Part shown: positions 1 through 64,000 of the stretch, in pieces | How positions within the stretch are numbered: position 1 is the stretch's first letter | Layout: the number at the start of each line of letters is the position of its first letter | Virus record (IMG/VR): IMGVR_UViG_3300034105_003474 | Location: 32,001 to 96,000 of that record | Length of the DNA: 64,000 nt | Reading direction: 5' to 3' (one strand) | Source: a virus | Notes under the pieces: model-generated | Databases searched by the model: none | The model's input: the letters and a program-made list of their open reading frames with translations, nothing else | What the model was told of the DNA's origin: nothing | Translations under genes and position numbers: made by a program

Positions 1-79
1 CCGAGATGTCTGTACGCAACTCAAATATCACATTTGAGTTTTTGTAATCTTCTATGATCCCTTGTTTTAGTAATGACAT
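1..79 (-). CDS. 5' part of hypothetical protein running off the window edge (MSLLKQGIIEDY...)
   Basis: ATG at 79 preceded by AAGGAG RBS and a leader almost identical to that of the 157..753 gene. Confidence 0.6.
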   Translation of the reverse strand, partial: MSLLKQGIIEDYKNSNVIFELRTDIS

Positions 80-128
80 TTCTTGCTCCTTGTTTAGTAG
101 GTTTAGTTTCGGGTTTCCCCTTCCCCAA

Positions 129-150
129 ATAGTAGGGGAAGGGTGTAACA
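129..150 (-). promoter_or_regulatory. Class-1 phage promoter TGTTACACCC-N6-TACTAT
   Basis: One of 12 copies with identical N6 spacing upstream of genes; others at 797, 3543, 4414, 4905, 5575(+), 7003, 7691, 9092, 10188, 11738, 12572. Confidence 0.7.
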
Positions 151-156
151 CGGTTA

Positions 157-753
157 TTAGAACGCCTGTACCAAAACTTTGGTAATTTCGTCTAGTTCGC
201 CAACGACCTTCTCATACTGTGCGTCATAGTCGTCGTCGTCGCCACTCATGCTTGGGTACTCGCACTCAATGTTATTGAGAAGTACGCCTGCCTTGATCGC
301 TGATCCACCCATGAAACCCATCCCACCTTCTTCGTAGGTGAGAATGAAGTTCAATGTTGGGAACTCCCTAGACACATTGACTATGCCCTGAATGATCGGA
401 GACCACGCAGACATGAACACAACATCTAATAGACCTGCCTCGTAGGTGTTGATTACGCCTTCGTAGTCAGACCACTTAGAACCGTAGTTCGCACAATTCC
501 AATCGTACCAATCCTTATATCCGAACTTTGCGATATTCGCTTCGTTCTGTTGTTCCATTGTCTTTTGCTTGTCGCTTTCACCGAAAGAACCTTTAGGTGT
601 GTTCTGTAGTTCTTCGGGTGTTGGGAGAAGATTGTCAAGAATACGAAACTGTTCGTAATCTTTCATCTCACCTTTTGTGATTGCGTCATGAAAACGCATC
701 ACTTCTTTGTCGTCTCCTGTTACTTGGAGATAGTTGCTACATAGGTTTGGCAT
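157..753 (-). CDS. DUF1281/YubB (Api92-like) ferredoxin-like domain protein
   Basis: MPNxCxNxL start, WYDWNCANYGSKW, FMSAWSP and YEEGGMGFMG motifs; strong RBS. Confidence 0.75.
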   Translation of the reverse strand: MPNLCSNYLQVTGDDKEVMRFHDAITKGEMKDYEQFRILDNLLPTPEELQNTPKGSFGESDKQKTMEQQNEANIAKFGYKDWYDWNCANYGSKWSDYEGVINTYEAGLLDVVFMSAWSPIIQGIVNVSREFPTLNFILTYEEGGMGFMGGSAIKAGVLLNNIECEYPSMSGDDDDYDAQYEKVVGELDEITKVLVQAF

Positions 754-796
754 TTCTTTGCTCCTTGATTTAGTAGGTTTAGTTGCTTGCCCAATC

Positions 797-818
797 AGTA
801 TGCCTCATGGGTGTAACA
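797..818 (-). promoter_or_regulatory. Class-1 phage promoter TGTTACACCC-N6-CATACT
   Basis: Motif copy about 45 nt upstream of the 753 ATG. Confidence 0.7.
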
Positions 819-951
819 CGGTTATTTTTTAGTAGGTGTATTTGTTTTGTTATTCATAAATATATCGGATCAGAAACCATTTGTCAAGTCTTTCGTAAAA
901 CTTATCCGTATAAATCTAAACGATCTTGCTTTGAGGTTGGGTGAGCATCTG

Positions 952-1076
952 TATCCGCCACCGTTCAGGTTGGTAACAAACAAATGATGCTAAATAACAA
1001 CCGTTGCAAACTAGACAGCCCCGCATCTAACCCTGCACCCGCAACAGTCCCGCGATACACGCGAGAGCGCGGGACT
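952..1076 (+). repeat. Composite intergenic element copy 1 (22-bp box A + AGCCCCGC + AGTCCCGC-N15-GCGGGACT)
   Basis: TATCCGCCACCGTTCAGGTTGG 952-973; octamer at 1017; inverted pair 1046-1076. Confidence 0.8.
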
Positions 1077-1117
1077 ACTGTCTGCGAACACCCGTTTGGT
1101 CTACTAATGTCGGGACT

Positions 1118-1504
1118 ATGAGAACTTCACGAACAGACAGATGGCAATACCGTTTCAATGCGCTTCAGCAATACACGAACAGGGCAGGTAGTTCACTTGT
1201 TCCTGCGACCCACATTGAAGTTTATGAGGGGAAGAATGTTGCTGTTGGTGCTTGGGTTGCGTACAACCGTCAGCAGTACAGAATGGGTACATTGCCTGAC
1301 GCACGCAAGCAAGCGTTAGAGACTCTCGCAGGTTGGCATTGGGAGAAACAGAAACCTGGCAGACGCTATGACATTCGCCGTGACGCAGACATTCTTTCAC
1401 GCCACGCAGGTGGAGAGCGAGTAGGTTTGCTCGCAGAACAATTCAATCTCTCTCGTCAACGAGTTCATCAGATCATCAAGAAGAAGTCAATCCCAAATGT
1501 CTAA
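1118..1504 (+). CDS. Helicase-associated (HA) domain + C-terminal HTH DNA-binding protein
   Basis: W..RFNALQQY...VP...VGAWVAYNRQQYR.G.L...RKQALE..GWHW (HA domain); LAEQFNLSRQRVHQII (HTH). Confidence 0.75.
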   Translation: MRTSRTDRWQYRFNALQQYTNRAGSSLVPATHIEVYEGKNVAVGAWVAYNRQQYRMGTLPDARKQALETLAGWHWEKQKPGRRYDIRRDADILSRHAGGERVGLLAEQFNLSRQRVHQIIKKKSIPNV

Positions 1505-1853
1505 CTTTCGTAGCGGAGATAACAACGGTAGAGACGCTTGGAAGAAGATGAGCGAGTGGTCTCACAGTGTCCCTGACGACGAACTCAACGAACTATTCAT
1601 AGACCAAGATGAATGGGACGAGTGGGGAGACGCTGATCTATTGCCACCACTAACACGAGGAAAAAAGATGCAAAAGTTTATTGCAGGTTTATTCGGTCTC
1701 GCAATGATCGGAACAATTTTTTCTGTATCCACATACCAACTTGCAAAAGTGTTTGGTGTAGATAACTTCACTTTCCGAGACGCTGTTGTTGTGACTGTGT
1801 GCTTATCTTTGATTCGTTACACGGACGCAGGAGTGATGAAACAGATCCGATAA
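1497..1853 (+). CDS. Hypothetical membrane protein
   Basis: Acidic N-terminus and two hydrophobic segments; overlaps the stop of the upstream gene. Confidence 0.55.
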   Translation: MSNFRSGDNNGRDAWKKMSEWSHSVPDDELNELFIDQDEWDEWGDADLLPPLTRGKKMQKFIAGLFGLAMIGTIFSVSTYQLAKVFGVDNFTFRDAVVVTVCLSLIRYTDAGVMKQIR

Positions 1854-1985
1854 ACACAACAGGACGCACCCTTGCGAGTGCGCCCTGAGCGGAGAAACAG
1901 AAAGGTGAAAGGAGAAGTCCTTTCTATCTCTCTAGCGAACAGAATAACATATGAGTTATATGTCAATTCTGAAGCGGGTTGGGAG

Positions 1986-3482
1986 TTACCCCAACCGCTT
2001 TCCGTTTAGTTGTTGATAGGTCTGTTGCCACATTCTTGGATACCAACGCTGTGGTTTTTTACCAACCGATAGTTGCTTCAAGAGTGCAAGTCCGTCTTTC
2101 ACATTGTGTGCCATAAACACTTTGTGCTTCAAGACTTCTTTTATGCAGTCCATTGCAAGAATGTCGTGGTATCCACCGTACGCACCTGCTGTTCCAAGTC
2201 CGTGAACCTGACCGTCAGTAATCCACACGATCGGAGTTGACGAACGCTTACGCTGTTTGATTGCCCAACGAATTGCTTCGCCGTCAACACCGTTCCCACC
2301 ATTTCGTTCAGGAAGTTTGTCAACCATTTTTCCGTCTTTCGCAAGAACGAGAAGGTTTGGTTTGACATTGCTTCGGTCTGCCGAATACACCGCAACCGTG
2401 CAACCAGGACTTGCAACAGTGAGATCAAGAATGTCTTTATTGTTTAGAGACATTGAACCCGAACCGTCAATCAAGACGATACCGCCGTTGCCTTTCTTGT
2501 ATCGGTCAAACACTCGCTTCTCGGGGTCAACTAATGCGTTGCCGATTCTGCGTGGGTTACGACCAATGTTGCTTGCTGTGCGCTTGCGACCGAGACCGCC
2601 GTGTGCTTTGCGTGTAAGTGGAAGAGTACCAACAATAAGTTTTCCCCAAGTCGGTACTGCACCACTGCTTCTGCGTGAAGGTTCAGTCGGTTTTACTTTC
2701 TTTGGGTCTGCTTTCGGTTGCTGTGGTTTATCCGTTGCACCGTTGCCATTCTTGGTATCTTTCTTTGCGTTGCCTTCTTGCTTCGCTTCGTTCTCTTGCT
2801 TCGCTTCGCTTTCACCGTCTTCGTTTTCGTTTTCGTCAACAGGTGGATTTGCCAAACGGTCAATCCATTCTGCGATTCGCTCTGTGTGTGCGAACCCCAT
2901 TGGTGCGAGACCTGTGCGCTCATCTACTTCGGTTGAACCGAGAGTGCCTGTCTTGTGTGCCTTGACAAACTCCTTCTCCACTGCTTTCACAATGTCTCGG
3001 AGTGTTGTTCCCCATGCACGATTTACTCTGCGTACACCTGTGAGGAAGTCTTTGCCACCACCGCAAACCGAATAACCGACTGCTGTGTAAACCGCACTCG
3101 TCCAATCGCCTTGCTCTGCGACACGCATACCTGTAGTGAGTTCGCTTCCGTCTGCCAACAGATCAACATCAAATCCTGCTTTCTTGATAAGAAAGTTCAC
3201 ACGAACTTCCTCAACAACGATCAGTGCGTTCTCTGTTGCGATCTTGCGTTCAATCCACTTCGGGAAGTCGTCTGCGGGTGAGAACCGTGCGTGTGCCATT
3301 TCATGCGCACGAATTACACGATCAACTTGTTCGTCACCAACAGGAACAACCATGTGTTTTGTAACAACATTGGTCATTGGTTTGCCACGAACAGGTGCGC
3401 AAGTATCTACTTGCCATGCGCCCGAGTCTTTATCTTTGCGCCCCAACATTTCGGGGAGTGGTCTAATTTCTGTCTTTTGCAT
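1986..3482 (-). CDS. Metallopeptidase-like (HExxH) + vWA domain protein (CobT-like partner of MoxR ATPase)
   Basis: HEMAH motif; MIDAS DGSGSM; ITDG; lies directly downstream of an AAA ATPase. Confidence 0.8.
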   Translation of the reverse strand: MQKTEIRPLPEMLGRKDKDSGAWQVDTCAPVRGKPMTNVVTKHMVVPVGDEQVDRVIRAHEMAHARFSPADDFPKWIERKIATENALIVVEEVRVNFLIKKAGFDVDLLADGSELTTGMRVAEQGDWTSAVYTAVGYSVCGGGKDFLTGVRRVNRAWGTTLRDIVKAVEKEFVKAHKTGTLGSTEVDERTGLAPMGFAHTERIAEWIDRLANPPVDENENEDGESEAKQENEAKQEGNAKKDTKNGNGATDKPQQPKADPKKVKPTEPSRRSSGAVPTWGKLIVGTLPLTRKAHGGLGRKRTASNIGRNPRRIGNALVDPEKRVFDRYKKGNGGIVLIDGSGSMSLNNKDILDLTVASPGCTVAVYSADRSNVKPNLLVLAKDGKMVDKLPERNGGNGVDGEAIRWAIKQRKRSSTPIVWITDGQVHGLGTAGAYGGYHDILAMDCIKEVLKHKVFMAHNVKDGLALLKQLSVGKKPQRWYPRMWQQTYQQLNGKRLG

Positions 3483-3571
3483 ATTTCCAACTTTCGTTTC
3501 TAGGTTTATGTCTCTTGCTTAGGGAGACTTGCTTACACCCCCACCTTACGGCAGGGGTGTCGCAGGGTTAT

Positions 3572-4315
3572 TTAGACCGCAACCTTGTTGATTGCGATTG
3601 CGTCTAGGACGCTTTCCGCTTGCTTTCCGAACACCATTCGTGCCGAGTCTGCGTCACCAAGTGTCTTGCGTAGGTGGTCAAACGCATAGAAGGTGCGGAG
3701 TGAGATTCTGCGCTCACCTGCGTCTGCCATGCGAACCGCATACTCACGCAAGTCTGCGGACAATGCCAACAGTGCGTCAGGATGTGGTTGGTTGATACGG
3801 ATTGCTACAGGGAAACGATCTTTCAACGCTTCAGGTAGTTCTTCCATTGTCTCAATGTTGGTGGTCATAACAACACTGAACCCGTCTTTTGGTGTGATCG
3901 TCCGACCGTTGTCAGGTGATTCCCACTTTGCTGATTCAGGTGAGTCAGTGAATGCGAGGAGTGTTGCGAACACATCTGCGCCTGCTTTGTCAATCTCGTC
4001 AATTACGAGACGACCGCCACGCAAACCGTCACCCTTCCACGCTGATACTGCTTTGCCGTCTGTCCAAGACCAACCGCCTTCGCCGTTCATCTTGTAGTGA
4101 CCTTCTACTTGCGCATTGGACATGTCCTCTGTGCAGATCAAACGCCACGCACCTGCGGTAATGTCACCGTAGTTGAGACCTGCGAAAGTCTTACCTGTTC
4201 CTGGGGGACCGAATAAGATCAAACGGTCAATGCCTGCGTTGAGTGCGTTCTCAACATCTTTCCAACACTGTGGAAGATCGTTGCGCACCTTTCCTTCTAG
4301 AACTTGCTGTGTCAT
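3572..4315 (-). CDS. MoxR/CbbQ/CobS-like AAA+ ATPase
   Basis: Walker A GPPGTGKT, Walker B LVIDEID, TTN sensor, ALKDRF arginine finger. Confidence 0.85.
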   Translation of the reverse strand: MTQQVLEGKVRNDLPQCWKDVENALNAGIDRLILFGPPGTGKTFAGLNYGDITAGAWRLICTEDMSNAQVEGHYKMNGEGGWSWTDGKAVSAWKGDGLRGGRLVIDEIDKAGADVFATLLAFTDSPESAKWESPDNGRTITPKDGFSVVMTTNIETMEELPEALKDRFPVAIRINQPHPDALLALSADLREYAVRMADAGERRISLRTFYAFDHLRKTLGDADSARMVFGKQAESVLDAIAINKVAV

Positions 4316-4444
4316 TTTTCTTTCCTTCTCCGAACTCTGTTCGGTCTAATTGTTTATGTCTATTTGTATTACGCACACACTCGCTGAATGTGTGACTTCC
4401 TTGTACACCCACCACATTACATGGTGGGTGTAACACGGTTTGAG

Positions 4445-4852
4445 TTACGCCACCTGCGCTTCTGCGTTGGTGTTGCTCTCGGTCTTTGCGCCTTTGAGTT
4501 CCGTTACACGGATTTGCTCGTATGCGGTGATCGTGGTTACTGCTTGTGCGACATCTGCCTTGATTACACCAACTTCTACTGCGGACTTGAACTTCTTTCC
4601 GTCCACTGCTGATTTGGTGACAGTCTTGAACACCTTGTCGGAAACAAGATCTTTCAACATTTCAACGCTGTAGGAAGGACGCTCGCCCTTGACTACTGCC
4701 ACTTTGATTCCGTCAACCACTGCGTAGTCAACGCCTTCTTTTGCGAGTTCCAACTTGAAACTTGCTTCTGCCTGTGCGAGTTCTTGCTGTGCGATCTCTA
4801 GTGCTTCACGCTTCGCAAGTACTGCTTTTGCTGTTGAGGTTGTTAGTGCCAT
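4445..4852 (-). CDS. Hypothetical protein
   Basis: 135 aa ORF with GAAGGA RBS and class-1 promoter at 4905-4926. Confidence 0.65.
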   Translation of the reverse strand: MALTTSTAKAVLAKREALEIAQQELAQAEASFKLELAKEGVDYAVVDGIKVAVVKGERPSYSVEMLKDLVSDKVFKTVTKSAVDGKKFKSAVEVGVIKADVAQAVTTITAYEQIRVTELKGAKTESNTNAEAQVA

Positions 4853-4993
4853 TTCTATTTCCTTCTTTCGTTTAGTTGTTTAGGTTTATTTGCTTCTTGC
4901 CACCACTGTATATCAGGGGTGTAACACGGTTATTCGTACTGACTTTCTATCTATGATAGATAGTCTAGTACCTGTTTTTGGACTTGTCAAGTC

Positions 4994-5245
4994 TTATGCG
5001 AGAAACCTCGCAATCCCTGCGTCCGTAAGGTCGTCCCCGATCTGACGCTTTGCGTCTAGGTCGTTCAGGTACTCGCTGACGATCTCGCAGATGTCGTCAC
5101 ATTGGTTCTGAATCGCTTCGTGACGCTCACGCTCGTCTGCGTCCTCTAAAGGGTTCATCACGACCGCATACGACCTGAACGCCTGTGCGAACAACGCTTG
5201 CTCAATGCGTTCTAGTTGTGCTTCTGTGAATGTTGTGATCTTCAT
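4994..5245 (-). CDS. Hypothetical protein (start reassigned to MKITTF)
   Basis: AAGGAG RBS before ATG at 5245. Confidence 0.6.
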   Translation of the reverse strand: MKITTFTEAQLERIEQALFAQAFRSYAVVMNPLEDADERERHEAIQNQCDDICEIVSEYLNDLDAKRQIGDDLTDAGIARFLA

Positions 5246-5357
5246 TGCTTGCTCCTTGTTTGTTGGTGTACCTGTAATACGCACAGTGACACGGAATGTG
5301 TGACAATCTTTTTTGGACAGAGTCCAAAATAGGTTGTGGATAATTCGTTGAGGTTTA

Positions 5358-5483
5358 TATACGCCACCGTTCAAGTTGGTAGATGGTTGAAGGATCGCCG
5401 ATCCCCGTGCGCCTGCGCCCGAGAGCCCCGCGCTACAAGCATCTTCTCGGACAGCCCCGCGCCACATCTTTGGTGGCGGGACT
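5358..5483 (+). repeat. Composite intergenic element copy 2
   Basis: TATACGCCACCGTTCAAGTTGG 5358-5379; AGCCCCGC 5424; AGCCCCGC-N15-GCGGGACT 5453-5483. Confidence 0.8.
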
Positions 5484-5602
5484 ACGACGAACTTTTCATC
5501 AAACTTTATACACGCTTGCGCTTTGGTGAGGAGATGCACACTCAGTTTATTCGCTTAGGTTTATACGAGTACTTTGTAACACCCATTTATTATTCTGTAT
5601 TT

Positions 5603-5908
5603 ATGACTTACATATTTGAGGAGTGTGAGGCGCAAGTGCGACTTCACCATAACGGCGAGTGGGTGGGATATGTCTCATATGACATTGACCTCATGGAAAC
5701 CGATTACATCACTATTGGTTGGGTCAAATCATTCATTGAAGGCAAGGGATATGCACGGATACTTATGGAGTGGTTGTACAACCGATACCCCGAACACACG
5801 ATTGATTGGGGAGAATGTTTGCACCCTGCGTCATTGGCGTTAGCAGAGGACTTCTACTCTCGGTACTACGACCGTACGGCATATTTAGAACCTATGGAAA
5901 TATCTTAG
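5603..5908 (+). CDS. Small GNAT-like acetyltransferase, leaderless
   Basis: ITIGWVKS..EGKGYARILMEWL resembles GNAT motif A; ATG 6 nt after the -10 of a class-1 promoter (5575-5596). Confidence 0.55.
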   Translation: MTYIFEECEAQVRLHHNGEWVGYVSYDIDLMETDYITIGWVKSFIEGKGYARILMEWLYNRYPEHTIDWGECLHPASLALAEDFYSRYYDRTAYLEPMEIS

Positions 5909-5988
5909 AAACATCATCACACTTTATATGACTGTGTGCGTTATATGTGTGTAGGCAACAACGCCTACCAAACAGTTAGGAGACGCAG

Positions 5989-6132
5989 TTGGAAATCAAC
6001 TACGGAGCAATAAAAGAAATGACCCGTGCGTTGAAGCAAGAAATTGCACAAAATGGGATAAACGAAAACAATGCACAATGGGTTCACGAACTCAGAGTTG
6101 CGATTGAACTTCGTGAAAGCGGTGTCTACTAA
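5989..6132 (+). CDS. Small hypothetical protein (47 aa, TTG start; not in ORF track)
   Basis: AGGAG RBS, open frame to TAA at 6132, followed by a terminator. Confidence 0.45.
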   Translation: MEINYGAIKEMTRALKQEIAQNGINENNAQWVHELRVAIELRESGVY

Positions 6133-6142
6133 CACCGCCAAC

Positions 6143-6180
6143 AAGACCCCAACTCGGAAACGGGTTGGGGTTCTTTTTTG
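6143..6180 (+). terminator. Rho-independent terminator
   Basis: ACCCCAACTCG-GAAA-CGGGTTGGGGT stem followed by a T run. Confidence 0.7.
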
Positions 6181-6184
6181 CCAT

Positions 6185-6215
6185 AGCCCCGCGATCTGAT
6201 ACGCGACGCGGGACT
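6185..6215 (+). repeat. Inverted octamer pair AGCCCCGC-N15-GCGGGACT
   Basis: Direct reading; same 15-nt spacer as other copies. Confidence 0.75.
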
Positions 6216-6276
6216 GAAGCAAAAGAAAACCCGCAGAAGATGGTTGGTCTCCTGCGGGTTCTTGAAGTTTTGATTT

Positions 6277-6516
6277 TTAGTAGACCCCGAACGATATTCC
6301 GTCTGATGTCATTCCGAACAATGCGCCTGCGTCATTGCCCTCTGTGTCCTGCGAAGGGTAGAGGATTGTTCCGCTAGAGAGGACGAGAACCATAGGGATT
6401 TCCCGTTTCCGCCAACCTTCTTTGTTCATTTCTGCTTTTGTCATTGGACGGATGTCAATGATTGTTGATCCGATCATTGAGTCGTCTACGGTTTCTGCTT
6501 CGTATGTTTTACTCAT
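6277..6516 (-). CDS. Hypothetical phage protein (MSKTYE...)
   Basis: AAAGGA RBS; IIDIRPMT..E...EGW...YPSQDTEGNDAGALF pattern seen in phage proteins. Confidence 0.6.
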   Translation of the reverse strand: MSKTYEAETVDDSMIGSTIIDIRPMTKAEMNKEGWRKREIPMVLVLSSGTILYPSQDTEGNDAGALFGMTSDGISFGVY

Positions 6517-6718
6517 TGTGTGTCCTTTTTCTTTCGTTGTAGTGATGTAGTGGAGACATACCACGCTCCTCCACCACCGAGTATGTATATGTATGCCGAA
6601 CTAGAGTCTTCTTCTGCGTATCCCCAAAACTCGCAATCACTTTCATTGCGGTATTTGACGATTTCGCCGATCTGATATTGCTTCATCTATGTCCTTTCTG
6701 TGGTGAAGCGTCTCGCTG

Positions 6719-6970
6719 TTATGCGGACGCTATTACGGGTGATACGAGGTTTGCTAGTTCACGCTCTAACTCTGCACCTTCGCAGTTGTTCATGAGGTCA
6801 ATCAAATTATCTAACCATGTCGCAACTTTTGCAGGGAGTGGTGTTGTGTTGAGATAGTTGGTGTACTTGTTGAGTACGACATCTATTTCGTTTGCTAGTC
6901 CTGCTCCTTCAACATTGTTTGTGATGTCAAGGATTTCTATGACTAGGTTTAGGTAACTTTGCTTTGCCAT
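6719..6970 (-). CDS. Hypothetical protein (MAKQSY...)
   Basis: GAAAGG RBS; class-1 promoter at 7003-7024. Confidence 0.6.
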   Translation of the reverse strand: MAKQSYLNLVIEILDITNNVEGAGLANEIDVVLNKYTNYLNTTPLPAKVATWLDNLIDLMNNCEGAELERELANLVSPVIASA

Positions 6971-7164
6971 TTCTAGTGCCTTTCGTTTAGGTTTATACAA
7001 CTACTTTACTGAAGCGGTGTAGCAGGGTTATCCCTGCCACCTAAAGTTGCGACACGCCTTCTTGTCGTTCTTTTTCCGCTTGTCCGCTATGCGCTGTGCC
7101 TTCAGGATGTTCCTATCTGCGAACGCCTGACGCTCCTCGGGTGTCCATGATGTATCTATTTTCA

Positions 7165-7647
7165 TTATGCTCGTCTCCTGTTCTTTGTCCACTCGTGACA
7201 ACTATGTTTTGCTTGCTCATCTACTTGCTCTTGTGACATTCCTGCTGTAATCAACGGACGGTATCCGCATGAGTTACACGCAACGCCGAGGTACTCGGTG
7301 ACACCTTGTGCTATCTGATATGCGTGAACTGTTGTGTTGCCGTGCGTGCGCTCATTTAGATAAACCGTGATGAATACTTCGCAGTTTGCGCAACCGATGA
7401 TTTTGACATCTTTGCCGTCTGTCGGTGCTTGCTTTGTAAAGAAGTCAAACTTGAAGTGTTTGCAGGTTTCGCACTTGTCGTCAAGTTTGCGAACCTTTGC
7501 TACTTCTACTGCACCTTCGGTAACGACCTTCCAATGTGTTGGGAGGATGCCTTTCTTTTGTGCTTGCTCAATGAGGTGGTTGCGAACCGCCCATTGTGCA
7601 TAGGGCTTGGCGACTTTTGTTGCCTTTGCCTTTTTGACCTTTGCCAT
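7165..7647 (-). CDS. Zn-finger-like hypothetical protein
   Basis: Three CxxC pairs; AAGGAG RBS; class-1 promoter at 7691-7712. Confidence 0.6.
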   Translation of the reverse strand: MAKVKKAKATKVAKPYAQWAVRNHLIEQAQKKGILPTHWKVVTEGAVEVAKVRKLDDKCETCKHFKFDFFTKQAPTDGKDVKIIGCANCEVFITVYLNERTHGNTTVHAYQIAQGVTEYLGVACNSCGYRPLITAGMSQEQVDEQAKHSCHEWTKNRRRA

Positions 7648-7853
7648 TTCTAGTATCTCCTTGTTTAGGTTTATCTAACTCGCTACTTACACTATATACG
7701 CACGGTGTCATATAGTTGTGACATTTATAGACGCTAATAATAAATATACTTCTAATATATCAGGGGGCATAATATCCCCACCTTTATCCACAGCCTGTGG
7801 ATAACTAGATCGGGCAACACCATTTAGCACTAAGTCAAACAATCAGCAGGCTA

Positions 7854-7978
7854 TATACGCCACCGTTCAAGTTGGGTGATGTCTTGATGTCTTGATTGCG
7901 GGGATCGCCAAACCCCACAGCCCCGCGCCCGCGCATCGCGTCGCGGGACTCACAAGTCTCAGATTGTTCGTCGGGACT
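7854..7978 (+). repeat. Composite intergenic element copy 3
   Basis: Box A 7854-7875; AGCCCCGC-N16-GCGGGACT 7919-7950; extra TCGGGACT at 7971. Confidence 0.75.
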
Positions 7979-8266
7979 GTCGCCGTCGCATCCGCCGTTT
8001 GTTGGGATAGTGTTGGGATATGGCTCATCCCTTCAGTCGCAAACACTCCACTAACTTGCAGATCAGCAATGTCATTGACGCACTCGCGCAAACTGAGCCC
8101 GAACTATTTGGCGAGGGCAACGCCGTGCTAATGCCCGTCACACACTCCACAAGGCTCACGCTTGCAGACGATCTGCGTTCACACTATGAGCCACTCACCT
8201 ACCCTCATACGCACAAATAGCCCGCCTACCGAACGGCAGACGGGCTACTGAACGCCTAAGAGTGAT

Positions 8267-8515
8267 CTAGGACTGCACCCAACCCCTTGGGGTATTCATC
8301 GCGTAAAGGTGCGGTATGACGCTCACGATGAGATCAGTGAACGCTTGCGCCACCTCATCGCGCGAGGACGATATACCTTGAATGAAGTCATCGTCAATAC
8401 GCCCATGAATGAGATCATCCACGATCGCACCGATAACACCGATACCTATTGCACCTATGCCGAGATAATTCTCCGCAAGTAATTCACGCACTGATAATTC
8501 CATAATTTTCTCCAT
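8267..8515 (-). CDS. Hypothetical protein
   Basis: 82 aa ORF followed by a hairpin at about 8218-8248. Confidence 0.5.
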   Translation of the reverse strand: MEKIMELSVRELLAENYLGIGAIGIGVIGAIVDDLIHGRIDDDFIQGISSSRDEVAQAFTDLIVSVIPHLYAMNTPRGWVQS

Positions 8516-8605
8516 TGTCTAGTTGCTTGGTAATCGGCTTGCGCCTTGTGCCTAGTTGGAATTGAATCCCACGCCGAACGCGCTAGGCGACTCACCTAGT
8601 GAGTG

Positions 8606-9058
8606 TTATGCACCGTGTGTGCCGTCACCGCCCATCGCGATAAGTGTTGCACGATTCCACGCCTCACGCACCGCATCGTTCGCAATGAGTGCCGTGTTGG
8701 TGGTGAGTAGTTCAATGACTTGCGCCTCAAACTGATCTAACGCCTTCGCGCTGTATCGTGCGATCGGTTGCGATGCAACCATGCCGTGTGGGTAGTTCAC
8801 CGTGTCAAAGATCGTGAACTGCACCGACTCATAACCACGCGAACGATCGTAATGCGCGAACTGAATGAACGCTGTGAATCGCTTGCGATCTGCATCGTGC
8901 GAGATACCGAGTGACACCATCCCACCGACTAGTTCGCCTTCAAACTGAATTGACTGCGAAGGACTGTACCAACGGTAAGAGATCTCGCGATCCTTCACCT
9001 TGCGTATTGCTTGTGCGAAGTTCGCACCTTGAGTCATAACTGACATATCTAACTCCAT
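8606..9058 (-). CDS. Hypothetical protein (start MELDMS or the nearby MSVM)
   Basis: Class-1 promoter at 9092-9113 upstream. Confidence 0.6.
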   Translation of the reverse strand: MELDMSVMTQGANFAQAIRKVKDREISYRWYSPSQSIQFEGELVGGMVSLGISHDADRKRFTAFIQFAHYDRSRGYESVQFTIFDTVNYPHGMVASQPIARYSAKALDQFEAQVIELLTTNTALIANDAVREAWNRATLIAMGGDGTHGA

Positions 9059-9191
9059 TCCTAGTAGATAAGCGATATTGCTTATACACACACAATACGC
9101 AAGGGGTGTTGCATAGTGTGACATCGCCCGATCAGGCAGATCAGCCACACCGAGATCAGGATTCACGATCTGCGATCCGACTCACGATCTA

Positions 9192-9327
9192 TATCCGCTA
9201 CCGTTCAAGTTGGGGACTCAGATCCGCGATCCGCCCGTGCGACGCGCCCGCCCGCGCACGGCGACGGAGCCCCGCAAGTATTTGTTTACCCGCATCAGTC
9301 CCGCGTGCATCGTCGCACGGCGGGACT
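9192..9327 (+). repeat. Composite intergenic element copy 4
   Basis: TATCCGCTACCGTTCAAGTTGG 9192-9213; AGCCCCGC 9268; AGTCCCGC-N15-GCGGGACT 9297-9327. Confidence 0.8.
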
Positions 9328-9390
9328 CGCAAGTCGTTGGCGACAAACAGTTGCGTTTGAAACGGTTGCGACACTCGGACTTAGAAACAG

Positions 9391-9429
9391 CAAAAGCCCC
9401 CACCCGACAGAAAGGTGAGGGCTCGTGCC
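9391..9429 (-). terminator. Terminator hairpin, duplicated at about 9686-9721
   Basis: AAAAGCCCCCACCCGA...GGTGAGGG(G)CTCGTGCC occurs after both the 9440 and 9732 gene ends. Confidence 0.6.
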
Positions 9430-9439
9430 GAACCGAAGT

Positions 9440-9580
9440 TTACTTACTTGCCTCCAAGAGTGCTTGGAAGTTTGCGAACTCCTGCTCGCATGACAAACAA
9501 TGCCACACGGTGGTTGGGTTGGAGTCCGATGCAACTGCGCTATCTGTGTGCTTGTGTCCTTCAATGCACGGATCGTACAT
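9440..9580 (-). CDS. Small Cys/His protein (MYDPCIEGH...)
   Basis: GAAAGG RBS; C..H...CxxC pattern. Confidence 0.45.
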   Translation of the reverse strand: MYDPCIEGHKHTDSAVASDSNPTTVWHCLSCEQEFANFQALLEASK

Positions 9581-9731
9581 ATGCCTAGCCTTTCGTTTAG
9601 AGGGGCTGTATCGCCCCTGTGTACTCATTACGCACGCACCATCGCTGATTGTGCCTGAGACGCACCACAAGCCCCCCTAGGAACGCAAAAAGCCCCCACC
9701 CGAAGGGTGAGGGCTCGTGCCTGTGAAGGAA

Positions 9732-10154
9732 CTATGCGGAGAGTGCTGACACCTTCGCGCGAACATTCGCAATGTTCGTGAAGTGCTTCACGCCTTCCGC
9801 GGTGGTGAAACCAACCTTGACCACGCCGTAACCGTCCTCCTCGGGTGCGACCCAAAAGACCACGCCGACCGTGCCTTTAGGAACTTTGCGTCCCTTGAAC
9901 ACCTCAACGGTTTGACCCTTGACGACTTCGCCGTCCGCGACCAACTGTGCGAGACGCTCCGCATTGCGACGGACGATCTCCGCCCACCTTGCGACTGCCT
10001 CCTCCGTGTGACGGTGGGGTTGCTTCCAACGACCAACGCCACCCTCGTACTCGCGACCTGCACGCTCCGCGAGATAACGCACACCATTGCGGTTTACATC
10101 AAAGAAAACCTCTTCTCCGCACCCGCCACACCCGAACCTTTTACCGTTTTCCAT
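9732..10154 (-). CDS. Hypothetical protein with SH3/KOW-like C-terminus
   Basis: VKGQTVEVFKGRKVPKGTVGVVFW motif; GGAGG RBS; class-1 promoter at 10188-10209. Confidence 0.65.
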   Translation of the reverse strand: MENGKRFGCGGCGEEVFFDVNRNGVRYLAERAGREYEGGVGRWKQPHRHTEEAVARWAEIVRRNAERLAQLVADGEVVKGQTVEVFKGRKVPKGTVGVVFWVAPEEDGYGVVKVGFTTAEGVKHFTNIANVRAKVSALSA

Positions 10155-10335
10155 AACTCCTCCTTCAGAGGTCTAGTAGTTGTAATCAGAATACGCACAG
10201 GGTGTGACAGAGTGTGACTTGGATAAACCTAAACGAAGGGACGGCGAAGCCGCTTTCTGACAGCGAAGCAGCGTTGCGGGCGAAGCCGCTCGGCATCGCT
10301 GGCTTTCCTGCTCCGCAGCGATGCATCTCATACAC

Positions 10336-10366
10336 AGCCCCGCAAACCGCGTGGCTACGCGGGACT
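10336..10366 (+). repeat. Inverted octamer pair AGCCCCGC-N15-GCGGGACT (a further N25 pair at 10649-10689)
   Basis: Direct reading. Confidence 0.75.
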
Positions 10367-10688
10367 ATGGGCGCATCAGAAGAAGAAAGAAGACAAACCC
10401 GGTTGGGAACGTTGGGACAGGACCCGACGCACATTTTTGTAAAAAAGACAACTTTTTACGCGTTTTAGAAAACACCAATTTTTCACTAATTTTATGGTTT
10501 TTGAAAGCCTTATTCCATAAGGGTTTTACGGAACAGGTTTTCAGGAAACTTCTGAGCCAACACAAAAAACATCAAAAAGAACAACTTTTGAAAGATCCGG
10601 CTGCCAGGTCCCACAATTCCGGGCAGGTCCTGCTTCAGGCTTCTCGGAAGCCCCGCTTAGTTACTTGTGCTGAAGCACAGCGCGGGAC

Positions 10689-10889
10689 TCAGAAGAGGGT
10701 TGGCGCATCATCAAATTGGTTGCGTACCTCAGTACAGATTTTGTGGGCATACCCGAGTGGGGCGGAAGGTTTTTTTGGTGTCCCCAAGTATTTTCCATCT
10801 CGGTATTCAACCCATGAAACGATCTTCACACAGTAGGCGTGGTTCGTTGTGTCTATTTCTTGTTCACAGATGGAGCAGTTGACTTTCAT
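10689..10889 (-). CDS. Small Zn-binding hypothetical protein
   Basis: CSIC...HKIC; abuts the upstream gene. Confidence 0.5.
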   Translation of the reverse strand: MKVNCSICEQEIDTTNHAYCVKIVSWVEYRDGKYLGTPKKPSAPLGYAHKICTEVRNQFDDAPTLF

Positions 10890-11114
10890 TTATGCGGTTG
10901 CTTCTGCCTTTAGTGGTGCAACGATCACGGAGAGTAGATCTTCTACAGGGAACTGTAGATCACTATGCGACCTGATGTCAAGGAGTAGATCAACCATTTC
11001 TGATGATGACACGAGTTCGCGACCCGAGATATGTTTGATCGCATTGTCTATGAGGTCGGTGATAGTGCTAATTTGTTGTGCTGTTTCCAAGAGACTTCTT
11101 CTTTCTAGGTGCAA
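10890..11114 (-). CDS. Hypothetical protein
   Basis: Part of a tightly packed minus-strand operon. Confidence 0.5.
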   Translation of the reverse strand: MHLERRSLLETAQQISTITDLIDNAIKHISGRELVSSSEMVDLLLDIRSHSDLQFPVEDLLSVIVAPLKAEATA

Positions 11115-11268
11115 TAGTTGGTAGATAGTTTATCGCATAATCGTAGGTATGACGCAGACAAACGATGTGGTCGTTGTACACCGAGAGTGCTGTAGAGCAC
11201 CCTTCTAGTGCACAACGACGAACGCCGTTGCCATCTGTTTTGGGTTTGAGGACGGTGTTACTCTCCAA
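11068..11268 (-). CDS. Small Cys-rich hypothetical protein
   Basis: RRCALEGCSTALSVYN...CLRH, a motif seen in actinobacterial small proteins. Confidence 0.5.
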   Translation of the reverse strand: MESNTVLKPKTDGNGVRRCALEGCSTALSVYNDHIVCLRHTYDYAINYLPTIAPRKKKSLGNSTTN

Positions 11269-11707
11269 GTTTCGCCCACTCTTCGTCGCCGATGAGTTCT
11301 GATGCTTGCAGTATTGCTTCCTCTATATCAAAGTGCACGCAGTTCAACCAACCCGCTTCGCCAACTGTGTCGTCGTCTGCGTACAGATCAAACCATGCGT
11401 TGTTGTCAAACTCAATGCGTTCTTCGTCTATTGCTTTCTGCAACTGCTCATCTGTTTCAATGCCTGCTTCTGCGAGACGGTCGGAGTATCTGATCACCTG
11501 ATAGTTCGCATTGTCAATGCGTGCTTCTTTGCTGTCCCAAACATGGAGACGCATTTCGCCATCGCAGTAAACGCTGATGGTGCGGTCTTTGAAGGTAACC
11601 CGTGCCACGAGTTGGTGTGCATTTGCGTCCCAAACATAGAACGCAGGGTCTTTGCAGAACTCTCGCTCATGCGGTGACTGTTCTCGGGTGATAATTAGGT
11701 CTTGCAT
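11258..11707 (-). CDS. Hypothetical protein
   Basis: AAGGAG RBS; class-1 promoter at 11738-11759. Confidence 0.65.
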   Translation of the reverse strand: MQDLIITREQSPHEREFCKDPAFYVWDANAHQLVARVTFKDRTISVYCDGEMRLHVWDSKEARIDNANYQVIRYSDRLAEAGIETDEQLQKAIDEERIEFDNNAWFDLYADDDTVGEAGWLNCVHFDIEEAILQASELIGDEEWAKLGE

Positions 11708-11762
11708 TACTTCTCCTTGTTTCTAGTAGTTGTACCAAGAGTAATACGAGGGTGTTGTGCGG

Positions 11763-11990
11763 TTATGCGTTTCCTAACAGCGCCAATGCTTCGTCTATTT
11801 CTATGGTTGTTTTGATGGAGTGGTCGCCGTCGTATGCAACCGTGACATAGTTTGCGCCAACGGACGGGTTCTCTGCGAGATCGCAAATAGACCCGTACGC
11901 CTGTGCTACCGCATCTAGATGGTTATCTGCCTCGTAGACCATTTGCCAAGTGACTAGGTATTGCATCAGACGGACAGACTTTCCTGCCAC
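11763..11990 (-). CDS. Hypothetical protein
   Basis: Operon context. Confidence 0.5.
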   Translation of the reverse strand: MAGKSVRLMQYLVTWQMVYEADNHLDAVAQAYGSICDLAENPSVGANYVTVAYDGDHSIKTTIEIDEALALLGNA

Positions 11991-12178
11991 GAGAACATTG
12001 GGGTAACACCGAACTCGTCTTTTACGGAACGGGTGCTGACTTCAACATCAACCTTGTATTGCTCCAACGATGCGAGGATATCTGCAAGTTCCGCCTTGTC
12101 GGTTGCGATACGGTAACGCAACTCGTGCATACGGGTATTTAGGGTCTCAAATGTTTGCTTTTTGTTACGGAGTTTCAT
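11966..12178 (-). CDS. Hypothetical coiled-coil protein
   Basis: TAATG coupling with the upstream gene. Confidence 0.5.
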   Translation of the reverse strand: MKLRNKKQTFETLNTRMHELRYRIATDKAELADILASLEQYKVDVEVSTRSVKDEFGVTPMFSWQESLSV

Positions 12179-12564
12179 TATTTATCTGCCTTTCGGTCTG
12201 CTTGTGGGTCTCTTATCTCATACTGACGACTTTCGCGTTTTACGAAGATGTCAGGACGATCTTGAACGATCTTGCGGACGGTTGCTTCTGATATGTCACC
12301 GATTTCTGCAAGTTCTTTTACAGTTATCAACTCAAAGACATGGTTCTTGCACCAAGACAAAATGTCTTGCTTGCCGTCTTGTGCTGTACGCCAACCTTCA
12401 CTTGGTTGTGCCTGTGCCAAGAGTTCTGCCTTGATGTTGTTTGGTACGAGATCACGGACACGCTTAGGTACTTGCGCAACCCAAACAGGTTTCCCATAGG
12501 TGTTGATCGCTTCAGTAACTTCGCGTATCGCGTCGTCTAGTTGTGTGTCTACTTCGTTACTCAT
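12178..12564 (-). CDS. Putative winged-HTH DNA-binding protein (leaderless, MSNEVD...)
   Basis: ITVKELAEIGDISEATVRKIV HTH; ATG 7 nt after the -10 of a class-1 promoter (12572-12593). Confidence 0.6.
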   Translation of the reverse strand: MSNEVDTQLDDAIREVTEAINTYGKPVWVAQVPKRVRDLVPNNIKAELLAQAQPSEGWRTAQDGKQDILSWCKNHVFELITVKELAEIGDISEATVRKIVQDRPDIFVKRESRQYEIRDPQADRKADK

Positions 12565-12608
12565 AGTGTCTACTATACGCAACGGGTGTGACAAAGTGTG
12601 TGACCCCA

Positions 12609-12866
12609 TTAGAACGGTTCTGCTGTTCGCATGGACTCAGGTACTACAAGTGCGCTTTGTGCTTCGTTCAGTACCGTCATTGTCTGAGAAATGATGTTGC
12701 TGGTTTTTAGTACTGCGCCCTTGAACACCGCTGACTGTTCTTGTGTGCCAACTCGTGATAGTTCTTGTTCAAGAACTTCGTAAATGCTGTGTATCGCTTT
12801 CTCAATGCGACTCAAACTTGCTGAGTCTGCATCAAAGATTTGTGCGAGTGTTTGTGTTCTTTCCAT
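12609..12866 (-). CDS. Hypothetical protein
   Basis: 85 aa ORF with GAAAGG RBS. Confidence 0.5.
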   Translation of the reverse strand: MERTQTLAQIFDADSASLSRIEKAIHSIYEVLEQELSRVGTQEQSAVFKGAVLKTSNIISQTMTVLNEAQSALVVPESMRTAEPF

Positions 12867-12978
12867 AATTTGCTTATCACCCTTTCAGGCTTCTAGGTTT
12901 ATCTAACAATACCATTATATATACACCTCAGTCAAATAGCAACCCCCCAAACAAACAAATGTTCGCCTCAAACTTTTA

Positions 12979-13117
12979 TATCCGCCACCGTTCGGTTTGG
13001 TGTATCCCATGTGTATGCCTGCTTGTTGGGTGGGGCTGTCCCACTTCTGAGCCCCGCTCGGATTTCCCCCCTTTCCTTCACGCGGGGCTGAGAAATACTT
13101 GCAAATGTTTGGGGACT
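12979..13117 (+). repeat. Composite intergenic element copy 5 (divergent)
   Basis: TATCCGCCACCGTTCGGTTTGG 12979-13000; AGCCCCGC 13050; GCGGGGCT 13082; TGGGGACT 13110. Confidence 0.7.
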
Positions 13118-13154
13118 CAGATAAACTAAAAGAAAGTACTAGAAAAGAGGCTAA

Positions 13155-13754
13155 ATGGTTCAGGAAGAACTAAAGGTTTTAGAACAAGTCACTAAACAAT
13201 GGGTTTTGTGGCGCAAAAATAACAATATTCAAAAGAACTCGTGCATCTTGGCATGCAACTTTGCGCACCAACTGTTGGTTCGTTTGGGGGTGGAACACGA
13301 AGTCCTTCCCGTCGGAACCACAGTTTTCAACCGTAAAGGTTGGGAGATGTTTGGAACCGCAGTCAACCAACTACCTGATGATGCGTGGACAGTTCATTGT
13401 TCAAGCCAAACAACAGGTTCAGGTTTTGGCGGACACACCGTAATACATACGGAGAACTACTTTCTAGATTTGACGGCGTTACAGTTTTCCCGTCCTGAGC
13501 ACGAAATCTTCATTGGTGAAACTTTGATAGTCCCGTTGGAAAAGATGGAAGTCTTTGAGCGGGGCTCACAACCACATGCGGTGCATCTCGCATTCCGCAC
13601 CAACAAGTTTTGGACTTTCCCGATTGGTTCAGGTTTGTATTCGTACTACCTAGAGAAGTGGAACACGATCTACCGCAAGTCGCCCGATTGGAACATCTCG
13701 GCAAAAGAGTTAGGTATCCCGAGCATCATTGAGGAAATGCGAAAAGGTAGTTGA
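13155..13754 (+). CDS. Hypothetical protein, possible transglutaminase/papain-like Cys-His-Asp fold
   Basis: NSCILAC ... GHTVI ... FLDLTALQF pattern. Confidence 0.5.
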   Translation: MVQEELKVLEQVTKQWVLWRKNNNIQKNSCILACNFAHQLLVRLGVEHEVLPVGTTVFNRKGWEMFGTAVNQLPDDAWTVHCSSQTTGSGFGGHTVIHTENYFLDLTALQFSRPEHEIFIGETLIVPLEKMEVFERGSQPHAVHLAFRTNKFWTFPIGSGLYSYYLEKWNTIYRKSPDWNISAKELGIPSIIEEMRKGS

Positions 13755-13779
13755 CATTGCTATATATATTGGATACACT
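13751..13779 (+). promoter_or_regulatory. Sigma70/SigA-type promoter TTGACA-N17-TACACT
   Basis: Near-consensus hexamers upstream of the 13813 gene. Confidence 0.65.
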
Positions 13780-13812
13780 TTTATTACCTACTAGAAATAC
13801 AAGGAGCAAGAA

Positions 13813-14145
13813 ATGAACGAGAACAGTTACCGAACAGCAAAGACCGTGCTCATCACGGCGACAGTAACTATTGCGTCAGTGTTCGCATTTAGTTTCCTGA
13901 AAGAACAGAACCGACAAGACAACGAGTTCTTTTGCAACGGTGCATCAGTCAACATCAAAGAGGGCGACACCCTGTATTGGATTGCACGCACAAACTGTGA
14001 AGGCAACACCATGAATGTTGTGGACGAACTTGTACGAGTTTATGGAACTGAATTGACGGTTGGTGACACGATCTTCCTACCTACGCACCCGAACTGTGAA
14101 CTACGCATGACGGACGGCGGTCAAGTAATGGAAGATTGCAAGTAA
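13813..14145 (+). CDS. Membrane-anchored LysM-like protein
   Basis: N-terminal TM segment; VNIKEGDTLYWIAR...LTVGDTIFLP. Confidence 0.65.
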   Translation: MNENSYRTAKTVLITATVTIASVFAFSFLKEQNRQDNEFFCNGASVNIKEGDTLYWIARTNCEGNTMNVVDELVRVYGTELTVGDTIFLPTHPNCELRMTDGGQVMEDCK

Positions 14146-14184
14146 TAAACAAAAATATATAACTACTAGACAAGGAGAAAAGTA

Positions 14185-14592
14185 ATGAAAGCAATTTGGA
14201 ACTGGTATAGAAACAGGAGCAGATTTGTAAAGTTGGTAATCATCGTCACTGTTCTTACGATTATCGGAACAGTGATGGACGCAACAGACGGAAAAACTTC
14301 TTACGAAAGTATGAAGCAAGGAGATTGTTACTCTGACACATTCTCTTCTGCAAATAATTTACTTATTTCGGATTTTTCCAAAGTGGATTGTTCGCAGTCA
14401 CACTTAGGAAGAATTGTGTATGTTGAGAGTTTTGAGGGTAGAGAGTTTCCAATTTCGTGGGAACAGTATGCGGAAGACAACTGTCCAGCAATTTCCACAC
14501 ACTTCTACCACTCGGTAGATAAAGCAGTTATGTATGAAGACATATTTATATGCGTAGTAGAGGGCGCAACAGATGGTGGTAGCGATGTCTAA
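14185..14592 (+). CDS. Membrane protein with Cys-containing extracellular (septum-formation-like) domain
   Basis: TM segment; GDCY...VDCSQSH motif. Confidence 0.5.
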   Translation: MKAIWNWYRNRSRFVKLVIIVTVLTIIGTVMDATDGKTSYESMKQGDCYSDTFSSANNLLISDFSKVDCSQSHLGRIVYVESFEGREFPISWEQYAEDNCPAISTHFYHSVDKAVMYEDIFICVVEGATDGGSDV

Positions 14593-14776
14593 GTACATCA
14601 TTTCACTTGGTTCTGCGAGCGCACTAATTGGTGCGTGGTTTTGGCAGAAAGAGAACGCCTACGCCTCTCTCACGAGTAACGAACTCGCCTCTATCCTTCA
14701 GTGGGTAGGAGTAAGTCAAGTGTTAGTCGGAGTTGCCGTAGCACTAATCGGCTTAGAGATGAGGGGAAAGAAGTGA
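14585..14776 (+). CDS. Small two-TM membrane protein
   Basis: Two hydrophobic segments. Confidence 0.45.
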   Translation: MSKYIISLGSASALIGAWFWQKENAYASLTSNELASILQWVGVSQVLVGVAVALIGLEMRGKK

Positions 14777-15227
14777 ACATAGGCAAACTAGATAACCCAT
14801 ACACAACGGAGTGCCTTGACTGTGGGATAAACCTGTGGTCTCAATACCTGCACTATCTAGGTATGGACAACGACACCGCACAATGCGCAAACTGTCTAAC
14901 AGCAAACCCTACTAAATACGAAAGATGGAGCGACATAGTATGAGCGAACAGAACGGACAACTACCAACCTTTGGCGAATGGTGCGATCTGCATTCATTCA
15001 ACCCTGACAATGACGACAACTTCAATCTTTACCTGAATTGGTTACAGAGAGAAACGAGCAAACAATGAGCGACACCGAACAAGAAATCGTTGAAGTAACC
15101 CTTGACGCATTGGACGAAACCGTGAACGAACTAGAGCGTCTCATGGCGTTACTAGCAGAGCGTCTAGGCGCAACACCCGTCACCCACTACCAAGACAAGT
15201 GACCCTAGATAGGGCTAAACTTACCTA

Positions 15228-17171
15228 GTGTCAGAGAAATACCTGTTCCTAGCCGACGACCATTTGGTCTCAACTTCGCCATACAACCGAGAAGAAGTTG
15301 AACAAATCAAAGCCATCAACGGCGCAAAGTGGGACAAAGTTGCAAAAGCGTGGCGTATCCCAATGTCTTCAGTTGTTGAAGCGCGGGACTTCGCAGAAAG
15401 AAACGGCTTTATCGTTGATCCACAAGTTCTGACATTTGATCTTCCTCAGAAACTAAACCCAACCTTTGGAGTCACCCTAGAAAAAGACTTCATATATATG
15501 TCCTTCGCTTACGACCCTGTGAAAGTCAAAGCAGTAAAGGAAATCCCGAGCGTAACTTGGCACGCAAAAACTATGGCTTGGAGAGCACCCGTAGGTTCAA
15601 TCGCCGAATGCATTGAATGGGCAGAAAAGTTCAACCAACAAGTTCCACCTAACCTGAGTCAGTTGGCTTCCCAACTCAAAGAAACACATGATGCTTCCGT
15701 GCAACAGTCCCGATCCACAGATGCGGATCTAGAAGTCGCGGGACTCCCACTTCTTCCGTACCAGAAAGCCGGGGTGAAATACGCGTCGGCAGCCAAAAGA
15801 TGTTTTATCGCAGATGACATGGGACTCGGAAAAACCTTGCAGGCGATTGCAACTTTAGAAAACACCCCTGATTCTTACCCTGCTGTGGTTGTTTGCCCAC
15901 CGAACTTGGTATTGAATTGGCAAAAAGAATACGGGAAGTGGCTACCCGAAAGGAAAGTGGTGACTGTTAGTGACCGCAAAACATTCCCTGAACATAAAGA
16001 CTTTGATGTCCTTGTTATTGGATACTCTAACATTTCTCATTGGCAAAAGCAAATCACCGAGTTCAAGTCGTTTGTGTTTGACGAATCCCATTACATCAAG
16101 TCGCCGACGTCCCAACGAACGAAAGCAGCCATCAAGATAGCCAGAACAGCCCCGCAAGATGGAATCATTCTCTGCTTGACGGGGACTCCAGTCACCAACC
16201 GACCAGCAGAGTACGCCAGCCAGTTGGACGTCCTGGGCAAACTAAACACATTTGGTGGGCTTTGGGGTTTTTACCGACGGTACTGCGGTGCTTTCCGAGA
16301 CAGATTCGGTCAATGGAACATCAACGGTAACTCAAACCTAGATGAACTCAACGAAAAGTTGCGTGGGAACTGTTATATACGAAGAACAAAAGATCAAGTT
16401 TTGAAGGACCTGCCACCCGTGCGGCATTCAAACATTATTGTTGCTGGTAGCCCGGCGCAGATGGTTGAGTATCGGAAAGCAGAGCGGGACATCGTAGAGT
16501 ATTTGGTGGAACGCGCCAAACAAATTGCGTTGGAACTGGGCGCATCACCCGGCTCAGCAGCGGTGGTCGCCCGGATAAAAGCAGAATCTAATGAACATTT
16601 GGTTCGTATTTCTGTGTTGCGGAAACTGGCAGCGAAAGCAAAAATGGATGCAGTTATTGAGTTTATTGAAAGCCATATAGAAGCAGGGCTAAAAGTTGTC
16701 GTTGCGGCACACCACAGAGAGATTGTTGATGAACTCGCCAACAAGTTTGGGGGGTTGAAGATCCAAGGCGGAATGTTGGTCTCAGATGTGGAAGATGCGA
16801 AGTCCCGCTTCCAAGAAGAATCAACCGCCGACGCACCCGTGATTGTTTTGTCCATCCAAGCCGCCAAAACTGGGCACACTTTGACGGCTGCACAAGATGT
16901 GTTGTTTGTTGAACTTCCTTGGACACCCGCAGATGTTGACCAAACCTATAGTCGTTGCCACCGTTTGGGTCAGCAGGGTTCTGTTACCGCAACCTATTTG
17001 TTGTGTGAAGGAACTGTTGATGAGGAGATTTACAATCTGATTTCCCGGAAGAGGTCCGTCGTTGATGCGGCGACTGATGGCGGGGCTGTGGAGCGAAGAA
17101 GCGAATCGGTTGGTCAGATGATCGTTGGGATGTTCGCTCAGAGGGGAATTGACGGCATAAAACCCTTATAA
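15228..17171 (+). CDS. SNF2-family helicase with N-terminal HARP-like repeats (SMARCAL1-like annealing helicase)
   Basis: ADDMGLGKT, DESH, LTGTP, SRCHRLGQ; two KAI.G..W....KAWR repeats. Confidence 0.9.
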   Translation: MSEKYLFLADDHLVSTSPYNREEVEQIKAINGAKWDKVAKAWRIPMSSVVEARDFAERNGFIVDPQVLTFDLPQKLNPTFGVTLEKDFIYMSFAYDPVKVKAVKEIPSVTWHAKTMAWRAPVGSIAECIEWAEKFNQQVPPNLSQLASQLKETHDASVQQSRSTDADLEVAGLPLLPYQKAGVKYASAAKRCFIADDMGLGKTLQAIATLENTPDSYPAVVVCPPNLVLNWQKEYGKWLPERKVVTVSDRKTFPEHKDFDVLVIGYSNISHWQKQITEFKSFVFDESHYIKSPTSQRTKAAIKIARTAPQDGIILCLTGTPVTNRPAEYASQLDVLGKLNTFGGLWGFYRRYCGAFRDRFGQWNINGNSNLDELNEKLRGNCYIRRTKDQVLKDLPPVRHSNIIVAGSPAQMVEYRKAERDIVEYLVERAKQIALELGASPGSAAVVARIKAESNEHLVRISVLRKLAAKAKMDAVIEFIESHIEAGLKVVVAAHHREIVDELANKFGGLKIQGGMLVSDVEDAKSRFQEESTADAPVIVLSIQAAKTGHTLTAAQDVLFVELPWTPADVDQTYSRCHRLGQQGSVTATYLLCEGTVDEEIYNLISRKRSVVDAATDGGAVERRSESVGQMIVGMFAQRGIDGIKPL

Positions 17172-17199
17172 CTTAAGGAGTTAACTCAATGTTTGCAGT

Positions 17200-17850
17200 T
17201 TGGTTACTCGGTTTGCTATACTTAGAGATACAAGATTACTTGACATAGACGGGCACAAGAACCCGAAACCTATCCACCAACCGAAGGACAACTTCTTGAT
17301 AACCAAAACAGCAATGATATTGGCGTTTATATATGGGATGATCTTTCTCACCCCGATAGCCGAAGCAAAAGCCCCAATAGAAACAGGGGTAATTGCACTA
17401 GCCCCGCTATCAGTTATGCCTGAAACCCGAGAGGCAAGAGAAGGAACAGCGAATGTTTCTGTGTTCAAACACGGCAACATTGACTGGTTGCCAGAACTCG
17501 CCCTTGCTGCTGGATGGAAACCTGCTCAGTTCAAGAAACTAGGGCATATTATTCTCCGAGAATCAGGTGGTTGCCCGAACCGCATCGGTAGTTCTATCGT
17601 TGATAAGAACTGCAACATCACGGGATATACCAAGGCGACCAACAAGTCGGACTCAGGTTTGCTTCAAATCAACGGTGTTAATTGGGATTTAAGTCGTAAC
17701 AAGAACGCCATTGCTTGCGTCAAACTAGGCTTTTGCACCCAAGAGGATCTGCTTGATCCATTGAATAACCTCAAAGTTGGAAGACTTTTGTTTGAAGCCG
17801 CTGGTTGGCAGCCGTGGAACGCATGTAATTGGGATCCAACGCGCTGTTAA
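17200..17850 (+). CDS. Lytic transglycosylase (SLT-like); true start probably further downstream (about 17312)
   Basis: ILRESGG catalytic Glu, DSGLLQING, LLDPLNNL..G..L....GWQPW; hydrophobic N-terminus. Confidence 0.8.
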   Translation: MVTRFAILRDTRLLDIDGHKNPKPIHQPKDNFLITKTAMILAFIYGMIFLTPIAEAKAPIETGVIALAPLSVMPETREAREGTANVSVFKHGNIDWLPELALAAGWKPAQFKKLGHIILRESGGCPNRIGSSIVDKNCNITGYTKATNKSDSGLLQINGVNWDLSRNKNAIACVKLGFCTQEDLLDPLNNLKVGRLLFEAAGWQPWNACNWDPTRC

Positions 17851-18023
17851 AGGCTTATTAGCCCCGCTCCCAACAACCTCCGCCACTTCTGCTGGCACTA
17901 AATTTCGCACTAAATTTGGTGCGATGTTGCTGTCAAATATTTCTTTTGAAATGGGTTGACGTACAAGGTTTCTTCATATAAACTAATCTGCATAAACTAA
18001 ACAGGAACCGAGGAGGTTACCGA

Positions 18024-19049
18024 ATGGCAGCAAACATAGAAGTAAACACAGACGGCAAAGCACGATTTGCGTACGCAGGTACACAAACCCCATGGCACCG
18101 TCTAGGACAGTCAATGCAAGGACTCCAAACTATTGACGCAATGTTGGAAGCATCCCAAGCGGACTACCAAGTACTACTCACCAAGATCGCAGTAGTGGAC
18201 GACGAGGGCAACCTTGTTCGTAACCCTGACGGTTCACCCGTGATCGTTGAGGACAACAAAGCAACAGTCCGAATGAACGACGATGGTTCGTTCTCACCAT
18301 TGGCAACAGTGGGCAACCGTTACGATGTCCGACAGAACCGTGAGGTTCTTGAACGAGCAATGGCAGTGGTTGGTGCATCCAAGGGAGACGCAGTAATTGA
18401 TACTTGTGGCGTCCTCAAGGGCGGTGCACGATTCTTCGCAGGCATTGACCTCGGAACATTAATCATTGATCCAACGGGCGTTAACGACAGGATCGCACGA
18501 TACTTGGTTGTATCTCACGGACATGACGGTTACTGGCCGATTCGGTATGCAAATACCGATGTTCGGGCAGTATGTCAAAACACTGTGATCATGGGTATCA
18601 AGAACGCAGAGCGACTATTCACTGCACGACACACCCGTAATGCGGACGAGTACCTAAACACCGCACAAGAAGCATTGCAAATCTCTACGGATTGGGCAAA
18701 GAACTTCAAAATCATGGCAGAGTCAATGTTGGCGATCCCTGTTCCACAGTCATCACAGCGGGTAGACAAGGTCATCAACACTGTGTTCCCAATCAAAGCA
18801 ACGGAATCAGACACTCAACGACGCAACCGTGAAGAAATCACGGGAACGATCAGAGCACTGTATGCATCACAAAAGAATGCAGGCGGTTACGGTTACAACG
18901 GTTGGAGTATTTATAACTCTGTAGTGGAATACCTTGACCATCATCGCAGGGGCGATGCAAGTGACAGAGCGTTGGCAACCATTGAGGAAAACTCTTGGGT
19001 GAACAAAGCAAAGATCACTGCACAGCACGCAGTACTTCAACTAGTTTAA
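18024..19049 (+). CDS. DUF932/TIGR03299 phage-plasmid family protein
   Basis: PWHRLG, VGNRY..QN, G.LKGG.RFF, SHGHDG, RAVCQNT motifs. Confidence 0.85.
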   Translation: MAANIEVNTDGKARFAYAGTQTPWHRLGQSMQGLQTIDAMLEASQADYQVLLTKIAVVDDEGNLVRNPDGSPVIVEDNKATVRMNDDGSFSPLATVGNRYDVRQNREVLERAMAVVGASKGDAVIDTCGVLKGGARFFAGIDLGTLIIDPTGVNDRIARYLVVSHGHDGYWPIRYANTDVRAVCQNTVIMGIKNAERLFTARHTRNADEYLNTAQEALQISTDWAKNFKIMAESMLAIPVPQSSQRVDKVINTVFPIKATESDTQRRNREEITGTIRALYASQKNAGGYGYNGWSIYNSVVEYLDHHRRGDASDRALATIEENSWVNKAKITAQHAVLQLV

Positions 19050-19069
19050 ACAGTTCCTTAGTAGGGAAG

Positions 19070-19108
19070 ATACCACCACCTGAGCAATCGGGTGGTGGTA
19101 TTATTTTA
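19070..19108 (+). terminator. Rho-independent terminator
   Basis: ATACCACCACCTGA-GCAA-TCGGGTGGTGGTAT followed by a T-rich tail. Confidence 0.65.
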
Positions 19109-19111
19109 TGT

Positions 19112-19561
19112 ATGGATACGCCCGAGTGGGACGACTACAAACCTAAAGAAATAGAACTGCCTAAGCCGATCATCCCCGAGAATATCCTCAAAGACTTGAC
19201 AGAGTTCGTACAGAACGCATTAGAGAAGGAAAATAAACTAATGTCAATAACATCAGATGTGTTAGACCAACTGTATACAGAAATCGGTGGCGACGAAGAA
19301 ACAGCGTCCCTAGTTATCTCGTATATTCAACGACGCCACAAGTGGGATGTTGAACTATTGGCTGAACGCCGAGATGTAGACGAAGTGCTTTACCGAGAGC
19401 ACGACCTATTTGACGAACACATGTGGGACAAAGTCATGAATACCAAAGCCATCTCGGACCTGCATCACGAGGTGTGGAAACTATCCCAAAAGTACATTTC
19501 CCGCGCTATCAAAGAAGTGCTTGCTTCCGATAACGGGACTCCCGAGGAGCCAGCGTTCTAA
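19112..19561 (+). CDS. Hypothetical protein (MDTPEW...)
   Basis: Acidic helical ORF. Confidence 0.55.
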   Translation: MDTPEWDDYKPKEIELPKPIIPENILKDLTEFVQNALEKENKLMSITSDVLDQLYTEIGGDEETASLVISYIQRRHKWDVELLAERRDVDEVLYREHDLFDEHMWDKVMNTKAISDLHHEVWKLSQKYISRAIKEVLASDNGTPEEPAF

Positions 19562-19812
19562 AGCAGGTCGTCGTCGGCTAAAGGATCGCCGTCAATCATC
19601 TCAAAAGTTGCAGTAAAACGCGTTCCTTCTTCGTTATCAACCGAAGTAACTTGGAACCCAAGCGAATCAAGCATCAAATCTGCCACCCCACCCATATCTT
19701 CCTCAAAGGTTTCAACTTCTGCGTCGGTTGTTTCATCATCAACTGCCAAAGAAACAAGGATTTCCATCAGCAGATCACGAACGTTCAGGCGGACTTCTTC
19801 AGGTGTAAGCAT
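19558..19812 (-). CDS. Hypothetical acidic protein
   Basis: Leaderless ATG after TATTAT -10. Confidence 0.5.
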   Translation of the reverse strand: MLTPEEVRLNVRDLLMEILVSLAVDDETTDAEVETFEEDMGGVADLMLDSLGFQVTSVDNEEGTRFTATFEMIDGDPLADDDLL

Positions 19813-19893
19813 GTTGCCATAATAGCCCCGCATCCGCTAGATTGGTGACACCTCAGCCAAAAGGGTTGGGGTAAGACACTAGGAGGATCCGAA

Positions 19894-20361
19894 GTGAGTG
19901 CATCACCCGTAACATTGGTTGGAAATCTAACCGCTGACCCAGAACTGAAGTTCTTGCCAACAGGCGTTGGTAAGTTGACTTTCGGTATCGCAGTAAACCA
20001 TTATTGGACAGACCAAGATGGCGAAAAGCAAGAGAAGACTTCGTTCTTCAACATCATTGCATGGCGCAACCTCGCAGAGGACTGTGCGAATGTCCTCACC
20101 AAGGGTGTTCGTGTTGTTGTAACAGGACGCTTGGAACAGCGTTCGTGGGACGACAAGGAAACAGGTGCAAAGCGTTCAACTGTTGAAGTTCTTGCTGACA
20201 ACATTGGTTTGTCTGTTGGGAACATTGAGACATTTGTTCGTAAGCAGAAGCCTGAAGGTCAAGGTTCTTACGCCCCAAAGGCTAAAACCGCATCTGCGCC
20301 TGCACGCCCAGCACCAAAGCAAATTGCTCAGGTACAACTTGAAGAACAAGAGGCTTGGTAG
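19894..20361 (+). CDS. ssb: Single-stranded DNA-binding protein
   Basis: VTLVGNLTADPELKF, WRNLAE, KG.RVVVTGRLEQRSW; actinobacterial-type SSB. Confidence 0.95.
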   Translation: MSASPVTLVGNLTADPELKFLPTGVGKLTFGIAVNHYWTDQDGEKQEKTSFFNIIAWRNLAEDCANVLTKGVRVVVTGRLEQRSWDDKETGAKRSTVEVLADNIGLSVGNIETFVRKQKPEGQGSYAPKAKTASAPARPAPKQIAQVQLEEQEAW

Positions 20362-20433
20362 AAGCGGTTAGCCCCGCTATTGAATAACGGATCCTCACCA
20401 ATAATTGTCACCCGTGAGTGCCAGTTGGTGAGG

Positions 20434-20826
20434 TTATTCCGTTGTGATGGTCCATCTCGTATCAACTTTGGATGCGAGATCGGTGAGTGCTTTTTTGCTG
20501 TCTTCGTCGGTGTTGCACTTTTTGTATAGTTCTATTGTCTCTTCGTCTACTGCGAAATCTGTTTCATCTCCGCTTGCTGTTGAACGACTGAGTACTATGT
20601 CTCCTACTAGTAGTTGCCCGAACAGGTATGACATTGCGACATTTGCTTCCTGTCCGAGTAGTAAACCTTCATCATGGACATATGCGTGCATGTCTTTGCG
20701 TGAAGGGTGTCGCACGATATCAAACCATCCACCAACCATGTGGTGAACCATGATGTGTGCGTCTGTTACGGGAAGGTCAATGTGTCGTACTTCGCCGTTC
20801 GCTTTTACTAGTAGTGCCGATGTCAT
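20434..20826 (-). CDS. DUF3846-like protein
   Basis: VGGWFDIV, YVHDEGLL..N, LVGDIVL motifs. Confidence 0.7.
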   Translation of the reverse strand: MTSALLVKANGEVRHIDLPVTDAHIMVHHMVGGWFDIVRHPSRKDMHAYVHDEGLLLGQEANVAMSYLFGQLLVGDIVLSRSTASGDETDFAVDEETIELYKKCNTDEDSKKALTDLASKVDTRWTITTE

Positions 20827-21131
20827 TATGACTCCCTGATTGTGTGGTCGTATTCACGGTCTTGGTTTTCAAGACGGATAGGTAGATAGAAGTCATTCAT
20901 TGTGCGCTTGATGTACGGGTTGCGTAGACCCGACCAAGAGACTTTCACTCCGTTGGGTACATATGTTGTGAACCATTCAAATGCTTCTGCGCCGTTCTCA
21001 AACGGTCCATAAAACTTTTGTGTTCTGTCAAATGAAAGTGTTGCGATAAGTGGTGAGTTGAGATAGTAGGTGTCTAGATATTCCTGCATCTCGTCAAGTG
21101 TTTCAAGTATCATCGGATTGCGTTCGCCCAT
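20826..21131 (-). CDS. Hypothetical protein
   Basis: Operon context; FYGPF motif. Confidence 0.5.
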   Translation of the reverse strand: MGERNPMILETLDEMQEYLDTYYLNSPLIATLSFDRTQKFYGPFENGAEAFEWFTTYVPNGVKVSWSGLRNPYIKRTMNDFYLPIRLENQDREYDHTIRES

Positions 21132-21379
21132 TCTTCTTCTGTTGGTGGTTGTGGTTTTGCTACGACAACTGTTTCGGTTTTAATATTGTGTGCTATTACC
21201 TTGTTGCTTTGAATAAGTAGTGTGATATCACCCGAATACTCGTAGAAGAAGTCACCGAGGTCTACCGCACCGCATTTTGTATCTGCTACAAACTGTGCGT
21301 ATGCGAGTAGACGATCGGCTTCTGTTTCGTATTCGTCCGTAGGGCGTTCAGGGGGCATTTGTTCTTTAGGTTTACGCAT
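21110..21379 (-). CDS. Hypothetical protein
   Basis: Translationally coupled to the phosphoesterase gene. Confidence 0.5.
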   Translation of the reverse strand: MRKPKEQMPPERPTDEYETEADRLLAYAQFVADTKCGAVDLGDFFYEYSGDITLLIQSNKVIAHNIKTETVVVAKPQPPTEEEWANAIR

Positions 21380-22209
21380 TAGTATGTGTAATTCCCTTCT
21401 AACAAACGATTGAACTCCTCGCCGTAATACTTGAATGAATGTGATGACACACTGTCTGCTAGTTCGTTTTCATCAACGCCTAGTTCAAGGATAAGTACGC
21501 TCTCTGCACCCATGGTGTCACGACCGAGGACGCTTACTTCTGTGTCTGCGTCCATCCAATCCACCCGTGTGTGGTGGTGTCCACAGATGTGAAACTGTGG
21601 TGTCACCTTGTCAAGAATTTCCTTGACGAGATGTCGTTGTGCGATAGACACTTGAATATCGTCCTTGTATGTGATCTTTTCACCATTGTTGTACGGTGCA
21701 TCATGAGTCATGAGGATGTCAACGGGTTCGTCGCTGAGTAGATCAACATCAAACGGGTTGATAAGTTCACCTCTCCACCATGAGTCACCTTCTACACGGT
21801 CTAACCAATCAACTGAGTACGCACCGCCATAACCCATGAAGGTTGTTTCACCGATTTGGAAACGACATCCACGAGGAATGTACTGCAACCATTCGTTAGG
21901 TGTTGGGATCGGGTTGTTCTTTCCGTACTTGTCGGTGAGGTCACGAAGTAGATCATGGTTTTCGTGGTTGCCGTCAATCCAAAGGAACTTGATTTGTGCT
22001 TCCTCTGCGAGTTTCGCTACACGGTTCACGAATTGCTTCCCGAAGGGACGGTGTACCCAATATCCGAAGTCGCCTACAGAGATGATGTGTGTTACTTCGT
22101 TCTTTTGTGCGTGCGAGATTACCCACTCTGCGTGTTGCATGTTCCCGTGAATGTCACCTGCGAACATTACGACCTGTTTGGTCTGTTTAGTGTTTTCTAG
22201 TTGTTTCAT
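21379..22209 (-). CDS. Calcineurin-like metallophosphoesterase
   Basis: GDIHG, VGDFG, DGNHE, THDAP, GHHH motifs. Confidence 0.9.
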   Translation of the reverse strand: MKQLENTKQTKQVVMFAGDIHGNMQHAEWVISHAQKNEVTHIISVGDFGYWVHRPFGKQFVNRVAKLAEEAQIKFLWIDGNHENHDLLRDLTDKYGKNNPIPTPNEWLQYIPRGCRFQIGETTFMGYGGAYSVDWLDRVEGDSWWRGELINPFDVDLLSDEPVDILMTHDAPYNNGEKITYKDDIQVSIAQRHLVKEILDKVTPQFHICGHHHTRVDWMDADTEVSVLGRDTMGAESVLILELGVDENELADSVSSHSFKYYGEEFNRLLEGNYTY

Positions 22210-22310
22210 ATATATAAGTATATACCCGTACTGTCATATTGTCAACCCCATAAATGCCCTAATTTACGGGCTTTGATGATATATCTAGATGGATGGGGTA
22301 GTGTAGAGAT

Positions 22311-22739
22311 ATGACCGAAGTACCGACATCCGCTGTAATAGTTGCCCGCCTGCCCGAAGAGATCGTTGATCTAGTTGGGCGTTTCATTGGGGACAGCGAC
22401 ATTGACACAGACTTGGACGAGGTCAAAGTACTGATGCCTGCGAGTCCCGTTGTCTCAGCAATCGCCTCCTACTTGGGCATCTCCCAAGAAAGCCCCAGCG
22501 GGCACATGTTGGATCAGGCAAAAGCGTGGATAGATGAACAACTATTGTGGCAAGACAGAGCATCAGCCGTTCAGCAGAAACTTTCAGCAAAGTTCCCATT
22601 CACAGAAGTAGAAGCATCAAAAGGTGAAATCCCTTCATGGATGCACGCCCCATGGGCTCCAACCCTGCTGTTCCAATGGTCAGAAGCGCTAAGAGACGCA
22701 GTTTTACAAGCAGAAGAATATGTGGAGGAAGTCCTATGA
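22311..22739 (+). CDS. Hypothetical protein
   Basis: 142 aa ORF. Confidence 0.55.
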   Translation: MTEVPTSAVIVARLPEEIVDLVGRFIGDSDIDTDLDEVKVLMPASPVVSAIASYLGISQESPSGHMLDQAKAWIDEQLLWQDRASAVQQKLSAKFPFTEVEASKGEIPSWMHAPWAPTLLFQWSEALRDAVLQAEEYVEEVL

Positions 22740-23113
22740 GTGACGAAACCAACGACAATCTAGAGTTCGCTATGGGAGAAGTAGCGCGAGACCTAGAACC
22801 AACGCGTTCAAGAAGTGTTGCGAAGAAGAAGAAAGACAAAGACGGGACTGATCTGTCTTCCACAGCACAAGAACAGGTCCTGTTCCGTGCAACTGCTGAA
22901 GACAAGCAGAAGTGGGAAGAATGCGCCAAACATTTGGGTATTTCTATGGCTGAGTTCCTTCGTGTTTCCGCTAACGAAAAGGTTGAATCTGCGATGGCAG
23001 GATGCGACCACCCGTTGGCTTTCCGCCGTTCATTTCCGTGGATGGAAGAATGCTTGAAGTGCGGTGTGCGTTTACGAAACGAACAAACTGCAACTTACAC
23101 TAATCGTCGCTAA
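22736..23113 (+). CDS. Ribbon-helix-helix-like DNA-binding protein with C-terminal Zn ribbon (MSDETN...)
   Basis: QVLFRATAEDKQKWEECAKHLGISMAEFLR; CDH...CLKC. Confidence 0.6.
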   Translation: MSDETNDNLEFAMGEVARDLEPTRSRSVAKKKKDKDGTDLSSTAQEQVLFRATAEDKQKWEECAKHLGISMAEFLRVSANEKVESAMAGCDHPLAFRRSFPWMEECLKCGVRLRNEQTATYTNRR

Positions 23114-23116
23114 GCA

Positions 23117-23470
23117 GTGAAGCCCCGCAAACCGATAAAACGGTCGCCACTCAAACGATCAACTAAGCCGATCAAGCAGAAGTCGGCAAAGCGGTTGGTT
23201 GCTGATGTGGATAGGCGCATCTTTGTTGCGATGATGCTGAAGAAACACCCGTATTGTGTTGCGTGTCCTGTGTTCGCTGAACATGATGGGCTTGTCACTT
23301 ATGTGCGTCGCCCGTCGCAGGATATTCACGAACTTATCCGTCGCTCACAGGGTGGTTCTGTGGTGGATGAGGGGAACTGTATTGCTGTGTGCCGTCCGTG
23401 TCATACACGAATCGGGGAGAATCCGCAGTTAGCCTTTGACTTGGGGCTTGCGAAACACTCGTGGGAATGA
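23117..23470 (+). CDS. HNH endonuclease
   Basis: CVAC...DIHE..RRSQGG....N..AVCRPCH. Confidence 0.8.
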   Translation: MKPRKPIKRSPLKRSTKPIKQKSAKRLVADVDRRIFVAMMLKKHPYCVACPVFAEHDGLVTYVRRPSQDIHELIRRSQGGSVVDEGNCIAVCRPCHTRIGENPQLAFDLGLAKHSWE

Positions 23471-23730
23471 AAGGGGATTTATGTCTATGCTGACATGGTT
23501 TATGAAACTGATGTGGGTTGTATCTATGATTTCGGTAATCGGGTTGCTGTCTGTACTCGCGATGATACTGATAGCAGACTTGAAGGGTTCGTGGTATTGG
23601 AAAAAGCGTGGTTGGTGAACCACCCGTAAGCACTATTTGCGCTTACTGCCATGCCTACGATCGTATTGAACACCTTTACGGTATAGCCACCATCCTGCTA
23701 ATACGAGTAGTAAACCTGTAACGAACTGTG

Positions 23731-24263
23731 TCATTGTGTTTTTCCTTTCTTGCAGAAGTCAATATATTTGGTCATTACGAAGTCTACGAACTCTGATCGT
23801 ATTGTCGCTTCACCATCGTCAATCATAGTGAACTCGGGTAGACCGTTATCGTTATAAACATATTTAGAACACTTACCTGCACTACCTCCTTCATACCCGT
23901 AGGTCGCTACAGTCAATGCTTCTGATACAGGTGTATTGGGGTTGTTCTTATACTCTTTCTCTAGGTCACCTCTCTGATAACCCGTGAGACTGTCTAACTT
24001 TTTGATACGAACATAACTATCTACAACGATACTTACAGTGTCAAACTCATCCAAACCATCGTTGTATGCGTCGCTCAACACATCAGGTAATGACTCAAAG
24101 GGATGACCATCTTTACCGCTTTGTCTGCACTCAAACAGGTCGCCCTTCTGAAACACAACGAATGACTGCATGTCTGTAATACCGTTATCTTCTTTGCATA
24201 CCTCTGTCTTGCGAAGTTGTGCGATCTTTACGATCTTGTCTGCTTCTATGTCTATGTCCATCA
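23731..24263 (-). CDS. Hypothetical protein (MMDIDIE...)
   Basis: Long ORF; weak resemblance to 33578..34210. Confidence 0.55.
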
Positions 24264-24550
24264 TTGTTATACCCGTGTGCTTCTTTTGCGTGTGATTGAA
24301 CGACACGCTGTTAGTGCTTGCTCTCTTGTGTCATGTGTAGACAACGGCATGTTGTTGTTCGCTGTGTCTATTACCAACCATTTAGTGGAAGGGTATCTAT
24401 CAGGTGAGATGTCGTATCTGTAGTTCATTGTGCTCCTATGAGTAGGACGATCATGGCTATTGCCATTGTTGCTATGCCTAGTAATGCGTCTGCTGTCATG
24501 TGTCTAACTATATAACAGTAGTGAGTATATGTCAAGTATCACCCGTAGCA

Positions 24551-24769
24551 CTATTTCTCAACACGCCACCTCAAACCATAAGACCTACGCACCGCATTAG
24601 CCTCCAACCTACGAGACCTCTCAGGCTCAGGTAACGACTCATACAGGGCAATACGCTGACGATTCTTACGCTCACGCTCATACTCCCTACGCCTCTCACG
24701 CTTAGCCCTCGTATCCTCACGATGACAACGATCCCACTCTCTCTTGTCCTCAACATTCTTATAAGGCAC
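24551..24769 (-). CDS. Arg-rich small protein (MPYK...)
   Basis: MPYK start and R/E-rich helix common in phage proteins; strongly G/T-biased codons. Confidence 0.5.
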   Translation of the reverse strand: MPYKNVEDKREWDRCHREDTRAKRERRREYERERKNRQRIALYESLPEPERSRRLEANAVRRSYGLRWRVEK

Positions 24770-24779
24770 AACTAACGAC

Positions 24780-25005
24780 CTTTAGCAAACAACTTGAACA
24801 CAAAAAGCACAACAAAAGAAATCACAACAGACGCAACAACCTCCTCAAAATGCACAACAAACACAAAATGCAACAAAAGCAACAACCAATACAAAACAAC
24901 CAACACAAACAACAAAGGAACAAGCACACGCATTACAACAAAACCCTTACAACATAAGGGTTATAGGACATGTTCAGTTGGTTCATAAGCGGGGCTGTCA
25001 ACCTT
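24780..25005. other. Putative bidirectional replication origin (strand-skew switch)
   Basis: Top strand is A/C-rich and G-poor to the left, T/G-rich to the right; palindrome AACCCTTA-N5-TAAGGGTT at 24942-24962; GCGGGGCT at 24989. Confidence 0.5.
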
Positions 25006-25203
25006 TTAGAGCGGTTCAGGCAGGGTGGGGAGTGATGCGATAATTTTTTGTGTCGCCTTCTTTTTTTTAGGTTTATCTGACACGGGTGTGTTGGTTGTTT
25101 TGGGTTTTGGTTTGTAGGTGTTTTCTAGTTGTTTGATTTCTTTTTCTAGTTGTTTGATTTCTTTGTTTAGTTGGGCGAGTTGTTGGTCTAATGTTTTTTT
25201 CAT
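25006..25203 (-). CDS. Small coiled-coil protein
   Basis: KEIKQLE duplicated. Confidence 0.45.
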   Translation of the reverse strand: MKKTLDQQLAQLNKEIKQLEKEIKQLENTYKPKPKTTNTPVSDKPKKKKATQKIIASLPTLPEPL

Positions 25204-25520
25204 TTTGTTTCTGTTTCTGTGTGGTGGTGGATCATGTTGAGGCAGGTGAGGTAGCCGATTGTGTCTAGGAGTGTGTCGTGGTGTAGGTGTCCTTGGTCTA
25301 GGTTGGTTCGTAGTCTTGCGAGTTTGACGGAGACCATGAAGAGTATTGCGTCGTTTATGGTGAGTTGTTTTCCTGTGAGTGTTTGGAAGATGTTGATGAC
25401 TTTTGTGTAGTCGTCTTTTGGGTGTCCGTATGTGTTTTGGCGGTCTTGGTTGACGATTTTGTAGGCTTCTTGGAGGATTTCGGTTCCGGGTGTGGGCGTA
25501 TTTTTTGGTGTGGTGTTCAT
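25200..25520 (-). CDS. DUF6378-like phage protein
   Basis: IL.EA..IVN.DRQ..YGHP.D....I...VKLAR...H.D...D.IGY. Confidence 0.8.
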   Translation of the reverse strand: MNTTPKNTPTPGTEILQEAYKIVNQDRQNTYGHPKDDYTKVINIFQTLTGKQLTINDAILFMVSVKLARLRTNLDQGHLHHDTLLDTIGYLTCLNMIHHHTETETK

Positions 25521-25528
25521 ATCGTTTT

Positions 25529-25548
25529 AGTTTATCTGTTGTGGGACT
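25529..25548 (-). promoter_or_regulatory. Class-2 leaderless promoter AGTCCCAC-N6-TAAACT (also 26134-26153, 26665-26684, 27395-27414)
   Basis: Four copies with identical spacing, each 7-9 nt before a start codon. Confidence 0.7.
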
Positions 25549-25591
25549 GTTGGGGTGGTTTATAAAAAATTTGCGCGGCGGTCAGAGGTTT

Positions 25592-26125
25592 TTAGAGGTG
25601 TACGAGTTGGTGTTCTTTTAGGGTGAGTCGTGGTCCGTAGCCGTAGTCGGTTTTTTGGGCGTTTGTAAAGAAGTTTTGGCGGGTTGTTCCACCGATTATT
25701 TGGAACTGTGTGTTTGTCCCTATGTTTTCCCATTGGGCTTTGGGCTGGTTGCACCATACGACTATGCATTGTTCTGTGTCGGGTTTCCATAAACCGTATT
25801 TGCAGTGTTCAGGGTCGTTGATTATCAGGTCTTTTTGTGATGATGTTTTGATCTCAGTTTTTTTGTTGTTTATGGTGGTGTCAAAGCCGTTGTCTGCACC
25901 TACATAGATTTCCCAATCTATTTGCGTGTTGTAGTAGCGGGAGATGATTACTTCTCCTGCTTTGCCGAGCATGATGATGCCTTTTTCTGTAGCGTTTTTT
26001 GTGTATTTGCGGTCGGTTACTTGGTGTTCGTTTTTGTTTGCTTTACAGATGTCTGTGAATCTGCGTAGTTGTAGTACTTCTCTTGCGGTGAGTTGCATCA
26101 ACGGATATTTTTTGTCGGGTTGCAT
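25592..26125 (-). CDS. Putative PD-(D/E)xK nuclease-like protein
   Basis: GKAGE...DNGFD......TEIKTS pattern. Confidence 0.5.
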   Translation of the reverse strand: MQPDKKYPLMQLTAREVLQLRRFTDICKANKNEHQVTDRKYTKNATEKGIIMLGKAGEVIISRYYNTQIDWEIYVGADNGFDTTINNKKTEIKTSSQKDLIINDPEHCKYGLWKPDTEQCIVVWCNQPKAQWENIGTNTQFQIIGGTTRQNFFTNAQKTDYGYGPRLTLKEHQLVHL

Positions 26126-26136
26126 GTTGTTTTAGT

Positions 26137-26655
26137 TTATCTAGCGTGGGACTGTTTTTGTTGTCTGTATCTTTTTTGATATTCGCGGTCGTATGCCAAT
26201 ATTTTTTCGCGTTTCTCAGGGTTTGCCCTGTTGGTTTTCCTGCTTATTCTGATGCATTCTCTACAGATCCGTTGTTTTGTGCCGTCGGCGTTTGTTCTTG
26301 AAAATATGTTTTCGGGTGTGAATTCGTGTCCTTTGCGACAGTGTGTTTGTTGACGGTTGGTAGAACCGTGTCTGTCTTTCTTGAACATGTCTTTCATGTT
26401 GTCACTGGAGGTTCCTGCCCATAGGTGGTCTGGGTTGACGCATTGGGGGTTGTCGCAGGTGTGGCAGATGATCAGTCCGTCAGGTATTTCGCCTTTGTGC
26501 AGTATGTAACTGAGTCTGTGGGCGCTGGTGCCTTTGCCGTTGTACGACATTGCTCCGTATCCTTTAGAGTTTTTTGCTCCTGTCCATAGCCAACAGGTGT
26601 CTGTTTTTTCTACTTTTTGGTTGAACCGTTCTAGATATGTCATATGTTTTGCCAT
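26137..26655 (-). CDS. HNH endonuclease (HNH_3 type) with C-terminal Zn motif
   Basis: [39 protein letters not shown]. Confidence 0.9.
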
Positions 26656-26667
26656 GATTTTTTTAGT

Positions 26668-27387
26668 TTATCTAGTTGCGGACTCTTTTGCTATAGCAAT
26701 ATATTTTTCGTCTATATCGTATCCGATATATCGTCTGCCTAGTTTGTGGGCTGTTGTTGTCGTTGTTCCTATACCGTTGAAGGGGTCTAGGACGATGTCA
26801 TCGGGTTGTGTTGTGAGTAGGACACAGTTTTCTACTAGTTGCGCAGGGAATGGTGCGGGATGGATGGTTTGCCGTTGCGGGGAGATGTCCCATATTTCGC
26901 CAAGGTATTTGGGGTCTATGTTCCCACGGAATGTTTTCGGCTTGTCTTTGGACAACCAATAGATGTGTTCTGTGTTTGGTAGCAGATGGTCTTTGCGTAT
27001 GTTCGGACTGTTTTTACGGTTCCAAATGATCAGTTGATATATGTGTGCTTTTGTTTTGTGTATGAATTCTGTTGGTAGTCGTGCTTGGTTGTTGTGTCGG
27101 CGGGGTTTATGGTTGAAAAAGATTGATCCGTCTGGTGTGATGACTCGGTGTAGTTCGTTGATTACTTCTATCATCCACTCTTGATATATTTTTTCTGGCA
27201 TGTTGTCGTGATATTCGTTGTAATCAATATTGTGTTTCTGCCAGATTTGATTGCTGTTTTGTGTTTTGCCGTTTTGGATACCTTTTTTGTTGTATGGCGG
27301 TGAGGTAACAACGGTGTTTATTGTGTTGTCGGGTATTTGTTGGAGTTCTCGTAGGGCGTCCCCACATTTTATAAAGTTGGTCTCCAC
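26668..27387 (-). CDS. DNA N4-C/N6-A methyltransferase (beta class)
   Basis: TSPPY, HPAPFP, LDPFNGIGTT. Confidence 0.9.
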   Translation of the reverse strand: METNFIKCGDALRELQQIPDNTINTVVTSPPYNKKGIQNGKTQNSNQIWQKHNIDYNEYHDNMPEKIYQEWMIEVINELHRVITPDGSIFFNHKPRRHNNQARLPTEFIHKTKAHIYQLIIWNRKNSPNIRKDHLLPNTEHIYWLSKDKPKTFRGNIDPKYLGEIWDISPQRQTIHPAPFPAQLVENCVLLTTQPDDIVLDPFNGIGTTTTTAHKLGRRYIGYDIDEKYIAIAKESATR

Positions 27388-27428
27388 GCCGTTTAGTTTA
27401 TACAGGCGGGGACTGTCAGGGTGAACGC

Positions 27429-27911
27429 TTACAGGTTTTGGTTTTTGAGTCTGGTTTCCCAGCCGAGCATCCCGTTTTCTCGTAATGTTTTACGCATTTT
27501 TGCTTCTTCTCGTTCACGATTTCTGCGTCCCACGAAAAGCAATGCGTGTGATCCGCTCATCGTGATTGCGTAAATGTTTTTTGTTTGACGGTTGGGAGGA
27601 TTCGGGTGGTCTGACTTTATGAGATATCCAAGTTTTGTCAGGTAGCCAAGTGATTCGTTGATGCGCCCTGAGTCATGTTTTTTGAATAAAAATTCTTGGT
27701 AGTCAGTTACTGAGAAGTCGCGACTTTTTCGGAATTGCGCATAGGTGAGGATGCGGTGCGACAGTGTTCCATATTTAAGATACTTTGAAGGGTTGGTTAA
27801 CGGTGTGTCTTCTATGCCTAATTGCCTCAGTGATTTTCGCCCTTGCGATGCAGGCTTTTTACGATTTTTTCGTGTGTCTATTCTTTTCGGCTTTTGAGGT
27901 GTGTTGTTCAT
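27429..27911 (-). CDS. Basic putative winged-helix DNA-binding protein
   Basis: Basic N-terminus; SL..L.KLGYL...YAIT.SG. Confidence 0.5.
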   Translation of the reverse strand: MNNTPQKPKRIDTRKNRKKPASQGRKSLRQLGIEDTPLTNPSKYLKYGTLSHRILTYAQFRKSRDFSVTDYQEFLFKKHDSGRINESLGYLTKLGYLIKSDHPNPPNRQTKNIYAITMSGSHALLFVGRRNREREEAKMRKTLRENGMLGWETRLKNQNL

Positions 27912-27948
27912 CGCCGTCAAGTTATCGCGGTGGTAGGGTTTTCGCTAT

Positions 27949-28215
27949 ATGAAACGACAAAAACCTGCACCTAAAAAAATAAATCCGAATAGTGCAAAAT
28001 TGAATCAGGTTCGGTTGTCAGGTGAAATAAAATTTCCTAAAGAATTTGTTCCTTGGCATGTGCGCAGAGGTACGACAGAGTTTGAGTTAAGAGAATTGTT
28101 GTGTGATGCACGAGATCAGTTTTTTGATCGTGATGCAATAATCATTTTAGACTTGTTGGAAAAGCACTCTGTGAACGACCTATTTGTTGAAGGTCTTTTG
28201 GTACTGAAAGATTAA
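27949..28215 (+). CDS. Hypothetical protein
   Basis: 88 aa ORF. Confidence 0.45.
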   Translation: MKRQKPAPKKINPNSAKLNQVRLSGEIKFPKEFVPWHVRRGTTEFELRELLCDARDQFFDRDAIIILDLLEKHSVNDLFVEGLLVLKD

Positions 28216-28989
28216 CTAATAGTTGGCGTGTGCGTCAACAAAGTTAAGTACTCGTTCTGCTGTGGTTTCACCGTCTGTGCCGGGGTCAGATTTGAGCCAG
28301 CGGATGAAGTCATACCATTTGCGTTGCTGATCTGCTGAGTCAAACACGAGCGTGTATTGGACGATTGTCTTACTGCCGTTAGAAACCACTGCTGGAGCGC
28401 CCTGTGTGACCGCCTGATGCGTATCCGTGCCTTCTGGTGCGGTGAGTTTTGTTTCACCGTTTTCCATAAGCGTTGATATTGCTGTCGGATTACTCGGCTC
28501 ATCTGATAAGAGTGGGAATATTGGTTGGATAACTGGTGCAACATATGGTGCGTTATCTTCATGCAGATAGTCGCCTTCCATACCTGCGAGTTCTATTTCA
28601 TCCCAACCCAAGGCGTCAATCAGGTCGTCGTATTCTTCGCCTACTTCTTCAAGAAGTTCAAACAACATATCGCTGTCTGTTGTGCCAAGTTCATTTGTTC
28701 GGTTATCTGCCAAAGCGTATGCGATTGCACTAGAAATATCGCCCTCAAATTTTACGCAGGCAATTGTTTCCCAACCAAGTTTTTTAGCGGCTTCATATTG
28801 GTGATTTCCTGCAATGATTGTTGATGTTCCGTCGGCATTGTCTTTGATTACGATCGGTTTCACTTGACCGAATTCACGGTACGAAGCAACGATTGCATCA
28901 ATGTTTCCTTTGCGTGGGTTGTTTTCTAGGTGCACAAGTTTTTCTAGCGGTGTCGCTAGATGTTCTATGCTTTTATGAATACCTGACAT
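28216..28989 (-). CDS. ParB/Srx-like nuclease domain protein
   Basis: NNPRKG, FGQVKPIV, IIAGNH.YEAA, ALADNRT. Confidence 0.85.
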   Translation of the reverse strand: MSGIHKSIEHLATPLEKLVHLENNPRKGNIDAIVASYREFGQVKPIVIKDNADGTSTIIAGNHQYEAAKKLGWETIACVKFEGDISSAIAYALADNRTNELGTTDSDMLFELLEEVGEEYDDLIDALGWDEIELAGMEGDYLHEDNAPYVAPVIQPIFPLLSDEPSNPTAISTLMENGETKLTAPEGTDTHQAVTQGAPAVVSNGSKTIVQYTLVFDSADQQRKWYDFIRWLKSDPGTDGETTAERVLNFVDAHANY

Positions 28990-29334
28990 TTAGGCTCCTG
29001 TTTGTATGCGAACATTGGCATTCAATGTTCTAAGTGCGTCCAAAGATGTTCGCACGGTGAGCAGTTTCTCTCGTTTAGATTTAACTAACGCTTCGCTGAT
29101 CTTATATGAATATGCTTCGTCGGAAAGTTTGTAGTCCGCCCACGCTTCACGCTCTTTGATGCTTCCTTTGGCGGCTAGATATTCTTTAGCCCAATTGCCT
29201 TTCATGAGTGCATCTTTTTTTGCGGCGTCAACAGCAAGGGTTTCAAAGGCTTCTGTTTCTTCTTCAAGAATGCCAAGCAGGCGCATAATCTCTGATTCAA
29301 TTTCTACTTGAGATATTGGTTGTGACCTACCCAT
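28990..29334 (-). CDS. Coiled-coil phage protein (possible recombination mediator)
   Basis: Helical; LDALRTLNANVR C-terminus; adjacent to the RuvC-like gene. Confidence 0.55.
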   Translation of the reverse strand: MGRSQPISQVEIESEIMRLLGILEEETEAFETLAVDAAKKDALMKGNWAKEYLAAKGSIKEREAWADYKLSDEAYSYKISEALVKSKREKLLTVRTSLDALRTLNANVRIQTGA

Positions 29335-29854
29335 GATGTTCTCCTGTTATCGCTGTGAAATCGCATTTTTTGAGCGCTGAAACTTGGTCTGTATTCCACT
29401 CGTATTGGGATAGTCCTAGGTATGTGAGCGTCATTTGTTCAAGGATCCAAGCGTCACATCTGTCGTTGCCGTCTCCACCTGACCAGATTATCCCCGTTTT
29501 CGCAGAGATTGCTGACATTACTTCTGATTTACCTGAGTTTCCTTTTCCTGTAGCAAATTTGGCTCTACAGGTTGGGGGTATGACCACTACTGGCACGCCT
29601 AGTTCGCGTAACGCGACTCTTACAACGCCTCCGAGTTCTCCTATGGAATGGGCTTGCGAATGTCGCGAGGCATACGAGTAGCCCTCTATCGCGACTATTT
29701 GAACACCAGCCTCTTGGGCTAGAGCCAAGATCTCGTTTCTTATCTCTAGGAGTCGTTCGGATCCTTTGTTTTTGGATCGGATGCTTGTTGTTAGACCGCC
29801 AATACTCACACCCGTGCTGGTCAGGGAAAGGTCTAAACCCATTATTTTTGTCAC
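29327..29854 (-). CDS. RuvC-like Holliday junction resolvase
   Basis: GLDLSLTSTG, VAIEGYS, ELGGVVR, KFATGKGNSGK, DRCDA; GTG start at 29854. Confidence 0.85.
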   Translation of the reverse strand: MTKIMGLDLSLTSTGVSIGGLTTSIRSKNKGSERLLEIRNEILALAQEAGVQIVAIEGYSYASRHSQAHSIGELGGVVRVALRELGVPVVVIPPTCRAKFATGKGNSGKSEVMSAISAKTGIIWSGGDGNDRCDAWILEQMTLTYLGLSQYEWNTDQVSALKKCDFTAITGEHHG

Positions 29855-29896
29855 ATTTTTAAGGTTACTACAGTTTATTTGCACTAATATCTGTAT

Positions 29897-30331
29897 GTGG
29901 TAAACAAAAAGTCTGCACCCCAAAAGAATATTGTTTCCATAGAAAAACAAGGTGGCTGGGGAGATGTTTCCTACTACCACAAACTTGAATGCGGTCATAT
30001 AGAAATTAGGAAAAGGGCTTCCACTGCACCTAAGATTGCTTGCACTTGGTGCGTCATTGGCGAGCAAAAAGGAAAAGAACTTAGAGCGTTAACACTTGTA
30101 CAACCACCAACACTTGAGGAGGTGTGGGACTTTTATGATGAAACAACATCAGAGGAGGTTGATGTTGCAAAACTTCGTGCGGGTGTTGCGAATGCCGTAG
30201 GGTGTGCGCAGGAAAGTGTTGAAGTAATTTCTGTCGTTGATGAGGACAATGTGCTTCGTGTCAGTTATGTGACAGTTTTCCTAGATTTTGAAACAGCAAA
30301 AAGAATTGCCGAGAAGAACAAAAATATTTAA
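29897..30331 (+). CDS. Hypothetical Zn-ribbon protein
   Basis: LECGH...CTWC. Confidence 0.55.
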   Translation: MVNKKSAPQKNIVSIEKQGGWGDVSYYHKLECGHIEIRKRASTAPKIACTWCVIGEQKGKELRALTLVQPPTLEEVWDFYDETTSEEVDVAKLRAGVANAVGCAQESVEVISVVDEDNVLRVSYVTVFLDFETAKRIAEKNKNI

Positions 30332-30390
30332 CTCTGCGCCGATTTTCCTTGTAGTCTGATGCAGGTTATACACAGTTTGCGAGGGGCAAC

Positions 30391-30762
30391 ATGATTGACG
30401 CAAGTGACATCAAAAATTTTTTTGATACCGAAAAAGCAAATTGCAGGGGCAAAAACATTGTCATGTTTTATCCCAATCATTCACCAACCGATCGTCTTGG
30501 TAGAGAAAACGCTAGCAATGCTATACAGATTTGTTCGGAGTGTGAAGTTGTAGAAGGATGCTTGGATTATGCTTTGCATTATGAACCGCTTGGTTTTTGG
30601 GGCGGTAAGACAGAAGTTGAAAGAGAAGTTTTGAGAAGAGTTAGAGGTATCCATTTACCACCAGAGCGACAACCGTCTGACTCTATTCGTCGTTCCTCTA
30701 GGCGTGGTTTTATTAACAGTCAGGTACGAAAGAGTTTGAGTTCAATAAAAAATGAGCAGTAG
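30391..30762 (+). CDS. whiB: WhiB-family Fe-S transcription factor
   Basis: C-x-CxxC-x5-C (ANC..AIQICSECEVVEGCLDYAL) and GFWGG motif. Confidence 0.9.
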   Translation: MIDASDIKNFFDTEKANCRGKNIVMFYPNHSPTDRLGRENASNAIQICSECEVVEGCLDYALHYEPLGFWGGKTEVEREVLRRVRGIHLPPERQPSDSIRRSSRRGFINSQVRKSLSSIKNEQ

Positions 30763-32500
30763 TCACCTTCCGCATGTAGATAATTTTTTGTCTCGCTTGA
30801 AAGGTGTTCGCCCAACAAACAATGGTTGGGATGCACGATGCCCATGTCGGAATGATGACGAAAACCCTTCTCTTTCTGTGGGTATTGGTGCGGAGGACAA
30901 AGTATTAGTTGCGTGTCATCGTGGTCAAGGTTGCTCCGTGGTGGAGATCTGTCAGTCTGTTGGTTTGAAAGTTGTGGACTTGTATCCTCCGCAAAAAGAG
31001 GAACGAAAACTAACTCTGATTGCAACATACGATTACCGTGATGAGAACGGGATTCTATTGTTTCAGAAACAGCGTTTCGTTGACCAAAATGGCAAGAAAA
31101 CTTTTAGACAGAGACGACCTGATCCAAGCGGTAATGGCAAATGGATTTTTTCTTTAGATAACACACCAAAAATTCTTTATCGTCTTCCGCAGGTTCTTGA
31201 AGCGAAGCGCAATGGTGAAGTGATTTGGCTGGTTGAGGGCGAGAAAGACGCTGACGCAGTTTTCGCTCAAGGCATGGTTGCTACAACCCCACCGAACGGC
31301 GCTGGGAAATGGCTTGACATTCATTCTCGCGCACTTGAGGGTGCAACAGTTTTCATTGTTGCAGATAATGACGAAGTTGGCAGAGAACACGCGATAAGCG
31401 TTGGCGATGTTCTTTCTAGGCATGGTTGTGTTATCAACACATTCGTTCCACCTACGGGCTTTAAAGATGTCTCAGACATGATCAATGCTGGTAGGTCGCT
31501 TGATGATTTGCTTGAACTAGACAGAACGCAACCATCGGCACAAGCAACGGTACATGAAGATGAAGAAGAAGAAATTGAAGCAGTTGTGCAGGCAACTTCA
31601 CCTATTGAATCTTTGACTGAGCAACTTGTAAAAGTTTTATCAAATGAAGATTTGAGTGAGTCAACAAGAATCAACAGGGCATCCATGCTCGTAAATTCTT
31701 TCGGCGTGGAAGATAGAACCGACAAGGGAAGGCTTGTTAATTGGGCTCAACTTGTTTTAGAAGAAGTAGATGATTCGTATGATTGGGTTATTCCGAATGT
31801 TTTAGAACGTGGAGAGCGCGTAATCGTTGTCGCTGCCGAAGGTGTTGGTAAGACAATGCTTGCGAGACAGATCGCTATTTGTAGCGCCTATGGGATACAT
31901 CCTTTTACTATGTCTCGGATGAAGCCAATCAGAACTTTAACGATTGACTTGGAAAACCCTGAAAAGATTATTAAGCGAACATCAGCCAGCATCCATGGAG
32001 CGGCAAGGCATCTCGGGTATTTGGATGGTGAGCCTGATTGCCATATCTTGATGAAACCATCGGGTGTTGACCTTATGCGACCAGCCGATAAAGCGTTTAT
32101 TGAGCAAACCGTTGAAAGAATACGACCCGATTTGCTTTTGCTGGGTCCGATCTACAAGTCATTTGTTGATCCCGGTGGCAGGACATCAGAGGCGATTACG
32201 GTTGAGATTGCTAAATACTTTGATATGTTGCGCGATTATTACAATTGTGCTCTTTGGTTGGAACATCACGCACCGTTGGGGACATCTTCAACTAGCCGTG
32301 ATCTACGCCCATTTGGTTCTGCTGTGTGGTCACGCTGGCCGGAGTTCGGCTTGTCTTTGACACCAGACCCTACTGCTGTTGGTGACTATGTTTATGATGT
32401 CCGCCATTTCCGTGGTGCGCGAGATCTGAGAGAGTTTCCAACTAAGATGAGAAGAGGGAAAATCTTCCCGTTTGAAGTTATGGAATTCATGAAGGTTTGA
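30752..32500 (+). CDS. Primase-helicase (Zn-binding + TOPRIM + RecA-type AAA_25 helicase)
   Basis: CPC..D..PSL..C, VEGEKD, DNDEVG, AAEGVGKT. Confidence 0.88.
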   Translation: MSSSHLPHVDNFLSRLKGVRPTNNGWDARCPCRNDDENPSLSVGIGAEDKVLVACHRGQGCSVVEICQSVGLKVVDLYPPQKEERKLTLIATYDYRDENGILLFQKQRFVDQNGKKTFRQRRPDPSGNGKWIFSLDNTPKILYRLPQVLEAKRNGEVIWLVEGEKDADAVFAQGMVATTPPNGAGKWLDIHSRALEGATVFIVADNDEVGREHAISVGDVLSRHGCVINTFVPPTGFKDVSDMINAGRSLDDLLELDRTQPSAQATVHEDEEEEIEAVVQATSPIESLTEQLVKVLSNEDLSESTRINRASMLVNSFGVEDRTDKGRLVNWAQLVLEEVDDSYDWVIPNVLERGERVIVVAAEGVGKTMLARQIAICSAYGIHPFTMSRMKPIRTLTIDLENPEKIIKRTSASIHGAARHLGYLDGEPDCHILMKPSGVDLMRPADKAFIEQTVERIRPDLLLLGPIYKSFVDPGGRTSEAITVEIAKYFDMLRDYYNCALWLEHHAPLGTSSTSRDLRPFGSAVWSRWPEFGLSLTPDPTAVGDYVYDVRHFRGARDLREFPTKMRRGKIFPFEVMEFMKV

Positions 32501-32501
32501 A

Positions 32502-33149
32502 ATGGCTGAAAAGGGTTTAACTAGAGAGTTTCTTGCTGAACGCGATTTGCGTATTTTCAAGATGAGGCAGGCTGGTATCCCTATAGCCGAAATTGCTAGA
32601 CGGTTTGGGATTGGTTCTACGAATGTCTCTCATTCAATCCGTAGGCAGTTGGGTAAGTTGAATCAAGAGGCGTTACTTGCGTACCCTGAAGTTTTACAAA
32701 TGGAACTTGAGCGTTTGGACGCTTTGCAGTCCGCAATCTGGCCGATGACACAACACAGAAAACAAAAAATGGATGACGGCACAGAGGTTGCGATTGAGCC
32801 CGATATTAAGGCGGTTTCAACGGTTCTTTCCATTATTGATAGGCGTGCGAAGTTGCTTGGTATGGAGCAGACGAACGTGAATGTGCAGATGGATTTGAGG
32901 GATGCTTCGCCTTTGCGTGCGGTTCTTGCTGGCGCTCCCGGTGTTCTTGGCGCAGAGAAATTTGATTCCGAGGCAGAGGGTAAGAAACTTCTTGCACTTA
33001 TGGCTGATGCTGGTATTCTTCCGAAGGAGCAGATCAGGGAACTGTTGAATGACTTCCCCGCCCTTGAAGATGGAGACGATATTCAGGATGCAGAAGTTAT
33101 TGAAGAGGATATAAAAGAAGTTATTGAAGAGGATATAAAAGAAGAATAG
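32502..33149 (+). CDS. HTH protein, possibly terminase small subunit
   Basis: R.AG....EIARRFG; ELERLDALQ..W; IDRRAKLLG; acidic tail with duplicated EVIEEDIK. Confidence 0.65.
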   Translation: MAEKGLTREFLAERDLRIFKMRQAGIPIAEIARRFGIGSTNVSHSIRRQLGKLNQEALLAYPEVLQMELERLDALQSAIWPMTQHRKQKMDDGTEVAIEPDIKAVSTVLSIIDRRAKLLGMEQTNVNVQMDLRDASPLRAVLAGAPGVLGAEKFDSEAEGKKLLALMADAGILPKEQIRELLNDFPALEDGDDIQDAEVIEEDIKEVIEEDIKEE

Positions 33150-33577
33150 TTTCTTTTATTCGTACATCTCTCGTTGTGGCAAACGCAGTTCGTTCTTCAT
33201 TTTCATGAATTTTAGTGCCCAAATTACTGTTATTGCTGGTGCAAGAAGCAAGCAAGCGACTATGGTGGCGAGGTCTTTTTTGTGGTTTTTCATAGGCAAT
33301 ATTGTATATCTCCTAAAGAGATGAGTCTTATCTAATCTAACAATGTGATGAAAACTTGCAGTTGATCTCTTTTAGAGATGGCATAATATCTGCCATGATA
33401 ATCTTTCTTTCAATTTCAGTGGCAGTAATTGCTTCCCTGCATACATACCTTATGCGTTCCATTGACTCCTATGACAGGTATGGCGCTCAGCACACACTTC
33501 AGGAATGGCGCGACTTTGAGAGGTCGCATTCAGTATTCCAATAGTCAGTTTTCGTTTTTATTTACCTTGGTGAGACA

Positions 33578-34210
33578 TCACATGTCATCCCTGTAGAAAA
33601 TTTCAAAACCGCAATGCATTATCGCAGATGCAAGAGTCCCAAAATAAACATCTCGTTCAATACTGTTATCTATTGGCTGTGAGTCAATTTTGAGTGATGC
33701 CTTAAGTGCGGCAGGGAACTGAATATCACGCATTACTCTTCCACCGTTGTACCAAAGCGTTTGCCCAAATTCAACTTTTCTGCCTAGTTTTACCTTGTAT
33801 GGGAGTGTCACGAAAATATGGTCGTCTGCTTTTAGGTGGGTGAAAGAGATGCATTCTTCAACGGATGACTCGTTGTCTGCATATAGCGTCGCTAAGTCTT
33901 TTCCTTCAGTATCCGATGGGGACATTGAGCAGTAGCCCTCGGCTGCGAGCGTGTATTCGTCAATACCCCATCCCTGCCTCATGATGACCGATGCTTCTAT
34001 GATTTGTTGAAGGCGTTCGTCTTTAGGTATACCAAATGTGTTTTTGAGTTGGACTATTGTGACTAATTCATTATTCTTCCAACCAAAAATATTAATATTT
34101 AAATCGGAGCCTATTCCGTCTTCGTCTATCAAAGCCAATTTTGCGGTTTTAACTGACTCAGCGCAGAGCGCTATTTTGTCCAAATCGGTTTCGTAAAATC
34201 CTGTGTACAT
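33578..34210 (-). CDS. Hypothetical protein
   Basis: 210 aa ORF. Confidence 0.6.
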   Translation of the reverse strand: MYTGFYETDLDKIALCAESVKTAKLALIDEDGIGSDLNINIFGWKNNELVTIVQLKNTFGIPKDERLQQIIEASVIMRQGWGIDEYTLAAEGYCSMSPSDTEGKDLATLYADNESSVEECISFTHLKADDHIFVTLPYKVKLGRKVEFGQTLWYNGGRVMRDIQFPAALKASLKIDSQPIDNSIERDVYFGTLASAIMHCGFEIFYRDDM

Positions 34211-34293
34211 GTTGACCCAACCCTAGTGCATGGCTCACCCCCACAGAATGAAGGTTGCATTTTAGGGATTTTCTTTGTACTAAGGTTTTCTGT

Positions 34294-34593
34294 ATGGCAC
34301 AAAAATCAAACAAAAAAGCACCAGTTAAAAAAACAGCATCAAAGAAGTCCCCTGCAAAAAAGAAGGCTCCTGCAAAGAAGCCTGTCTCCAAGAAGGTTTC
34401 TGCCACTGCTGAAAAAAGCAACAAAAATGCTTTGGCTGAAATTAAAATTGACACCGCAAAACCACAGTTCGTAAACGCTGAAAAATTTATGAAGTCATTC
34501 GTGGATGAATCTGCTGTTTTGATTAAGGCAAATAACGTAAAATCTTTGCCTCTTCGCAAGAAAATGCTTGCGTGGTTCAAGATTAGCAAGTAG
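34294..34593 (+). CDS. Histone-H1-like Lys/Ala/Pro-rich protein
   Basis: KKAPVKKTASKKSPAKKKAPAKK repeats. Confidence 0.6.
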   Translation: MAQKSNKKAPVKKTASKKSPAKKKAPAKKPVSKKVSATAEKSNKNALAEIKIDTAKPQFVNAEKFMKSFVDESAVLIKANNVKSLPLRKKMLAWFKISK

Positions 34594-34626
34594 TCTGAAC
34601 CCCATGAGGGGTTTACGAGGGGAAAA

Positions 34627-36003
34627 ATGACAACCGAAGATACGGTGCTGCCGTTTATTATTGATTCAAATATTCTGCTTGGCGATGTTCGTGAGACACT
34701 TGCATCTTTGTCGGATAACAGTATTCACTGTGTTGTTACATCACCTCCGTATTGGGGTCTTCGTGACTATGGAACCGCCACTTGGATTGGTGGTGACCCT
34801 GAGTGCTCACATAAACGAGATAGCAAGTTCAGTGAGAGTTGTTCAACTGGACAAAAACTTCTTGAAGGTGCAATAGGTGACGGCATCTATAAAGTCCAAT
34901 GCCCTCGTTGTGGCGCGATGCGTAAAGATAGTCAACTTGGTTTAGAGCCAACCGTTGATGAATATGTTGAACATATGGTTGAGGTTTTTCGTGAAGTTCG
35001 CAGAGTTTTGCGGGAAGATGGAACTCTTTGGTTGAACCTTGGCGACTCGTATGCGGGCAGTAATGGAAACGGGTGGAAGCAGTCAATCGCTTCCACTAAC
35101 GCTTCAAACGCTGGCGGGGAGAATGAAGATTTCAGGGCGAAGATTGGTCGTGACGATGGCGATCTGAAACCTAAAGATTTAGTCGGTATTCCTTGGCGTG
35201 TCGCCTTTGCTTTGCAGGCAGATGGTTGGTATTTGCGTCAAGACATCATTTGGGCTAAACCTAACCCTATGCCTGAATCTGTTCGTGACAGGTGTACCAA
35301 AGCACACGAATACATGTTTTTGCTAACCAAAAAGTCACATTATTTTTTTGATAGTGAAGCGATAAAAGAACCAGCAAAATATGCTTACGATGATAGGGGA
35401 TCTCGTGCAGACAGCCGTAAAGACGCAGGTATTTCTAACGCTATGCACGGTTCAACAGGAGCCTTTAGAAACAAGAGGTCGGTATGGACGGTAACAACGA
35501 AACCATTCAAGGGAGCGCACTTCGCAACCTTTCCACAGGATCTGATAGAGCCTTGTATCTCCGCTGGTACGAGCGAAATGGGATGTTGTGCTCAATGTGG
35601 GTCTCCTCTGGTGCGTCAAGTGAACCGCAAGAGGATTGCTCGGAACGAGTTGCCAGTGGACGATCCTCGTTACCGACCAAACACCTACGAAGGCGCATAT
35701 GGGGAAATAAACGGCAAGGGCGACGCAGGTTATTCTCAAACCGACACGATCGGGTGGGAAAAGGGCTGTAAGTGTGAAACTGTTGAGACGGTTCCGTGCA
35801 CGGTGCTGGATGTGTTCTTTGGTGCTGGTACTACAGGTGTGGTCGCACAGAAGTTGGGTAGATCATATTTGGGGTGTGAATTGAACCCTGAGTATGCACA
35901 AATAGCGACATTGCGTCTTTCGGATGAAAAGGAAAAATTGAGGGTCGCTGAGGAGATTAATGCAAGCCAGCCTTCACTTTTTGAGGTTACTTCTGAGGCG
36001 TAA
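34627..36003 (+). CDS. DNA N4-C/N6-A methyltransferase with Cys-rich insertions
   Basis: TSPPYWGLRDY, WLNLGDSY, IIWAKPNPMPES, HFATFP, LDVFFGAGTT. Confidence 0.92.
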   Translation: MTTEDTVLPFIIDSNILLGDVRETLASLSDNSIHCVVTSPPYWGLRDYGTATWIGGDPECSHKRDSKFSESCSTGQKLLEGAIGDGIYKVQCPRCGAMRKDSQLGLEPTVDEYVEHMVEVFREVRRVLREDGTLWLNLGDSYAGSNGNGWKQSIASTNASNAGGENEDFRAKIGRDDGDLKPKDLVGIPWRVAFALQADGWYLRQDIIWAKPNPMPESVRDRCTKAHEYMFLLTKKSHYFFDSEAIKEPAKYAYDDRGSRADSRKDAGISNAMHGSTGAFRNKRSVWTVTTKPFKGAHFATFPQDLIEPCISAGTSEMGCCAQCGSPLVRQVNRKRIARNELPVDDPRYRPNTYEGAYGEINGKGDAGYSQTDTIGWEKGCKCETVETVPCTVLDVFFGAGTTGVVAQKLGRSYLGCELNPEYAQIATLRLSDEKEKLRVAEEINASQPSLFEVTSEA

Positions 36004-36066
36004 TAAATGTTGTATTATTTACCTACATAGGTATTCCAGTATTTCTCTTTGACTTGGAGGTCAAAA

Positions 36067-36465
36067 ATGTCAGCATCAGCACCACTTCTTCTCCCAATGA
36101 CGGTTACAGGCGCATGCGCAACAACTTCAACTGTTGTTGTTCGCACTCCTGTCGCAGGTCGTGTCCGTGCAATCACAGTTGCAGTTGGTACTGCTCCTGC
36201 TGGTTCAGCACTTAGCGGAACTGTTCGCAAGGCAACATCCTCGGGAACGGTTGTCGGAACTTGGTCACTTGCAGCCGCCGCCACTTCGGCAGTAGCAACG
36301 ATGTCAACAGTTGATGGTGCGAACGAAATCGCAGAAGATGACTTGTTGCACCTCGTAGTCGCTGCTGTAGGTTCAGGAACTGCTGGTTCAAACTTGACCG
36401 CTCTTCTTCACATTGATCAGTCGGCAGACCAAGATGGTGTGAACGCCCTCTACCCTTATTCCTGA
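36067..36465 (+). CDS. Ala/Thr/Val-rich beta protein, probably a virion decoration protein
   Basis: GGAGG RBS; composition typical of structural proteins; own strong terminator. Confidence 0.55.
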   Translation: MSASAPLLLPMTVTGACATTSTVVVRTPVAGRVRAITVAVGTAPAGSALSGTVRKATSSGTVVGTWSLAAAATSAVATMSTVDGANEIAEDDLLHLVVAAVGSGTAGSNLTALLHIDQSADQDGVNALYPYS

Positions 36466-36487
36466 TCTAAAAATTTAAACCCGACAA

Positions 36488-36538
36488 AATATTTAATCCC
36501 CCCACATCCGTGCAGGTCTGTGGGGGGATTAAATATTT
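36488..36538. terminator. Bidirectional terminator
   Basis: AATATTTAATCCCCCCACA...TGTGGGGGGATTAAATATT between convergent genes. Confidence 0.8.
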
Positions 36539-36549
36539 ATAGACATAAA

Positions 36550-36912
36550 TTATTTACTAAAAGTTATTGCCACCCTGTCGCCAGCAAGGCGCAGGAGATT
36601 AATCGCTTCTTTTTGGCTGTGTGACGAGCACCAGTCCGATATTTCTTTATTCACTATCAGTTCTAGGTATTCGCAGAAGAATCGCGCCCTACCAGTCATG
36701 AATGGCGCAACTCCACACTCCTCTGCTCCTGTTTCTCCTTGTGCAAGGAGTTTTTCTTTACCCCCACAGGCAAGAAGTATTGATCCCCAAATATCCACTT
36801 CCTTTGTATATGGGTCATATGTCGTGTAGTTGGAGAATCCTTGTTCCTCTATTATTTGCGCAGCCTTGTCGTAGACATCGTGAGCGCCAAGTTCTTTTAA
36901 TGTTGGGAACAT
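36550..36912 (-). CDS. Hypothetical protein
   Basis: Operon downstream of RNR. Confidence 0.55.
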   Translation of the reverse strand: MFPTLKELGAHDVYDKAAQIIEEQGFSNYTTYDPYTKEVDIWGSILLACGGKEKLLAQGETGAEECGVAPFMTGRARFFCEYLELIVNKEISDWCSSHSQKEAINLLRLAGDRVAITFSK

Positions 36913-37169
36913 TATTCTGTTTCAATTCCGTTCTTATGACAAAGATCGGCGTATGCGTGGTTTGGGCTTCCCCCTATGCCCACTGTCTGCTTGTACTCGT
37001 CGGTGAATAGATCAACGGCATCGCAGTCATCACCTTGAAAATAGTTGAGCATCGCTTCCGTGAACTCATCGCACTCTGGAAAAGCAATCCACTTTCCGCC
37101 CTCATATATCCCGCCGTATCTTGCTTCTCTTATGACGACGGGGTATATGCGAATCGGCTTTTGAGTCAT
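36912..37169 (-). CDS. Hypothetical protein (MTQKPI...)
   Basis: YP..I...RYGG.YEGG.W.AF motif. Confidence 0.55.
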   Translation of the reverse strand: MTQKPIRIYPVVIREARYGGIYEGGKWIAFPECDEFTEAMLNYFQGDDCDAVDLFTDEYKQTVGIGGSPNHAYADLCHKNGIETE

Positions 37170-37170
37170 G

Positions 37171-39099
37171 TCATTTGATTGGGCAAGCCCCTGTTGCGCA
37201 GTCATCAAGCGTTAGATCTAGACCTGTTGCCTGACTGAGAGGGATGCTTGTGTCAATTTTCTTTATTAGCGAGCCGTACTGTTCTGATGTGATTTCTTCG
37301 TACGGTGGCAGAGGGAAGTTGTGGTCGGCATGCAAAAGGAATGACACAGATTTCACTCCCGTGTCGTAATTCTTGGATAGCCATTCTTTGATGGATTCAA
37401 GTTCTTCCTTGCGGTAATACACGGTTACGGAAACGGCATTGTCTGCCCATTCGGTTTGCATTTTGCGCACCCACTCAAGTTGCTCCACTGCTGTCATGTT
37501 TTCTGCAAGGATTGCGTTGTCTGGTGATTTGCATGGGAACTCAACTACATAGCGTGTGTGGTCTTCTCTGCCGTCAATACCGATGTCCCAAACAACCTTG
37601 TGTCCTCGTTTGCGGAGACCCTCAACAAGGGCGTCAGACGCTCCAAAACGCACCCTACGGATGTAGAACGGTGCGAATGCTGGATGTATGCCCGGTGTTA
37701 TGCCGGGAAGCAATGAGAGCGTGCCAGATGGTTGAACTGTTGTCAATCGGACAGAACGAGGGTATCCGTTCTCCTTTGAATACTTGACATCAAATTCGTC
37801 AAGATTTCGGTAAGCCTCATCCAGCCAAGAAACCTGTTCTTCTGAAGCCTGCAATACACCCGAGATGCTTTGACCTAGTCGCGCATTCTTGGACACGATC
37901 GCATTGGTTTTGGCATACGGGTAACTGAGCCTTGTGATCTGCTTTTGCACGATATAAAGCAACTCAGATAGTTCTTTGAATTGTTCAATTGAACAGATAT
38001 TTGGGAGGAATATGGTTGAAAGGTTGCACGATTCACCGTCACCCAAACCGATTTCTGCACATGGGTTGAAGCCCTCAATTGTCTTGTCTGCACGCTCCTC
38101 TTTGAGGCGTCCAAACTTCCGTGCAAGCCTGCGGTTAACTAAACCGTACGGTTCACCACCACCCGTATAGCCCTTCCACAGTTCTGGCATGATGTGGTCG
38201 TAGTAGTCAGCGTAGATGCTGTTGTTGCTGTTGGCACGGTAGCCCGGAATTTCCCCTGATGCCCAGTTCTTCGCACGGAGGAACAGAACATCGTCAGGGT
38301 CGCCGATTGCGATCTGTGCTGAACGGCGGGATGAACCCGAAACGACAACACGACCGATGATGTTGCAAATATCTAGGACATCAATTGAGCGAAGTTTTTT
38401 ACCTTCTCGGTTTTGAAGCACCTTGGAAATATCTTCAATTCCATCAATCAGCGCTTGTGGTCCGCTTGCCGTTCCACCAAATGTCTTGAGGGGTGCGCCG
38501 AATTGGCGAATAAGAATCGTTGAATACGAGAACGACTTCCCTGTATCAAAATACGACTTCAGTACGCTGTGTAGGAGTCGCCTCCAACCCTGTCGCGAGT
38601 CAGGGACAATAATGTCCGCATCGTTTGATCGCTCGTGAGTGATTTTTACATTGGTTAGAACCTTTGGAAGGTCATGAATTTTTGCTCGCTCTACAGAGAA
38701 ACCAACTCCGCCACCAAGCATGAGGTGGTCAAAAAGGAATTCAAAATCTTCTACTTTTTCTATGTTTACGAAATAGCAGTTATTCAATGATGCCGCGTTG
38801 AACTGTTTGATGAGCGGGGTTCCGAGTTGCCATAGTGCGCGACCCGAGAATGATCCTCGCAGGTTGAATACATGGTCGTAAAGTTTTTCTGCTTGATCTT
38901 GTGTTAGCGGGGTTCCAATGTCTATTGCTCCGTTTACACAGCGTTGTACTGTTTCTGCCCAAATTTCGTTTCGGTCTAGTTCTTCAATCCTGCGGGAGTA
39001 TGTACGAAGATAGACAACTTCACCCAAACCGCTGAAACCCCATGGTGGTGTTTGCGTCTTGTAGCGGTCAACAAATTCTTGGGTGATTTTTGATGTCAT
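37171..39099 (-). CDS. nrdJ: Class II (B12-dependent) ribonucleotide reductase, monomeric RTPR type
   Basis: YLRTYSR, LNNC, NPCAEI, TTVQPSGT, C-terminal CATGACP. Confidence 0.92.
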   Translation of the reverse strand: MTSKITQEFVDRYKTQTPPWGFSGLGEVVYLRTYSRRIEELDRNEIWAETVQRCVNGAIDIGTPLTQDQAEKLYDHVFNLRGSFSGRALWQLGTPLIKQFNAASLNNCYFVNIEKVEDFEFLFDHLMLGGGVGFSVERAKIHDLPKVLTNVKITHERSNDADIIVPDSRQGWRRLLHSVLKSYFDTGKSFSYSTILIRQFGAPLKTFGGTASGPQALIDGIEDISKVLQNREGKKLRSIDVLDICNIIGRVVVSGSSRRSAQIAIGDPDDVLFLRAKNWASGEIPGYRANSNNSIYADYYDHIMPELWKGYTGGGEPYGLVNRRLARKFGRLKEERADKTIEGFNPCAEIGLGDGESCNLSTIFLPNICSIEQFKELSELLYIVQKQITRLSYPYAKTNAIVSKNARLGQSISGVLQASEEQVSWLDEAYRNLDEFDVKYSKENGYPRSVRLTTVQPSGTLSLLPGITPGIHPAFAPFYIRRVRFGASDALVEGLRKRGHKVVWDIGIDGREDHTRYVVEFPCKSPDNAILAENMTAVEQLEWVRKMQTEWADNAVSVTVYYRKEELESIKEWLSKNYDTGVKSVSFLLHADHNFPLPPYEEITSEQYGSLIKKIDTSIPLSQATGLDLTLDDCATGACPIK

Positions 39100-39172
39100 T
39101 TTGTTCTCTTTCGGTGTAGGTGCAATTTAGGCAGAGAACTATATTACAGCACCAAGGGTTTTAAGTAAAATC

Positions 39173-39472
39173 CTAATTACTAGTAAGGTTATATTTTCGT
39201 GCTTCTTCTAGAGGTATGACTTGACCAACAGCGAATTTCCGTATCTTCGTGAAAACTCCCGGTGATACTTCTTCGGGCATAAAAAAATCTTCTTCAACTC
39301 TGAATGTTTGTTTACCGTCTAAAGAGTTGAACAGTCCAAGACCAAATATTTTTGTTGGTGGTTTATGGTTATCTGGCACACAGTTGCCGCTCGGGTCACC
39401 ACACACTATGCATGCTTCCGTTGACGCCCTCAAGATTTCTATGTCACCATATATGTATTCAGGCATAAACAA
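39173..39472 (-). CDS. Hypothetical protein
   Basis: CIVCGDPSGNC motif. Confidence 0.5.
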   Translation of the reverse strand: MFMPEYIYGDIEILRASTEACIVCGDPSGNCVPDNHKPPTKIFGLGLFNSLDGKQTFRVEEDFFMPEEVSPGVFTKIRKFAVGQVIPLEEARKYNLTSN

Positions 39473-39503
39473 GTGTATCTCGCCAAAGGCTTGCTGTTCA
39501 CAT

Positions 39504-39534
39504 GAAAAAGGAGCGCCTTTCGGCGCTCCTTTCC
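39504..39534 (-). terminator. Rho-independent terminator
   Basis: AAAGGAGCGCC-TTTC-GGCGCTCCTTT. Confidence 0.7.
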
Positions 39535-39570
39535 TCTATGCGAGGGGGCATAGATCCGTGACCCATTTAA

Positions 39571-39813
39571 TTATTTTTTGGGTGCGAACTTGTTCTCTTG
39601 TTGCAAAACCTTCATTTCTTCCGCAAAAACTGCATCAAACTCGTCCTTGTAGCGGATCTGAAGAACAAAAGATGCACGACGCTTTGCCTCTAGTTTGCGC
39701 TTTGCATCAACCCTACGGGCTTCTGCGCGACGATTGCGTTCCTCTTCGGGTAGTGGCTTCCTGCCTCGGGTAACGCCTAGTTTGTTCTTCATCTGCTCAT
39801 ATGTTGTTGCCAT
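39571..39813 (-). CDS. Basic protein with AT-hook-like RGRKP
   Basis: AGGAG RBS. Confidence 0.55.
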   Translation of the reverse strand: MATTYEQMKNKLGVTRGRKPLPEEERNRRAEARRVDAKRKLEAKRRASFVLQIRYKDEFDAVFAEEMKVLQQENKFAPKK

Positions 39814-39946
39814 TGTGGCTCCTATGTGTTGTCTAGTGGGTACTTAATTAATAAGTAGATAATAACTAACCATTTGAGATAAAGCAACCCTAATTTCGTA
39901 AAAATATAGGGTGACATAGCGCATAAATAGGCTTAAATCGGGGGTT

Positions 39947-40492
39947 GTGGCGGAGACGCTAGAGGACTACACTTACGGTATGGATAATATAAACATACCT
40001 AAAACATCAATAATCACCGAATTACCTACCGTAATGAACCTAAAAGAAGCACAGTTAAATTGCCGTGACTTTGACGCAGTAATTACAGCAGGACCATCTA
40101 GGCGGGAAGTTAGCGCCTTCGGACACCCGATACATAAAGTCGTTGAATTCCACGACACCATGTTTGAGAACAACGGCGGACCATCATACGAAAATGTTGC
40201 AGAACTCATTGAGTTCGGCGTAGGAGTCCCAAAACTCTTGGTTCACTGCCATGCGGGCATTTCTCGTTCTACAGCAACAGCATGGGGAGTGGCAATCGCC
40301 AACGGTCAAGAACCTTTGGAAGCATTCCTGCAACTACAACAAAACCACCCCAACGAAAGCAGTGTTTTTAGTCGCGGATTCAAGAGAACATTCGCCCCCA
40401 ACATCCTCATAGTGAAACACCTTGACAAGTATTTCAACCTAGGTACAACCCTTCTTGAAATCCGACAGAAGCACACAGAGGGTGGCTGGTAA
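39947..40492 (+). CDS. CX5R protein tyrosine/dual-specificity phosphatase
   Basis: LLVHCHAGISRSTA active-site loop; upstream FHD; downstream PN. Confidence 0.88.
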   Translation: MAETLEDYTYGMDNINIPKTSIITELPTVMNLKEAQLNCRDFDAVITAGPSRREVSAFGHPIHKVVEFHDTMFENNGGPSYENVAELIEFGVGVPKLLVHCHAGISRSTATAWGVAIANGQEPLEAFLQLQQNHPNESSVFSRGFKRTFAPNILIVKHLDKYFNLGTTLLEIRQKHTEGGW

Positions 40493-40496
40493 AGAT

Positions 40497-41438
40497 ATGA
40501 AAGTATTTTGGAACAGCGATTACACGAACATTTCCCACGACTTTGACACATCACGCAAATCAAACAACATTGTTGCGCTGATCAAAGAAAACCAAGAAAT
40601 GCCATCACAGTTGAGACTGCATAAAGATATCCCAAATGTAGACATCTGTGATCCTTACACGAAGACCGATGTGGAAGTCACTGAAAGTTTGATCAACTCT
40701 TGGCTAACCAAAAATTATGCTGAAGCGCTGAGGACGAACAACAATAGGCTTCTGTCTGAAAGTCAAGGTTTCAGATGGTGCCCTAACACTTATGCTTTTG
40801 CTCGCGCCCATGCGCACGGGTTGATTGCGTCAGTTGATGAGGTCAAATCGGTTGGCGGCAGGTGTGGAAGTTTGTCTTCAGGTCTCCACCATGCTTCTAT
40901 GGGTTCTGGTGCGGGTTTCTGCACTATCAACGGGATTGCTTTGTCAGCGATCTACGCTCATGGGCAAGGTTTTGAGCCAATCATTCTTGACTTTGATGCC
41001 CACTGTGGCGGTGGAACAATGAACTTTCTGAACAAGTTCAACAACTCGTTGGATCACGAACAGACACCTATTCAGCATATTGATATGTCTACAAATCATT
41101 TTGATTCCTATGAAAGCGACGCAAAGTGGTCTTATCTTAATGTTCGTGGTATCAACGACGATTATCTTGACTGCATTAAAGAAGCACTTGAAATCGCCCG
41201 TCCATTAGTGACTGACAAAACTGTATTCATATACAATGCGGGTATTGACCCAATGGATGCATACGAAATTGATCAAGAAGTGATCAAACAGAGAGAAAAG
41301 TTGGTATCTAATTTCATTGGTGACAGCAAAGCAATATTCGCCCTCGCTGGTGGATACTCAGGTCAAAATACAACACGAGACGATGTGGCAAAAACGCATC
41401 TTTACAATATTTACGGATGGGCATGGAGCCAGAAATAG
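40497..41438 (+). CDS. Zn-dependent histone-deacetylase/AcuC-family deacetylase
   Basis: SGLHHA, GFC..NG, LDFDAHCGGG, YNAGIDP, LAGGY. Confidence 0.88.
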   Translation: MKVFWNSDYTNISHDFDTSRKSNNIVALIKENQEMPSQLRLHKDIPNVDICDPYTKTDVEVTESLINSWLTKNYAEALRTNNNRLLSESQGFRWCPNTYAFARAHAHGLIASVDEVKSVGGRCGSLSSGLHHASMGSGAGFCTINGIALSAIYAHGQGFEPIILDFDAHCGGGTMNFLNKFNNSLDHEQTPIQHIDMSTNHFDSYESDAKWSYLNVRGINDDYLDCIKEALEIARPLVTDKTVFIYNAGIDPMDAYEIDQEVIKQREKLVSNFIGDSKAIFALAGGYSGQNTTRDDVAKTHLYNIYGWAWSQK

Positions 41439-41692
41439 TTCACGGGTTGTACGCAACCTACACAAACATCAAATGCAGATGCACGGAGTGCAAACAAGCC
41501 GCCGCCGAATATATGCGTGCCTACAGAAAAACCAGTGCAGGTAAATCTCAGGCTAAATTTCATCAAATTGTTGCCAACAAACGGTCACAAATTGCTATTC
41601 AATGGGTGAAAAATAACCATCCTCAAGAGTGGGCTAAAATATGTGAGCAAGCATTACATGGCTTGGACAAGAAAAAAAATGGAGACAAATAA
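41423..41692 (+). CDS. Small Zn-binding protein
   Basis: HG....Y....CRC..C motif common in actinophages. Confidence 0.6.
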   Translation: MEPEIVHGLYATYTNIKCRCTECKQAAAEYMRAYRKTSAGKSQAKFHQIVANKRSQIAIQWVKNNHPQEWAKICEQALHGLDKKKNGDK

Positions 41693-41693
41693 T

Positions 41694-41924
41694 ATGGACT
41701 CAGAATATGATGAGATATTAGAGAAGTTGGAAGGTTTTATAAAAGAAACCGAAAAAAGGATCAAACAACTTGTTTCCGAAATCCAATCCCTAAAACTTGA
41801 GGTACAAGGTCTTGACCGTGGCGTTAAACAGAACCAAATCGCAAACGATCAGATCAAAGGGACATTGGGCTCCACATTAAAGACCTTGGGCGACCACTCT
41901 AAAGGGTTCGGCAAAAATGCTTGA
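41694..41924 (+). CDS. Coiled-coil hypothetical protein
   Basis: GGAG RBS; heptad pattern. Confidence 0.5.
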   Translation: MDSEYDEILEKLEGFIKETEKRIKQLVSEIQSLKLEVQGLDRGVKQNQIANDQIKGTLGSTLKTLGDHSKGFGKNA

Positions 41925-42078
41925 AAAGACATATGTAGCGGAACAAGGATTCAACCATTTAGTTAATAGCGAATTAGAAAAATTGCGCTTAGAGGTAGTG
42001 AATCTAAAGAAACAAATTGAGTATCTAAAAAGTGATTTGCGTTATCTAGAACTGCAAAACATTAAATACTTGTAGTTC

Positions 42079-42426
42079 TTATTTTGCCTTCACTACACCA
42101 TCAGGGATAACAGCAAATCGGCATTTCCCTTCAGGGGCAACAGGCAAAGCGATAATTTTGCAAGATGATCCACCTTCATAGAGAACACAATTTGAGCATT
42201 TAACCCCGATTGATGCAACCTCATTTTTTGTTGGTTCGTCGTAACCAGCCCACACTCCAGTGTAGTCCTGATTAAACTTTCCGTACTGTTTAGTGATTTG
42301 TATCAAAGCATCAGCAAGCGCTTTTTCTTCAGGGTGAAGATTCGGCTCCATCGGTTTCGGCATGCTGACGATTCTCATCGGAAGTCGCGCCATCAGCATC
42401 TCTATAATTGATTTTTCGTCGCTCAT
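42079..42426 (-). CDS. Cys-motif (HiPIP-like) protein (MSDEKS...)
   Basis: KCSNCVLY....CKII...V.PEGKC. Confidence 0.55.
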   Translation of the reverse strand: MSDEKSIIEMLMARLPMRIVSMPKPMEPNLHPEEKALADALIQITKQYGKFNQDYTGVWAGYDEPTKNEVASIGVKCSNCVLYEGGSSCKIIALPVAPEGKCRFAVIPDGVVKAK

Positions 42427-42427
42427 T

Positions 42428-42835
42428 TTACTTTGTTTCCTTTTTAAACTCCGCCCAAGTTTTATCCCCAACACCGTAATATTCTCTGGCGTTTCCTGAT
42501 TCAATCATATCAATATTCAGGCATGCTGTTTGAGCGTCATCAATTTTGTCTGATGAATAAATTCTTGCCAAAACACGACCATACTTGTCATTCTTGTCAG
42601 GAATGGTGTTAACAAAAACCCATTTGTGGTTAGTCATCCAATCTTCAACAAACTTTTTTGCTTTAATACCCAACTCTTTTTCCTTCAGATCTTTCGTTCT
42701 TGACTCTGGTGTATTGATCCCATATAGGCGAACACGAATTTTATGATGCACGCTGAAACCAAGATCAACCATAAGGTCAACCGTGTCTCCGTCAACTACT
42801 TTTAGAATTGTTGCTCCATACCAAAATCTTTCCAT
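42428..42835 (-). CDS. Staphylococcal-nuclease (thermonuclease) homologue
   Basis: VVDGDTVD, RVRLYGINTPE, DKYGRVLA. Confidence 0.9.
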   Translation of the reverse strand: MERFWYGATILKVVDGDTVDLMVDLGFSVHHKIRVRLYGINTPESRTKDLKEKELGIKAKKFVEDWMTNHKWVFVNTIPDKNDKYGRVLARIYSSDKIDDAQTACLNIDMIESGNAREYYGVGDKTWAEFKKETK

Positions 42836-42837
42836 GA

Positions 42838-43599
42838 TTAATCCTTTTCTTTGGAGTTCTTGTATCGCTCAAGCATTCGTTTTCCTTTAGCCGCTAACTC
42901 CCTGGCATCATCCGCGTTTTGGGGAACTGGTTCACCCCAAGCCGCTGCCGATAAAGCAAGCCGTGTTGGTTCACCTTTTTCATCTTTCATTGGTCCTGAA
43001 GGATTAGTGAAAAACCTTGTTAGGAATGAACCTTTTCTTCGCATCTTTTCTGGTGTGTCTGCTCTTCCCTTAACACCGGGTTTCAGGTTTGATCCTTCTG
43101 TCCTATTGAAGTGCGCTCTTCCAGCGGCAGTTAAACCACCCTTTGGATCACGCAACGGTTTAGCGGACTTCTCTTTAACGATCGGACCACCAGCAACCCA
43201 TGCGCGACAAGTTCTCTTTGATGCACACTTAAAATCAAACGCTTCGCAATAACCAAGTTCGCCAGCGCTATCAATTGCTTCCCATTCGTCCTGACGATCC
43301 CCACCAGTTACACCTTTATTGATGCAATCTTTCATGGAGGGAGTTTGAATGAAAAGCGAACAGTTGCCACACAATTGTTTTTTTGCTGAACTACTACTTA
43401 CATCCCATTCTTTCGCCAACTTATCCCAATATTCGGTATTGGGTTCAGCGGGATTCAGCGGACCATACATTGCTGTCTTGATCGCTTTGCCACGGTTACT
43501 CAGGTTCGTTGCAATATCCTGAGTCGCTTTAGGGCATTTCTTTTCCGCTTTTACCCGAACATGTATTTGTTGTTCAGCAATGATGTCAGTGAATTTCAT
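42838..43599 (-). CDS. Two-domain head-associated protein (Cys-rich domain + basic DPKGGL domain)
   Basis: CGNC...C...C...C; DPKGGLTAAGR...RRKGSFLTRF. Confidence 0.65.
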   Translation of the reverse strand: MKFTDIIAEQQIHVRVKAEKKCPKATQDIATNLSNRGKAIKTAMYGPLNPAEPNTEYWDKLAKEWDVSSSSAKKQLCGNCSLFIQTPSMKDCINKGVTGGDRQDEWEAIDSAGELGYCEAFDFKCASKRTCRAWVAGGPIVKEKSAKPLRDPKGGLTAAGRAHFNRTEGSNLKPGVKGRADTPEKMRRKGSFLTRFFTNPSGPMKDEKGEPTRLALSAAAWGEPVPQNADDARELAAKGKRMLERYKNSKEKD

Positions 43600-43624
43600 A
43601 TGTTCTCATTATCCCACAAAACAC

Positions 43625-43665
43625 AAAACCCCCGCCCGAACCTTGCGGTCAGAGCGGGGGTTTTG
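43625..43665 (-). terminator. Terminator after the major capsid gene
   Basis: AAAACCCCGC...GCGGGGTTTT. Confidence 0.75.
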
Positions 43666-43680
43666 TTAATTACTTAGTGA

Positions 43681-45006
43681 TTACGGTGCTGCTGGAGCGT
43701 TATTGAAGGTAACCTTCACGAACGACTCTGGACGCTTAACTGCAAGAGCCAAACGCTGTTCAGCAAGGATCACAATTGCGTTACGCACGAAGAAGTCTGC
43801 ATGCTGTTCGCTGATGCGAATGCTTGCTGACTCACGGTCGTAAATCTGTGCTCCCGTACCGAATGCTCCGATAAGTGCCTGACCTTCAGTCATTGCAGGG
43901 GTGTCCACAACAGGGATCCTCCACAACTTCTGCTCGCCACCCATTGCAACCGAGACTGCTACGACATAAGCGCCGTTGCCATCCTTGGTCAATTCAATGT
44001 CTTCCCAATCGTTCGGGTGCAATACAACGCCCGATGGCTCGTAGTAAGCCAAGAATGAGAGGGTAGCGGCACGACGGAGTGCGTCTGCCTTGGTGTCGCT
44101 CATACCTGCGGTTGCCGAGTAGAAACCCGACGACCAGTTGTAGGTCTGAATGCCAGTGGTGTTCATGATACCTGTAAGGTTCTCGCCCGTTCCTGAACCG
44201 TTAAGGATCTGTGCATCTTCCTGCAAGCGGAGACCGTACATCAACTCGTTGTCAATGATTGAGCGCAGTTGTGGCTCATCAGCAAGAACATTGCGGTGTG
44301 CGGCTTCCCAGTGAGCCAAGGTGCGAACAGGAGCCTGCTCACCAACGAAGGTGAAAGACGACTGTGGCTTGGCTGCAAATGCGGAACCATTACGCTCAGC
44401 AACAGGTGCCGCGTTGTTGGTGAATCCGGTCATGCGGAAGTATTCAATGATTGCAGCAGTCGTGGTGCGACTTGGGAACAAGTCACGAACACGCTTGGTG
44501 CGCATTGGAGGAACAACAAGGGCATCGCGTTGGATGGTGCCAAACTGTCCTGGGGTACCAGTTGGAAGTCCAGAGTACAAGTCTTTCTGACTGTAAACTT
44601 CACTGCTTGACTTGTATGGTGCTGGCATGTTTGCCGAACCACTTGCCAAAAGGGACTTGAACTCTGCTGAAGCAAGGAATGCCTCACCAATGCTCTTGCG
44701 ACCAAATGACTGTACTACTTGCTGTAGTTCCTGCGAAGCGTAAGCCGAAGCCTGTGCTACTGAGTCCTGTGGTTGTGAAGCCCATTGCTCAGCATCGCGC
44801 ATTGCCTCAAGACCCTCAACGAGTCCCTTGATTTCGCGGATGTCTGCCATGTTCTTGTCAAACGCGGTCTTTTGTTCTGCGGATACTACTACGGTGCCGT
44901 CTTCAATTTTGAAGTTGTCGGCGATGGTCTTGTTTTCTGCCATCTTGGTGCGCATTGCACCTTGAAGTTCAGTTAAACGGCTGTTGTCAAATGACATGTT
45001 GTTCAC
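43681..45006 (-). CDS. Major capsid protein, HK97 fold, with N-terminal coiled-coil delta domain
   Basis: TLAHW, L.D..QL.S.I...L.YGL...ED.QILNG.G, LHP.DW..I, F.RN....LAE.RLALAV.RP..FV. Confidence 0.93.
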   Translation of the reverse strand: MNNMSFDNSRLTELQGAMRTKMAENKTIADNFKIEDGTVVVSAEQKTAFDKNMADIREIKGLVEGLEAMRDAEQWASQPQDSVAQASAYASQELQQVVQSFGRKSIGEAFLASAEFKSLLASGSANMPAPYKSSSEVYSQKDLYSGLPTGTPGQFGTIQRDALVVPPMRTKRVRDLFPSRTTTAAIIEYFRMTGFTNNAAPVAERNGSAFAAKPQSSFTFVGEQAPVRTLAHWEAAHRNVLADEPQLRSIIDNELMYGLRLQEDAQILNGSGTGENLTGIMNTTGIQTYNWSSGFYSATAGMSDTKADALRRAATLSFLAYYEPSGVVLHPNDWEDIELTKDGNGAYVVAVSVAMGGEQKLWRIPVVDTPAMTEGQALIGAFGTGAQIYDRESASIRISEQHADFFVRNAIVILAEQRLALAVKRPESFVKVTFNNAPAAP

Positions 45007-45130
45007 TCCTAGTGAATTGGATTTGGTTGGTGATTACTTATGTTTTTATTGCAGACTTCGGTAAGCACCTAGTCCAGTTACTATTACTGTAATACGAGAA
45101 TAACATCAAAGTAGTATTAAAAATGCAACC

Positions 45131-46405
45131 CTATAAAATCAGACTATTTGAGTAATGTCGTTTGACCACTTTTGGGCAACATCCTTTGGAATATTTGACT
45201 CCGTATTCGCCTTCTTGGAATCCAACCCACTTTTTGCTCGTTTTACGGTTCCTCCATGGGTGATCCAACGGAAGTAGATCGTTGTCATCAAAGTATTTTA
45301 CATCGGCTGGTTTGTCGGAGTTCAGCAACGCCAAAAACTTGTAGACACGCTTCTTTGCAACATCTTTTGAACCATCTTCCAAGCCTCGTAAGAACACTAT
45401 TTTTAGGTCACGAAGGTTAGTTTTTGCTGTAGGTTTTGCTTTGGCGTTGTTGTTTCTTACTCGTACAGCCAAATCGTTGATATCGCTACTAGTCACGGTT
45501 GGTGGCTTCTTCTTAGGTTTTGGAACACCCTTAAAAGAGAGCACCCCCTCCCCGAATAAAGACTTACCCGGATTTGGGTACTGTGCAGCCTGTTGATTAT
45601 GCAGATTCCGTGCATATGTATCGGCATCTTGTATGTTTGAAAACTTACCTAAATGCTGACCGCTTCTTTGGTAGTGCTTAATGGCTTCTCGGTCGCTTAC
45701 TATTACGCCACTCCCATTAGGTCTTTTGATTACCGTAGGGATGACAACAGCCGTATTCCCTTCGGTGATTGTCATGGAACGAACCGTGCTGATAGACCCG
45801 TCGCGATTTTTCACAACAGGGCGATTATTTAAATCTATATTGCCTTTGGTTATTTCACCCTTTGGTCGTTTCTCCTGTTTAGGTGAAACCCGTGTATCAT
45901 CTGCACCACCCGGTGTGGACGCAACATAGCCGTCACCGTCGCCATCAATTGGTTTATTCCCACTACTGTCAACAGAACCACCAATGGGTGTACCTAAAAC
46001 TTTTTTCCCAAATTTGGAACCTTGTCGTCTTGGGTTGTTCCTAGGGCTGTTATCCCCTCGGATACCTGTTACACGGTTGTAGTCAGACACATTCGTGCAA
46101 GGAAGCCAAACCAGTTTTCCATCCCGTGCCGTATAGCGACGAATACCTATACATCCAAGATTGCGTGCACGGATACGGGCAGACTCAGGGTCACTGAAAG
46201 TATCAGGGTCTGTGGAACGGCTAACAAAGTTAACGAAACCCTTCTGCTCTACAGGTTTTTCTAAAGTCTGCTTTTTGTTCATGCCTTTGATGTACTCGGC
46301 AGGATTTTGATTTTTCACTATTGTAAAGTAATAAAAATCAGCCTTCTCGGCAGGGGAGAAGGTCTGTATCAGAGAGGCTAATTCTCTTGATTCTTTTGGT
46401 GTCAT
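45131..46405 (-). CDS. Multidomain head-associated protein
   Basis: A..LGC.G...WLPC domain, DGDGDG loop, GNIDLNNRPVV...HLGKF domain, C-terminal DNDLLP.DHP domain. Confidence 0.7.
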   Translation of the reverse strand: MTPKESRELASLIQTFSPAEKADFYYFTIVKNQNPAEYIKGMNKKQTLEKPVEQKGFVNFVSRSTDPDTFSDPESARIRARNLGCIGIRRYTARDGKLVWLPCTNVSDYNRVTGIRGDNSPRNNPRRQGSKFGKKVLGTPIGGSVDSSGNKPIDGDGDGYVASTPGGADDTRVSPKQEKRPKGEITKGNIDLNNRPVVKNRDGSISTVRSMTITEGNTAVVIPTVIKRPNGSGVIVSDREAIKHYQRSGQHLGKFSNIQDADTYARNLHNQQAAQYPNPGKSLFGEGVLSFKGVPKPKKKPPTVTSSDINDLAVRVRNNNAKAKPTAKTNLRDLKIVFLRGLEDGSKDVAKKRVYKFLALLNSDKPADVKYFDDNDLLPLDHPWRNRKTSKKWVGFQEGEYGVKYSKGCCPKVVKRHYSNSLIL

Positions 46406-47697
46406 TCTGCACTCTCCTCAACAGCAAGCATTGACCTATCAAGAATAAGAATCACATTTGGCGAAACAGGGGAGCCAGAAACATCAGCAACAAATCCGTT
46501 GGAAACTCTCAAATTCAACCTAGAACCTCTTACCCCTTTAGAGACCAAAACTCTCCCGATATCGTCATCCCCATAAAAGGATGTTATTCCCTTTTTCACT
46601 CTCTCGCGATGTCCTGTTACTTCATCTGCGAAGTCTTCGCGTTCCATCAAAAAATCTGGAGGGATAGCAACTTTTATAACTTCACCTTTTCTTAGATTCC
46701 CCTGATCGTCAAACCCACCTTCGGCATAAACCTCGGCACTTTCTCTGTCTAGTGAGAAATGTATACCGTTACCGTGAGCACCCAATCCTGCAAAATAATC
46801 ACCTTTTCTGAAACCATCTGCCAGATCTTTGGCTTCAACAATAACTTCGTCATTTTCTGTATCAACGATGCTTGCAATCCCGCGATACGCAATAGTCCAT
46901 CCCTTTTTTTCTAGACTTGCCATTTCCAAAGATGAAACAACTTTTGGTAGACCTGTAAATCCCTGCATCTCAGCAATCATTTCCAATTGAATATCAGGCT
47001 TAACATCATTTTTTATTTTACTGAGTCTTTTGTTGTACTCTTTTCCGCCGTCTGATTTTTTGAATTCCTGAGCGTCTTTGCCAAAAAGTTTTCCCAATTG
47101 TTTTGTTATGTCTTTAGCCATTTTATTTTTACTATTCGCGATCGTGCTAGGAGCAACAGGAATATTGTCTTCTCCGTCGGGACCAGTAGTGAACCCGTCG
47201 CTATCGCCGTCAAACTCTGCTACACCACCAATAGGGCGACCTAAAGACTTGCCGGAAAACGAGCCAGTTACAAGCCCACCACCCGGCAAGGTTGCGATAC
47301 CAGAAATAGGTTTCTCGTCAAGGTTCTCCCAACCCCGTTTGGGTGCTTTGTGGTTGCAAACCGCATAATACTTTTTCCCTGCAAGAAGGATCGTTCGGAC
47401 ACCACCACAACCACGAGCCTTAGAAATAGCGACAGCATCAGCACGATTCTCGTAATATGCATCAGACTTTGTTTCTAAACGCTTTGTCCTTTGAACCATT
47501 TTGGGCAACGGCTTCTTCTTTTTGGAAGCACGAACTTTCAGGTATTCGTCTTTACCTTTTTTGATTGCTTCATATTCTTCACGCGAGGCGCAAGGCATCC
47601 AGCCTTTACCGTCTTCGTATACGCCTTGGCATCCAAGCATGCGTGCAACACGAAGAGCCTGATCGCGCGTTGTTTTATTCTTCTCGTCTTCAGACAT
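46402..47697 (-). CDS. Head-associated protein with C-terminal ADP-ribosyltransferase-like domain
   Basis: Two A..(L/R)GC.G repeats, DGDSDG loop; YRGI...G.GAHGNGIHFS...A..YA ART-like pattern. Confidence 0.55.
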   Translation of the reverse strand: MSEDEKNKTTRDQALRVARMLGCQGVYEDGKGWMPCASREEYEAIKKGKDEYLKVRASKKKKPLPKMVQRTKRLETKSDAYYENRADAVAISKARGCGGVRTILLAGKKYYAVCNHKAPKRGWENLDEKPISGIATLPGGGLVTGSFSGKSLGRPIGGVAEFDGDSDGFTTGPDGEDNIPVAPSTIANSKNKMAKDITKQLGKLFGKDAQEFKKSDGGKEYNKRLSKIKNDVKPDIQLEMIAEMQGFTGLPKVVSSLEMASLEKKGWTIAYRGIASIVDTENDEVIVEAKDLADGFRKGDYFAGLGAHGNGIHFSLDRESAEVYAEGGFDDQGNLRKGEVIKVAIPPDFLMEREDFADEVTGHRERVKKGITSFYGDDDIGRVLVSKGVRGSRLNLRVSNGFVADVSGSPVSPNVILILDRSMLAVEESAE

Positions 47698-47960
47698 TAT
47701 TCTTTTTCTTTTTTAGATATTTTTTCAACCTCTGAAGCATATTCCATAGACATCGCGTACTGATCAAATAGTTCATCTATTTTGTCCGCATTCTCTTTAT
47801 TCATCAGATATGAGACCATTGACTCAAGGTCGCCATCTTTTCCGTTTTCGTTTGCATACCCGTAGGCAATGGCAATAATTTTAGAACGTGTTTCAGGGTT
47901 CTTTACTGTCGTTAGCAGTTGATTTTTGATTGAGTTTTTTTGTTCTGTTGTGAGTTTCAT
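47697..47960 (-). CDS. Small acidic helical protein, putative immunity partner of the GNAT effector
   Basis: TAATG-coupled to the 931 aa gene. Confidence 0.5.
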   Translation of the reverse strand: MKLTTEQKNSIKNQLLTTVKNPETRSKIIAIAYGYANENGKDGDLESMVSYLMNKENADKIDELFDQYAMSMEYASEVEKISKKEKE

Positions 47961-50755
47961 TACGCCAACCTTGGTGGTTCTACTCGTATTCTAGGGCGAG
48001 CAATTTTTGCTTTCTTGGGAAGTTTCTGACCAATTTTTTGTTCAGCAAAAGATAGCGTTCCACCACCAAATCCAAGATTTGCTTTAAACCATTGTTTCAC
48101 ATATTCCATCTTTTCCCTGTCACCAGTAGGATCATCCAAAGCAAAGATTATGTCTTGATGCTGATACTGCTTACCACCTCTTGCTTGTGCAAGGATTGAT
48201 TTGATTCGCGCATATTCTGCGTCATTATTTATCAATCCGCCAGCACCAAAATCCTCATAAAATTTGAGAGGCGACTGAAGCACTTGTAGGTCTCTATCGG
48301 TCAAACCATAGTTTCTTTTGAATCCAACACGAGCCCAAACATACTGACCATCATCGGCTGCGTTCACATTTGCTTTAGTGACACCTATTTGCTTCAGATA
48401 GAGAAACGCATGTTGGTTATAAATTGTTTGAATATCAGCACCCCTATCAATTTTGCTTGTTACAAACATTGAATTTTGGCTTACGATACCCTGCGACACG
48501 CTTACGCTCCGAGACGAAGTAGCGATTTTTGCTCTTATAACTTCACCATTTGCGTTAATCTCGTCAAACTGAACCTGAACTTGAAACCCATTTTGGGGAG
48601 ACACTGTTGCCGTAGCACGGTAAAGTTTCCCGTTCTTACCTTCAATTCTTTGGTGAGAATAAGCCTGTTTCAAGTACTCTGCCTTTTGCGGAGCAGTGAG
48701 TCTTCCCCATTTTACGGGTGTCATGTCTTCATATGGTGCACCACCGTTTGGGTGCCGTTGCTTAAGATACTTAGCAAGTTTTCCTTGACGACGTTCAATC
48801 GCCTCGTTCACCTGATCATTGATCTTCTTCGCTACATCTTCTGGAAGCGGTCTAGGAATATTTGTTGCATCTGTGTTGAAAACAAAACCTTGTTTCCTTC
48901 TTTCTGATGCTTTCCGTATTTCTGGTCCTAATGCTTCTATCAACTGAATATGACCTTCATATTTTCCAATATCGGATTGCAGTTGAGCAATTTTTTTCAT
49001 TGTTTCAACACGGTTGAATTCTTTTACTTCTGGAGTATTGCCAAGAGGTGAACGCATAAGTCTGAATTCTGCGCTGAGTTGTGTTTCTAATTCCGCAAGT
49101 TTGGTTCGCGCACCTGCAACTCCACCTTGCGGTCTTACATATCCAATATATTTTCTTTTCGCTTCGGTAACTAAAGCCGATACATCAGCATTGGGATTTG
49201 CCCTCAGTAAATCTGCAACTCTTGAAAGTTCTTTTTGGAAGTTTCGTACCGCAAGTTGGCGACCTTCATTTTGGTTAAACAGTGCTTGATCGGCTGCTAA
49301 GCCAAGTTGTCCCAAAAGTTTTGGATCTCGCATTTGAAGTAATACTTCTTCAATAAGATCTTCATCTTCTTTTTTGAATTTCGCCGCTTCCATCTTGGGG
49401 GCAACATGCTTTAGTTCATCTGGCACATCCCTAACATCGCGTCTTGTCGGAGCATTGAAAGGTTCGTCAATTGGGTTTGGCACGCTTGACGGTTTCGGGG
49501 CAGGTGTTTCTCTTCTGTCGGAAGGCAGTTTATTGTGTTTCTCTACTTCTTTCCAAGCATTGATAACGTCATTGAGTTCTTCTTTTAATTCACGCACATT
49601 CATTTGTTCGTTTGCACCAGAAACAACATCAAGGGGACTCAAATCACCCCTATTCTGTGCTTGCTGTATGCGATCAAGTTGTGCTTGATGTATCAAAATA
49701 TTTCTTTTTGCAAGGTTTAGAGCGTTTGACCTTGGGTTCTGATCTGTTTGATTTATATCAGGGAAGTTAATTGGATCGTTTATTATTCTTAAACGTGCGT
49801 TCAATACATCTCTGTTGATTCGTTCAACAAAAGTTTCATCATTTAGCACATTATTCAAGTTCATGTGCCTTATTTTTTTGGGGCGAGCAGCCTCTGCCCT
49901 AACCTCTTCGGAACGAGCGGCATTGTCGCTTTCTCCGCGTGGAGCAGGTCGCGGAACTCGTCTTTGTTCTGATTCGGCATCAAGCATCGCACCAATGTCG
50001 CCTTCGGGTTTCTTTCTAGGGCGACGAGGTTTAACCACCTTTGGTTCTACAACTGGTTTTTCAACAATGTTTTGTGCTTGTTGTCTTGGTGCTTTAGGCT
50101 TGTTTGTTGCTTCAACAACTGCACGACGACGGCGACGAGCAGGTGCTTCACCAGTACGAGGTGCACCGGGTTGTTCAATCTCACGATCCATGCGTCGTTG
50201 TTCTGATTCTCTAACATTTGGCGCACGCCTTCTCTGTGGTGCACGAGGAGCAGGTGGAGTAGGGGTTAACTCTCTTGGAGTGGCAGGTGCATCAACGGAT
50301 GGTTGTCGGGTAACAACAGTTCGCCTACGGGCACCACGAGGACTTGGGGTATCGGAAACTTCTAATCTGTCTGCAACACCACGCAAACCTCGCTCTAGGC
50401 GACCTGCGCCACCGCTTTGAGGATTAAGTCTTGCAAGTATTCGTCGTTCACGACGAGCAATACGACGACCACGGCGAGCATCATCAACATTCTCTAAGCG
50501 TTGACCAATATCTGATATTTGATTAGCGATGCGTCGTGCGACACCCCAACCGCAAGACCGACCAAAGCGATCGGTTATCTGTCCGCCATACCGTGTCCCC
50601 GTTGGACAGCGCCAGCCTCCACGACGGTTGGTGCCGGGTATAGAAAGACTTGGATCCCACATGGCGCGAACAGCCTTGACTTCATAAGCAATAGTTGACG
50701 TGTTCCGTTCGCTAAGAAAAGATTTTGCCTTAAAGTCGGCGATATTCTGAAGCAT
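47960..50755 (-). CDS. Polymorphic effector: conserved RCPxG domain + Arg/Pro linker + C-terminal GNAT-like domain
   Basis: WDPSLSIPGTNRRGGWRCP...; DRGADIQTIYNQ...GV....VNAADDGQYVWARVGF. Confidence 0.7.
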   Translation of the reverse strand: MLQNIADFKAKSFLSERNTSTIAYEVKAVRAMWDPSLSIPGTNRRGGWRCPTGTRYGGQITDRFGRSCGWGVARRIANQISDIGQRLENVDDARRGRRIARRERRILARLNPQSGGAGRLERGLRGVADRLEVSDTPSPRGARRRTVVTRQPSVDAPATPRELTPTPPAPRAPQRRRAPNVRESEQRRMDREIEQPGAPRTGEAPARRRRRAVVEATNKPKAPRQQAQNIVEKPVVEPKVVKPRRPRKKPEGDIGAMLDAESEQRRVPRPAPRGESDNAARSEEVRAEAARPKKIRHMNLNNVLNDETFVERINRDVLNARLRIINDPINFPDINQTDQNPRSNALNLAKRNILIHQAQLDRIQQAQNRGDLSPLDVVSGANEQMNVRELKEELNDVINAWKEVEKHNKLPSDRRETPAPKPSSVPNPIDEPFNAPTRRDVRDVPDELKHVAPKMEAAKFKKEDEDLIEEVLLQMRDPKLLGQLGLAADQALFNQNEGRQLAVRNFQKELSRVADLLRANPNADVSALVTEAKRKYIGYVRPQGGVAGARTKLAELETQLSAEFRLMRSPLGNTPEVKEFNRVETMKKIAQLQSDIGKYEGHIQLIEALGPEIRKASERRKQGFVFNTDATNIPRPLPEDVAKKINDQVNEAIERRQGKLAKYLKQRHPNGGAPYEDMTPVKWGRLTAPQKAEYLKQAYSHQRIEGKNGKLYRATATVSPQNGFQVQVQFDEINANGEVIRAKIATSSRSVSVSQGIVSQNSMFVTSKIDRGADIQTIYNQHAFLYLKQIGVTKANVNAADDGQYVWARVGFKRNYGLTDRDLQVLQSPLKFYEDFGAGGLINNDAEYARIKSILAQARGGKQYQHQDIIFALDDPTGDREKMEYVKQWFKANLGFGGGTLSFAEQKIGQKLPKKAKIARPRIRVEPPRLA
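50492..50659 (-). repeat. 168-bp conserved module repeated at 53344-53511 and 56774-56941
   Basis: Three near-identical 56-aa blocks WDPSLSIPG...IG(E/Q)RLE. Confidence 0.9.
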
Positions 50756-50758
50756 GGT

Positions 50759-51076
50759 TTAAGCCTTAAAACTTTTTTTATTTGGAAGAGATTTAATTTG
50801 ATTTTTATACATTTCTTCAGTTACTTGCCCATCAGAACTGTATTGTGCGGACATTGAATTAAGACGGTAAAGAATATATTCCATTCCGCTTCCCTCTAAA
50901 GGGATCTCGTTTCGTGCCGACGATTCTGAAAGAATTTCAATAAGTTGATCAACAAGTTCTTTATCGGAAGCGTGTATTTCTACAAGTCCATCAATATTTT
51001 TTCCAGCGCAAGACCCATTTACCTTGTTTGTAAATGGATCCATGAATTGACCTATAAAAAACTCTTTCATGATCAC
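50759..51076 (-). CDS. Small protein, putative immunity partner of kinase 3
   Basis: Overlaps the stop of the 955 aa kinase gene. Confidence 0.5.
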   Translation of the reverse strand: MIMKEFFIGQFMDPFTNKVNGSCAGKNIDGLVEIHASDKELVDQLIEILSESSARNEIPLEGSGMEYILYRLNSMSAQYSSDGQVTEEMYKNQIKSLPNKKSFKA

Positions 51077-53940
51077 CTTTGGTTACTTGGAATTATATTG
51101 ACTATCTCATTTTCGGCGTTGCGAAGGTTTGCAAGACTTCGTACCATGCCATCATAAAGTGCTCCTGCTCGGGCTTTATTTGAGTCAGTCTTACTTACTT
51201 TCTGCAATGCGTCTGTTATGAATTGTTCACGACCGACAGCAAGTGTTTTTTCTGTTTGCACAACAACCTGTCTGTACACTTCTTGAATTCGCGCATAAGT
51301 TTCACGCCTTTGCGCGTCTGACATAGCGGGTAGTGCGGTGCGCATTGTGGCAAGAATGTCCTGATCCATTGAGAAACCCCGTTGGTAACGATCAAACAGC
51401 CCTCCGTGTGCCCTTCCAGCCCAACCCAAGTCCATCGGAACGACATGCGCTAATTTCTTGCCGTCTGGTAATTCCACTACACGACCCATACCGTTGCCTC
51501 CGTGGCGGTCGCTAACACCAAGAATATAGTTGGCTAGAACATTGGACAATCTTTCAGGAAGACCTTTATCTGGAAGAGCGTTCAGGGCTCCTTTGTTGAA
51601 ATCGTACCCACCAGCAGCACCGCCGATTACTGCCCCTTCAGGCACGTCGTTGTGTGCCAGAGGGATCATGATGTAAGGGGTTCCTTTTCGGACTGTTCCA
51701 AGAGGCTTTCGTACATCTGCTTCAAGTTTACCGTCTTGAATTGCTCCGTCTTCCAAGATCCCTACAGCAGCCAAGTAGTTCCATCCAATGAGTTCGCCGA
51801 CATTGTCGGCAGGTTTTGCAGCCTTGAAAACCCATCCCTGATTAGTCGGATTTCCATTTTCATCACGCAAAAAGTAAATTTTAGTTACACCTACAGCGCC
51901 ACCGTTGGGTTGTACTTTTTTGAAACGCTTATTTGTGTCTCGTGGGTCTGATGAAGCGTTTGCCTCTATGGCAATGTGCATGAATTTTGCTGGAACTTTT
52001 TGTATGTCTCCACCATTTTTTATATGGTCAATTGCTTTTTGTTCCGTATTAATTGTTCGGTCTTCTTCGGAAACAAACTTTCCGATAGGGGAGTTCCTTC
52101 TGTCTATCTTTAACTTACCATGAGCATTTTTTGATCTTGCAAACTTACGGAATGGTGATTTCTTTTGTCCTTGAGCCGCTGCTCTTGGTGCAGTAGGTGG
52201 TTTAGGTGTCGTTGGTGAATTGTCTTCTGTCGCTGGGAATTCCCCTGAAGGACCGCCAGCAGCAGCATAAATAAATTCTGCGAAGTTGTTGTAGTCACTT
52301 ACCGTATGGCGACCGCCATAGCCCTGTTCGTAAGAGTTCCCATCTGGTTCGCGTAGAGTAAATTTTGTTAATTTTCCATTACCGTCAAACTCTGGAGTAA
52401 GCGTGTAACCATTTCGTGTCCACATAGTTTTATCTGTGTTAAGAACCCAATTTGAATTTAAATTCAACTTTTCCAAATTGTTCAGTGGTTGATTATTAGG
52501 TGCTTGTCCCTGTTGTTGAGCAGGACGTGCTGGTCTCACAGGTCGCGCTGGTGCTGGCTCTGGAACATCATCGGCGGTTGGTTTGCGTGTAGCGCTACGA
52601 GCGGCACCTGCTGTTGTTGCCTTCTTGCGACGACCACGATTATTCCGTGGGCGACGAGCCTGTGGTGTTGGCGGTTCAAAATCTTGTGGTGCACTACGAC
52701 CGTGAGCATCTTTCCAAGCGTCACGAAGATTAGGTTTGTTGATTGCATACCATTCACGCCGTGTCAGCATTCCTGCGTTTCCACCACCTGCGCGAATCTC
52801 ACGAACACGCTTAGCGTATTCATCGTATTTTCTTAATACATACGGGCTGAAACCTTCGGTTGCACTTGCGTCTGATGCTTCGCGTGCTGTGAGTACATCA
52901 ACGTTTTCTGCTTGTGGTGCAACGCGTGGGCGTGGCTGTGGTCGTCTTTGTCCTGCTGGCGCTGGTCGGCGTGCAGGACGAGGTGTTGACGCAGGCGTTG
53001 GCGCTGTTTCAGGAATAACATCGCGTCTCCTGTTTTGTGGTCTACGAGCCGATGGTGCACCTGCTTCAGGTAGTACATCTTCGCTTCTTTCGCGACCACC
53101 ATTTCCGTTAACAACTCTGTCTAAAACACTTCCGGGTCGCAGGTCATCTGCTATGCGGTTGCCAAGTTCAGCAAAACCAGGACCGCCTCTTCGCTGTCGC
53201 GGTTTAGCACCACCTTCAAGACGATCAGCAATACCGCGCAATCCACCTTCAACGCGACCAGTCTCAGGAACTCCACCAAGCCGTCTAATCATTCGTGCGT
53301 TACGACGGTCAAGGCGACGCTTTCGTTTGTCGTCGTCTCGTTGTTCTAAGCGTTCACCGATGTCGGCGATTTGGTTGGCGATGCGACGCGCTACGCCCCA
53401 ACCGCACGAACGACCAAAACGATCGGTGATCTGTCCGCCATATCGTGTCCCTACAGGGCATCGGAAACCACCACGACGATTCGTGCCGGGAATAGAAAGA
53501 CTCGGATCCCAAATTGCTCGCACACCTTTGATTTCAAAGTTGAAAGATGATTGGGTTTGGTCAGAGATAAATGATGAAGCCTTGAAACTCAGAACATTTT
53601 GGAATTCTTCGTTTGAAAACTCAGAAAGTAAAACCTCAGATATTGAAAGAACAGGAAGGTTTTTGGTTTCTACAATTTCCGGTTTAAGGAATGCAAGGTT
53701 TGCAACCTTTTTCTCTATCGCTGATCCTGATGGGCTTGGACCTTCAATAATTTTTGATGAGTCCATTGTTTGAACTAGTTCAGGTTTTGTTATAGGTGTT
53801 TTGCCATATTCTTGACGGAGAAATGTGGCAACTTCTTTAGCGGCTTCGGTCATTGGCTTGAAGGTGGATCCTTCAGGGGTCGTTGAGACGACCATAAATG
53901 GTGTGTTGTCGCGATTTTTGATAATGAAAACTAGGTTCAT
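51073..53940 (-). CDS. Polymorphic effector with HipA/PI3-4K-like kinase domain
   Basis: Conserved module; GGAVG loop, WVFK, GELIG, SDRHGGN, PMDLG. Confidence 0.75.
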   Translation of the reverse strand: MNLVFIIKNRDNTPFMVVSTTPEGSTFKPMTEAAKEVATFLRQEYGKTPITKPELVQTMDSSKIIEGPSPSGSAIEKKVANLAFLKPEIVETKNLPVLSISEVLLSEFSNEEFQNVLSFKASSFISDQTQSSFNFEIKGVRAIWDPSLSIPGTNRRGGFRCPVGTRYGGQITDRFGRSCGWGVARRIANQIADIGERLEQRDDDKRKRRLDRRNARMIRRLGGVPETGRVEGGLRGIADRLEGGAKPRQRRGGPGFAELGNRIADDLRPGSVLDRVVNGNGGRERSEDVLPEAGAPSARRPQNRRRDVIPETAPTPASTPRPARRPAPAGQRRPQPRPRVAPQAENVDVLTAREASDASATEGFSPYVLRKYDEYAKRVREIRAGGGNAGMLTRREWYAINKPNLRDAWKDAHGRSAPQDFEPPTPQARRPRNNRGRRKKATTAGAARSATRKPTADDVPEPAPARPVRPARPAQQQGQAPNNQPLNNLEKLNLNSNWVLNTDKTMWTRNGYTLTPEFDGNGKLTKFTLREPDGNSYEQGYGGRHTVSDYNNFAEFIYAAAGGPSGEFPATEDNSPTTPKPPTAPRAAAQGQKKSPFRKFARSKNAHGKLKIDRRNSPIGKFVSEEDRTINTEQKAIDHIKNGGDIQKVPAKFMHIAIEANASSDPRDTNKRFKKVQPNGGAVGVTKIYFLRDENGNPTNQGWVFKAAKPADNVGELIGWNYLAAVGILEDGAIQDGKLEADVRKPLGTVRKGTPYIMIPLAHNDVPEGAVIGGAAGGYDFNKGALNALPDKGLPERLSNVLANYILGVSDRHGGNGMGRVVELPDGKKLAHVVPMDLGWAGRAHGGLFDRYQRGFSMDQDILATMRTALPAMSDAQRRETYARIQEVYRQVVVQTEKTLAVGREQFITDALQKVSKTDSNKARAGALYDGMVRSLANLRNAENEIVNIIPSNQR

Positions 53941-54062
53941 TGTTTACTTTCCACATTCGTGAAGATATTCAGCAAGCCATGCAAATCTTGAGGTTGCATT
54001 ATCGCTACCGTAAAATGGTATCACTAAGTGGGTGATATTAATTTTAGGTTGATGTCAATATA

Positions 54063-54359
54063 TTATTTGTTATCTAATTTTTTGTGACCCAAGGCAACTA
54101 GGAAATTATTAATTTTATCCTTATTTGAACCCTTGTACTCAAGTATTTCTGCATGACGGTATGAGTACCCATGCAACATACTCTCAAGGTCAGCCCTATC
54201 CGACGAGCCTTTCTTGACCGCCAAAAAGTGTTCATTGTCCTTTTTGTCTGAATCTTTATCCTTTGAGTAATACTTAATAATCCCTTTATCGTCCTCAACT
54301 ATGACGAGTGGATCCACCTGAACTAGTGGGTCTTTGGAGGTGATGATCGCTGCTCTCAT
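54063..54359 (-). CDS. Small protein, putative immunity partner of kinase 2
   Basis: Starts 5 nt after the stop of the 890 aa kinase gene. Confidence 0.5.
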   Translation of the reverse strand: MRAAIITSKDPLVQVDPLVIVEDDKGIIKYYSKDKDSDKKDNEHFLAVKKGSSDRADLESMLHGYSYRHAEILEYKGSNKDKINNFLVALGHKKLDNK

Positions 54360-54364
54360 GGTTC

Positions 54365-57037
54365 CTATGATCCTATAATCAAATCAGCAAGTCTGCCGGG
54401 GTCAACATCTGTTATATATTTCATTTTTCTTTGCGGTTTTACGCCAACCCTCAAAAGAGCCTGATCCCCACCCCTAGGGTTAGCGGTTCCATCCCCACCG
54501 GCTTTCAGTACATCTTCAACAACATTCATATACGGGTTTTTACGCTCTGCCTCACGGATGGACTTCTGAACCTCTTCAACGGCTAAGAGTATCTCGCGCC
54601 GACTTATTTGCCTATCTTTGAATTGCTGTCTCAATGTTGCAAGCATCTCGTTTCTTCTACCACCAACATCGTTGCCTAAAAAGCCTCGTAATCCTTCGTC
54701 GTTGCCATCATAATTTTCGTGAGCCCGCCCACCCCAGTTGACATCAAACCCAAGAGAAGGATCAATTGGGACGAACCGCTTCTTACCACTGGAGTCAGTC
54801 GCTACAAAGAAGTTCCCTCCATGGCGGTCTCTGTTGACCATGATGTAGTCCAAAAGTGTCGCTCTAACACGATCGGCAGGTTTTATTTGCGACACGGCTA
54901 CTTGATTTCTTCCGTCTGTCAGCACCCCATCAACGTAGTTCCCTGCGTGTTCATAAACAATAGCCCTACCAGCGCTGTTAGGGGCACCCGGTCCACCTTT
55001 TTGTTTCCCATCCATTCGCACACCACCGACAGGCATGCCAAGTCTACCAGCAAGATTATTGCCGATCACTTCATGAATGTCTTCGTTTTCTGCATGGGCA
55101 CCACTTTGGTATTTTAAGAAAAACTTGTTCCCAGTGATGGCGTCGGTAAACATATGCATATTGTTGGGAATGTTGCCGTTAACACCACCACCAGCATCTG
55201 ATTTAGAGAATCTTGTTGTTGCACCGTGTAGTGCTTCACCCAATAACTCATCAGGGACATCAGCCAAATCTCCACCTTTTTCTAGGTGGTCAATTGCTTG
55301 CTCCTTGGTATCCATACCTTTGTTCCCCAATGGAACGCTTTTCACATCAGGCAAACCGTCTTCACCTAATTTGTTCAGTTTTTCTGGTGCATGACCATCT
55401 TTTGCTTTTGGTGGTGAGACATCCCATCCACCTTCTGGTTCTGGTATGTCTGCTGGTCGTTGTGGTGGTTGCGCTGGTGACTGTACGCGTGGAGCGTTCT
55501 GGTCGTTGACATTATTATTTGGTACAACAACTTGATTTCGTTGCCTAAATTCAATAGCAGCATCAATTTCAGCAAGTCTTAATTCGGCAGCGGAAACTCC
55601 GTCTTTTATTTTTTCTTTTTGTCCCCACATTCGCAATAAATTATCTCTGGCTTCGTCTCTTTCTCGTTCGCTACCATTCTTTTTACTCTGCCAGTCTTCA
55701 AAGGCTCTATCAAATCCTGCTTGAGCCTCTTTGAGAAGTTCTTGATCTCTAATTTTCTTTCCCAAAACTTCTTCTTTGGACATGTTGCGCAAATTATTGT
55801 AAGCGTTCGGCTTGTATCTTTCAATTTCCCCTTCTACTGCTTTGACTAAAGCCTCGTCTCTTTGCTGGTCAAACTCCCTGCGAGGGTTTATGTCTCTTGC
55901 TGGCAGTGGCGGTGGACCTGCTCGTCGTGCAGGTGCTTCAGGTTCAGGCTGTGGCGCTCCTGCTTGTTGCCCAAATATTTGTTGGTTAACAAAATTGCCA
56001 CGAGCATTACGCTTATTGTTGTCATCGTAATACCGACCAAACCTTCTCTCTAGTTCGGCTTTTTCTTCGCCTTCAGGGAAGTCTGGTTTACGCCAATACG
56101 CATCTTCGGGTAATCCGCGAAGATCGCCAAATCGGTTAACAACATTACGGATAGAACGATCGTCCGGTATGCTCCCTCCCAACTCGTCTGCTGTTGGGTT
56201 CCATGCGGGTGGTGGTGGAATTGGTGATGATTGTTCCGCTGGTCGTTCTGGTGGTTTTGGTGCGGGTTTTCTGCGTGGCACCTTTGTCGGTACAGGTTTT
56301 GAACCGTCAACAAAATCTGCTTCAGGTTTTCTTCTAACAGTTCTTTTTGCGCCTTGTTGTGTAGCGTTTCGTCGGCGTCGTCGTGGAGCATTTGGTGCGG
56401 GTGGTTCACCTGTGCGTGGTGCGCCGGGTTGAACTATTTCTCTGTCCATTCTTCGTGCTTCTGATTCACGGAGATTTCCTCTTCTCCGAGGTGCCCGTGC
56501 TGGTTCTCTTGCTGGTTGTTCAGCATCTCCGCCAACAGGGATTCTTGGACGAGCAGGAGGTTCTATGCGTGCAGGATTTTGAACAGCGATTCGTGGACGA
56601 GCAGGAGCGCGTGGAGTAGTTACTGGTTTTCCAGTTGCTCCACCATCTAACGCGTCTGCCAAACCGCGAGCGCCACGCTCAAGTAAGCCGGGTTTATCTT
56701 GACGAGCCAAAAACCGTTGCACACGCGCATTCCGTTTTGCCAAACGAGCATTTCGTTTACGGTCGTCAACATTCTCTAGCCGTTCACCAATATCTGCTAT
56801 CTGGTTTGCGATTCTCCGAGCAACACCCCACCCGCAAGACCGTCCATAACGGTCTGTAATTTGACCGCCGTATCTTGTGCCAACAGGGCAACGCCAACCG
56901 CCACGACGATTCGTGCCCGGAATAGACAAACTTGGATCCCAAAGCGCACGAGCGCCTTTAACATCATAATTAAAAGTACTTGCAGTTTGCTCAGCGAGAA
57001 ACGCGAGCGCCTTGTAATTCACTTCATTCTTGAGCAT
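54365..57037 (-). CDS. Polymorphic effector with HipA/PI3-4K-like kinase domain
   Basis: Conserved module; GGGVNG, FLKY, HEVIG, NRDRHGGN, PIDPS. Confidence 0.78.
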   Translation of the reverse strand: MLKNEVNYKALAFLAEQTASTFNYDVKGARALWDPSLSIPGTNRRGGWRCPVGTRYGGQITDRYGRSCGWGVARRIANQIADIGERLENVDDRKRNARLAKRNARVQRFLARQDKPGLLERGARGLADALDGGATGKPVTTPRAPARPRIAVQNPARIEPPARPRIPVGGDAEQPAREPARAPRRRGNLRESEARRMDREIVQPGAPRTGEPPAPNAPRRRRRNATQQGAKRTVRRKPEADFVDGSKPVPTKVPRRKPAPKPPERPAEQSSPIPPPPAWNPTADELGGSIPDDRSIRNVVNRFGDLRGLPEDAYWRKPDFPEGEEKAELERRFGRYYDDNNKRNARGNFVNQQIFGQQAGAPQPEPEAPARRAGPPPLPARDINPRREFDQQRDEALVKAVEGEIERYKPNAYNNLRNMSKEEVLGKKIRDQELLKEAQAGFDRAFEDWQSKKNGSERERDEARDNLLRMWGQKEKIKDGVSAAELRLAEIDAAIEFRQRNQVVVPNNNVNDQNAPRVQSPAQPPQRPADIPEPEGGWDVSPPKAKDGHAPEKLNKLGEDGLPDVKSVPLGNKGMDTKEQAIDHLEKGGDLADVPDELLGEALHGATTRFSKSDAGGGVNGNIPNNMHMFTDAITGNKFFLKYQSGAHAENEDIHEVIGNNLAGRLGMPVGGVRMDGKQKGGPGAPNSAGRAIVYEHAGNYVDGVLTDGRNQVAVSQIKPADRVRATLLDYIMVNRDRHGGNFFVATDSSGKKRFVPIDPSLGFDVNWGGRAHENYDGNDEGLRGFLGNDVGGRRNEMLATLRQQFKDRQISRREILLAVEEVQKSIREAERKNPYMNVVEDVLKAGGDGTANPRGGDQALLRVGVKPQRKMKYITDVDPGRLADLIIGS

Positions 57038-58756
57038 TTATTTTTTCTTCTTTGCGCTGACCAAGTCTGGCTTAATGAAGGTTTCGTACTGCCAACGAGG
57101 TGCTGTTCTTTCAATACCGTCAAGACCTGTGTAAGTAACAAGTTCCAACGGCTTAGGAACATTTCCTGTATCGGTGATAAACTTAAATGCACCTTCTGAG
57201 TTTTTGGCAAAATTCTCAATATTTGAAATAATGTTATCTTTTGTGCTTGATTCTGCAAGAGAGTTAATCATTCGTGGGAACTTGCGCTTCTCGCCAATCG
57301 TAAATGGTCGTGAACGCTCAATACTTACCACTACACCGTTTGGTGCAACAAACGCAATTTTACTCATTGAAGGACCACCCAATAGTGCCAGATCATCTGC
57401 TCCTATATCAGCAGGTAGTTGAATGGCGCGAACCATTGCGCCGTCAACCATGTCAGGGTTCTCGCTAAAAGAACGAAGAACAGATGAAGCAACAACAGGA
57501 CGCAAAACCACTCCGTCTCTGCGGATCATTCTGCCTTCACCTTTTGGTGCGCCTTTAAGCAAGTTGATTGAATCCGATACTGAACGGTTGAATTTATCTT
57601 TTTGGAATGCACCTGTTCGTGGTATCTGTGCCATGCGCTGAATTTGAATTGTTCGCGCTGCTGTCGGTGAACCTTCTAATACTTCGGACAGATTCTCTGC
57701 TCGCGCTTGTGGAAGTTTTGGTGATGCTGTCGGGCGCATTGCTCGCCTTATGAGTTCTAGCGGACCTGGTATTTCAAACAACTGCGCACCACAAGTGGAG
57801 AAACGATTGTCCGTGAAACGACCACCAAATTCAAAACCGGCAGGGCATCGTGCTTGACGCCTGCGATTAGGCTTGAGCCTGCTGAGCGCCCCACCGCCAC
57901 CGCCGGGAATAAGTGCGCCATAAAGTCTTGAGCGAATAGGTGCGCTGAATGGGGATATGTTGCCCGGTGTTACTACAGAACCAACTGCCTGAGCCGCTCT
58001 ACCAAGTCCACTTGAAGAACCAACAAGACCTGCTTTGATTTCCATGTCTTCAGCGTCATCTTTTTCAACACGGTATCCACCGCCACGCTTCTTGTATTCG
58101 CGAACAAGCCAAGCGTTAGCGTAAGCAGAAGGGTATACATTGAATTTCTTTTTTGCTTCGGCTTTTACTCGCGCATAAAGTTCTTTGTCCGTTGGGATAT
58201 TCGCACCTTTTAATGTGGTCTCATCAGATTTGAATGTGGACACATTGATCGGCTTGTTTTCTTCTCGGTTACCCGCTGTTTCTGCACGACGCTTTCTGCG
58301 AACAGCGGAATCAATTTCTTCTGCGGACATTCTCATCGCTGTAGATTTCTTTACACACTTAGGGTATTTACCTGAATCTGCGTCTCCGCGACCACATGAC
58401 TCAAATCCGCCACCTTTTTTCGGGCGTGAAATATCAACCCATTCTTCTTCAAACCATTTCCCTAATCCACCGCGCTTGGATTCATCACCGATAAAGGTTT
58501 CTGCACCTAGTTTTGATGTACGAGACTTTAGGTAAAGTTTTGCTTTAAAGTTTAGAAGAGCCCTACTTCCGTCAAGCGGAGTTTTACGAACATCTGATCC
58601 TTTAGTGAAAAGGAATTTTGTTTTTGCATTATCAGGGTTAAAATAAATTTCCTCACCAGAGACAATATTCGTCCGTTTCATAGCAGTTTTCATACGCATA
58701 GACATACGGAGTTTTCTCGCAAAATACTCAAAGTCTTGGTTGAGATAACTACTCAT
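57038..58756 (-). CDS. Multidomain head-associated protein (DUF5872-like domains + divergent RCPxG module)
   Basis: GL.KWF.E.WVDI; YPSAYANAWLVREYKKRGG; RCPAGFEFGGRFTDNRFSTC. Confidence 0.65.
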   Translation of the reverse strand: MSSYLNQDFEYFARKLRMSMRMKTAMKRTNIVSGEEIYFNPDNAKTKFLFTKGSDVRKTPLDGSRALLNFKAKLYLKSRTSKLGAETFIGDESKRGGLGKWFEEEWVDISRPKKGGGFESCGRGDADSGKYPKCVKKSTAMRMSAEEIDSAVRRKRRAETAGNREENKPINVSTFKSDETTLKGANIPTDKELYARVKAEAKKKFNVYPSAYANAWLVREYKKRGGGYRVEKDDAEDMEIKAGLVGSSSGLGRAAQAVGSVVTPGNISPFSAPIRSRLYGALIPGGGGGALSRLKPNRRRQARCPAGFEFGGRFTDNRFSTCGAQLFEIPGPLELIRRAMRPTASPKLPQARAENLSEVLEGSPTAARTIQIQRMAQIPRTGAFQKDKFNRSVSDSINLLKGAPKGEGRMIRRDGVVLRPVVASSVLRSFSENPDMVDGAMVRAIQLPADIGADDLALLGGPSMSKIAFVAPNGVVVSIERSRPFTIGEKRKFPRMINSLAESSTKDNIISNIENFAKNSEGAFKFITDTGNVPKPLELVTYTGLDGIERTAPRWQYETFIKPDLVSAKKKK

Positions 58757-59066
58757 TTTTTGCCGATTCTTTCGGTTCTTCAGGTTCCGCTATTTCTGCG
58801 GGCAAGGTTGTCTTCCACTTTTTAGCCAACTGCCTTAAAAGTGTAATATTTTTTTCATCCAGCACATTAGTACTAACACTATGATACGACATTCCCGAGG
58901 TTGCTTTTTCAATAGTGTCCCTTTGGGACAGAAACAATTCGTTTGTCAAACTTGATGCGAACTTCGGGTCAGGGGCTACCACACCAAAAATGCCGTAATC
59001 CCCCTCAAGAAGAACATATGGGATACCTGAAACATCGGCACTCGGGGTAACTAGGGCGTATCTCAT
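58749..59066 (-). CDS. Small protein, putative immunity partner of kinase 1
   Basis: ATGA overlap with the 617 aa kinase gene. Confidence 0.5.
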   Translation of the reverse strand: MRYALVTPSADVSGIPYVLLEGDYGIFGVVAPDPKFASSLTNELFLSQRDTIEKATSGMSYHSVSTNVLDEKNITLLRQLAKKWKTTLPAEIAEPEEPKESAKNE

Positions 59067-60916
59067 ACAACACTCGCGACTATATCTTCCAACGCTGAGT
59101 CAGCCTTGAGTTTTGGTGGTTTTACAACAAGGTCTGCCAATTGTTTTGGGGTCATTGCTTGCATCTCTCTTAAGCGTGACGACGCCTTTCCGATGTCTGC
59201 CTGCATCTTTTCCATTTCTTTCAACTTTTCGGGAGACATCGCCCATTCTCCTATCAAATTACGATCTTTCAGCATCTCGTCAAGTTGACTCAAGAGACGA
59301 TTTTCCAATGAATCTGCGTCAATTTTCTTTATATCTTGGAGAACTTTTTCAGCATCCTCAACCAGTTTTGCATGCTTCTCAACTGTCCCACCGTGGCGAC
59401 TATTCAGTTCTTGACCAAGATAACCATATTGAAGACCGCCAGCAAACTTTTCTGCTGTTTCGCTGAAATCAAAAACGTTGAGAATAAAACTATGGTCAAT
59501 GGGGACTGCGTCCACACCATCAGAGTTTTCAGCAAAAAGGATGTTTCCGCTATGCCTGTCACCATTAGCCATAGCAATATCCATGATTTGCATATGGAGT
59601 AGTTTGCGACTGTCCACCTTTGCCAATGTTTCAGGGGTGGCAGAGAGTATTTGTCCCTCATATGAGTTGTGAACCAAATCGGTTACTACTCCCATGGCTG
59701 CCTGTGTCGGGGATGCTTGAACAACTCGCAAAGATGAAGATGGATACCCAAAGTCTTCTGTCATGGAAACAGCAAGAACTTCGCTCGCTGGCTCATACCA
59801 TCGGGATGCTCCTCCCTTGGTCAGAGGGGCATTGCTTAACGGGGATTTTTTATCCCAAAGTTGTGTGCGTGAAGCGTATTTAACGCCCAACATTTGACCT
59901 GTAGTTCTATCACGCAAGCGGTTCATTCCAACCACTCCCCCACCAGTGCCAATAAGTTCAAACCTCTTCAGTTCCGCAATGTTCCCATCCTCGTCGTAAA
60001 CATCAATATTTTCTAGGATTGCGTCAAGAACCAGAGTGTCGCTGATTTCGTTCAGTTTCCCGCCATTAGCGATATGTTGTGAAGCCTTTTCACCAGTATC
60101 AATGTTTTTATCCACGCTAGGTAAATCACGGGCAATGTTCCTACCGTTGGCATCAGCAACACCAATTTGTGGGTCAAAGTCTTTAGCCTTGGCAATAGCG
60201 CTGTTGCCTTTCTTGAACCCGCTAGGGGATTTGACCACGGGTGGATCAGCCTTTGGATCGTCTTTTTTATCTTTGCGACGCTTTAATGTCGCTAAGAGGA
60301 AATTCTTTGCATCAACGGTGGCGTCTCGTTTAATCTTCCCCGCTACTGCTTCCAACTGTTCTTTTTTCTTGTCAGATATTTTCCCGCGCCTATGAAGCGA
60401 GTCAGTAGCAAAGTCCAATAGTTGCGCACCGCCAGACTTCAATAAAACCATACCGAAAAGCGTAGATTGTGTCATTGAATCTGAACCATCTGCGTACATG
60501 TAATCCATTGTTTGCAGGGCAATCATCGCCGCTGCTTTTGAACCATTTTTTACTTTTTCAGATTTGAAAATTACCCGAGCGCCATCAATCAATTTTCCAG
60601 CCATGGAAGCCGCCCCGCGTGCTGCTGATTCAGCAGAAGGGGTGAGGCAGTTGGACATCTGCATGTCGGTGAACTGATTTGCGTTAGGTGTACCGGGTGG
60701 GCATCGCAACTTACCCAAAGAATCAACTATCACCCCCGCAGCACGCGCCGCTCTATGACCAACAGAGGTTAACTCTGGTCGGTCTTTTACAGTAGGTCCA
60801 AGGAAACCTTTGAACAGCAAAACATTCTCTTGAACAGCAGCAACAGATTTGCGGTATTCTGCAACTCTCTCGTTTGCGTCAAAAGCGCGAGACGATTTAA
60901 TCATCGCCTCAACCAA
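59063..60916 (-). CDS. Polymorphic effector with HipA/PI3-4K-like kinase domain (divergent RCPxG module)
   Basis: RCPPGTPNANQFTDMQMSNC; GGGVVG, GVKY, SEVLA, NGDRHSGN, PIDHS. Confidence 0.75.
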   Translation of the reverse strand: MVEAMIKSSRAFDANERVAEYRKSVAAVQENVLLFKGFLGPTVKDRPELTSVGHRAARAAGVIVDSLGKLRCPPGTPNANQFTDMQMSNCLTPSAESAARGAASMAGKLIDGARVIFKSEKVKNGSKAAAMIALQTMDYMYADGSDSMTQSTLFGMVLLKSGGAQLLDFATDSLHRRGKISDKKKEQLEAVAGKIKRDATVDAKNFLLATLKRRKDKKDDPKADPPVVKSPSGFKKGNSAIAKAKDFDPQIGVADANGRNIARDLPSVDKNIDTGEKASQHIANGGKLNEISDTLVLDAILENIDVYDEDGNIAELKRFELIGTGGGVVGMNRLRDRTTGQMLGVKYASRTQLWDKKSPLSNAPLTKGGASRWYEPASEVLAVSMTEDFGYPSSSLRVVQASPTQAAMGVVTDLVHNSYEGQILSATPETLAKVDSRKLLHMQIMDIAMANGDRHSGNILFAENSDGVDAVPIDHSFILNVFDFSETAEKFAGGLQYGYLGQELNSRHGGTVEKHAKLVEDAEKVLQDIKKIDADSLENRLLSQLDEMLKDRNLIGEWAMSPEKLKEMEKMQADIGKASSRLREMQAMTPKQLADLVVKPPKLKADSALEDIVASVV

Positions 60917-61246
60917 CTATTTGTCGCTAGATTCTGACGCTTTGTTAAAGAAAGAAAGTGGAACAACATCATCATCCTCTGCATCTTTTTTCTTAGAAGG
61001 CTTTTTCGTTTCCACTTTGGTTTCTTGTGCATCCTCAACAGGTTCATCAACGCTGATCTCTACTGATGCAGGTGTTTCAACTTCCAACACTGCTTCTTCA
61101 ACGACAACTACTTCCTCTTTGACTTCAACCTCAACAACAGAAATCTGAACTTCAGGCGTCTCAACTACGGGCACTTGTTCTTGTTTTGTGTCAAAAGCAA
61201 GACCAGAAGTGTTCACTGAGTCAAAAGGTTGGTTTTCTTTTTTCAT
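60917..61246 (-). CDS. Glu/Val-rich low-complexity protein
   Basis: Coupled to both flanking genes. Confidence 0.55.
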   Translation of the reverse strand: MKKENQPFDSVNTSGLAFDTKQEQVPVVETPEVQISVVEVEVKEEVVVVEEAVLEVETPASVEISVDEPVEDAQETKVETKKPSKKKDAEDDDVVPLSFFNKASESSDK

Positions 61247-62724
61247 TAAATGTCGCCAAGACCTGTTTCAATTTCAAGCATTTCAAGTTCCATCAAACTG
61301 CTTAGGAACTCTTTCGCTTCGTCATCCAAAAGAGTCTTTTCTTCCGACCATTCGGCAGGAATCATGTCTTCTTTGTCAAGTTCCATTGCACGCTTCTTGA
61401 TGTGTGCTTTTGCTTTTTCTTTATCTTTTGCGCGACCGTAAGACATGATTGCGTTCTTCAAGTCTTCTTCGTCCTTGATTGGGTATGAGCCGTCTGGCAA
61501 AGCCATTCCGCCCTTAGCCATTTCGTCACGCTCATCTTCGCTGTACATTGCCTTAAGGGCAACATCGGCTACTTCTGCATCAATGTCTGCGGCTTCTTCA
61601 GGATCGTATTCATCAAATCCGAGGATTTCACCGTCAACACCAACATAAACATCGTATGACTTTCCGTCTACGCCTTCAATTTCTACAGCGTAAGCGTCGT
61701 AACCATCAAACATATCTGCGTCTACAGAAACAACTTCGCCTTCAATTGACTTGGTTGCAATATCTGAAGCCTCACTGAACGAGATTACTTTTTGTCCGGG
61801 TACGGTTGCTACTTCACCGATCAAATCTTCATTCAAAAGGTGCCAGCCCATGCACTCGCCTGACGAACCGTCAAAGTAAGCCTCAACTGGCTTTCCATCT
61901 TTGCGTTGAACATCAACAACAAAAACATCAACTTCGTCCGCGTAGCCAGAGTCAAGAACTTTTCCTGCGAACATGCTCTCTGCCATTCCTTCAATTTCAA
62001 GAAGACTTGGCATTGTGTCTTGTTGTTCACATCCACCTGGGCATGATGCACAGATTTCTGAACCACCCGCATAGACGCGACGCTCAATGGCGCAAACAAA
62101 AGCAAGATCGTCGTAGTCAGCAGACTTGACACCCATTGTTTCCATGCGCTTAGCGCGAGCCTTCTTGCGTTGCTCCATCATCTTTTCAATCTCGCTGTAC
62201 ATCTTCTCTTCTTCATCATCAAGATCTTCAGGCATGTCTTCTTCGTCGTCTTCTTCTTCCATATCCACGACTTCAGTAGGCTTCTTTTTCTTTTTTGCAG
62301 GAGCAGGGGTCATTCCCTCTTCCATCATTGCGAGATCTTCTTCCATCTTTGCTCCCTTTTCGTCTGAAGCGGTAACCCACTCAGATTTTTCGGTTGCTAC
62401 TTCTGGTGCTGCGTCAGCAGGTACGGCTTCTTCCGTTTGCGTGACAGCCTTCGCTCCACACTTGCCACAAACTTTTGCGCCGGGCTTGTAGCCACATTCT
62501 GTTAACTCCAAACCTTTGGCGCATTCAATTCCGCCGTCTGCAAGAAGTTTTACTGTTGGTGTTTCGCTAGCCATGTTCGTGGACTCCTTGTAGTGCATTG
62601 TTTTTGCAATACACTTTGTTGGATTAGAGCAAACAGAGCATGGCGTCAAGCGTTTATCGCCTGACATCAGACACTGATATTTTGCTGTTTTTTGTGGTAA
62701 ACCTGTTATTGAAGTATAACCCAT
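61246..62724 (-). CDS. Acidic head-associated protein with PepSY-like repeats and an ALPDGSYPI domain (alternative start 62574)
   Basis: Two A..IA....G.V......Y.V.I....G...V.V repeats; ALPDGSYPI..DL.NAI..YGRA. Confidence 0.65.
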   Translation of the reverse strand: MGYTSITGLPQKTAKYQCLMSGDKRLTPCSVCSNPTKCIAKTMHYKESTNMASETPTVKLLADGGIECAKGLELTECGYKPGAKVCGKCGAKAVTQTEEAVPADAAPEVATEKSEWVTASDEKGAKMEEDLAMMEEGMTPAPAKKKKKPTEVVDMEEEDDEEDMPEDLDDEEEKMYSEIEKMMEQRKKARAKRMETMGVKSADYDDLAFVCAIERRVYAGGSEICASCPGGCEQQDTMPSLLEIEGMAESMFAGKVLDSGYADEVDVFVVDVQRKDGKPVEAYFDGSSGECMGWHLLNEDLIGEVATVPGQKVISFSEASDIATKSIEGEVVSVDADMFDGYDAYAVEIEGVDGKSYDVYVGVDGEILGFDEYDPEEAADIDAEVADVALKAMYSEDERDEMAKGGMALPDGSYPIKDEEDLKNAIMSYGRAKDKEKAKAHIKKRAMELDKEDMIPAEWSEEKTLLDDEAKEFLSSLMELEMLEIETGLGDI

Positions 62725-62778
62725 ATTAGTGTTTTGTTTTTGTTACAAATGGAACAGTCTTAAAAACCGTTTTTTTAT

Positions 62779-63999
62779 TTACATTGAGTCCATGATGTTG
62801 AGCAACGCATCAAATGCTTCGTCCTCTACACCATCAATCTCAACCATCACTCCGTCCTCGGTGACTTCTGATTTGATTTGATAATAATCCAGAATTGGAT
62901 CCAAAAGTTCTTTGACTTCGTACAGTGATCGTTCAGCAGAAGAAACCATGAGAGTTTCTTTCTCATCCAAGGACAATGACTTAGCCTCAATCTCTGAAGC
63001 CACACCACCTGAACTCAACACTTCCTTGAGAAGGTTGAAAGCGTTCTGTAGTTTTGTCATATTCCGTGAACTGATAACCCGTCCTGCTTTGACTTCAATG
63101 TCTTCATCGGCGTCTTTGCCCATGAGTTCAGCAATAGCCGCCATCAGCATGCCCATCATCTGCTTAGGGTCTTTGCCTCCGCCACCGCAACCACAGTCAT
63201 CATCGTCGTCAGAGTCTTTGTAGTAAGGCATTTCCATAACTCCGCCGTTATCGTCATCGCCTTCCATGACCCAGTTTTTCTTATCTGCCATGTAGTTGAT
63301 GAAGTCAGGCTCATCATTCATGAATTGCTTCAGAGCCTCATAAGCCTTTTCGTTGCCCTCGTCTTCGTTCTCAAACTCAACATCTTCCATTTTCATGGTT
63401 TCTTCTGTTTCATCTGATTCAGCCAAACGGTCAGCCATAGCCTCCATCATTTCGTAACCCTTTTCCTCAGAGTCAAGGAAGTCAAATATTGACTTGATTT
63501 CTTCTTCAGTCATGGTTTCAAGCGATTTGCCGGGCTTGAGTACTCCCCTAAGACGGTTATTGAATTCGTCGTCGTCCCAGTTCAACTTGCGTAGTTTGCC
63601 ACGACAGTTCTTCATGCCCGGATGATGGCATCCTTCGTTCGGCCAGAGACCAGTTGTTTCATGGTGAAGCCAAGCGCAAATATTACTCAACGGGTAAAGT
63701 TCAGGGTGGTTGGCGAGAATCACACGGCAACGGCGGAATCCGCCCGGCTTGCGCATGATTGGGCGCCAGTAGCGGAGCAGTTTTTCAAGGTTTCCACGAC
63801 GAGGACCGTATCCACGGGTACGGGCAGTAACAATTTCTTGAGGAATGATACCGCCAAGTGGGTCAGCCTTTTCAGGTGACTTTGGTTTTACGCCTGCTGG
63901 TACCTGTGGATCTGCATCAAGGTTGTATCGGTCTTCGTACCTGCGCTCAGCGTCAGAACCGCTTGGCTTGTCTCCATCAACATTGATGTAAACAACCTG
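62779..63999 (-). CDS. 3' part of a large head-maturation protein, probably the prohead protease C-terminal region; open to the window edge
   Basis: Frame stays open upstream of 63756; L.RYW...FRRC...CA.LH...TG.WP and KAGRVISSRN..KL motifs seen in actinophage capsid-maturation proteins. Confidence 0.6.
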   Translation of the reverse strand, partial: QVVYINVDGDKPSGSDAERRYEDRYNLDADPQVPAGVKPKSPEKADPLGGIIPQEIVTARTRGYGPRRGNLEKLLRYWRPIMRKPGGFRRCRVILANHPELYPLSNICAWLHHETTGLWPNEGCHHPGMKNCRGKLRKLNWDDDEFNNRLRGVLKPGKSLETMTEEEIKSIFDFLDSEEKGYEMMEAMADRLAESDETEETMKMEDVEFENEDEGNEKAYEALKQFMNDEPDFINYMADKKNWVMEGDDDNGGVMEMPYYKDSDDDDDCGCGGGGKDPKQMMGMLMAAIAELMGKDADEDIEVKAGRVISSRNMTKLQNAFNLLKEVLSSGGVASEIEAKSLSLDEKETLMVSSAERSLYEVKELLDPILDYYQIKSEVTEDGVMVEIDGVEDEAFDALLNIMDSM

Positions 64000-64000
64000 T

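Follow-up and report, generated by a model that had tools for sequence, protein, structure and literature searches.

Gene and motif organization of the region

The stretch of DNA analysed here (the window, 64,000 nucleotides) belongs to the 145-kb genome of an uncultured actinobacterial phage; window position 1 corresponds to genome position 32,001, and coordinates refer to the window unless marked "genome". The host is taken to be an actinobacterium because the genome carries two WhiB genes, and the phage is probably lytic, since no integrase or resolvase (i.e. no tyrosine or serine recombinase) was detected in the genome. A 22-nucleotide box had been described in an earlier note at positions 952, 5358, 7854, 9192 and 12979, always on the plus strand as the pattern was written. 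All five are exact matches, and the pattern was found 0 times in 100 shuffled sequences. The "gene-poor gaps" in which the boxes were said to lie are indeed non-coding. However, codon score and third-position substitution periodicity (against three relatives) place the surrounding genes on the minus strand, so these gaps are the intergenic spaces of a minus-strand array and the box had been read in the antisense direction. The features of the region are as follows (octamer arrays are given without strand; F and R denote individual octamers):

859-887, minus strand: sigma-70-like promoter TTGACA-17-TATATT, located between gene 157-753 and box copy 1, with which it stands in tandem
950-973, minus strand: box copy 1, read on this strand as CCAACCTGAACGGTGGCGGATACA, approximately 200 nt upstream of gene 157-753 (minus)
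1017-1117: octamer array of module 1, with F1 at 1017-1024, an inverted repeat at 1046-1076 (N15) and R2, a degenerate fourth octamer TCGGGACT at 1110-1117, which abuts the ATG of the HA-HTH gene
1118-1504, plus strand: HA-HTH gene, encoding an HA domain and a Mor/sigma-region-4-like helix-turn-helix; candidate regulator
1860-1887, minus strand: canonical U-tract terminator, ending the unit headed by box copy 2
5356-5379, minus strand: box copy 2, upstream of genes 4994-5245, 4445-4852, 3572-4315 (AAA_5 ATPase) and 1986-3482 (all minus)
5424-5483: octamer array of module 2, with F1 at 5424-5431 and an inverted repeat at 5453-5483 (N15)
6185-6215: box-less octamer inverted repeat, between convergent canonical terminators
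6226-6262, minus strand: canonical U-tract terminator after gene 6277-6564, preceding the octamer repeat in gene direction
7852-7875, minus strand: box copy 3, upstream of gene 7165-7647 (minus)
7919-7978: octamer array of module 3, with an inverted repeat at 7919-7950 (N16) and R2, again the degenerate fourth octamer TCGGGACT, at 7971-7978
8020-8220, plus strand: conserved gene of 66 aa after module 3, with a -10-like TAGTGT at 8008-8013 and octamer R2 at -49
9190-9213, minus strand: box copy 4 (variant CGCTACC), upstream of gene 8606-9058/9166 (minus)
9268-9327: octamer array of module 4, with F1 at 9268-9275 and an inverted repeat at 9297-9327 (N15)
9394-9424 and 9690-9716, minus strand: two near-identical canonical terminators after gene 9732-10154, preceding octamer array 4 in gene direction
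10336-10366: box-less octamer inverted repeat
10649-10689: box-less octamer inverted repeat (N25), overlapping the stop codon of gene 10689-10889 (minus)
12914-12942, minus strand: sigma-70-like promoter TTGCTA-17-TATAAT, lying downstream of box copy 5 and ahead of gene 12609-12866
12977-13000, minus strand: box copy 5, 110 nt upstream of gene 12609-12866 (minus), at the divergent junction of the leftward and rightward gene arrays
13050-13089: octamer inverted repeat of module 5 (N24), between divergent promoters
13099-13127, plus strand: sigma-A-like promoter TTGCAA-17-TAAACT of the rightward operon, predicted from sequence, 10 nt past the octamer repeat

Five further, slightly diverged boxes lie to the left of the window (genome 28188, 28476, 28914, 29468 and 30064), which brings the total to 10 boxes in 17 kb, on one strand throughout. 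These five have no nearby octamer repeats, except for the box at genome 28476, which opens an octamer-rich non-coding stretch. Related phage contigs carry 10-13 co-oriented boxes apiece. On the minus strand the box reads cCCAAnyTGA-ACGGTGGCG-kATAyA; the core ACGGTGGCG and kAwA are invariant across lineages, distant ones included, and the upstream half is lineage-specific. Box copy 3 is perfectly conserved in four genomes, in which its flanks have diverged.

The octamer AGYCCCGC was observed 31 times in the window (1.8 expected) and is confined to genome positions 28.5-57 kb, with 42 occurrences in that interval and none across the remaining ~116 kb. The first octamer starts 44, 45, 44, 55 and 50 nt past the end of the five boxes, and in copies 1, 2 and 4 a second one follows 29 nt later, forming AGYCCCGC-N15-GCGGGACT, exactly as described before. 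Related phages share both the motif and its internal spacing. The composite element is real, conserved and non-coding, but it is not one obligatory unit, as box and octamers are each found without the other. The proposal that offsets of 44/45 and 55 nt reflect one helical turn did not hold either: among 39 non-redundant modules the distance ranges continuously from 33 to 127 nt (Rayleigh p 0.3-0.7).

Octamer arrays and their candidate regulator

The octamers form 8-bp inverted repeats with spacers of 15+/-1 bp, sometimes 24-25 bp (14-16 bp in 65 repeats and 22-27 bp in 23), and direct repeats 28-29 bp apart, and the sequence between them is variable. This internal geometry fits protein half-sites. 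The sites occupy largely untranscribed DNA, either between the box and the terminator upstream of it or in the space separating divergent promoters, and in four genomes one order recurs: a gene and its U-tract terminator, then an octamer repeat, a spacer, the box and further genes. We read the octamers as a set of operators to which an oligomeric phage regulator would bind. In phage phi29, p4 binds several sites between the A2c/A2b and A3 promoters, with inverted half-sites approximately 15 bp apart, and forms a multimeric nucleoprotein switch between divergent promoters; the likeness to the octamers lies in the ~15-bp half-site spacing and the divergent-promoter setting, and the sequences are unrelated.

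The best candidate for such a regulator is the HA-HTH protein, already named as a possible binder in the earlier note, whose own promoter lies inside an octamer array in every lineage. The arrangement F-100, F-72, R-49, R-8 is found upstream of its gene in all lineages, even box-less ones. A -10-like TAATGT (1105-1110) fits a leaderless start, and the promoter is probably leaderless. The recognition helix SRQRVHQI is invariant in HA-HTH proteins, and their homologues either bear the name of Mor-family regulators or contain Sigma70_r4, although similarity to Mor/C is weak (E 6e-4; PHROG 532 and JGI names) and structural matches have E > 0.2. The middle and late promoters of phage Mu that depend on Mor/C resemble the present system in that a normal -35 is missing and a dyad-symmetric site lies upstream, and here a conserved gene with a (weakly) Mor/C-like HTH is adjacent; Mor sites, however, centre at approximately -43, and the octamer repeats are further upstream of the box. 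As a target for this protein, the palindrome GCGAAC-N4-GTTCGC, which lies in the upstream region of the HA-HTH gene as well, would be just as good.

The octamers may instead act as RNA hairpins of the leftward transcripts, as back-up terminators or stabilisers of 3' ends past the U-tract terminators, with the box as the next promoter and no octamer-binding protein at all, an explanation which we consider possible, though rather unlikely. It would correspond to PeSL/PmSL, the composite terminator-promoter motifs of T4-like phages (Arbiol 2010, PMC2839356; Comeau 2014, PMC4122927), whose architecture is the same: in both cases a repeated intergenic inverted repeat with a conserved stem sequence is combined with a promoter, is situated at unit boundaries in a plastic early ORFan region, and coincides with places where genes have been inserted, deleted or replaced from one relative to another. 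On the sense strand the octamer repeats fold at -17 to -24 kcal/mol (z-scores -2.7 to -5.3), and are more stable there by 0.7-13 kcal/mol than on the opposite strand, so that the earlier statement goes too far in setting an RNA stem aside. The repeats also follow gene ends, one of them overlapping a stop codon. At octamer position 3 the C/T combinations are asymmetric (35 versus 8, or 30 versus 5 by a stricter definition), the sense-strand U-G combination being the more numerous and the opposite ones lying mostly within a rightward-transcribed gene; this fits G-U pairing on the sense strand, but strand-biased mutation at a degenerate position gives the same pattern.

Several features argue against the hairpin explanation. 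The stem is fixed at 8 bp, with no pairing beyond it when gaps are disallowed, the spacers are fixed, and position 3 shows no covariation. Intrinsic terminators were rejected as an identity of the octamer repeats, since their loops are 14-16 or 24-25 nt long, no T-run follows, and canonical terminators occupy separate, adjacent sites. As the repeats lie downstream of these true U-tract terminators, which are just upstream (once between convergent ones), little RNA should reach them. Single octamers are enriched too, and at modules 1, 3 and 5 the arrays are upstream of promoters. In PeSL/PmSL the promoter is sigma-70-like early or MotA-type middle and the stem-loop is a terminator, neither of which applies here: the box is not sigma-A-like, U-tract terminators are separate, and octamer repeats with fixed spacers also occur singly and around promoters. 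The covariance models of Rfam 15 gave no match at E <= 1 in window positions 1-26000.

The box as a candidate promoter

The box precedes ten successive minus-strand units, usually just past the U-tract terminator of the previous unit, and its direction agrees with that of the flanking gene in 70 of 70 instances (13 genomes or contigs). In the same set, start codons lie 4-257 nt downstream and cluster at 20-37 nt; in relatives the box may be as near as ~20 nt to the next start codon, with a short leader before the start, and in the distant relative G005 it occupies 46-nt gaps in which a stop codon comes before it and a start codon after it. From this position, the box is most likely a phage-specific, non-sigma-A promoter, which host RNA polymerase would use with the help of a phage-encoded specificity factor. 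The assignment is made from position, as neither a -10/-35 in the box nor a phage polymerase, sigma factor or other specificity factor in the genome could be recognised. Searches of the 145-kb genome with PF00940 and the T7 gene 1 protein gave no match, neither search having a positive control, and a very divergent enzyme may have escaped them. Promoters of the T7/T3/SP6 class share with the box a length of 20-25 bp, high conservation, orientation, an AT-rich TATA-like end and repetition ahead of successive units, but the T7-like polymerase that would be expected with them was not detected in these same searches.

A consensus scan found sigma-A/sigma-70 -35/-10 geometry in none of the boxes. 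Membership of this class was defined by hexamers 16-18 bp apart and a -10 whose second base is A and whose sixth is T; the sole TATA-like hexamer, kATAyA, ends in A in either orientation, and a TTGAAC-like hexamer is just 7 bp from it, so the box was rejected as a sigma-70/sigma-A promoter. At copies 1 and 5 a sigma-70-like promoter stands in tandem with the box, an arrangement also known for T4 middle promoters. Between boxes 2-4 and the first genes of their units no sigma-70-like promoter was found at a 9-of-12 threshold, in a scan that covered the boxes in the window.

Two observations count against a promoter. At one site a conserved small gene begins 2-7 nt past the box and could not be expressed from a transcript starting downstream of it. 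In G005 the box is also found within a conserved gene of 494 aa. The box is possibly an oriented operator, and an operator or "stoperator" accounts for its position and orientation equally well. A bound phage regulator would then block or gate elongation between units, as the gp71 repressor of phage L5 does at the stoperators of Cluster A mycobacteriophages (PMC9283540), which are 13 bp long, present at 20-30 sites genome-wide in a temperate phage, and recognised by a two-domain immunity repressor of the gp71 type. The two share defining features: both belong to actinobacteriophages (the present host being indicated by the WhiB genes) and are asymmetric, multi-copy, placed in short intergenic spaces and promoter regions, and strictly oriented with transcription. 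At some boxes a 5' UTR would have no space, which also suits a stoperator. We nevertheless hold this explanation to be improbable. The box is ~25 bp long and occurs at 10 sites in a single 17-kb region of a phage that lacks a detectable integrase and is probably lytic, a roadblock after a terminator would be redundant, and the units behind boxes 2-4 would be left without a promoter candidate.

Gene cassette differences at the modules

Gene content varies at the modules, as the earlier note had supposed it might: variable genes adjoin them, and gene cassettes differ between relatives exactly there. Homology with the relative G001 stops at 5484, the end of the module 2 array, and a second break-point lies at 10333. 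Compared with G001, the window contains a 1.08-kb insertion flanked by direct AGCCCCGC repeats, with the module 4 array at its left end and the repeat 10336-10366 at its right end; the latter is the orthologue of a G001 repeat that directly follows a box.

Such junctions would also suit octamers that fold as single-stranded DNA hairpins on the lagging-strand template and serve in priming or replication, or as recombination sites of the integron type. Their strand asymmetry flips where gene and GC-skew polarity flip, and next to boxes 2-4 are perfect DnaA boxes as well as the genome's densest cluster of GATC. We regard this as very unlikely, because the repeats span 28 kb and lie within promoters too, the searches for tyrosine and serine recombinases were negative, and homologous recombination between repeats suffices for cassette exchange. 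An integron attC cassette array was rejected, as the tyrosine recombinase PF00589 is absent from the genome in a search whose control was positive in 14 of 14 genomes. The priming role proposed earlier found no direct support, and nothing spoke for packaging signals.

It is hardly credible that the box is a plus-strand promoter for short RNAs with a variable 5' part and an octamer hairpin end, which the hairpin 33-76 nt past the box and the rightward genes after modules 1, 3 and 5 might suggest, as 5 of 10 boxes (and most in G005 and L222) face the antisense of coding genes, the plus-strand form of the hairpins contains a C-A mismatch, the rightward genes are served by separate -10 elements that lie past the octamers, and no Rfam family matched.

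The explanation we favour, to which we give an even chance, is that two separable cis-elements, a promoter box and operator octamers, stand at the unit junctions of a leftward early array, junctions which are also sites of recombination. What the sequences show directly is where the elements lie and how they are oriented, conserved and internally spaced, how they are placed relative to terminators, and where cassettes break; promoter activity, the protein that would bind and the direction in which it would regulate are what we infer here. Because the modules are repeated, they may also act as recombination junctions for the gain and loss of gene cassettes in these phages.

Orientation and conservation of the box

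Codon scoring placed nearly all genes of genome 27–45 kb on the minus strand (genome denotes coordinates of the whole 144,873-bp record, of which the window is bases 32001–96000, other positions being those of the window), and this is supported by the periodicity of third-position substitutions in comparisons with three syntenic relatives of 70–90% identity. The exceptions are listed below.

Exceptions to the minus-strand gene array of the studied phage (G000)
Genome 33118–33853: stretch excepted from the minus-strand coding
5534/5603–5908, plus strand: GNAT-like ORF specific to G000, inside a 430-bp replacement directly after module 2 (box copy 2 with its octamers)
Genome 40020–40220 (window 8020–8220), rightward: conserved 66-aa gene
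Also excepted: 47-aa gene
Genome 45155 onward: everything

The GNAT-like ORF matched Pfam Acetyltransf_1 exactly at the cut-off, and the large phage proteins are structural or replication proteins. Two WhiB-like genes are in keeping with an actinobacterial host; no integrase, resolvase or lysogeny genes were found in the phage genome, and searches by DNA, or by a 498-aa protein in the phage collection, found no cultured relative.

The 22-nt box was located exactly where the earlier note had placed it (952, 5358, 7854, 9192 and 12979, all on the plus strand; box copies 1–5), and shuffled sequences gave no matches. A relaxed whole-genome search added five boxes to the left of the window (genome 28188, 28476, 28914, 29468 and 30064), making ten copies within 17 kb on a single strand. 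The remaining 128 kb contains just three further occurrences of the 9-mer core CGCCACCGT, none with the flanks. Each box copy precedes the start of a minus-strand gene; since the genes run on that strand, the sense in which the box had been read must be reversed, giving cCCAAnyTGAACGGTGGCGkATAyA.

A scan of viral contigs recovered the box in related phages, in dozens of contigs, with 10–13 co-oriented copies in the same ~18-kb region of each of four syntenic relatives, and with variants in the distant relative G005 and in lineages reached via the octamer repeat. Among 70 instances from 13 sources, the core ACGGTGGCG followed by [G/T]A[A/T]A never varies, the upstream half is particular to each lineage, and all 70 are co-directional with the flanking genes. 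At orthologous sites the flanks have diverged and the box is perfectly conserved. Box-to-start distances cluster at 20–37 nt, and for some boxes of G005 and its kin a 46-nt gap is filled by a stop codon, the box, 18–34 nt and a start codon.

Other motifs occur in the same region. A second motif, (g/a)ATAAACCTAAAC, lies 3–25 nt before the start codons of many genes, most of them on the minus strand, and is fused directly to the box in copy 2; it may mark transcript starts or be a leader element.

Copies of (g/a)ATAAACCTAAAC, among others
3498–3509, minus strand
4878–4889, minus strand
6985–6996, minus strand
7663–7674, minus strand
12891–12902, minus strand

Beside this motif, GTGTGACA/TGTCACA words, a further possible operator, are found upstream of several starts (10195–10222, 7690–7720 and, in relatives, L067:12060–12130). 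The window has just three perfect DnaA boxes (TTATCCACA), at 5335–5343(-), 7784–7792(+) and 7796–7804(-), which are 10–70 nt from box copies 2 and 3, where such clusters are conserved in related phages, and the cumulative GC skew reaches its minimum near them, at about 10–13 kb. The densest GATC cluster of the genome (8 in about 100 bp, the average being 3.2/kb) flanks box copy 4 at 9130–9231, palindromes of the GGATCGnCGATCC type are repeated in the module 2 and module 4 spacers as well as in those of the orthologous modules, and the phage encodes an N6/N4 DNA methylase (34627–36003).

Octamer repeats and the HA-HTH gene

The octamer AGYCCCGC occurs 31 times in the window, with 1.8 expected. 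It is confined to genome 28.5–57 kb, of which it is the most frequent 8-mer (42 copies, none elsewhere), and the related genome G001 has the same regional confinement. The offsets noted earlier (44, 45, 44, 55 and 50 nt from box to octamer, a second octamer at +29 and an N15 inverted repeat) were all reproduced. The element is, however, two separable elements and not the single composite originally described, as box and octamers each occur alone: boxes at genome 28188, 28914, 29468 and 30064 have no octamers, and octamer repeats at 6185, 10336 and 10649 have no box, as is also true of the array before the HA-HTH gene in G005. The repeat at 6185–6215 is flanked on both sides by convergent terminators. 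Inverted repeats have spacers of 14–16 bp in 65 cases and 22–27 bp in 23, and direct repeats are spaced at 28–29 bp (forward-forward) or 27–28 bp (reverse-reverse) with variable intervening sequence. Single octamers are enriched too, some being conserved within the SNF2 helicase gene; this gene (15383–17087) holds five, several at matching positions in G001.

A non-coding stretch of ~400 bp at genome 28476–28914 (L063:8476–8914), with a box at its beginning, contains three forward and four reverse octamers and is conserved in G001. Its reverse octamers lie 34, 37 and 46 bp apart, each beside its own small hairpin, and its fold z-score is near -4 for both strands. It could serve as a hub of control or resemble an origin.

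For the octamers, the proposal that the modules assemble a protein-DNA complex is plausible; the helical phasing of box to octamer on which it was argued fails, the distance ranging over 33–127 nt with no periodicity (Rayleigh p 0.3–0.7). The separability of the two elements, the stereotyped geometry of the repeats, the aperiodic distance to the box, ungapped pairing that stops at the 8 bp, the lack of Watson-Crick covariation at position 3 and the enriched single copies favour octamers acting as protein half-sites on duplex DNA. They could as well be hairpins: the repeats fold stably on the sense strand (-17 to -24 kcal/mol, 0.7–13 kcal/mol better than the other strand), and at position 3 C is preferred in the proximal half-site and T in the distal (35 vs 8, or 30 vs 5 by a stricter definition), which yields U-G pairs on that strand. 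The same C/T asymmetry would result from strand-biased mutation at a degenerate position. The repeats are not primary terminators, because U-tract terminators precede them in gene direction.

A candidate regulator is encoded at 1118–1504(+). Its product combines an HA domain with a C-terminal HTH and weakly matches the Mor and 'late transcriptional activator' families; homologues come from metagenomes only, some named Mor-family regulators and some carrying Sigma70_r4. The recognition helix SRQRVHQI is invariant in 11 lineages (34–78% identity). The AlphaFold model is confident (pLDDT 84), its structural matches being weak and at the HTH level only. In nearly every lineage the gene is preceded by an array of forward octamers at -100 and -72 and reverse ones at -49 and -8 from the ATG, with variants at -127/-100/-77/-29 and, in one lineage, the last reverse copy at -20. 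In G000 the last octamer directly adjoins the ATG and shares bases with a -10-like TAATGT, which suggests that the promoter is leaderless and autoregulated. An octamer at -49 and a -10 of the leaderless type are likewise present before the conserved rightward gene at 8020–8220.

Most lineages conserve a palindrome, GCGAAC-N4-GTTCGC, shortly before the HA-HTH gene, though it is degenerate in G000 and lineage L218; it is kept in lineage L213, which has no octamers upstream of this gene, and is thus an alternative candidate target of the HA-HTH protein. Sites were seen at 1084–1099, 12951–12966 and L069:9800–9816, one of them separating box 5 from the leftward promoter. The palindrome was rejected as a dispersed operator, not being enriched genome-wide.

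Candidate roles of the box

Along the gene direction, the same order recurs in four genomes: gene, U-tract terminator, octamer repeat(s), spacer, box, next genes; canonical U-tract terminators are present on both strands. The observed element is real and well conserved, consisting of putative promoter or operator boxes and repeat modules at unit junctions, a variant of known phage control architecture.

The best reading of the box is a phage-specific promoter, because of its post-terminator position, strict orientation, short distance to starts and the lack of another promoter candidate. In a scan of the copies within the window, sigma-70-like promoters were found between box and gene, in tandem with the box, at copies 1 and 5 (TTGACA-17-TATATT and TTGCTA-17-TATAAT); at the same threshold, none separates boxes 2–4 from the genes that open their units. 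The main rival is an oriented operator, like the 'stoperators' of phage L5 (PMC9283540). It is favoured by a conserved 49–55-aa CxxC protein (MxTCKYCGW..., genome 29292–29459, L063:9292–9459, minus strand), whose gene starts 2–7 nt past a box that, in G001 and the related G002, contains the stop codon of the upstream gene, and by a G005 box inside a conserved gene.

Other readings fared worse. No geometry or spacing fitted sigma-A, ECF-sigma, sigma-28, sigma-54 or extended -10 promoters on manual reading, and searches of the genome with PF00940, T7 RNAP protein and Sigma70_r2 gave no match to a T7-like polymerase or sigma domain. A plus-strand small RNA, T-loop or tRNA-like structure was rejected, with no covariation at variable positions, C-A mismatches in the plus-strand hairpins and no Rfam match. 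The box was also rejected as coding sequence: one frame reads ..ERWRI*, yet boxes come after stop codons, and long ORFs spanning modules are not conserved. As for a host regulon, 185,579 genomes were scanned with AACGGTGGCGNATANA, and among the matches listed there were only scattered singles in unrelated taxa, as by chance; in the literature, the motif strings were found in primers only.

More tentatively, the box with core ACGGTGGCG+kAwA and a lineage-specific half could be a previously undescribed promoter class, though we consider this rather unlikely. It would run early/middle genes in widespread 100–145 kb freshwater actinobacterial phages via the host's RNA polymerase, redirected by a phage factor that has escaped recognition (perhaps HA-HTH with its two modules, or capsid-injected proteins), and, coupled to regional AGYCCCGC operator arrays, would be a new transcription programme without a sigma factor or polymerase homologue.

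Gene cassettes at the modules

The gene content at modules varies between relatives: G000 and G001 cease to be homologous exactly where the module-2 repeat ends (5484), past which G000 has the GNAT-like plus-strand gene and the relatives have different minus-strand genes with their own terminators. Compared with G001, the G000 segment 9256–10332 (octamer, repeat, two terminators and a 140-aa gene) is an insertion that separates a box-spacer from its repeat and has direct AGCCCCGC copies on either side; in its place G001 has a unique gene and an extra box. Such exchange matches the modular shuffling of PeSL, the composite stem-loop and promoter motifs of T4-like phages (PMC4122927). No dedicated recombinase is required for it, and searches of the phage genome found none. 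On the minus strand, 270 nt separate two near-identical U-tract terminators (GAGCCCTCACC...GGGTGGGGGCTT; 9394–9424 and 9690–9716). No confident gene lies in this interval, which could represent a small RNA or what is left of a cassette.

To our knowledge, almost nothing is known about the timing of gene expression in phages of the abundant uncultured freshwater Actinobacteria. Our results provide a testable map for one phage family, comprising ten oriented boxes, an octamer network, a candidate regulator, terminators and ordinary promoters. If the box is a promoter, it represents a new recognition sequence with no polymerase or sigma factor found behind it; if it proves to be an ordinary operator, with the octamers serving as back-up hairpins, the architecture is routine phage regulation. 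The modules mark swap points of early genes, which helps in the reading of mosaic genomes.

Follow-up and report, generated by a model that had tools for sequence, protein, structure and literature searches.

Candidate capsid-packaged effector/inhibitor pairs with exchangeable enzyme cassettes in the head operon of a lake-water actinobacteriophage

A gene array lying between the prohead protease and major capsid genes of a lake-water phage of Actinobacteria is best explained, with moderate confidence, as effector/inhibitor pairs of a new family, packaged in the capsid, injected, and subject to polymorphic-toxin-like cassette exchange. The window analysed comprised 64,000 nucleotides of IMG/VR record IMGVR_UViG_3300034105_003474 (positions 32,001 to 96,000). 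A sequence-only reading of this DNA had noted a block common to several large ORFs with differing C-termini and had interpreted these as virion-packaged effector/immunity pairs; the observation is confirmed and the interpretation is partly supported. Specifically, the analysis established the anatomy of the array, its protein family, folds, synteny and cassette exchange, and predicted binding of the partner by modelling.

The locus and the shared N-terminal module

All ORFs of the array were found at the coordinates given here, on the minus strand. The array is flanked on one side by the gene for the prohead serine protease (S78), which extends from 62779 past the window end at 64000 to ~64881, on the same strand (Pfam Peptidase_S78, 6e-11; phrog_80, 3e-31, on L061:779-2881); the protease has a long acidic C-terminal region. 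The other end of the array is marked by the HK97-type major capsid gene (43681-45006, minus strand; Pfam Phage_capsid, 8e-48; phrog_10, 1e-65). The capsid protein has an N-terminal coiled-coil (delta-like) region of ~160 aa and shares 47-48% identity with those of Gordonia and Brevibacterium phages. GenBank phages yielded no tblastn match to D or A, and no cultured relative was found.

The gene order portal-MuF, S78 protease, Y, F, E, D, C, B, A/Z and capsid was kept across the IMG/VR loci mapped, which were 13 of 59. The protease-to-capsid placement was constant in every mapped locus, which bears out the head-module location proposed earlier; by itself, such a position is no proof of a virion component. 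The portal gene, just past the window end, carries a MuF domain at its C-terminus. Thus, the earlier statement that no MuF domain is recognisable is true of the array but not of its neighbourhood. Y (61246-62724, minus strand; 492 aa; PepSY match) is acidic, with a pI of 4.3 and a net charge of -59, and is present in all related loci, making it a candidate scaffold-like protein. It is followed by sY (60917-61246, minus strand), an acidic 109-aa ORF.

The three largest array proteins share an N-terminal module. Its 56-aa core, encoded at 50492-50659 in B, 53344-53511 in C and 56774-56941 in D, is 93-96% identical in protein, in line with the near-identity noted in the sequence-only reading, and 77-81% identical in DNA. 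Identity at third codon positions is 45-52%, and 24-32 of the 56 codons differ synonymously; such codon divergence beneath protein identity indicates strong purifying selection rather than chance or recent duplication. The shared region exceeds the core, reaching ~135-140 aa at 65% identity in B, C and D and ~210 aa between B and D. E and F retain just a 27-aa RCPxG...FTD...C core, which the module profile matched weakly (~8e-5 for E against a 14-protein database); orthologues of E and F from other contigs were also matched, in keeping with the divergent copies reported for these genes.

A profile search of 1.84 billion proteins returned 255 clusters at 50% identity, all from viruses, with the module invariably close to the N-terminus and protein lengths of 800-4500 aa. 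No genuine copy was found among 185,579 prokaryote species genomes, and the module had no match in Pfam, the PDB or fold comparison. These searches uphold the earlier suggestion of an uncharacterised family and support the module as the defining feature of a virus-only one. The module was modelled with medium confidence (pLDDT 68, pTM 0.35) as a helix, a small Cys-pair beta-knuckle and a long helix, and a portion of it resembles a coiled coil. Module and linkers have a pI of 10.5-11.5, versus 4.2-4.3 for Y and sY.

Enzyme domains, small partners and their joint exchange

By sequence, the C-termini of C, D and F are PI3/PI4-kinase/HipA-like kinase domains. D (54365-57037, minus strand; 890 aa) consists of the module (residues 1-137; 56627-57037), an Arg/Pro-rich basic linker (138-560) and the kinase (561-890; 54368-55357). 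C (51073-53940, minus strand; 955 aa) has a 112-aa N-terminal extension before its module (113-250; 53191-53604), linker and kinase (611-955; 51076-52110). In F (59063-60916, minus strand; 617 aa), assigned from Pfam, a motif match and a kinase alignment, the RCPxG core (66-93; 60638-60721) precedes a Lys-rich linker and a C-terminal kinase (261-617; 59066-60136) that matched Pfam PI3_PI4_kinase at 1e-6 (29.3 bits; cutoff, 27.1). The motifs DRHxGN and P(I/M)D are present in all three. Conservation across 24 diverse members of the kinase family covers the catalytic Lys, D-R-H-x-x-N loop and metal-binding Asp; 20 of the 24 matched PF00454 and 12 matched HipA_2. Against the PDB, the kinase profile matched mTOR, CtkA and PI4KB at E ~1e-3.

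The C-terminal domain of B (47960-50755, minus strand; 931 aa; module 1-140, 50336-50755; basic linker; domain ~641-931, 47963-48835) holds as a GNAT-fold domain on the basis of its model (AF2 pLDDT 83). The best Foldseek matches were all GNAT/p300 (E ~1e-3), the VIA matches were all GNAT (Z 6.5-7.8) and included the tRNA-acetylating toxins TacT, AtaT and KacT, and rows 4-10 of the Atlas results were Acetyltransf_1 clusters. The differing C-termini of the earlier account are therefore borne out in these four genes but not in E (57038-58756, minus strand; 572 aa, basic), where no recognisable enzyme domain, neither kinase nor GNAT, was found. E has DUF5872 in its N-terminal half (Pfam, 5e-14) and the RCPxG core, located by motif, at residues 297-323 (57788-57868). 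It is the array's most conserved gene, with 77-95% identity in close IMG/VR loci and 44-64% in more distant ones. In the module family as a whole, C-termini are drawn from just the two enzyme families, kinase and GNAT, which are often fused in one polypeptide with up to seven GNAT domains and a kinase.

A (46402-47697, minus strand; 431 aa) has an N-terminal carrier with DUF3721-type Cys-pair motifs (residues 1-150; Pfam DUF3721, 4e-8) and a C-terminal domain (~231-431) that appears ART-PolyVal-like from its homologues and an Atlas lead. The ART-like end claimed earlier holds only through these homologues, of which 13 of 21 matched PF18760 (best, 3e-4) and two matched PARP; the window's own A fell below Pfam detection of ART-PolyVal at E up to 1. 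Next to A lies Z (45131-46405, minus strand; 424 aa), whose middle domain (158-288; tblastn, 6e-25 to 4e-18) is common to podophage ejection or internal virion proteins. In pairwise comparison, this domain of ~95-120 aa showed 47% identity (E 4e-29) to a P22-like phage protein, the 'DNA transfer protein' at the gp16 position, and 44% (E 3e-24) to one adjoining internal virion proteins in an epsilon15-like phage. A and Z form a single mosaic gene (An-Zn-Zc) with variable inserts in most relatives.

Each of the four kinase and GNAT genes is followed by an ORF of 87-105 aa, as noted in the earlier reading; these either overlap the preceding gene by 1-4 nt or follow it after a 5-nt gap, and are kept in related contigs. 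All four are on the minus strand: sK2 (58749-59066; 105 aa; 4-nt overlap with the F stop), the partner of the F kinase; sK1 (54063-54359; 98 aa), that of the D kinase; sC (50759-51076; 105 aa), coupled to the C kinase and moving with that kinase type; and sG (47697-47960; 87 aa), coupled to B. sK2 is homologous to sK1 (jackhmmer and hhalign, 99.8%) and conserved in at least 17 loci, sC has no clear similarity to the sK proteins, and sG forms a separate family found only after GNAT genes. The small kinase partner had no detectable similarity to any Pfam family. More broadly, a tightly linked ORF of 60-150 aa stood beside 102 of 113 enzyme genes. Each kinase cluster paired with one small-ORF cluster and one GNAT cluster with two, and none of the small-ORF clusters was common to kinases and GNATs.

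Modelling of D kinase with sK1, using custom-built alignments, supported the proposed effector-partner pairing: ipSAE values were 0.77, 0.77 and 0.75, compared with 0.00 for the best control. Of 80 solved complexes, 58 attained the 0.77 mark, as did two of 110 mismatched pairs. Partner pLDDT was at least 83 and at least 68% of contacts were common to the runs. sK1 is thus predicted to bind the active-site cleft, contacting the G-loop (53-59), Lys82, the catalytic loop (177-182) and Asp199; the modelled position could also be that of a substrate or pseudosubstrate instead of an inhibitor.

Kinase domain and downstream small ORF are replaced together among near-identical modules, with breakpoints in the linker. 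The window and locus L006 share 92% DNA identity down to 52529 and none thereafter across the C kinase and sC; relative to L004, the pattern was the opposite. This places the breakpoint in the linker of C, at ~52167-52529. Similarly, C and its L006 orthologue are 88.7% identical across residues 1-467 and ~30% beyond, and the ORF next downstream in L006, of 114 aa, is unrelated. Among the 210 pairs whose modules are at least 85% identical, 85 have C-termini no more than 40% identical, and small-ORF similarity follows C-terminal similarity (Spearman 0.85; the pairs are not independent). The swapped C-termini remain in one enzyme superfamily, at 26-32% identity. Polymorphic-toxin-like behaviour, as previously suggested, is therefore seen in the joint exchange of C-terminus and small gene but not in the repertoire, which is limited to kinase and GNAT, often fused, rather than being open-ended. 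Joint exchange through recombination in the linker is an arms-race signature, and its speed points to conflict with an outside target and not to a fixed structural role.

Interpretation of the array

Because the small partner is predicted to plug the active site, the array is probably a head-packed, host-injected enzyme set; from the evidence together we infer packaging, injection, toxicity, immunity or inhibition, and targets. Each effector would have three parts: the strongly conserved, very basic module, a long disordered Arg/Pro-rich basic linker and a protein-modifying enzyme, putatively a kinase in C, D and F and a GNAT-fold acetyltransferase in B. A would carry an ART-PolyVal-like ADP-ribosyltransferase on a different carrier. 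The module may dock the effector inside the prohead, on acidic scaffold-like proteins, the portal-MuF protein or DNA. The enzyme genes appear translationally coupled to their small cognate genes, and a partner seated in the cleft would silence the enzyme in the cell where it is made. Having no module, the partner would stay behind at packaging. Once ejected, the enzymes would be free to modify host proteins by phosphorylation, acetylation or ADP-ribosylation, serving take-over or counter-defence.

Three other explanations were weighed. It is unlikely that the pairs are expressed late and remain unpackaged, working within the infected cell as regulatory or toxin-antitoxin-like modules with possible roles in lysis timing, late host shut-off, superinfection exclusion or phage competition, their place in the head operon reflecting transcription timing only. 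HipA-like kinases and GNAT enzymes are indeed toxin classes of known toxin-antitoxin systems, HipA_2 was matched by 12 of 24 members, TacT, AtaT and KacT are among the GNAT fold matches, and the partner is predicted in the active site. However, a cytoplasmic toxin-antitoxin pair would have no need of a conserved N-terminal module under very strong purifying selection or of disordered basic linkers 300-400 aa long, the protease-capsid position holds in all mapped loci, the adjoining Z has a domain in common with ejection proteins, and Pfam revealed no HipB-like HTH antitoxin.

Less likely still, module and linkers might condense DNA or form an internal core or scaffold, as in giant phages, the enzyme domains acting on phage components in the head or being relics. 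The strongly basic module and linkers adjoin acidic scaffold-like proteins, paralogous families occur in the head operon, and the module is partly coiled-coil-like. Nevertheless, conservation of the catalytic residues in 24 diverse members indicates that the kinases are not relics, enzyme and cognate partner are rapidly replaced, and the capsid protein already has a delta-like N-terminal region. Least likely of all is a toxin for non-host cells, either a polymorphic toxin against competing bacteria or a 'Trojan horse' against protist grazers, the latter having been proposed for ADP-ribosyltransferases of freshwater actinophages (10.1101/670067). That proposal, the arrangement of conserved N-terminus, variable C-terminus and downstream small gene, and the profile match to CtkA, a secreted Helicobacter kinase, are consistent with such a role. 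Against it, a secretion-type N-terminal domain was not found, MuF being on the portal instead; the repertoire is restricted to two enzyme families; and production of a predicted active-site partner within bacteria implies bacterial targets for the enzymes.

Comparison with known systems

As in HipA and HipBST, the array has a HipA_2-like kinase signature and a ~100-aa protein predicted in the kinase active site; HipS neutralises HipT, which the predicted sK1-kinase arrangement recalls. Unlike in those systems, the partner lies downstream rather than upstream, with no HTH antitoxin and no Pfam similarity. B shares the GNAT fold with TacT, AtaT and KacT, but the array enzymes, in contrast to HipA/HipBST and the GNAT toxins, are C-terminal domains of head-operon proteins of 600-950 aa.

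Like T4 Alt and IPI-III and P22 gp7, gp20 and gp16, the array proteins are basic and encoded with the head, and Z shares its domain with DNA transfer/head (virion) proteins of P22-like and epsilon15-like phages. The proposed modification of host proteins on entry would parallel ADP-ribosylation by Alt, for which we know of no partner-inhibitor genes. The array proteins are, however, far larger and modular, with neither a capsid-targeting sequence nor a cleavage motif of the T4 type identified in them. With polymorphic toxins, including MuF-anchored phage toxins, they share a near-identical N-terminus and the swapping of C-terminus and next small gene at a breakpoint just before the domain; they differ in having no known trafficking domain (RHS, LXG, MuF and similar) in swapping within one superfamily rather than among unrelated toxin folds, and in having two enzyme families only.

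The closest published concept, rather than MuF-type polymorphic toxins, is that of the 'polyvalent proteins' of phages and conjugative elements, described as virion-delivered in phages and bearing ART, kinase and GNAT domains, with packaging in the virion and entry alongside DNA as their proposed route (Iyer, Burroughs, Anand, de Souza and Aravind 2017; PMC5512222). The array differs in having its own N-terminal anchor module, which lacks a Pfam, PDB or fold match, in dividing its domains, in this genome, among several paralogues that each have their own small cognate partner, and in a PI3/PI4K/HipA-like kinase with a full C-lobe region, where that of polyvalent proteins is a truncated Ser/Thr/Tyr-type kinase (PMC5512222). 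In common with polyvalent proteins (PMC5512222), the array proteins are large, are encoded among late structural genes near portal and MuF, combine putative ART, kinase and GNAT domains, with relatives fusing up to seven GNAT domains and a kinase, and, through the homologues of A, reach Pfam ART-PolyVal itself.

The N-terminal module and its family

The large open reading frames of the array all lie on the minus strand, at the coordinates that a sequence-only reading of the window had assigned to them. The block that this reading described as shared by B, the GNAT gene (47960-50755), and by the kinase genes C (51073-53940) and D (54365-57037) was real, and was found to belong to a longer conserved basic region of 135-140 aa with 65% identity, referred to here as the module. 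Within the 56-aa core, identity among the three genes was 93-96% in protein, 77-81% in DNA, and 45-52% at third positions. The low third-position identity relative to that of the protein argues for long-standing purifying selection on the peptide rather than for recent duplication. The divergent RCPxG versions proposed for E and F, a third kinase gene, were also recovered: only the 27-aa RCPxG...FTD...C core matched, weakly, but it did so reproducibly among their orthologues.

The structural model of the module (pLDDT 68) comprises a helix, a small beta-knuckle with two invariant cysteines, and a long helix of approximately 45 residues. The module and the Arg/Pro-rich linkers are very basic, with pI values of 10.5-11.5. 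The products of Y and sY and the tail of the prohead protease, encoded just upstream of the array, are very acidic. Pfam analysis of the module in 75 members returned no family, and a PDB profile search returned only eL37 (E 0.18). Using Foldseek, no match was found in the PDB at E up to 0.001, and the only matches in BFVD were uncharacterised homologues of the same family. In a wide VIA search, only the long helix was matched, by generic coiled coils (Z at most 5.7). The proposal of an uncharacterised module family thus held across Pfam, PDB, Foldseek, and VIA. The module appears to be without a recognisable known fold, although the medium confidence of the model means that fold novelty is not proven. 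No published description of the module or array was found in a literature search.

Searches with a module profile identified 255 clusters at 50% identity among 1.84 billion proteins. In every cluster protein, the module was near the N-terminus, and the proteins ranged from 800 to 4528 aa. A tblastn search of 50,697 GenBank phage records with D, and with the ART-like gene A, yielded no match. Two matches were returned when 185,579 prokaryote species genomes were scanned. Both were rejected as chance, being Arg/Gly-rich alternative frames of high-GC metagenome-assembled genomes that overlap other long open frames, and no genuine module copy was present among these genomes.

The best 150 representatives were classified using our own profiles. 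Module-kinase proteins (63) and module-GNAT proteins (50) predominated, followed by module-kinase-kinase (11) and module-GNAT(n)-kinase (9) arrangements. The 133 with a recognised C-terminal domain had a kinase only, GNAT only, or both. The module stood alone in 21 of the 150, four of which exceeded 700 aa; representatives outside the four arrangements were mostly fragments. The 4528-aa protein P0083 carries the module, seven tandem GNAT-type domains, and a terminal kinase. Pfam analysis of nine long members detected PI3_PI4_kinase only. Based on the best 150 representatives and the long members, the repertoire consists of two enzyme families that vary by fusion, fission, and duplication. The C-termini therefore vary, as the sequence-only reading expected, but between kinase and GNAT only, and not across open-ended toxin folds.

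Enzyme domains and their small partners

The C-terminal domain common to C, D, and F spans approximately 330 aa. Across 24 diverse members, the conserved features were a Lys, a Glu, the D-R-H-x-x-N loop, and the Asp of the P-I/M-D motif. The Pfam family PI3_PI4_kinase (PF00454) matched 20 of the 24 at E up to 0.1, and HipA_2 matched 12 of them weakly, at best with E 8.8e-6. In the window, F scored 29.3 bits against PF00454, above the gathering threshold of 27.1, D scored 17.7, below it, and C gave no match; only some 40 residues around the catalytic loop aligned. Profile searches of the PDB returned mTOR, the Helicobacter kinase CtkA, and PI4KB, at E of about 1e-3. The presence of the DRHxxN loop and the metal-binding Asp motif in all three proteins, together with family-wide Pfam support, bears out the claim of three kinase domains. 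Judged from sequence, these are probably atypical protein-kinase-like enzymes with intact catalytic residues, membership of the lipid-kinase family proper not being established.

The last ~290 aa of B folded at pLDDT 83 and had no sequence match in Pfam or the PDB. Foldseek placed GNAT/p300 acetyltransferases uniformly on top (E about 1e-3), VIA returned GNAT or p300 only, with moderate Z values of 6.5-7.8 over 102-146 residues, and rows 4-10 of the Atlas search were Acetyltransf_1 clusters. GNAT enzymes are recognised by their fold together with an acetyl-CoA pyrophosphate-binding loop, Q/R-x-x-G-x-G/A; a K/R-x-x-G-x-A/Q-like loop was conserved in the domain alignment. With every top structural match a GNAT or p300 protein, the GNAT-like call agrees with the data, and the domain is predicted to have a GNAT fold, an assignment made by fold alone.

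The ART-like domain proposed for A found support in its relatives rather than in its own sequence. The C-terminal 200 aa of A constitute a widespread unannotated domain for which 57 relatives were found. Of 21 homologues with 38-67% identity, 13 matched ART-PolyVal (PF18760; best E 3e-4) and two matched PARP, while A itself gave no match to the ART-PolyVal profile at E up to 1.

Other assignments were sparse. PHROGs placed D, E, and F in 'unknown function' families only, and an Atlas search with the C-terminal half of E (57038-58756, minus strand) returned only scores below 0.8. The N-terminal half of E contains DUF5872 (phrog_23735) at residues 96-229 and is common to hypothetical proteins of Pelagibacter, Roseobacter, and Synechococcus phages, with 41-79% identity over short stretches. 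This half may be a small mobile domain of aquatic phages.

Each of the four kinase and GNAT genes is followed, as had been proposed, by a closely linked ORF of 87-105 aa that either overlaps the upstream stop by 1-4 nt or starts 5 nt beyond it. Related contigs retain these small ORFs, with identity falling as low as 27-40%, and a linked small ORF was present for 102 of 113 enzyme genes. Approximately 31 kinase clusters, defined at 45% identity, each had one small-ORF cluster, none of which was common to the GNAT genes. The partners sK1 and sK2, encoded after D and F, are homologous. The partner of C, sC, was related to sK only weakly by hhalign (P 0.017 over 54 columns), and sG, the partner of B, was unrelated to the others; a single family for all partners was thus unsupported beyond sK1 and sK2. 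No Pfam family matched sK.

To be expected of exchangeable C-termini is a sharp junction after a conserved N-terminus, and this was observed. The C-terminal 300 aa were no more than 40% identical in 85 of 210 protein pairs whose modules were at least 85% identical; in one pair, the modules were 100% identical and the C-termini 27% identical. At the DNA level, the window was 92% identical to a related locus, L006, from 60747 down to 52529, and then unrelated through the C kinase and sC. A further locus, L004, was 75-79% identical in that left part and 94.7% identical over 52167-50261. The pattern is a mosaic, with the breakpoint in the linker of C. Correspondingly, the L006 orthologue of C was 88.7% identical over residues 1-467 and ~30% identical thereafter, and was followed by an unrelated 114-aa ORF.

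The downstream small gene co-varied with the enzyme domain while synteny was kept. Its similarity (median identity times coverage) was 10% in pairs with divergent C-termini versus 72% in similar pairs, and small-ORF similarity correlated with C-terminal similarity (Spearman 0.85, a descriptive figure, since the pairs lack independence). That enzyme and partner are exchanged together points to a conflict with a variable outside target.

Binding of enzyme and partner was modelled for D and sK1, using the kinase domain and the small protein, each with an alignment that we built ourselves. The complex scored 0.77, 0.77, and 0.75, versus 0.00 for all three controls. Of 80 solved complexes, 58 attained this mark, as did 2 of 110 mismatched pairs. 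The pLDDT of sK1 in the complex was at least 83, and the runs had at least 68% of contacts in common. The confident interface on the kinase comprised the glycine-rich loop (residues 53-59), the catalytic Lys82, the catalytic loop (177-182), and Asp199, with the invariant Tyr67 of sK1 predicted to lie inside the cleft. Thus, in the model, sK1 sits where an inhibitor, pseudosubstrate, or substrate would; this supports binding, as the pairing of effector and partner predicted, but does not show it.

Genomic setting, neighbours, and host

The source is a single 144,873-bp contig of 46% G+C, with the window covering bases 32001-96000. It encodes a tailed-phage gene set: a large terminase subunit, a portal protein with a C-terminal MuF domain, an S78 prohead protease, an HK97-type capsid protein, and a tail sheath. 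The location of the array in the head module was borne out by gene order, which was the same across the IMG/VR loci mapped (13 of 59): protease, Y, sY in some loci, a kinase gene with its sK, E, a module-kinase gene with its sK, a module-kinase gene with sC, the module-GNAT gene with sG, the A/Z segment (An-Zn-Zc), and capsid. The sequence-only reading saw no MuF domain here. Indeed, Pfam detected no Phage_Mu_F match on A-F or on Z, the neighbour of A, but the head module does contain one, fused to the portal protein at residues 641-728. The portal gene (L061:2978-5182, minus strand) corresponds to window positions 64978-67182, just past the window end.

A and Z form a single gene of 375-450 aa in most relatives. 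In the window, this gene is split and each part has an insert: in A the ART-like domain, in Z a middle domain. The gene, which precedes the capsid gene (window 45131-47697, minus strand; L003:5053-7260; L006:13211-14350), resembles a second carrier: variable inserts lie between two conserved parts, an N-terminal one with DUF3721-type Cys-pair motifs and a C-terminal one. The insert is absent in L006 (379 aa) and is an Arr-type ADP-ribosyltransferase in L003. A scaffold role for A/Z, suggested by its position just before the capsid gene, was rejected on two grounds: a coiled-coil region is already present at the N-terminus of the capsid protein, and A/Z has enzyme inserts that vary. The Z middle domain was 47% identical (pairwise E 4e-29) to residues 54-145 of a 'DNA transfer protein' at the gp16 position of a P22-like coliphage, and 44% identical (3e-24) to a protein encoded after the internal virion proteins of the epsilon15-like phage SPN1S. 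This similarity is the only apparent link to proteins known or annotated as ejected, and it applies to the neighbour Z rather than to the module proteins.

An acidic D-G-D-(G/S)-D-G-(F/Y) motif follows 'PIGG' just before the variable inserts, at about 47180-47230 in A (residues about 158-175) and about 45920-45960 in Z (residues about 150-162). It also occurs at the N-terminus of free-standing ART-like homologues (P0162, P0200, and P0203). Possible roles are a site of calcium binding or of cleavage, or a junction for recombination. The capsid gene has three ORFs downstream of it (42079-43599, minus strand). By motif alone, that at 42428-42835 reads like a staphylococcal-nuclease-type protein; those at 42079-42504 and 42838-43599 have CxxC-type Cys clusters, and the latter, of 253 aa, adjoins the capsid gene in related loci too. 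In the cultured Gordonia phage ChisanaKitsune, which has a related capsid protein, ~13 kb of genes (10536-23944) separate portal and capsid, with annotations that include an RNA ligase, a VIP2-like ADP-ribosyltransferase toxin, a 970-aa 'HNH endonuclease', and hydrolases. By analogy, this region may be a comparable cargo region in a growable phage.

The host is probably an actinobacterium. The main clue is a WhiB-like ORF of 104 aa outside the window (G000:C1 about 26,350-26,665, plus strand), with a Cys-x(n)-Cys-x2-Cys-x5-Cys pattern and a GVWAG turn; in addition, the nearest relatives of the capsid protein, at 47-48% identity, are in Gordonia and Brevibacterium phages. No tRNA genes were found within the window. 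All related contigs are uncultured viral genomes. The segment 51073-57037 was present in at least 20 lake-water metagenome runs released in 2020-2024, at 90-100% of sampled words, and the phage appears persistent in lake water. Many of these runs may stem from the source campaign, so that they are not independent evidence of spread. The runs listed with the segment included no RNA data set.

Interpretation and comparison with known systems

The most economical reading, which we consider somewhat probable, is that the array encodes packaged and injected effectors with cognate inhibitors; packaging, injection, inhibition, and targets are the steps that we infer. Specifically, the conserved basic module would carry the proteins into the prohead as head cargo, the disordered basic linker would follow it, the terminal enzyme would modify host proteins once ejected, and the cognate mini-protein would block the enzyme inside the producing cell. 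A fuller version is more tentative and falls short of an even chance. In it, the capsid would deliver kinases in hypervariable variety, and with them acetyltransferases and ADP-ribosyltransferases, via a dedicated new N-terminal packaging module, each enzyme being silenced in the producing cell by an active-site-plugging mini-protein. Phages that infect the most abundant freshwater bacteria would have adopted toxin-immunity logic for effectors injected to take over the host or to counter its defences, with about 30 kinase types swapped as kinase-plus-inhibitor cassettes.

Other readings were weighed against the same data. The linked small genes and the predicted enzyme-partner complex might instead belong to late toxin-antitoxin-like modules that are never packaged; given the conserved module and head-gene location as well, we consider this unlikely. 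The same location might befit structural inner-body proteins, a role that is rather unlikely for proteins with predicted intact catalytic residues and exchanged enzyme-partner cassettes. Finally, the junction-and-cassette pattern might mark toxins aimed at other cells, which is quite improbable for proteins in which Pfam detected none of the known trafficking domains.

If packaged, these proteins would form a new class of effectors that virions deliver and that bear a recognisable tag in their sequence, which could be used to find cargo proteins of metagenomic phages, and, to our knowledge, they would be the first known case of injected phage kinases with dedicated inhibitors and cassette-exchange evolution. 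Atypical kinases would have natural and specific inhibitors in the small partners, and the module is a candidate for use as a tag by which foreign proteins are loaded into capsids. The effectors may also influence the dynamics between phage and host in a dominant freshwater group, since the host is probably one of the Actinobacteria.

The array resembles polymorphic toxin systems, the framing of the sequence-only reading, in its junction and cassette pattern, with the linked small gene as a putative cognate immunity gene. It departs from them in two respects: Pfam found no RHS, LXG, MuF, PT-HINT, or other known trafficking domain in the module of 75 members or in whole proteins, and the repertoire is two enzyme families rather than an open set of unrelated folds. 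In MuF-anchored phage toxins, the toxin carries the MuF domain, whereas here it is on the portal and absent from A-F and Z. HipA-type kinase toxin-antitoxin systems have a HipB-type HTH antitoxin, or HipS, encoded upstream; the array has no HTH gene, and its partner is downstream and without a Pfam match. The closest precedent in content is the polyvalent proteins (Iyer et al. 2017), for which ART, kinase, and GNAT domains are listed and which are placed near portal and MuF (PMC5512222). The array likewise encodes these enzyme types close to the portal and MuF, within the late structural genes. It differs from polyvalent proteins in its anchor module, kinase family, split into paralogous genes, and cognate partners. 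Polyvalent proteins combine two or more effector domains in one polypeptide of a phage or conjugative element; each window protein has one catalytic domain, and 9 of the best 150 representatives fuse one or more GNAT domains with a kinase. Polyvalent proteins are also packaged in virions and enter with the DNA, a trait for which the array offers a single indirect hint, the domain that Z has in common with ejection proteins. Virion-delivered multi-enzyme phage proteins are already known in concept. The anatomy of the array is new and well supported.

Follow-up and report, generated by a model that had tools for sequence, protein, structure and literature searches.

Results

Genes of the locus and their setting in the head module

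The window analysed here, a stretch of 64,000 nt, belongs to a 145-kb uncultured phage genome in which three paralogous kinases, K1, K2 and K3, are encoded among head-assembly genes (Table 1). The genes of this genome follow the order portal, S78 protease, carrier array and HK97 capsid, as they do in relatives of 138–148 kb, with the portal gene located immediately upstream of the prohead protease gene, beyond the window edge. A single operon, bounded by the prohead protease and major capsid genes, holds five carriers in tandem, and the kinases are the C-terminal cargo of carriers that share an N-terminal RCPxG..TD..C module (hereafter, N-module) and a basic linker (pI 10–11.7, net charge +21 to +34). 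The kinases of the original prediction are present as three minus-strand ORFs, and all the motifs quoted for them are exactly where it placed them. While the kinases of that account stand, it missed the carrier module, the partner genes and the head setting, which together make the locus a putative effector array.

Table 1. Features of the carrier array and its borders, by position in the 64,000-nt window
Feature	Position	Strand	Details
Major capsid protein, HK97 type	43681..45006	-	Pfam Phage_capsid, E 7.7e-48; downstream limit of the array-bearing head module
Partner gene of the slot-5 carrier, 87 aa	47697..47960	-	1-nt overlap with the neighbour at each end
Slot-5 carrier, 931 aa	47960..50755	-	N-module, residues 2-89; Arg-rich linker
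S1, 105 aa, partner of K1	50759..51076	-	4-nt overlap between its start and the K1 stop
K1 carrier-kinase, 955 aa	51073-53940	-	Kinase domain, residues 621-955 (window 51076-52080); extra 112-aa N-terminus; N-module, residues 113-200; Arg/Ala/Pro-rich linker
K1 VPMD	51430-51441
K1 DRHGGN	51493-51510
K1 pre-kinase motif	51988-52053		Residues 630-651
K1 cassette boundary	~52167-52529
K1 RCPVG..ITD..C	53404-53463
S2, 98 aa, partner of K2	54063..54359	-	Predicted active-site binder
K2 carrier-kinase, 890 aa	54365-57037	-	Kinase domain, residues 560-890 (window 54368-55360); N-module, residues 1-135; second conserved island, residues ~184-245; Arg/Pro-rich linker
K2 VPID	54761-54772
K2 DRHGGN	54812-54829
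K2 G-loop	55175-55192
K2 pre-kinase motif	55250-55315		Residues 575-596
K2 RCPVG..ITD..C	56834-56893
Slot-2 carrier, 572 aa	57038..58756	-	DUF5872 in the N-terminal half; diverged N-module, residues 241-334
S3, 105 aa, partner of K3	58749..59066	-	4-nt overlap between its start and the K3 stop
K3 carrier-kinase, 617 aa	59063-60916	-	Kinase domain, residues 257-617 (window 59066-60148); N-module, residues 29-111; Lys-rich linker
K3 VPID	59495-59506
K3 DRHSGN	59543-59560
K3 pre-kinase motif	60038-60103		Residues 272-293
K3 RCPPG..FTD..C	60647-60706
Prohead protease (Peptidase_S78), 707 aa, C-terminal part	62779..63999	-	Upstream border of the array

The span from 51073 to 60916 also includes two small partner genes and one non-kinase carrier gene. 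The latter, in slot 2, has neither a kinase nor a small partner gene, and its DUF5872 part resembles short ORFs of Pelagibacter, Synechococcus and Roseobacter phages. The slot-5 carrier ends in a non-kinase cargo that matches no known family, and the partner encoded next to it belongs to a family of 13 distinct sequences, always found directly after the slot-5 cargo. Among cultured phages, searches yielded neither a DNA match nor any protein resembling the K2 kinase domain, and the identity of the capsid protein to those of actinophages does not exceed 48%; thus, these comparisons provide neither a cultured relative nor a host assignment.

K1–K3 and their kinase family

Aligned over their C-terminal ~330–360 residues, K1, K2 and K3 are 21–29% identical and share 35 invariant columns. 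With K2 as the query, a search of its own phage genome recovered K1 (E 9.6e-10) and K3 (E 2.2e-6), and the family profile matches the whole domain in K1 (5e-63), K2 (5e-100) and K3 (2e-20 and 7e-45, the match being split into two by an insert). These matches are far beyond chance, and bear out the paralogy that had been proposed. A recent local triplication can be rejected, since in a midpoint-rooted tree of 170 domains the three kinases are placed in different clades, which comprise 31, 62 and 61 tips (support 0.998, 0.756 and 0.986, respectively), and each groups more closely with kinases from other phages than with its two paralogues. Judged from these sequence comparisons, K1, K2 and K3 are anciently diverged members of one large, uncurated family of atypical kinases, which comprises at least 422 sequence clusters (422 at E ≤ 1e-3, 251 at E ≤ 1e-10).

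The motif preceding the kinase, initially taken to be private to the three proteins, is instead a conserved two-helix N-terminal cap that occurs throughout this family of at least 422 clusters. In a set of 150 representatives with pairwise identity of at most 50%, the segment is covered by 149 matches, and its conserved positions are A (91%), GG (95% and 82%), L (79%) and V/I-P (98%). The Gly loop reads GGAVG in K1, GGGVNG in K2 and GGGVVG in K3, each followed by a beta-3 Lys and a helix Glu. Indeed, the catalytic set, consisting of the Gly-rich loop, beta-3 Lys, helix-C Glu, Asp, Asn and metal-binding Asp, is complete in K1–K3 and 88–100% conserved across the 150 representatives, with family-wide values of 99% for D178, 100% for N183 and D200, 97% for E97 and 94% for G59, and with the Lys found in 142 of 154 cases. 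The DFG metal-binding motif is replaced by P-I/M-D, the Asp of which is 100% conserved, and the DRHGGN/DRHSGN loop is kept. The family signature is therefore a two-helix cap, Gly-rich loop, beta-3 Lys, helix-C Glu, DRHxxN and P-I/M-D. The replacement of DFG is what one would cite for pseudokinases that lack activity and persist as structural or binding modules, and nothing specific speaks in their favour; with every catalytic position present in K1–K3, the D, N, E and metal-binding D nearly invariant in the family, and a pairwise dN/dS of 0.06–0.19 between orthologous kinase domains, which denotes purifying selection, we find this explanation hardly credible.

The AlphaFold model of the K2 domain (pLDDT 88.3, pTM 0.89) has CtkA, PI4K II-alpha, CotH and HipT/HipA as its best Foldseek matches (E ~3e-4, probability 1.00), with moderate TM-scores of 0.43–0.54 against the solved kinases. 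With VIA-align, the model matched CotH (5jd9; Z 15.4, 254 residues aligned, rmsd 4.4), PI4K II-alpha (5eut; Z 14.3, 245 aligned, rmsd 4.6), CtkA (3akk; Z 14.0, 232 aligned, rmsd 4.3) and HipA (3tpb; Z 11.4), and all four matches span 226–254 residues. In the ESM Atlas, the K2 fold is neighboured by HipA_2 clusters (TM 0.57 and 0.68) and, at TM 0.59, by a cluster annotated as 'phage head morphogenesis protein'.

Profile searches detect this kinship at the catalytic loop, which is matched by Pfam PI3_PI4_kinase (PF00454) in K1, K2 and K3. The match passes the cut-off of 27.1 bits in K3 (29.3 bits), but covers only ~40 of the 241 profile positions, those of the catalytic loop, and stays below the cut-off in K2 (17.7 bits) and K1 (11.8 bits). 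Neither HipA_C (PF07804) nor HipA_2 (PF20613) matched K1–K3 at E ≤ 1 in Pfam, and CotH (PF08757) had no Pfam match on them, so that the resemblance to CotH is one of fold only; two distant relatives gave matches under the respective cut-offs, P0018 to HipA_2 (E 2.5e-4) and P0085 to CotH (22.6 versus 23.8 bits). A profile built from the three kinases returned chance matches only from the PDB sequences (E ≥ 2.5), and NCBIfam and PADLOC had no significant match for either kinases or partners. Some relatives combine two kinase domains, or a NUDIX and a kinase domain, in one chain.

Taken together, the model of K2, and the alignment and profile matches of K1 and K3, support the view that K1–K3 are atypical kinases with a protein-kinase-like fold. 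The HipA/PI3K-like kinases of the original prediction thus reappear in the K2 fold matches, in the catalytic-loop matches to PI3_PI4_kinase and in a catalytic set conserved family-wide, and structure prediction followed by fold comparison yields a confidently modelled atypical kinase fold for K2.

The substrate may be a protein, a lipid or a small molecule, a lipid kinase being among the nearest folds. In particular, K1–K3 might phosphorylate a host lipid, a nucleotide signal or some other small molecule, as the exact DRHxxN loop and the Pfam matches are of the PI3/PI4 lipid-kinase type, PI4K II aligns with nearly the whole model (residues 8–330, cap helices included), and one relative carries a NUDIX domain next to its kinase. 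We nevertheless regard non-protein substrates as unlikely: CtkA, CotH, HipA and actin-fragmin kinase are protein kinases with equally good scores, the predicted docking of a folded protein described below shows that the cleft is able to accept protein, and phosphoinositides are rare in bacteria.

Small partner genes

The partner genes encode proteins of ~100 aa and are translationally coupled to the cargo genes through 1–4-nt overlaps. No partner gene belongs to a Pfam, NCBIfam or PADLOC family, and S1, S2 and S3 did not match one another in pairwise BLASTP. Once orthologues from related loci were used, S3 was found to be homologous to S2 (BLAST via intermediates; hhalign E 6.6e-5), and the alignment of the S2/S3 family contains seven invariant residues (P17, E22, G26, E59, G64, S66 and Y67). 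The idea of a single partner family found no support, as S1 and the other partner families did not link (best E 0.01–0.5). The S2 model (pLDDT 90.1) had no structural match with Z ≥ 5 among 48,161 chains, and its top Foldseek match was HicB at an insignificant E of 1.2. These results lend no support to a HipS-like S2, and are still compatible with a distant fold of the HipS type, which resembles the HipA N-subdomain.

Across 17 related loci, cargo type and partner family pair one to one, with S1 accompanying a K1-type kinase in six of them. However, linkage alone makes adjacent genes co-vary, and we count this against taking the one-to-one pairing as support for an active-site plug. Polymorphic toxin–immunity modules likewise place a small immunity gene after the toxin gene, vary at the C-terminus and swap cassettes (PMC5576092, PMC3482391), and the HipA-like fold would suit kinases that act as growth-arrest toxins in bacterial or phage competition. 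They would be delivered to cells without the partner, while the small proteins would make phage-carrying cells immune, as has been proposed for MuF toxins. This interpretation appears very unlikely to us, because partners coupled within a late head operon suit protection during virion production rather than the standing immunity of a lysogen, and three kinases plus other cargo per virion fit host takeover better than kin discrimination.

Predicted complex of K2 with S2

Complex prediction for the K2 domain with S2 gave a score of 0.73, compared to 0.00 for the best of three controls. Of 80 solved complexes, 58 attain this mark, as do 2 of 110 mismatched pairs; these counts are only a rough guide, because custom alignments were used. 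The K2–S2 runs share at least 66% of their contacts, and the pLDDT of the partner is at least 82. On the kinase side, the modelled interface is composed of the G-loop (54–60), K83, D178, H180–N183 and I199–D200, and the invariant Ser-Tyr of S2 lies within the segment predicted at the interface. Since no fold in the PDB matched S2, no resemblance to a known complex was found that could account for the passing score. S2 is thus predicted to cover the active site of K2. A cleft-binding partner could also serve as substrate, activator or packaging chaperone, and since S1 has no sequence relation to S2 or S3, inhibition by every partner is an extrapolation.

Cassette exchange and selection

Compared to the related locus L008, the window is 93.7% identical from position 64000 down to 52529, after which there is no similarity over the K1 kinase and S1. 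Conversely, L017 is 75–79% identical elsewhere and 94.7% identical over exactly the cassette composed of the K1 kinase and S1. Hence, a kinase and its partner move between near-identical phages as one cassette. In relatives, slot 1 may hold non-kinase cargo (788-aa and 562-aa proteins), as may slot 4 (1336–1522-aa proteins), and across loci slot 4 is occupied by three alternative kinase types, along with three unrelated partner families.

The contents of these slots bear on whether the kinases serve head morphogenesis. CotH phosphorylates spore-coat proteins for assembly, and its position as the top structural match, the location of the kinase genes within the head-assembly operon between protease and capsid, and the invariant Ser-Tyr of S2 in the predicted interface would all agree with kinases that act on phage structural proteins, in the infected cell or the prohead, with the small proteins as regulators or substrates. 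Yet, non-kinase cargo in the same slots of relatives implies that the kinase is dispensable there for head assembly, the three kinase types with unrelated partners in slot 4 are a better fit to accessory weaponry, and CotH, PI4K II and CtkA are tied within ~1.4 Z units. We therefore hold a morphogenetic role to be distinctly unlikely.

It was initially suggested that the kinases diversified in substrate specificity, as expected in an arms race with host targets or defences. The exchange of cassettes lends this idea indirect support, but the average dN/dS denotes purifying selection rather than the positive selection that could follow from an arms race; the values are 0.02–0.04 for the N-module, 0.04–0.13 for S1 and 0.13–0.18 for S3.

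Discussion

Few enzymes are known to enter bacteria together with phage DNA, namely T4 Alt, N4 RNA polymerase and some MuF toxins, and in the literature searched we found no description of a virion-delivered kinase of the K1–K3 type. From the position of the carrier genes in the interval between the S78 protease and the capsid, and by analogy with known systems, we infer that the carriers are probably packaged into the capsid. The same N-module is present in 79 of the 150 kinase-family representatives; it had no match in the protein atlas, and a profile search of the PDB returned only a spurious match to eL37 (E 0.013), leaving it with no recognisable fold or family, and that it acts in loading is a guess. 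In BFVD, fusions of the kinase fold also occur with a portal, with 'head morphogenesis' proteins of the MuF type and with ADP-ribosyltransferase proteins of cultured actinophages.

An alternative explanation is that the kinases are unpackaged enzymes of late cytoplasmic takeover, with the N-module mediating oligomerization, DNA or membrane binding, or localization. An N-module with no recognisable fold leaves room for such roles, and strongly basic linkers would also suit nucleic-acid binding in the cytoplasm. On the other hand, a kinase that is active in the producing cell has no obvious need for a co-translated active-site binder, same-fold kinases recur in fusions with portal and MuF head proteins, and the array occupies the usual place of scaffold and internal-protein genes. 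Considering these points, we judge this alternative to be improbable, to about the same degree as a role in morphogenesis.

The most likely reading, to which we assign a probability of roughly 60%, is that K1–K3 are head-packaged, co-ejected effector kinases silenced by cognate inhibitors. The carrier module and basic linker would bring these proteins into the prohead alongside the DNA, and the carriers would exit with the DNA at the next infection, so that ready-made kinases could phosphorylate host targets, possibly proteins, ahead of any phage gene expression. In the producing cell, the small protein encoded downstream may keep each kinase inactive by covering its catalytic cleft. Diversity would arise mainly from recombination that swaps cassettes of a cargo domain and its partner gene, for which the conserved carrier sequences may provide the anchors.

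If the proteins are indeed packaged, the locus defines a large kinase family, so far uncurated and at least 422 clusters strong, together with a new carrier module and new small kinase-binding proteins, and offers a clear natural case of cassette exchange diversifying the content injected by virions. A broader and more tentative proposal, which in our estimate falls short of even odds, is that the RCPxG..TD..C module with its basic linker serves large marine phages as a general, hitherto unrecognised means of loading capsids with an exchangeable arsenal of ready-made enzymes, here three kinases from different deep clades and further cargo. Each enzyme would have a dedicated active-site plug that silences it in the producing cell and is lost at packaging or ejection. 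Should this hold, phages would possess a counterpart to the effector–immunity principle of bacterial secretion systems; the kinases would amount to a new family of enzymes injected for host takeover or against host defences, and the partners to new families of kinase inhibitors. Pairs of kinase and plug could become compact, orthogonal kinase/inhibitor tools.

Among the closest known systems are the MuF toxins, head proteins of temperate phages that are followed by a small unannotated ORF, taken to encode immunity, and have been proposed to be delivered from the capsid with the DNA (Jamet et al. 2017, PMC5576092). Both have a conserved N-terminal part, a variable C-terminal enzyme and a small ORF directly downstream; however, here there are five tandem carriers instead of one, and the cargo is a kinase, of which Jamet et al. 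2017 (PMC5576092) make no mention. None of the carriers has a Pfam match to MuF (Phage_Mu_F), and the weak MuF signal in relatives is on the portal instead of the carriers. Polyvalent proteins comprise enzymes, among them kinases, for which packaging in the capsid and action upon invasion were predicted, and recombination was proposed to underlie their variability (Iyer et al. 2017, PMC5512222). Their kinases are Ser/Thr/Tyr types truncated by loss of the C-terminal lobe (PMC5512222), whereas K1–K3 have a full helical C-lobe and a DRHxxN loop of the PI3/4K type. Moreover, while a polyvalent protein combines at least two effector domains in its chain, each K1–K3 protein has one recognisable cargo domain, and 'polyvalence' is spread across the gene array. 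Alt and the internal proteins of T4 are ready-made enzymes that an N-terminal targeting part directs into the head and that enter the host with the DNA (PMC5512222). In T4, this part is a short cleavable peptide and the capsid is of a different lineage, while the putative loading tag described here is a conserved module of ~90–135 aa plus a basic linker.

With HipA and HipT–HipS (PMC10627512, PMC9325769), the phage system has in common a related kinase fold and a ~100-aa protein predicted at the Gly-rich loop and active site; HipS blocks HipT at the Gly-rich loop (PMC10627512). It differs in having no HipB-type regulator, in a partner encoded downstream instead of upstream, in the DRHxxN loop, and in its location in a virion operon rather than a chromosomal toxin–antitoxin locus. 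CotH, CtkA and the type II PI 4-kinases have the same atypical kinase core, catalytic Asp/Asn loop and metal-binding Asp, but are only 10–15% identical in sequence, and the phage family is set apart from them by its own cap motif, P-I/M-D, the fusion to a carrier and the partner gene.

A carrier array in the head operon

The window covers bases 32001–96000 of its IMG/VR source record, which is 144,873 bp long and complete according to CheckV. On the minus strand, head genes form one tightly packed operon with the prohead protease at one end and the major capsid gene at the other. Most junctions overlap by 1–8 nt or leave gaps of 0–5 nt, the exception being a 122-nt gap preceding K1. Between protease and capsid lie five slots whose proteins share a carrier module (N-module), namely the kinase K3, a DUF5872 protein, the kinases K2 and K1, and a 931-aa protein whose cargo of ~600 aa is not a kinase and has no family match. 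A small ORF directly follows slots 1, 3, 4 and 5 (S3, S2 and S1 after the kinases, an 87-aa ORF after slot 5), and none follows slot 2.

Head operon and neighbouring features, listed from portal to capsid
Feature	Position	Strand	Remarks
Portal gene			upstream of prohead protease
Prohead protease	Peptidase_S78 domain just past window end	-	707-aa ORF; array's upstream border
PepSY-containing protein	61246-62724	-	492 aa, acidic; between protease and K3
109-aa protein	60917-61246	-	very acidic; after PepSY protein, before K3
K3	59063-60916	-	617 aa; slot 1
S3		-	105 aa
DUF5872 protein		-	572 aa; slot 2
K2	54365-57037	-	890 aa; slot 3
Second linker motif in K2	56399-56473		residues ~189-213
S2		-	98 aa
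K1	51073-53940	-	955 aa; slot 4
S1		-	105 aa
931-aa protein	47960-50755	-	slot 5
87-aa ORF	47697-47960	-	partner of slot 5
DUF3721 protein	46402-47697	-	431 aa; directly after array
424-aa protein		-	
Major capsid gene	43681-45006	-	HK97 type
Hist_deacetyl gene	40455-41438		
Class II ribonucleotide reductase	37171-39099		

The N-module is ~74% identical among K1, K2 and the 931-aa protein and diverged in the DUF5872 protein and K3, with R-C-P-x-G, T-D and C as its invariant residues. Searches of Pfam, PDB profiles and the protein atlas returned no recognisable fold or family for it, and it is present in 79 of 150 representatives of the kinase family described below, twice in some. In K2 orthologues, conservation is highest in the region holding it (residues 1–135), and a second conserved island spans residues 184–245. 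The dN/dS values are 0.02–0.04 for the N-module, 0.22–0.34 for the linker and 0.06–0.19 for the kinase domains. The linkers themselves are rich in Arg, Pro and Ala and strongly basic (pI 10–11.7, net charge +21 to +34). Within these variable linkers, K2 carries a second linear motif, RESEARRMDREIVQPGAPRTGE, with RESEQRRMDREIEQPGAPRTGE in the equivalent stretch of the 931-aa protein, a PRTG remnant in the DUF5872 protein and a weaker echo in K1. This motif, which gives blastn cross-matches between slots and forms a conserved island among K2 orthologues, could be a candidate site for protease processing or binding.

The PepSY and 109-aa proteins, which separate the protease from the first kinase, are candidates for scaffold-like proteins. 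Over a short stretch, the PepSY protein also matches the tail of a head-maturation protease family.

Three atypical kinases of one family

Structure prediction and comparison, as called for by the original prediction of a HipA/PI3K-like fold, yielded a confident AlphaFold2 model of the K2 kinase domain (pLDDT 88.3, pTM 0.89, from a 40-sequence alignment) that matches atypical kinases. Foldseek ranked CtkA, PI4K II-alpha, CotH, HipT and HipA at the top (E ~3e-4, probability 1.00), and VIA-align Z-scores were 15.4 for CotH, 14.3 for PI4K II-alpha, 14.0 for CtkA, 12.4 for PI4K III-beta, 11.8 for a bacterial Ser/Thr kinase, 11.6 each for actin-fragmin kinase and VPS34, and 11.4 for HipA. The nearest shapes in the ESM Atlas were HipA_2 clusters, a viral 'phage head morphogenesis protein' cluster and plant type II PI 4-kinases. 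Pfam PI3_PI4_kinase covers only the catalytic loop (K3 29.3 bits, just above the cut-off; K2 17.7; K1 11.8), and neither kinases nor partners gave a significant match in NCBIfam or PADLOC. On these results, K1–K3 are almost certainly atypical kinases of the PI3/4K-HipA-CtkA-CotH assemblage that lie outside any curated family, the fold being modelled for K2 and assigned by alignment to K1 and K3.

A profile of the three domains, searched against 1.84 billion cluster representatives, matched 422 clusters at E<=1e-3, of which 251 also passed E<=1e-10. Most matches are C-terminal domains in proteins 500–4,500 aa long. DRHxxN is near-universal among these matches, and several proteins contain two such domains. 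The catalytic positions are retained in K1, K2 and K3 and throughout a set of 150 representatives: in K2-domain numbering, G59 is 94% conserved, E97 97%, D178 and R179 99%, H180 88%, N183 100%, P198 94% and D200 100%, and the beta-3 Lys is found in 142 of 154, spread across two alignment registers.

All the motifs originally quoted were recovered at their genes, and by alignment the paralogy of the three kinases is real. Their C-terminal regions are 21–29% identical with 35 invariant columns, the family profile spans the whole domain in each, and a K2 query against the phage's own genome retrieves K1 (E 9.6e-10) and K3 (E 2.2e-6). The original observation thus stands with one correction: the motif ahead of each kinase, described as private to the three, is not so, since in 149 of 150 family representatives the profile match starts no later than profile position 20. 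Key residues of the motif are kept across the family (I 75%, A 91%, GG 95% and 82%, L 79%, then V/I followed by P 98%, and A 82%), and in the K2 model it forms two helices (residues 19–27 and 37–46; pLDDT 95–98) before the first strand. It forms the domain's N-terminal cap and is a good family signature.

A recent local triplication is ruled out as the origin of the three genes. In a FastTree phylogeny of 170 kinase domains, which is midpoint-rooted and does not resolve the order of events, K3, K2 and K1 fall into separate clades of 31, 62 and 61 tips (support 0.998, 0.756 and 0.986), each much nearer to kinases of other phages than to its paralogues in the same genome.

Exchange of cargo–partner cassettes

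The same five slots between protease and capsid occur in 19 related loci (15 from IMG/VR and 4 ENA assemblies, on contigs of up to 148 kb), with differing contents. Slot 1 is occupied by either a K3-type kinase or a 788- or 562-aa protein that is not a kinase, and slot 3 by a kinase that is either K2-type or strongly diverged. Slot 4 has one of three types of kinase, except in two loci where it is fused to slot-5 cargo, and slot 5 has a non-kinase cargo (931–1,483 aa among relatives). Across 17 loci, small-ORF families defined by BLASTP clustering correspond one-to-one with the upstream cargo type. S2 and S3 fall into a single family of 33 clusters, none of them named (BLASTP links the two through intermediates; hhalign E 6.6e-5), to which hhalign detected no relation of S1 or the other partner families. 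The partners are under purifying selection (dN/dS 0.04–0.18), and the slot-5 partner family, with 13 distinct sequences, is well conserved.

Two relatives are mosaics in opposite senses. Locus L008 is 93.7% identical to the window from 64000 down to 52529, spanning K3, S3, slot 2, K2, S2 and the ~470 first residues of K1, shows no similarity over the K1 kinase and S1, and resumes at 81% in the following N-module. In the reverse pattern, L017 is 75–79% identical over most of the region but reaches 94.7% between 52167 and 50261, a stretch made up of the K1 kinase, S1 and the following N-module. The cargo domain and its partner gene therefore move as one, and the breakpoints lie in the linker and the following carrier module. 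We put the probability of cassette exchange with cognate pairing of cargo and partner at roughly 0.9.

In L007 (13112-17680, 1,522 aa) and L020 (13106-17116, 1,336 aa), a slot-4 N-terminus leads into slot-5-type cargo, with a slot-5-type partner after it. This looks like recombination between N-modules that deleted a cargo together with its partner and the N-module that came next. In L019 (4876-7961), the slot-1 kinase gene is in two ORFs (775 and 253 aa) that divide the kinase domain, which may reflect a frameshift or an assembly error. The DUF3721 protein combines an N-terminal DUF3721 motif with a C-terminal domain; because its counterparts in relatives range from 379 to 1,196 aa, the gene may be an additional variable-cargo slot lacking the N-module.

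A predicted complex of K2 and S2

The predicted complex of the K2 domain with S2 scored 0.73, against 0.00 for the best of three controls. For comparison, 58 of 80 solved complexes attain the mark of this pair, as do 2 of 110 mismatched pairs, although these counts are a rough guide given the custom alignments used here. At least 66% of contacts agree between runs, with a partner pLDDT of at least 82. On the K2 side, the modelled interface comprises the Gly-rich loop (54–60), K83, 138–153, D178, H180–N183, I199–D200 and 231–238; on the S2 side, it comprises 8–18, one face of helix 35–51, and 63–70, a segment whose residues G64, S66 and Y67 are invariant. We infer that this last segment lies closest to the phosphotransfer site in the model, since the listed low-error pairs eliminate the other segments. 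Alone, S2 gives a confident model (pLDDT 90.1) with no structural relative in the PDB, so no likeness to a solved complex was found that would account for the passing score. The predicted complex supports binding, with S2 probably at the active site of K2.

HipS, a protein of ~100 aa, neutralises HipT with Trp65 wedged at the Gly-rich loop (PMC10627512), and the K2-S2 pair is similar in fold and predicted mode of inhibition. We regard the resemblance of HipS and S2 as functional and claim no homology; the array's kinases match none of the HipA family models.

Packaging and relation to known systems

The array occupies the usual position of scaffold or internal-protein genes. Given this head position, the common N-module and basic linkers suited to DNA, we lean somewhat towards the carriers being packaged and ejected, a reading based on gene position and analogy. 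It draws further on the recurrence of the fold on head proteins, being fused elsewhere to a portal protein and to MuF 'head morphogenesis' proteins, and on precedents for delivery, namely T4 Alt and polyvalent proteins (PMC5512222) and MuF toxins that have an immunity ORF downstream (PMC5576092). In cultured Mycobacterium and Gordonia phages, ADP-ribosyltransferase proteins likewise carry the fold as a fusion. In the proposed mechanism, the partner would silence the kinase in the producing cell; an enzyme that needs silencing during its synthesis would fit an effector destined for the next one.

The array would work like the MuF and polyvalent capsid-delivered effectors with an immunity gene, but falls outside both definitions because its carriers have no MuF domain and only a single cargo per chain. 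Its novel features are the carrier module, the arrangement of five slots that includes three deep-branching kinases, and the partners, which form at least four families unrelated to one another. Some relatives have two kinase domains of this family per polypeptide, and one combines NUDIX with a kinase (P0008, P0028, P0061, P0063, P0070, P0080, P0093, P0118, P0040), so the same cargo is deployed in polyvalent form too.

The 736-aa portal of relatives (L004, 1-2011; also L005 and L007) has a weak precomputed Phage_Mu_F match besides Phage_portal, which suggests a portal–MuF fusion in this phage group. Elsewhere in the window, a gene of the histone-deacetylase family lies near that of the class II ribonucleotide reductase.
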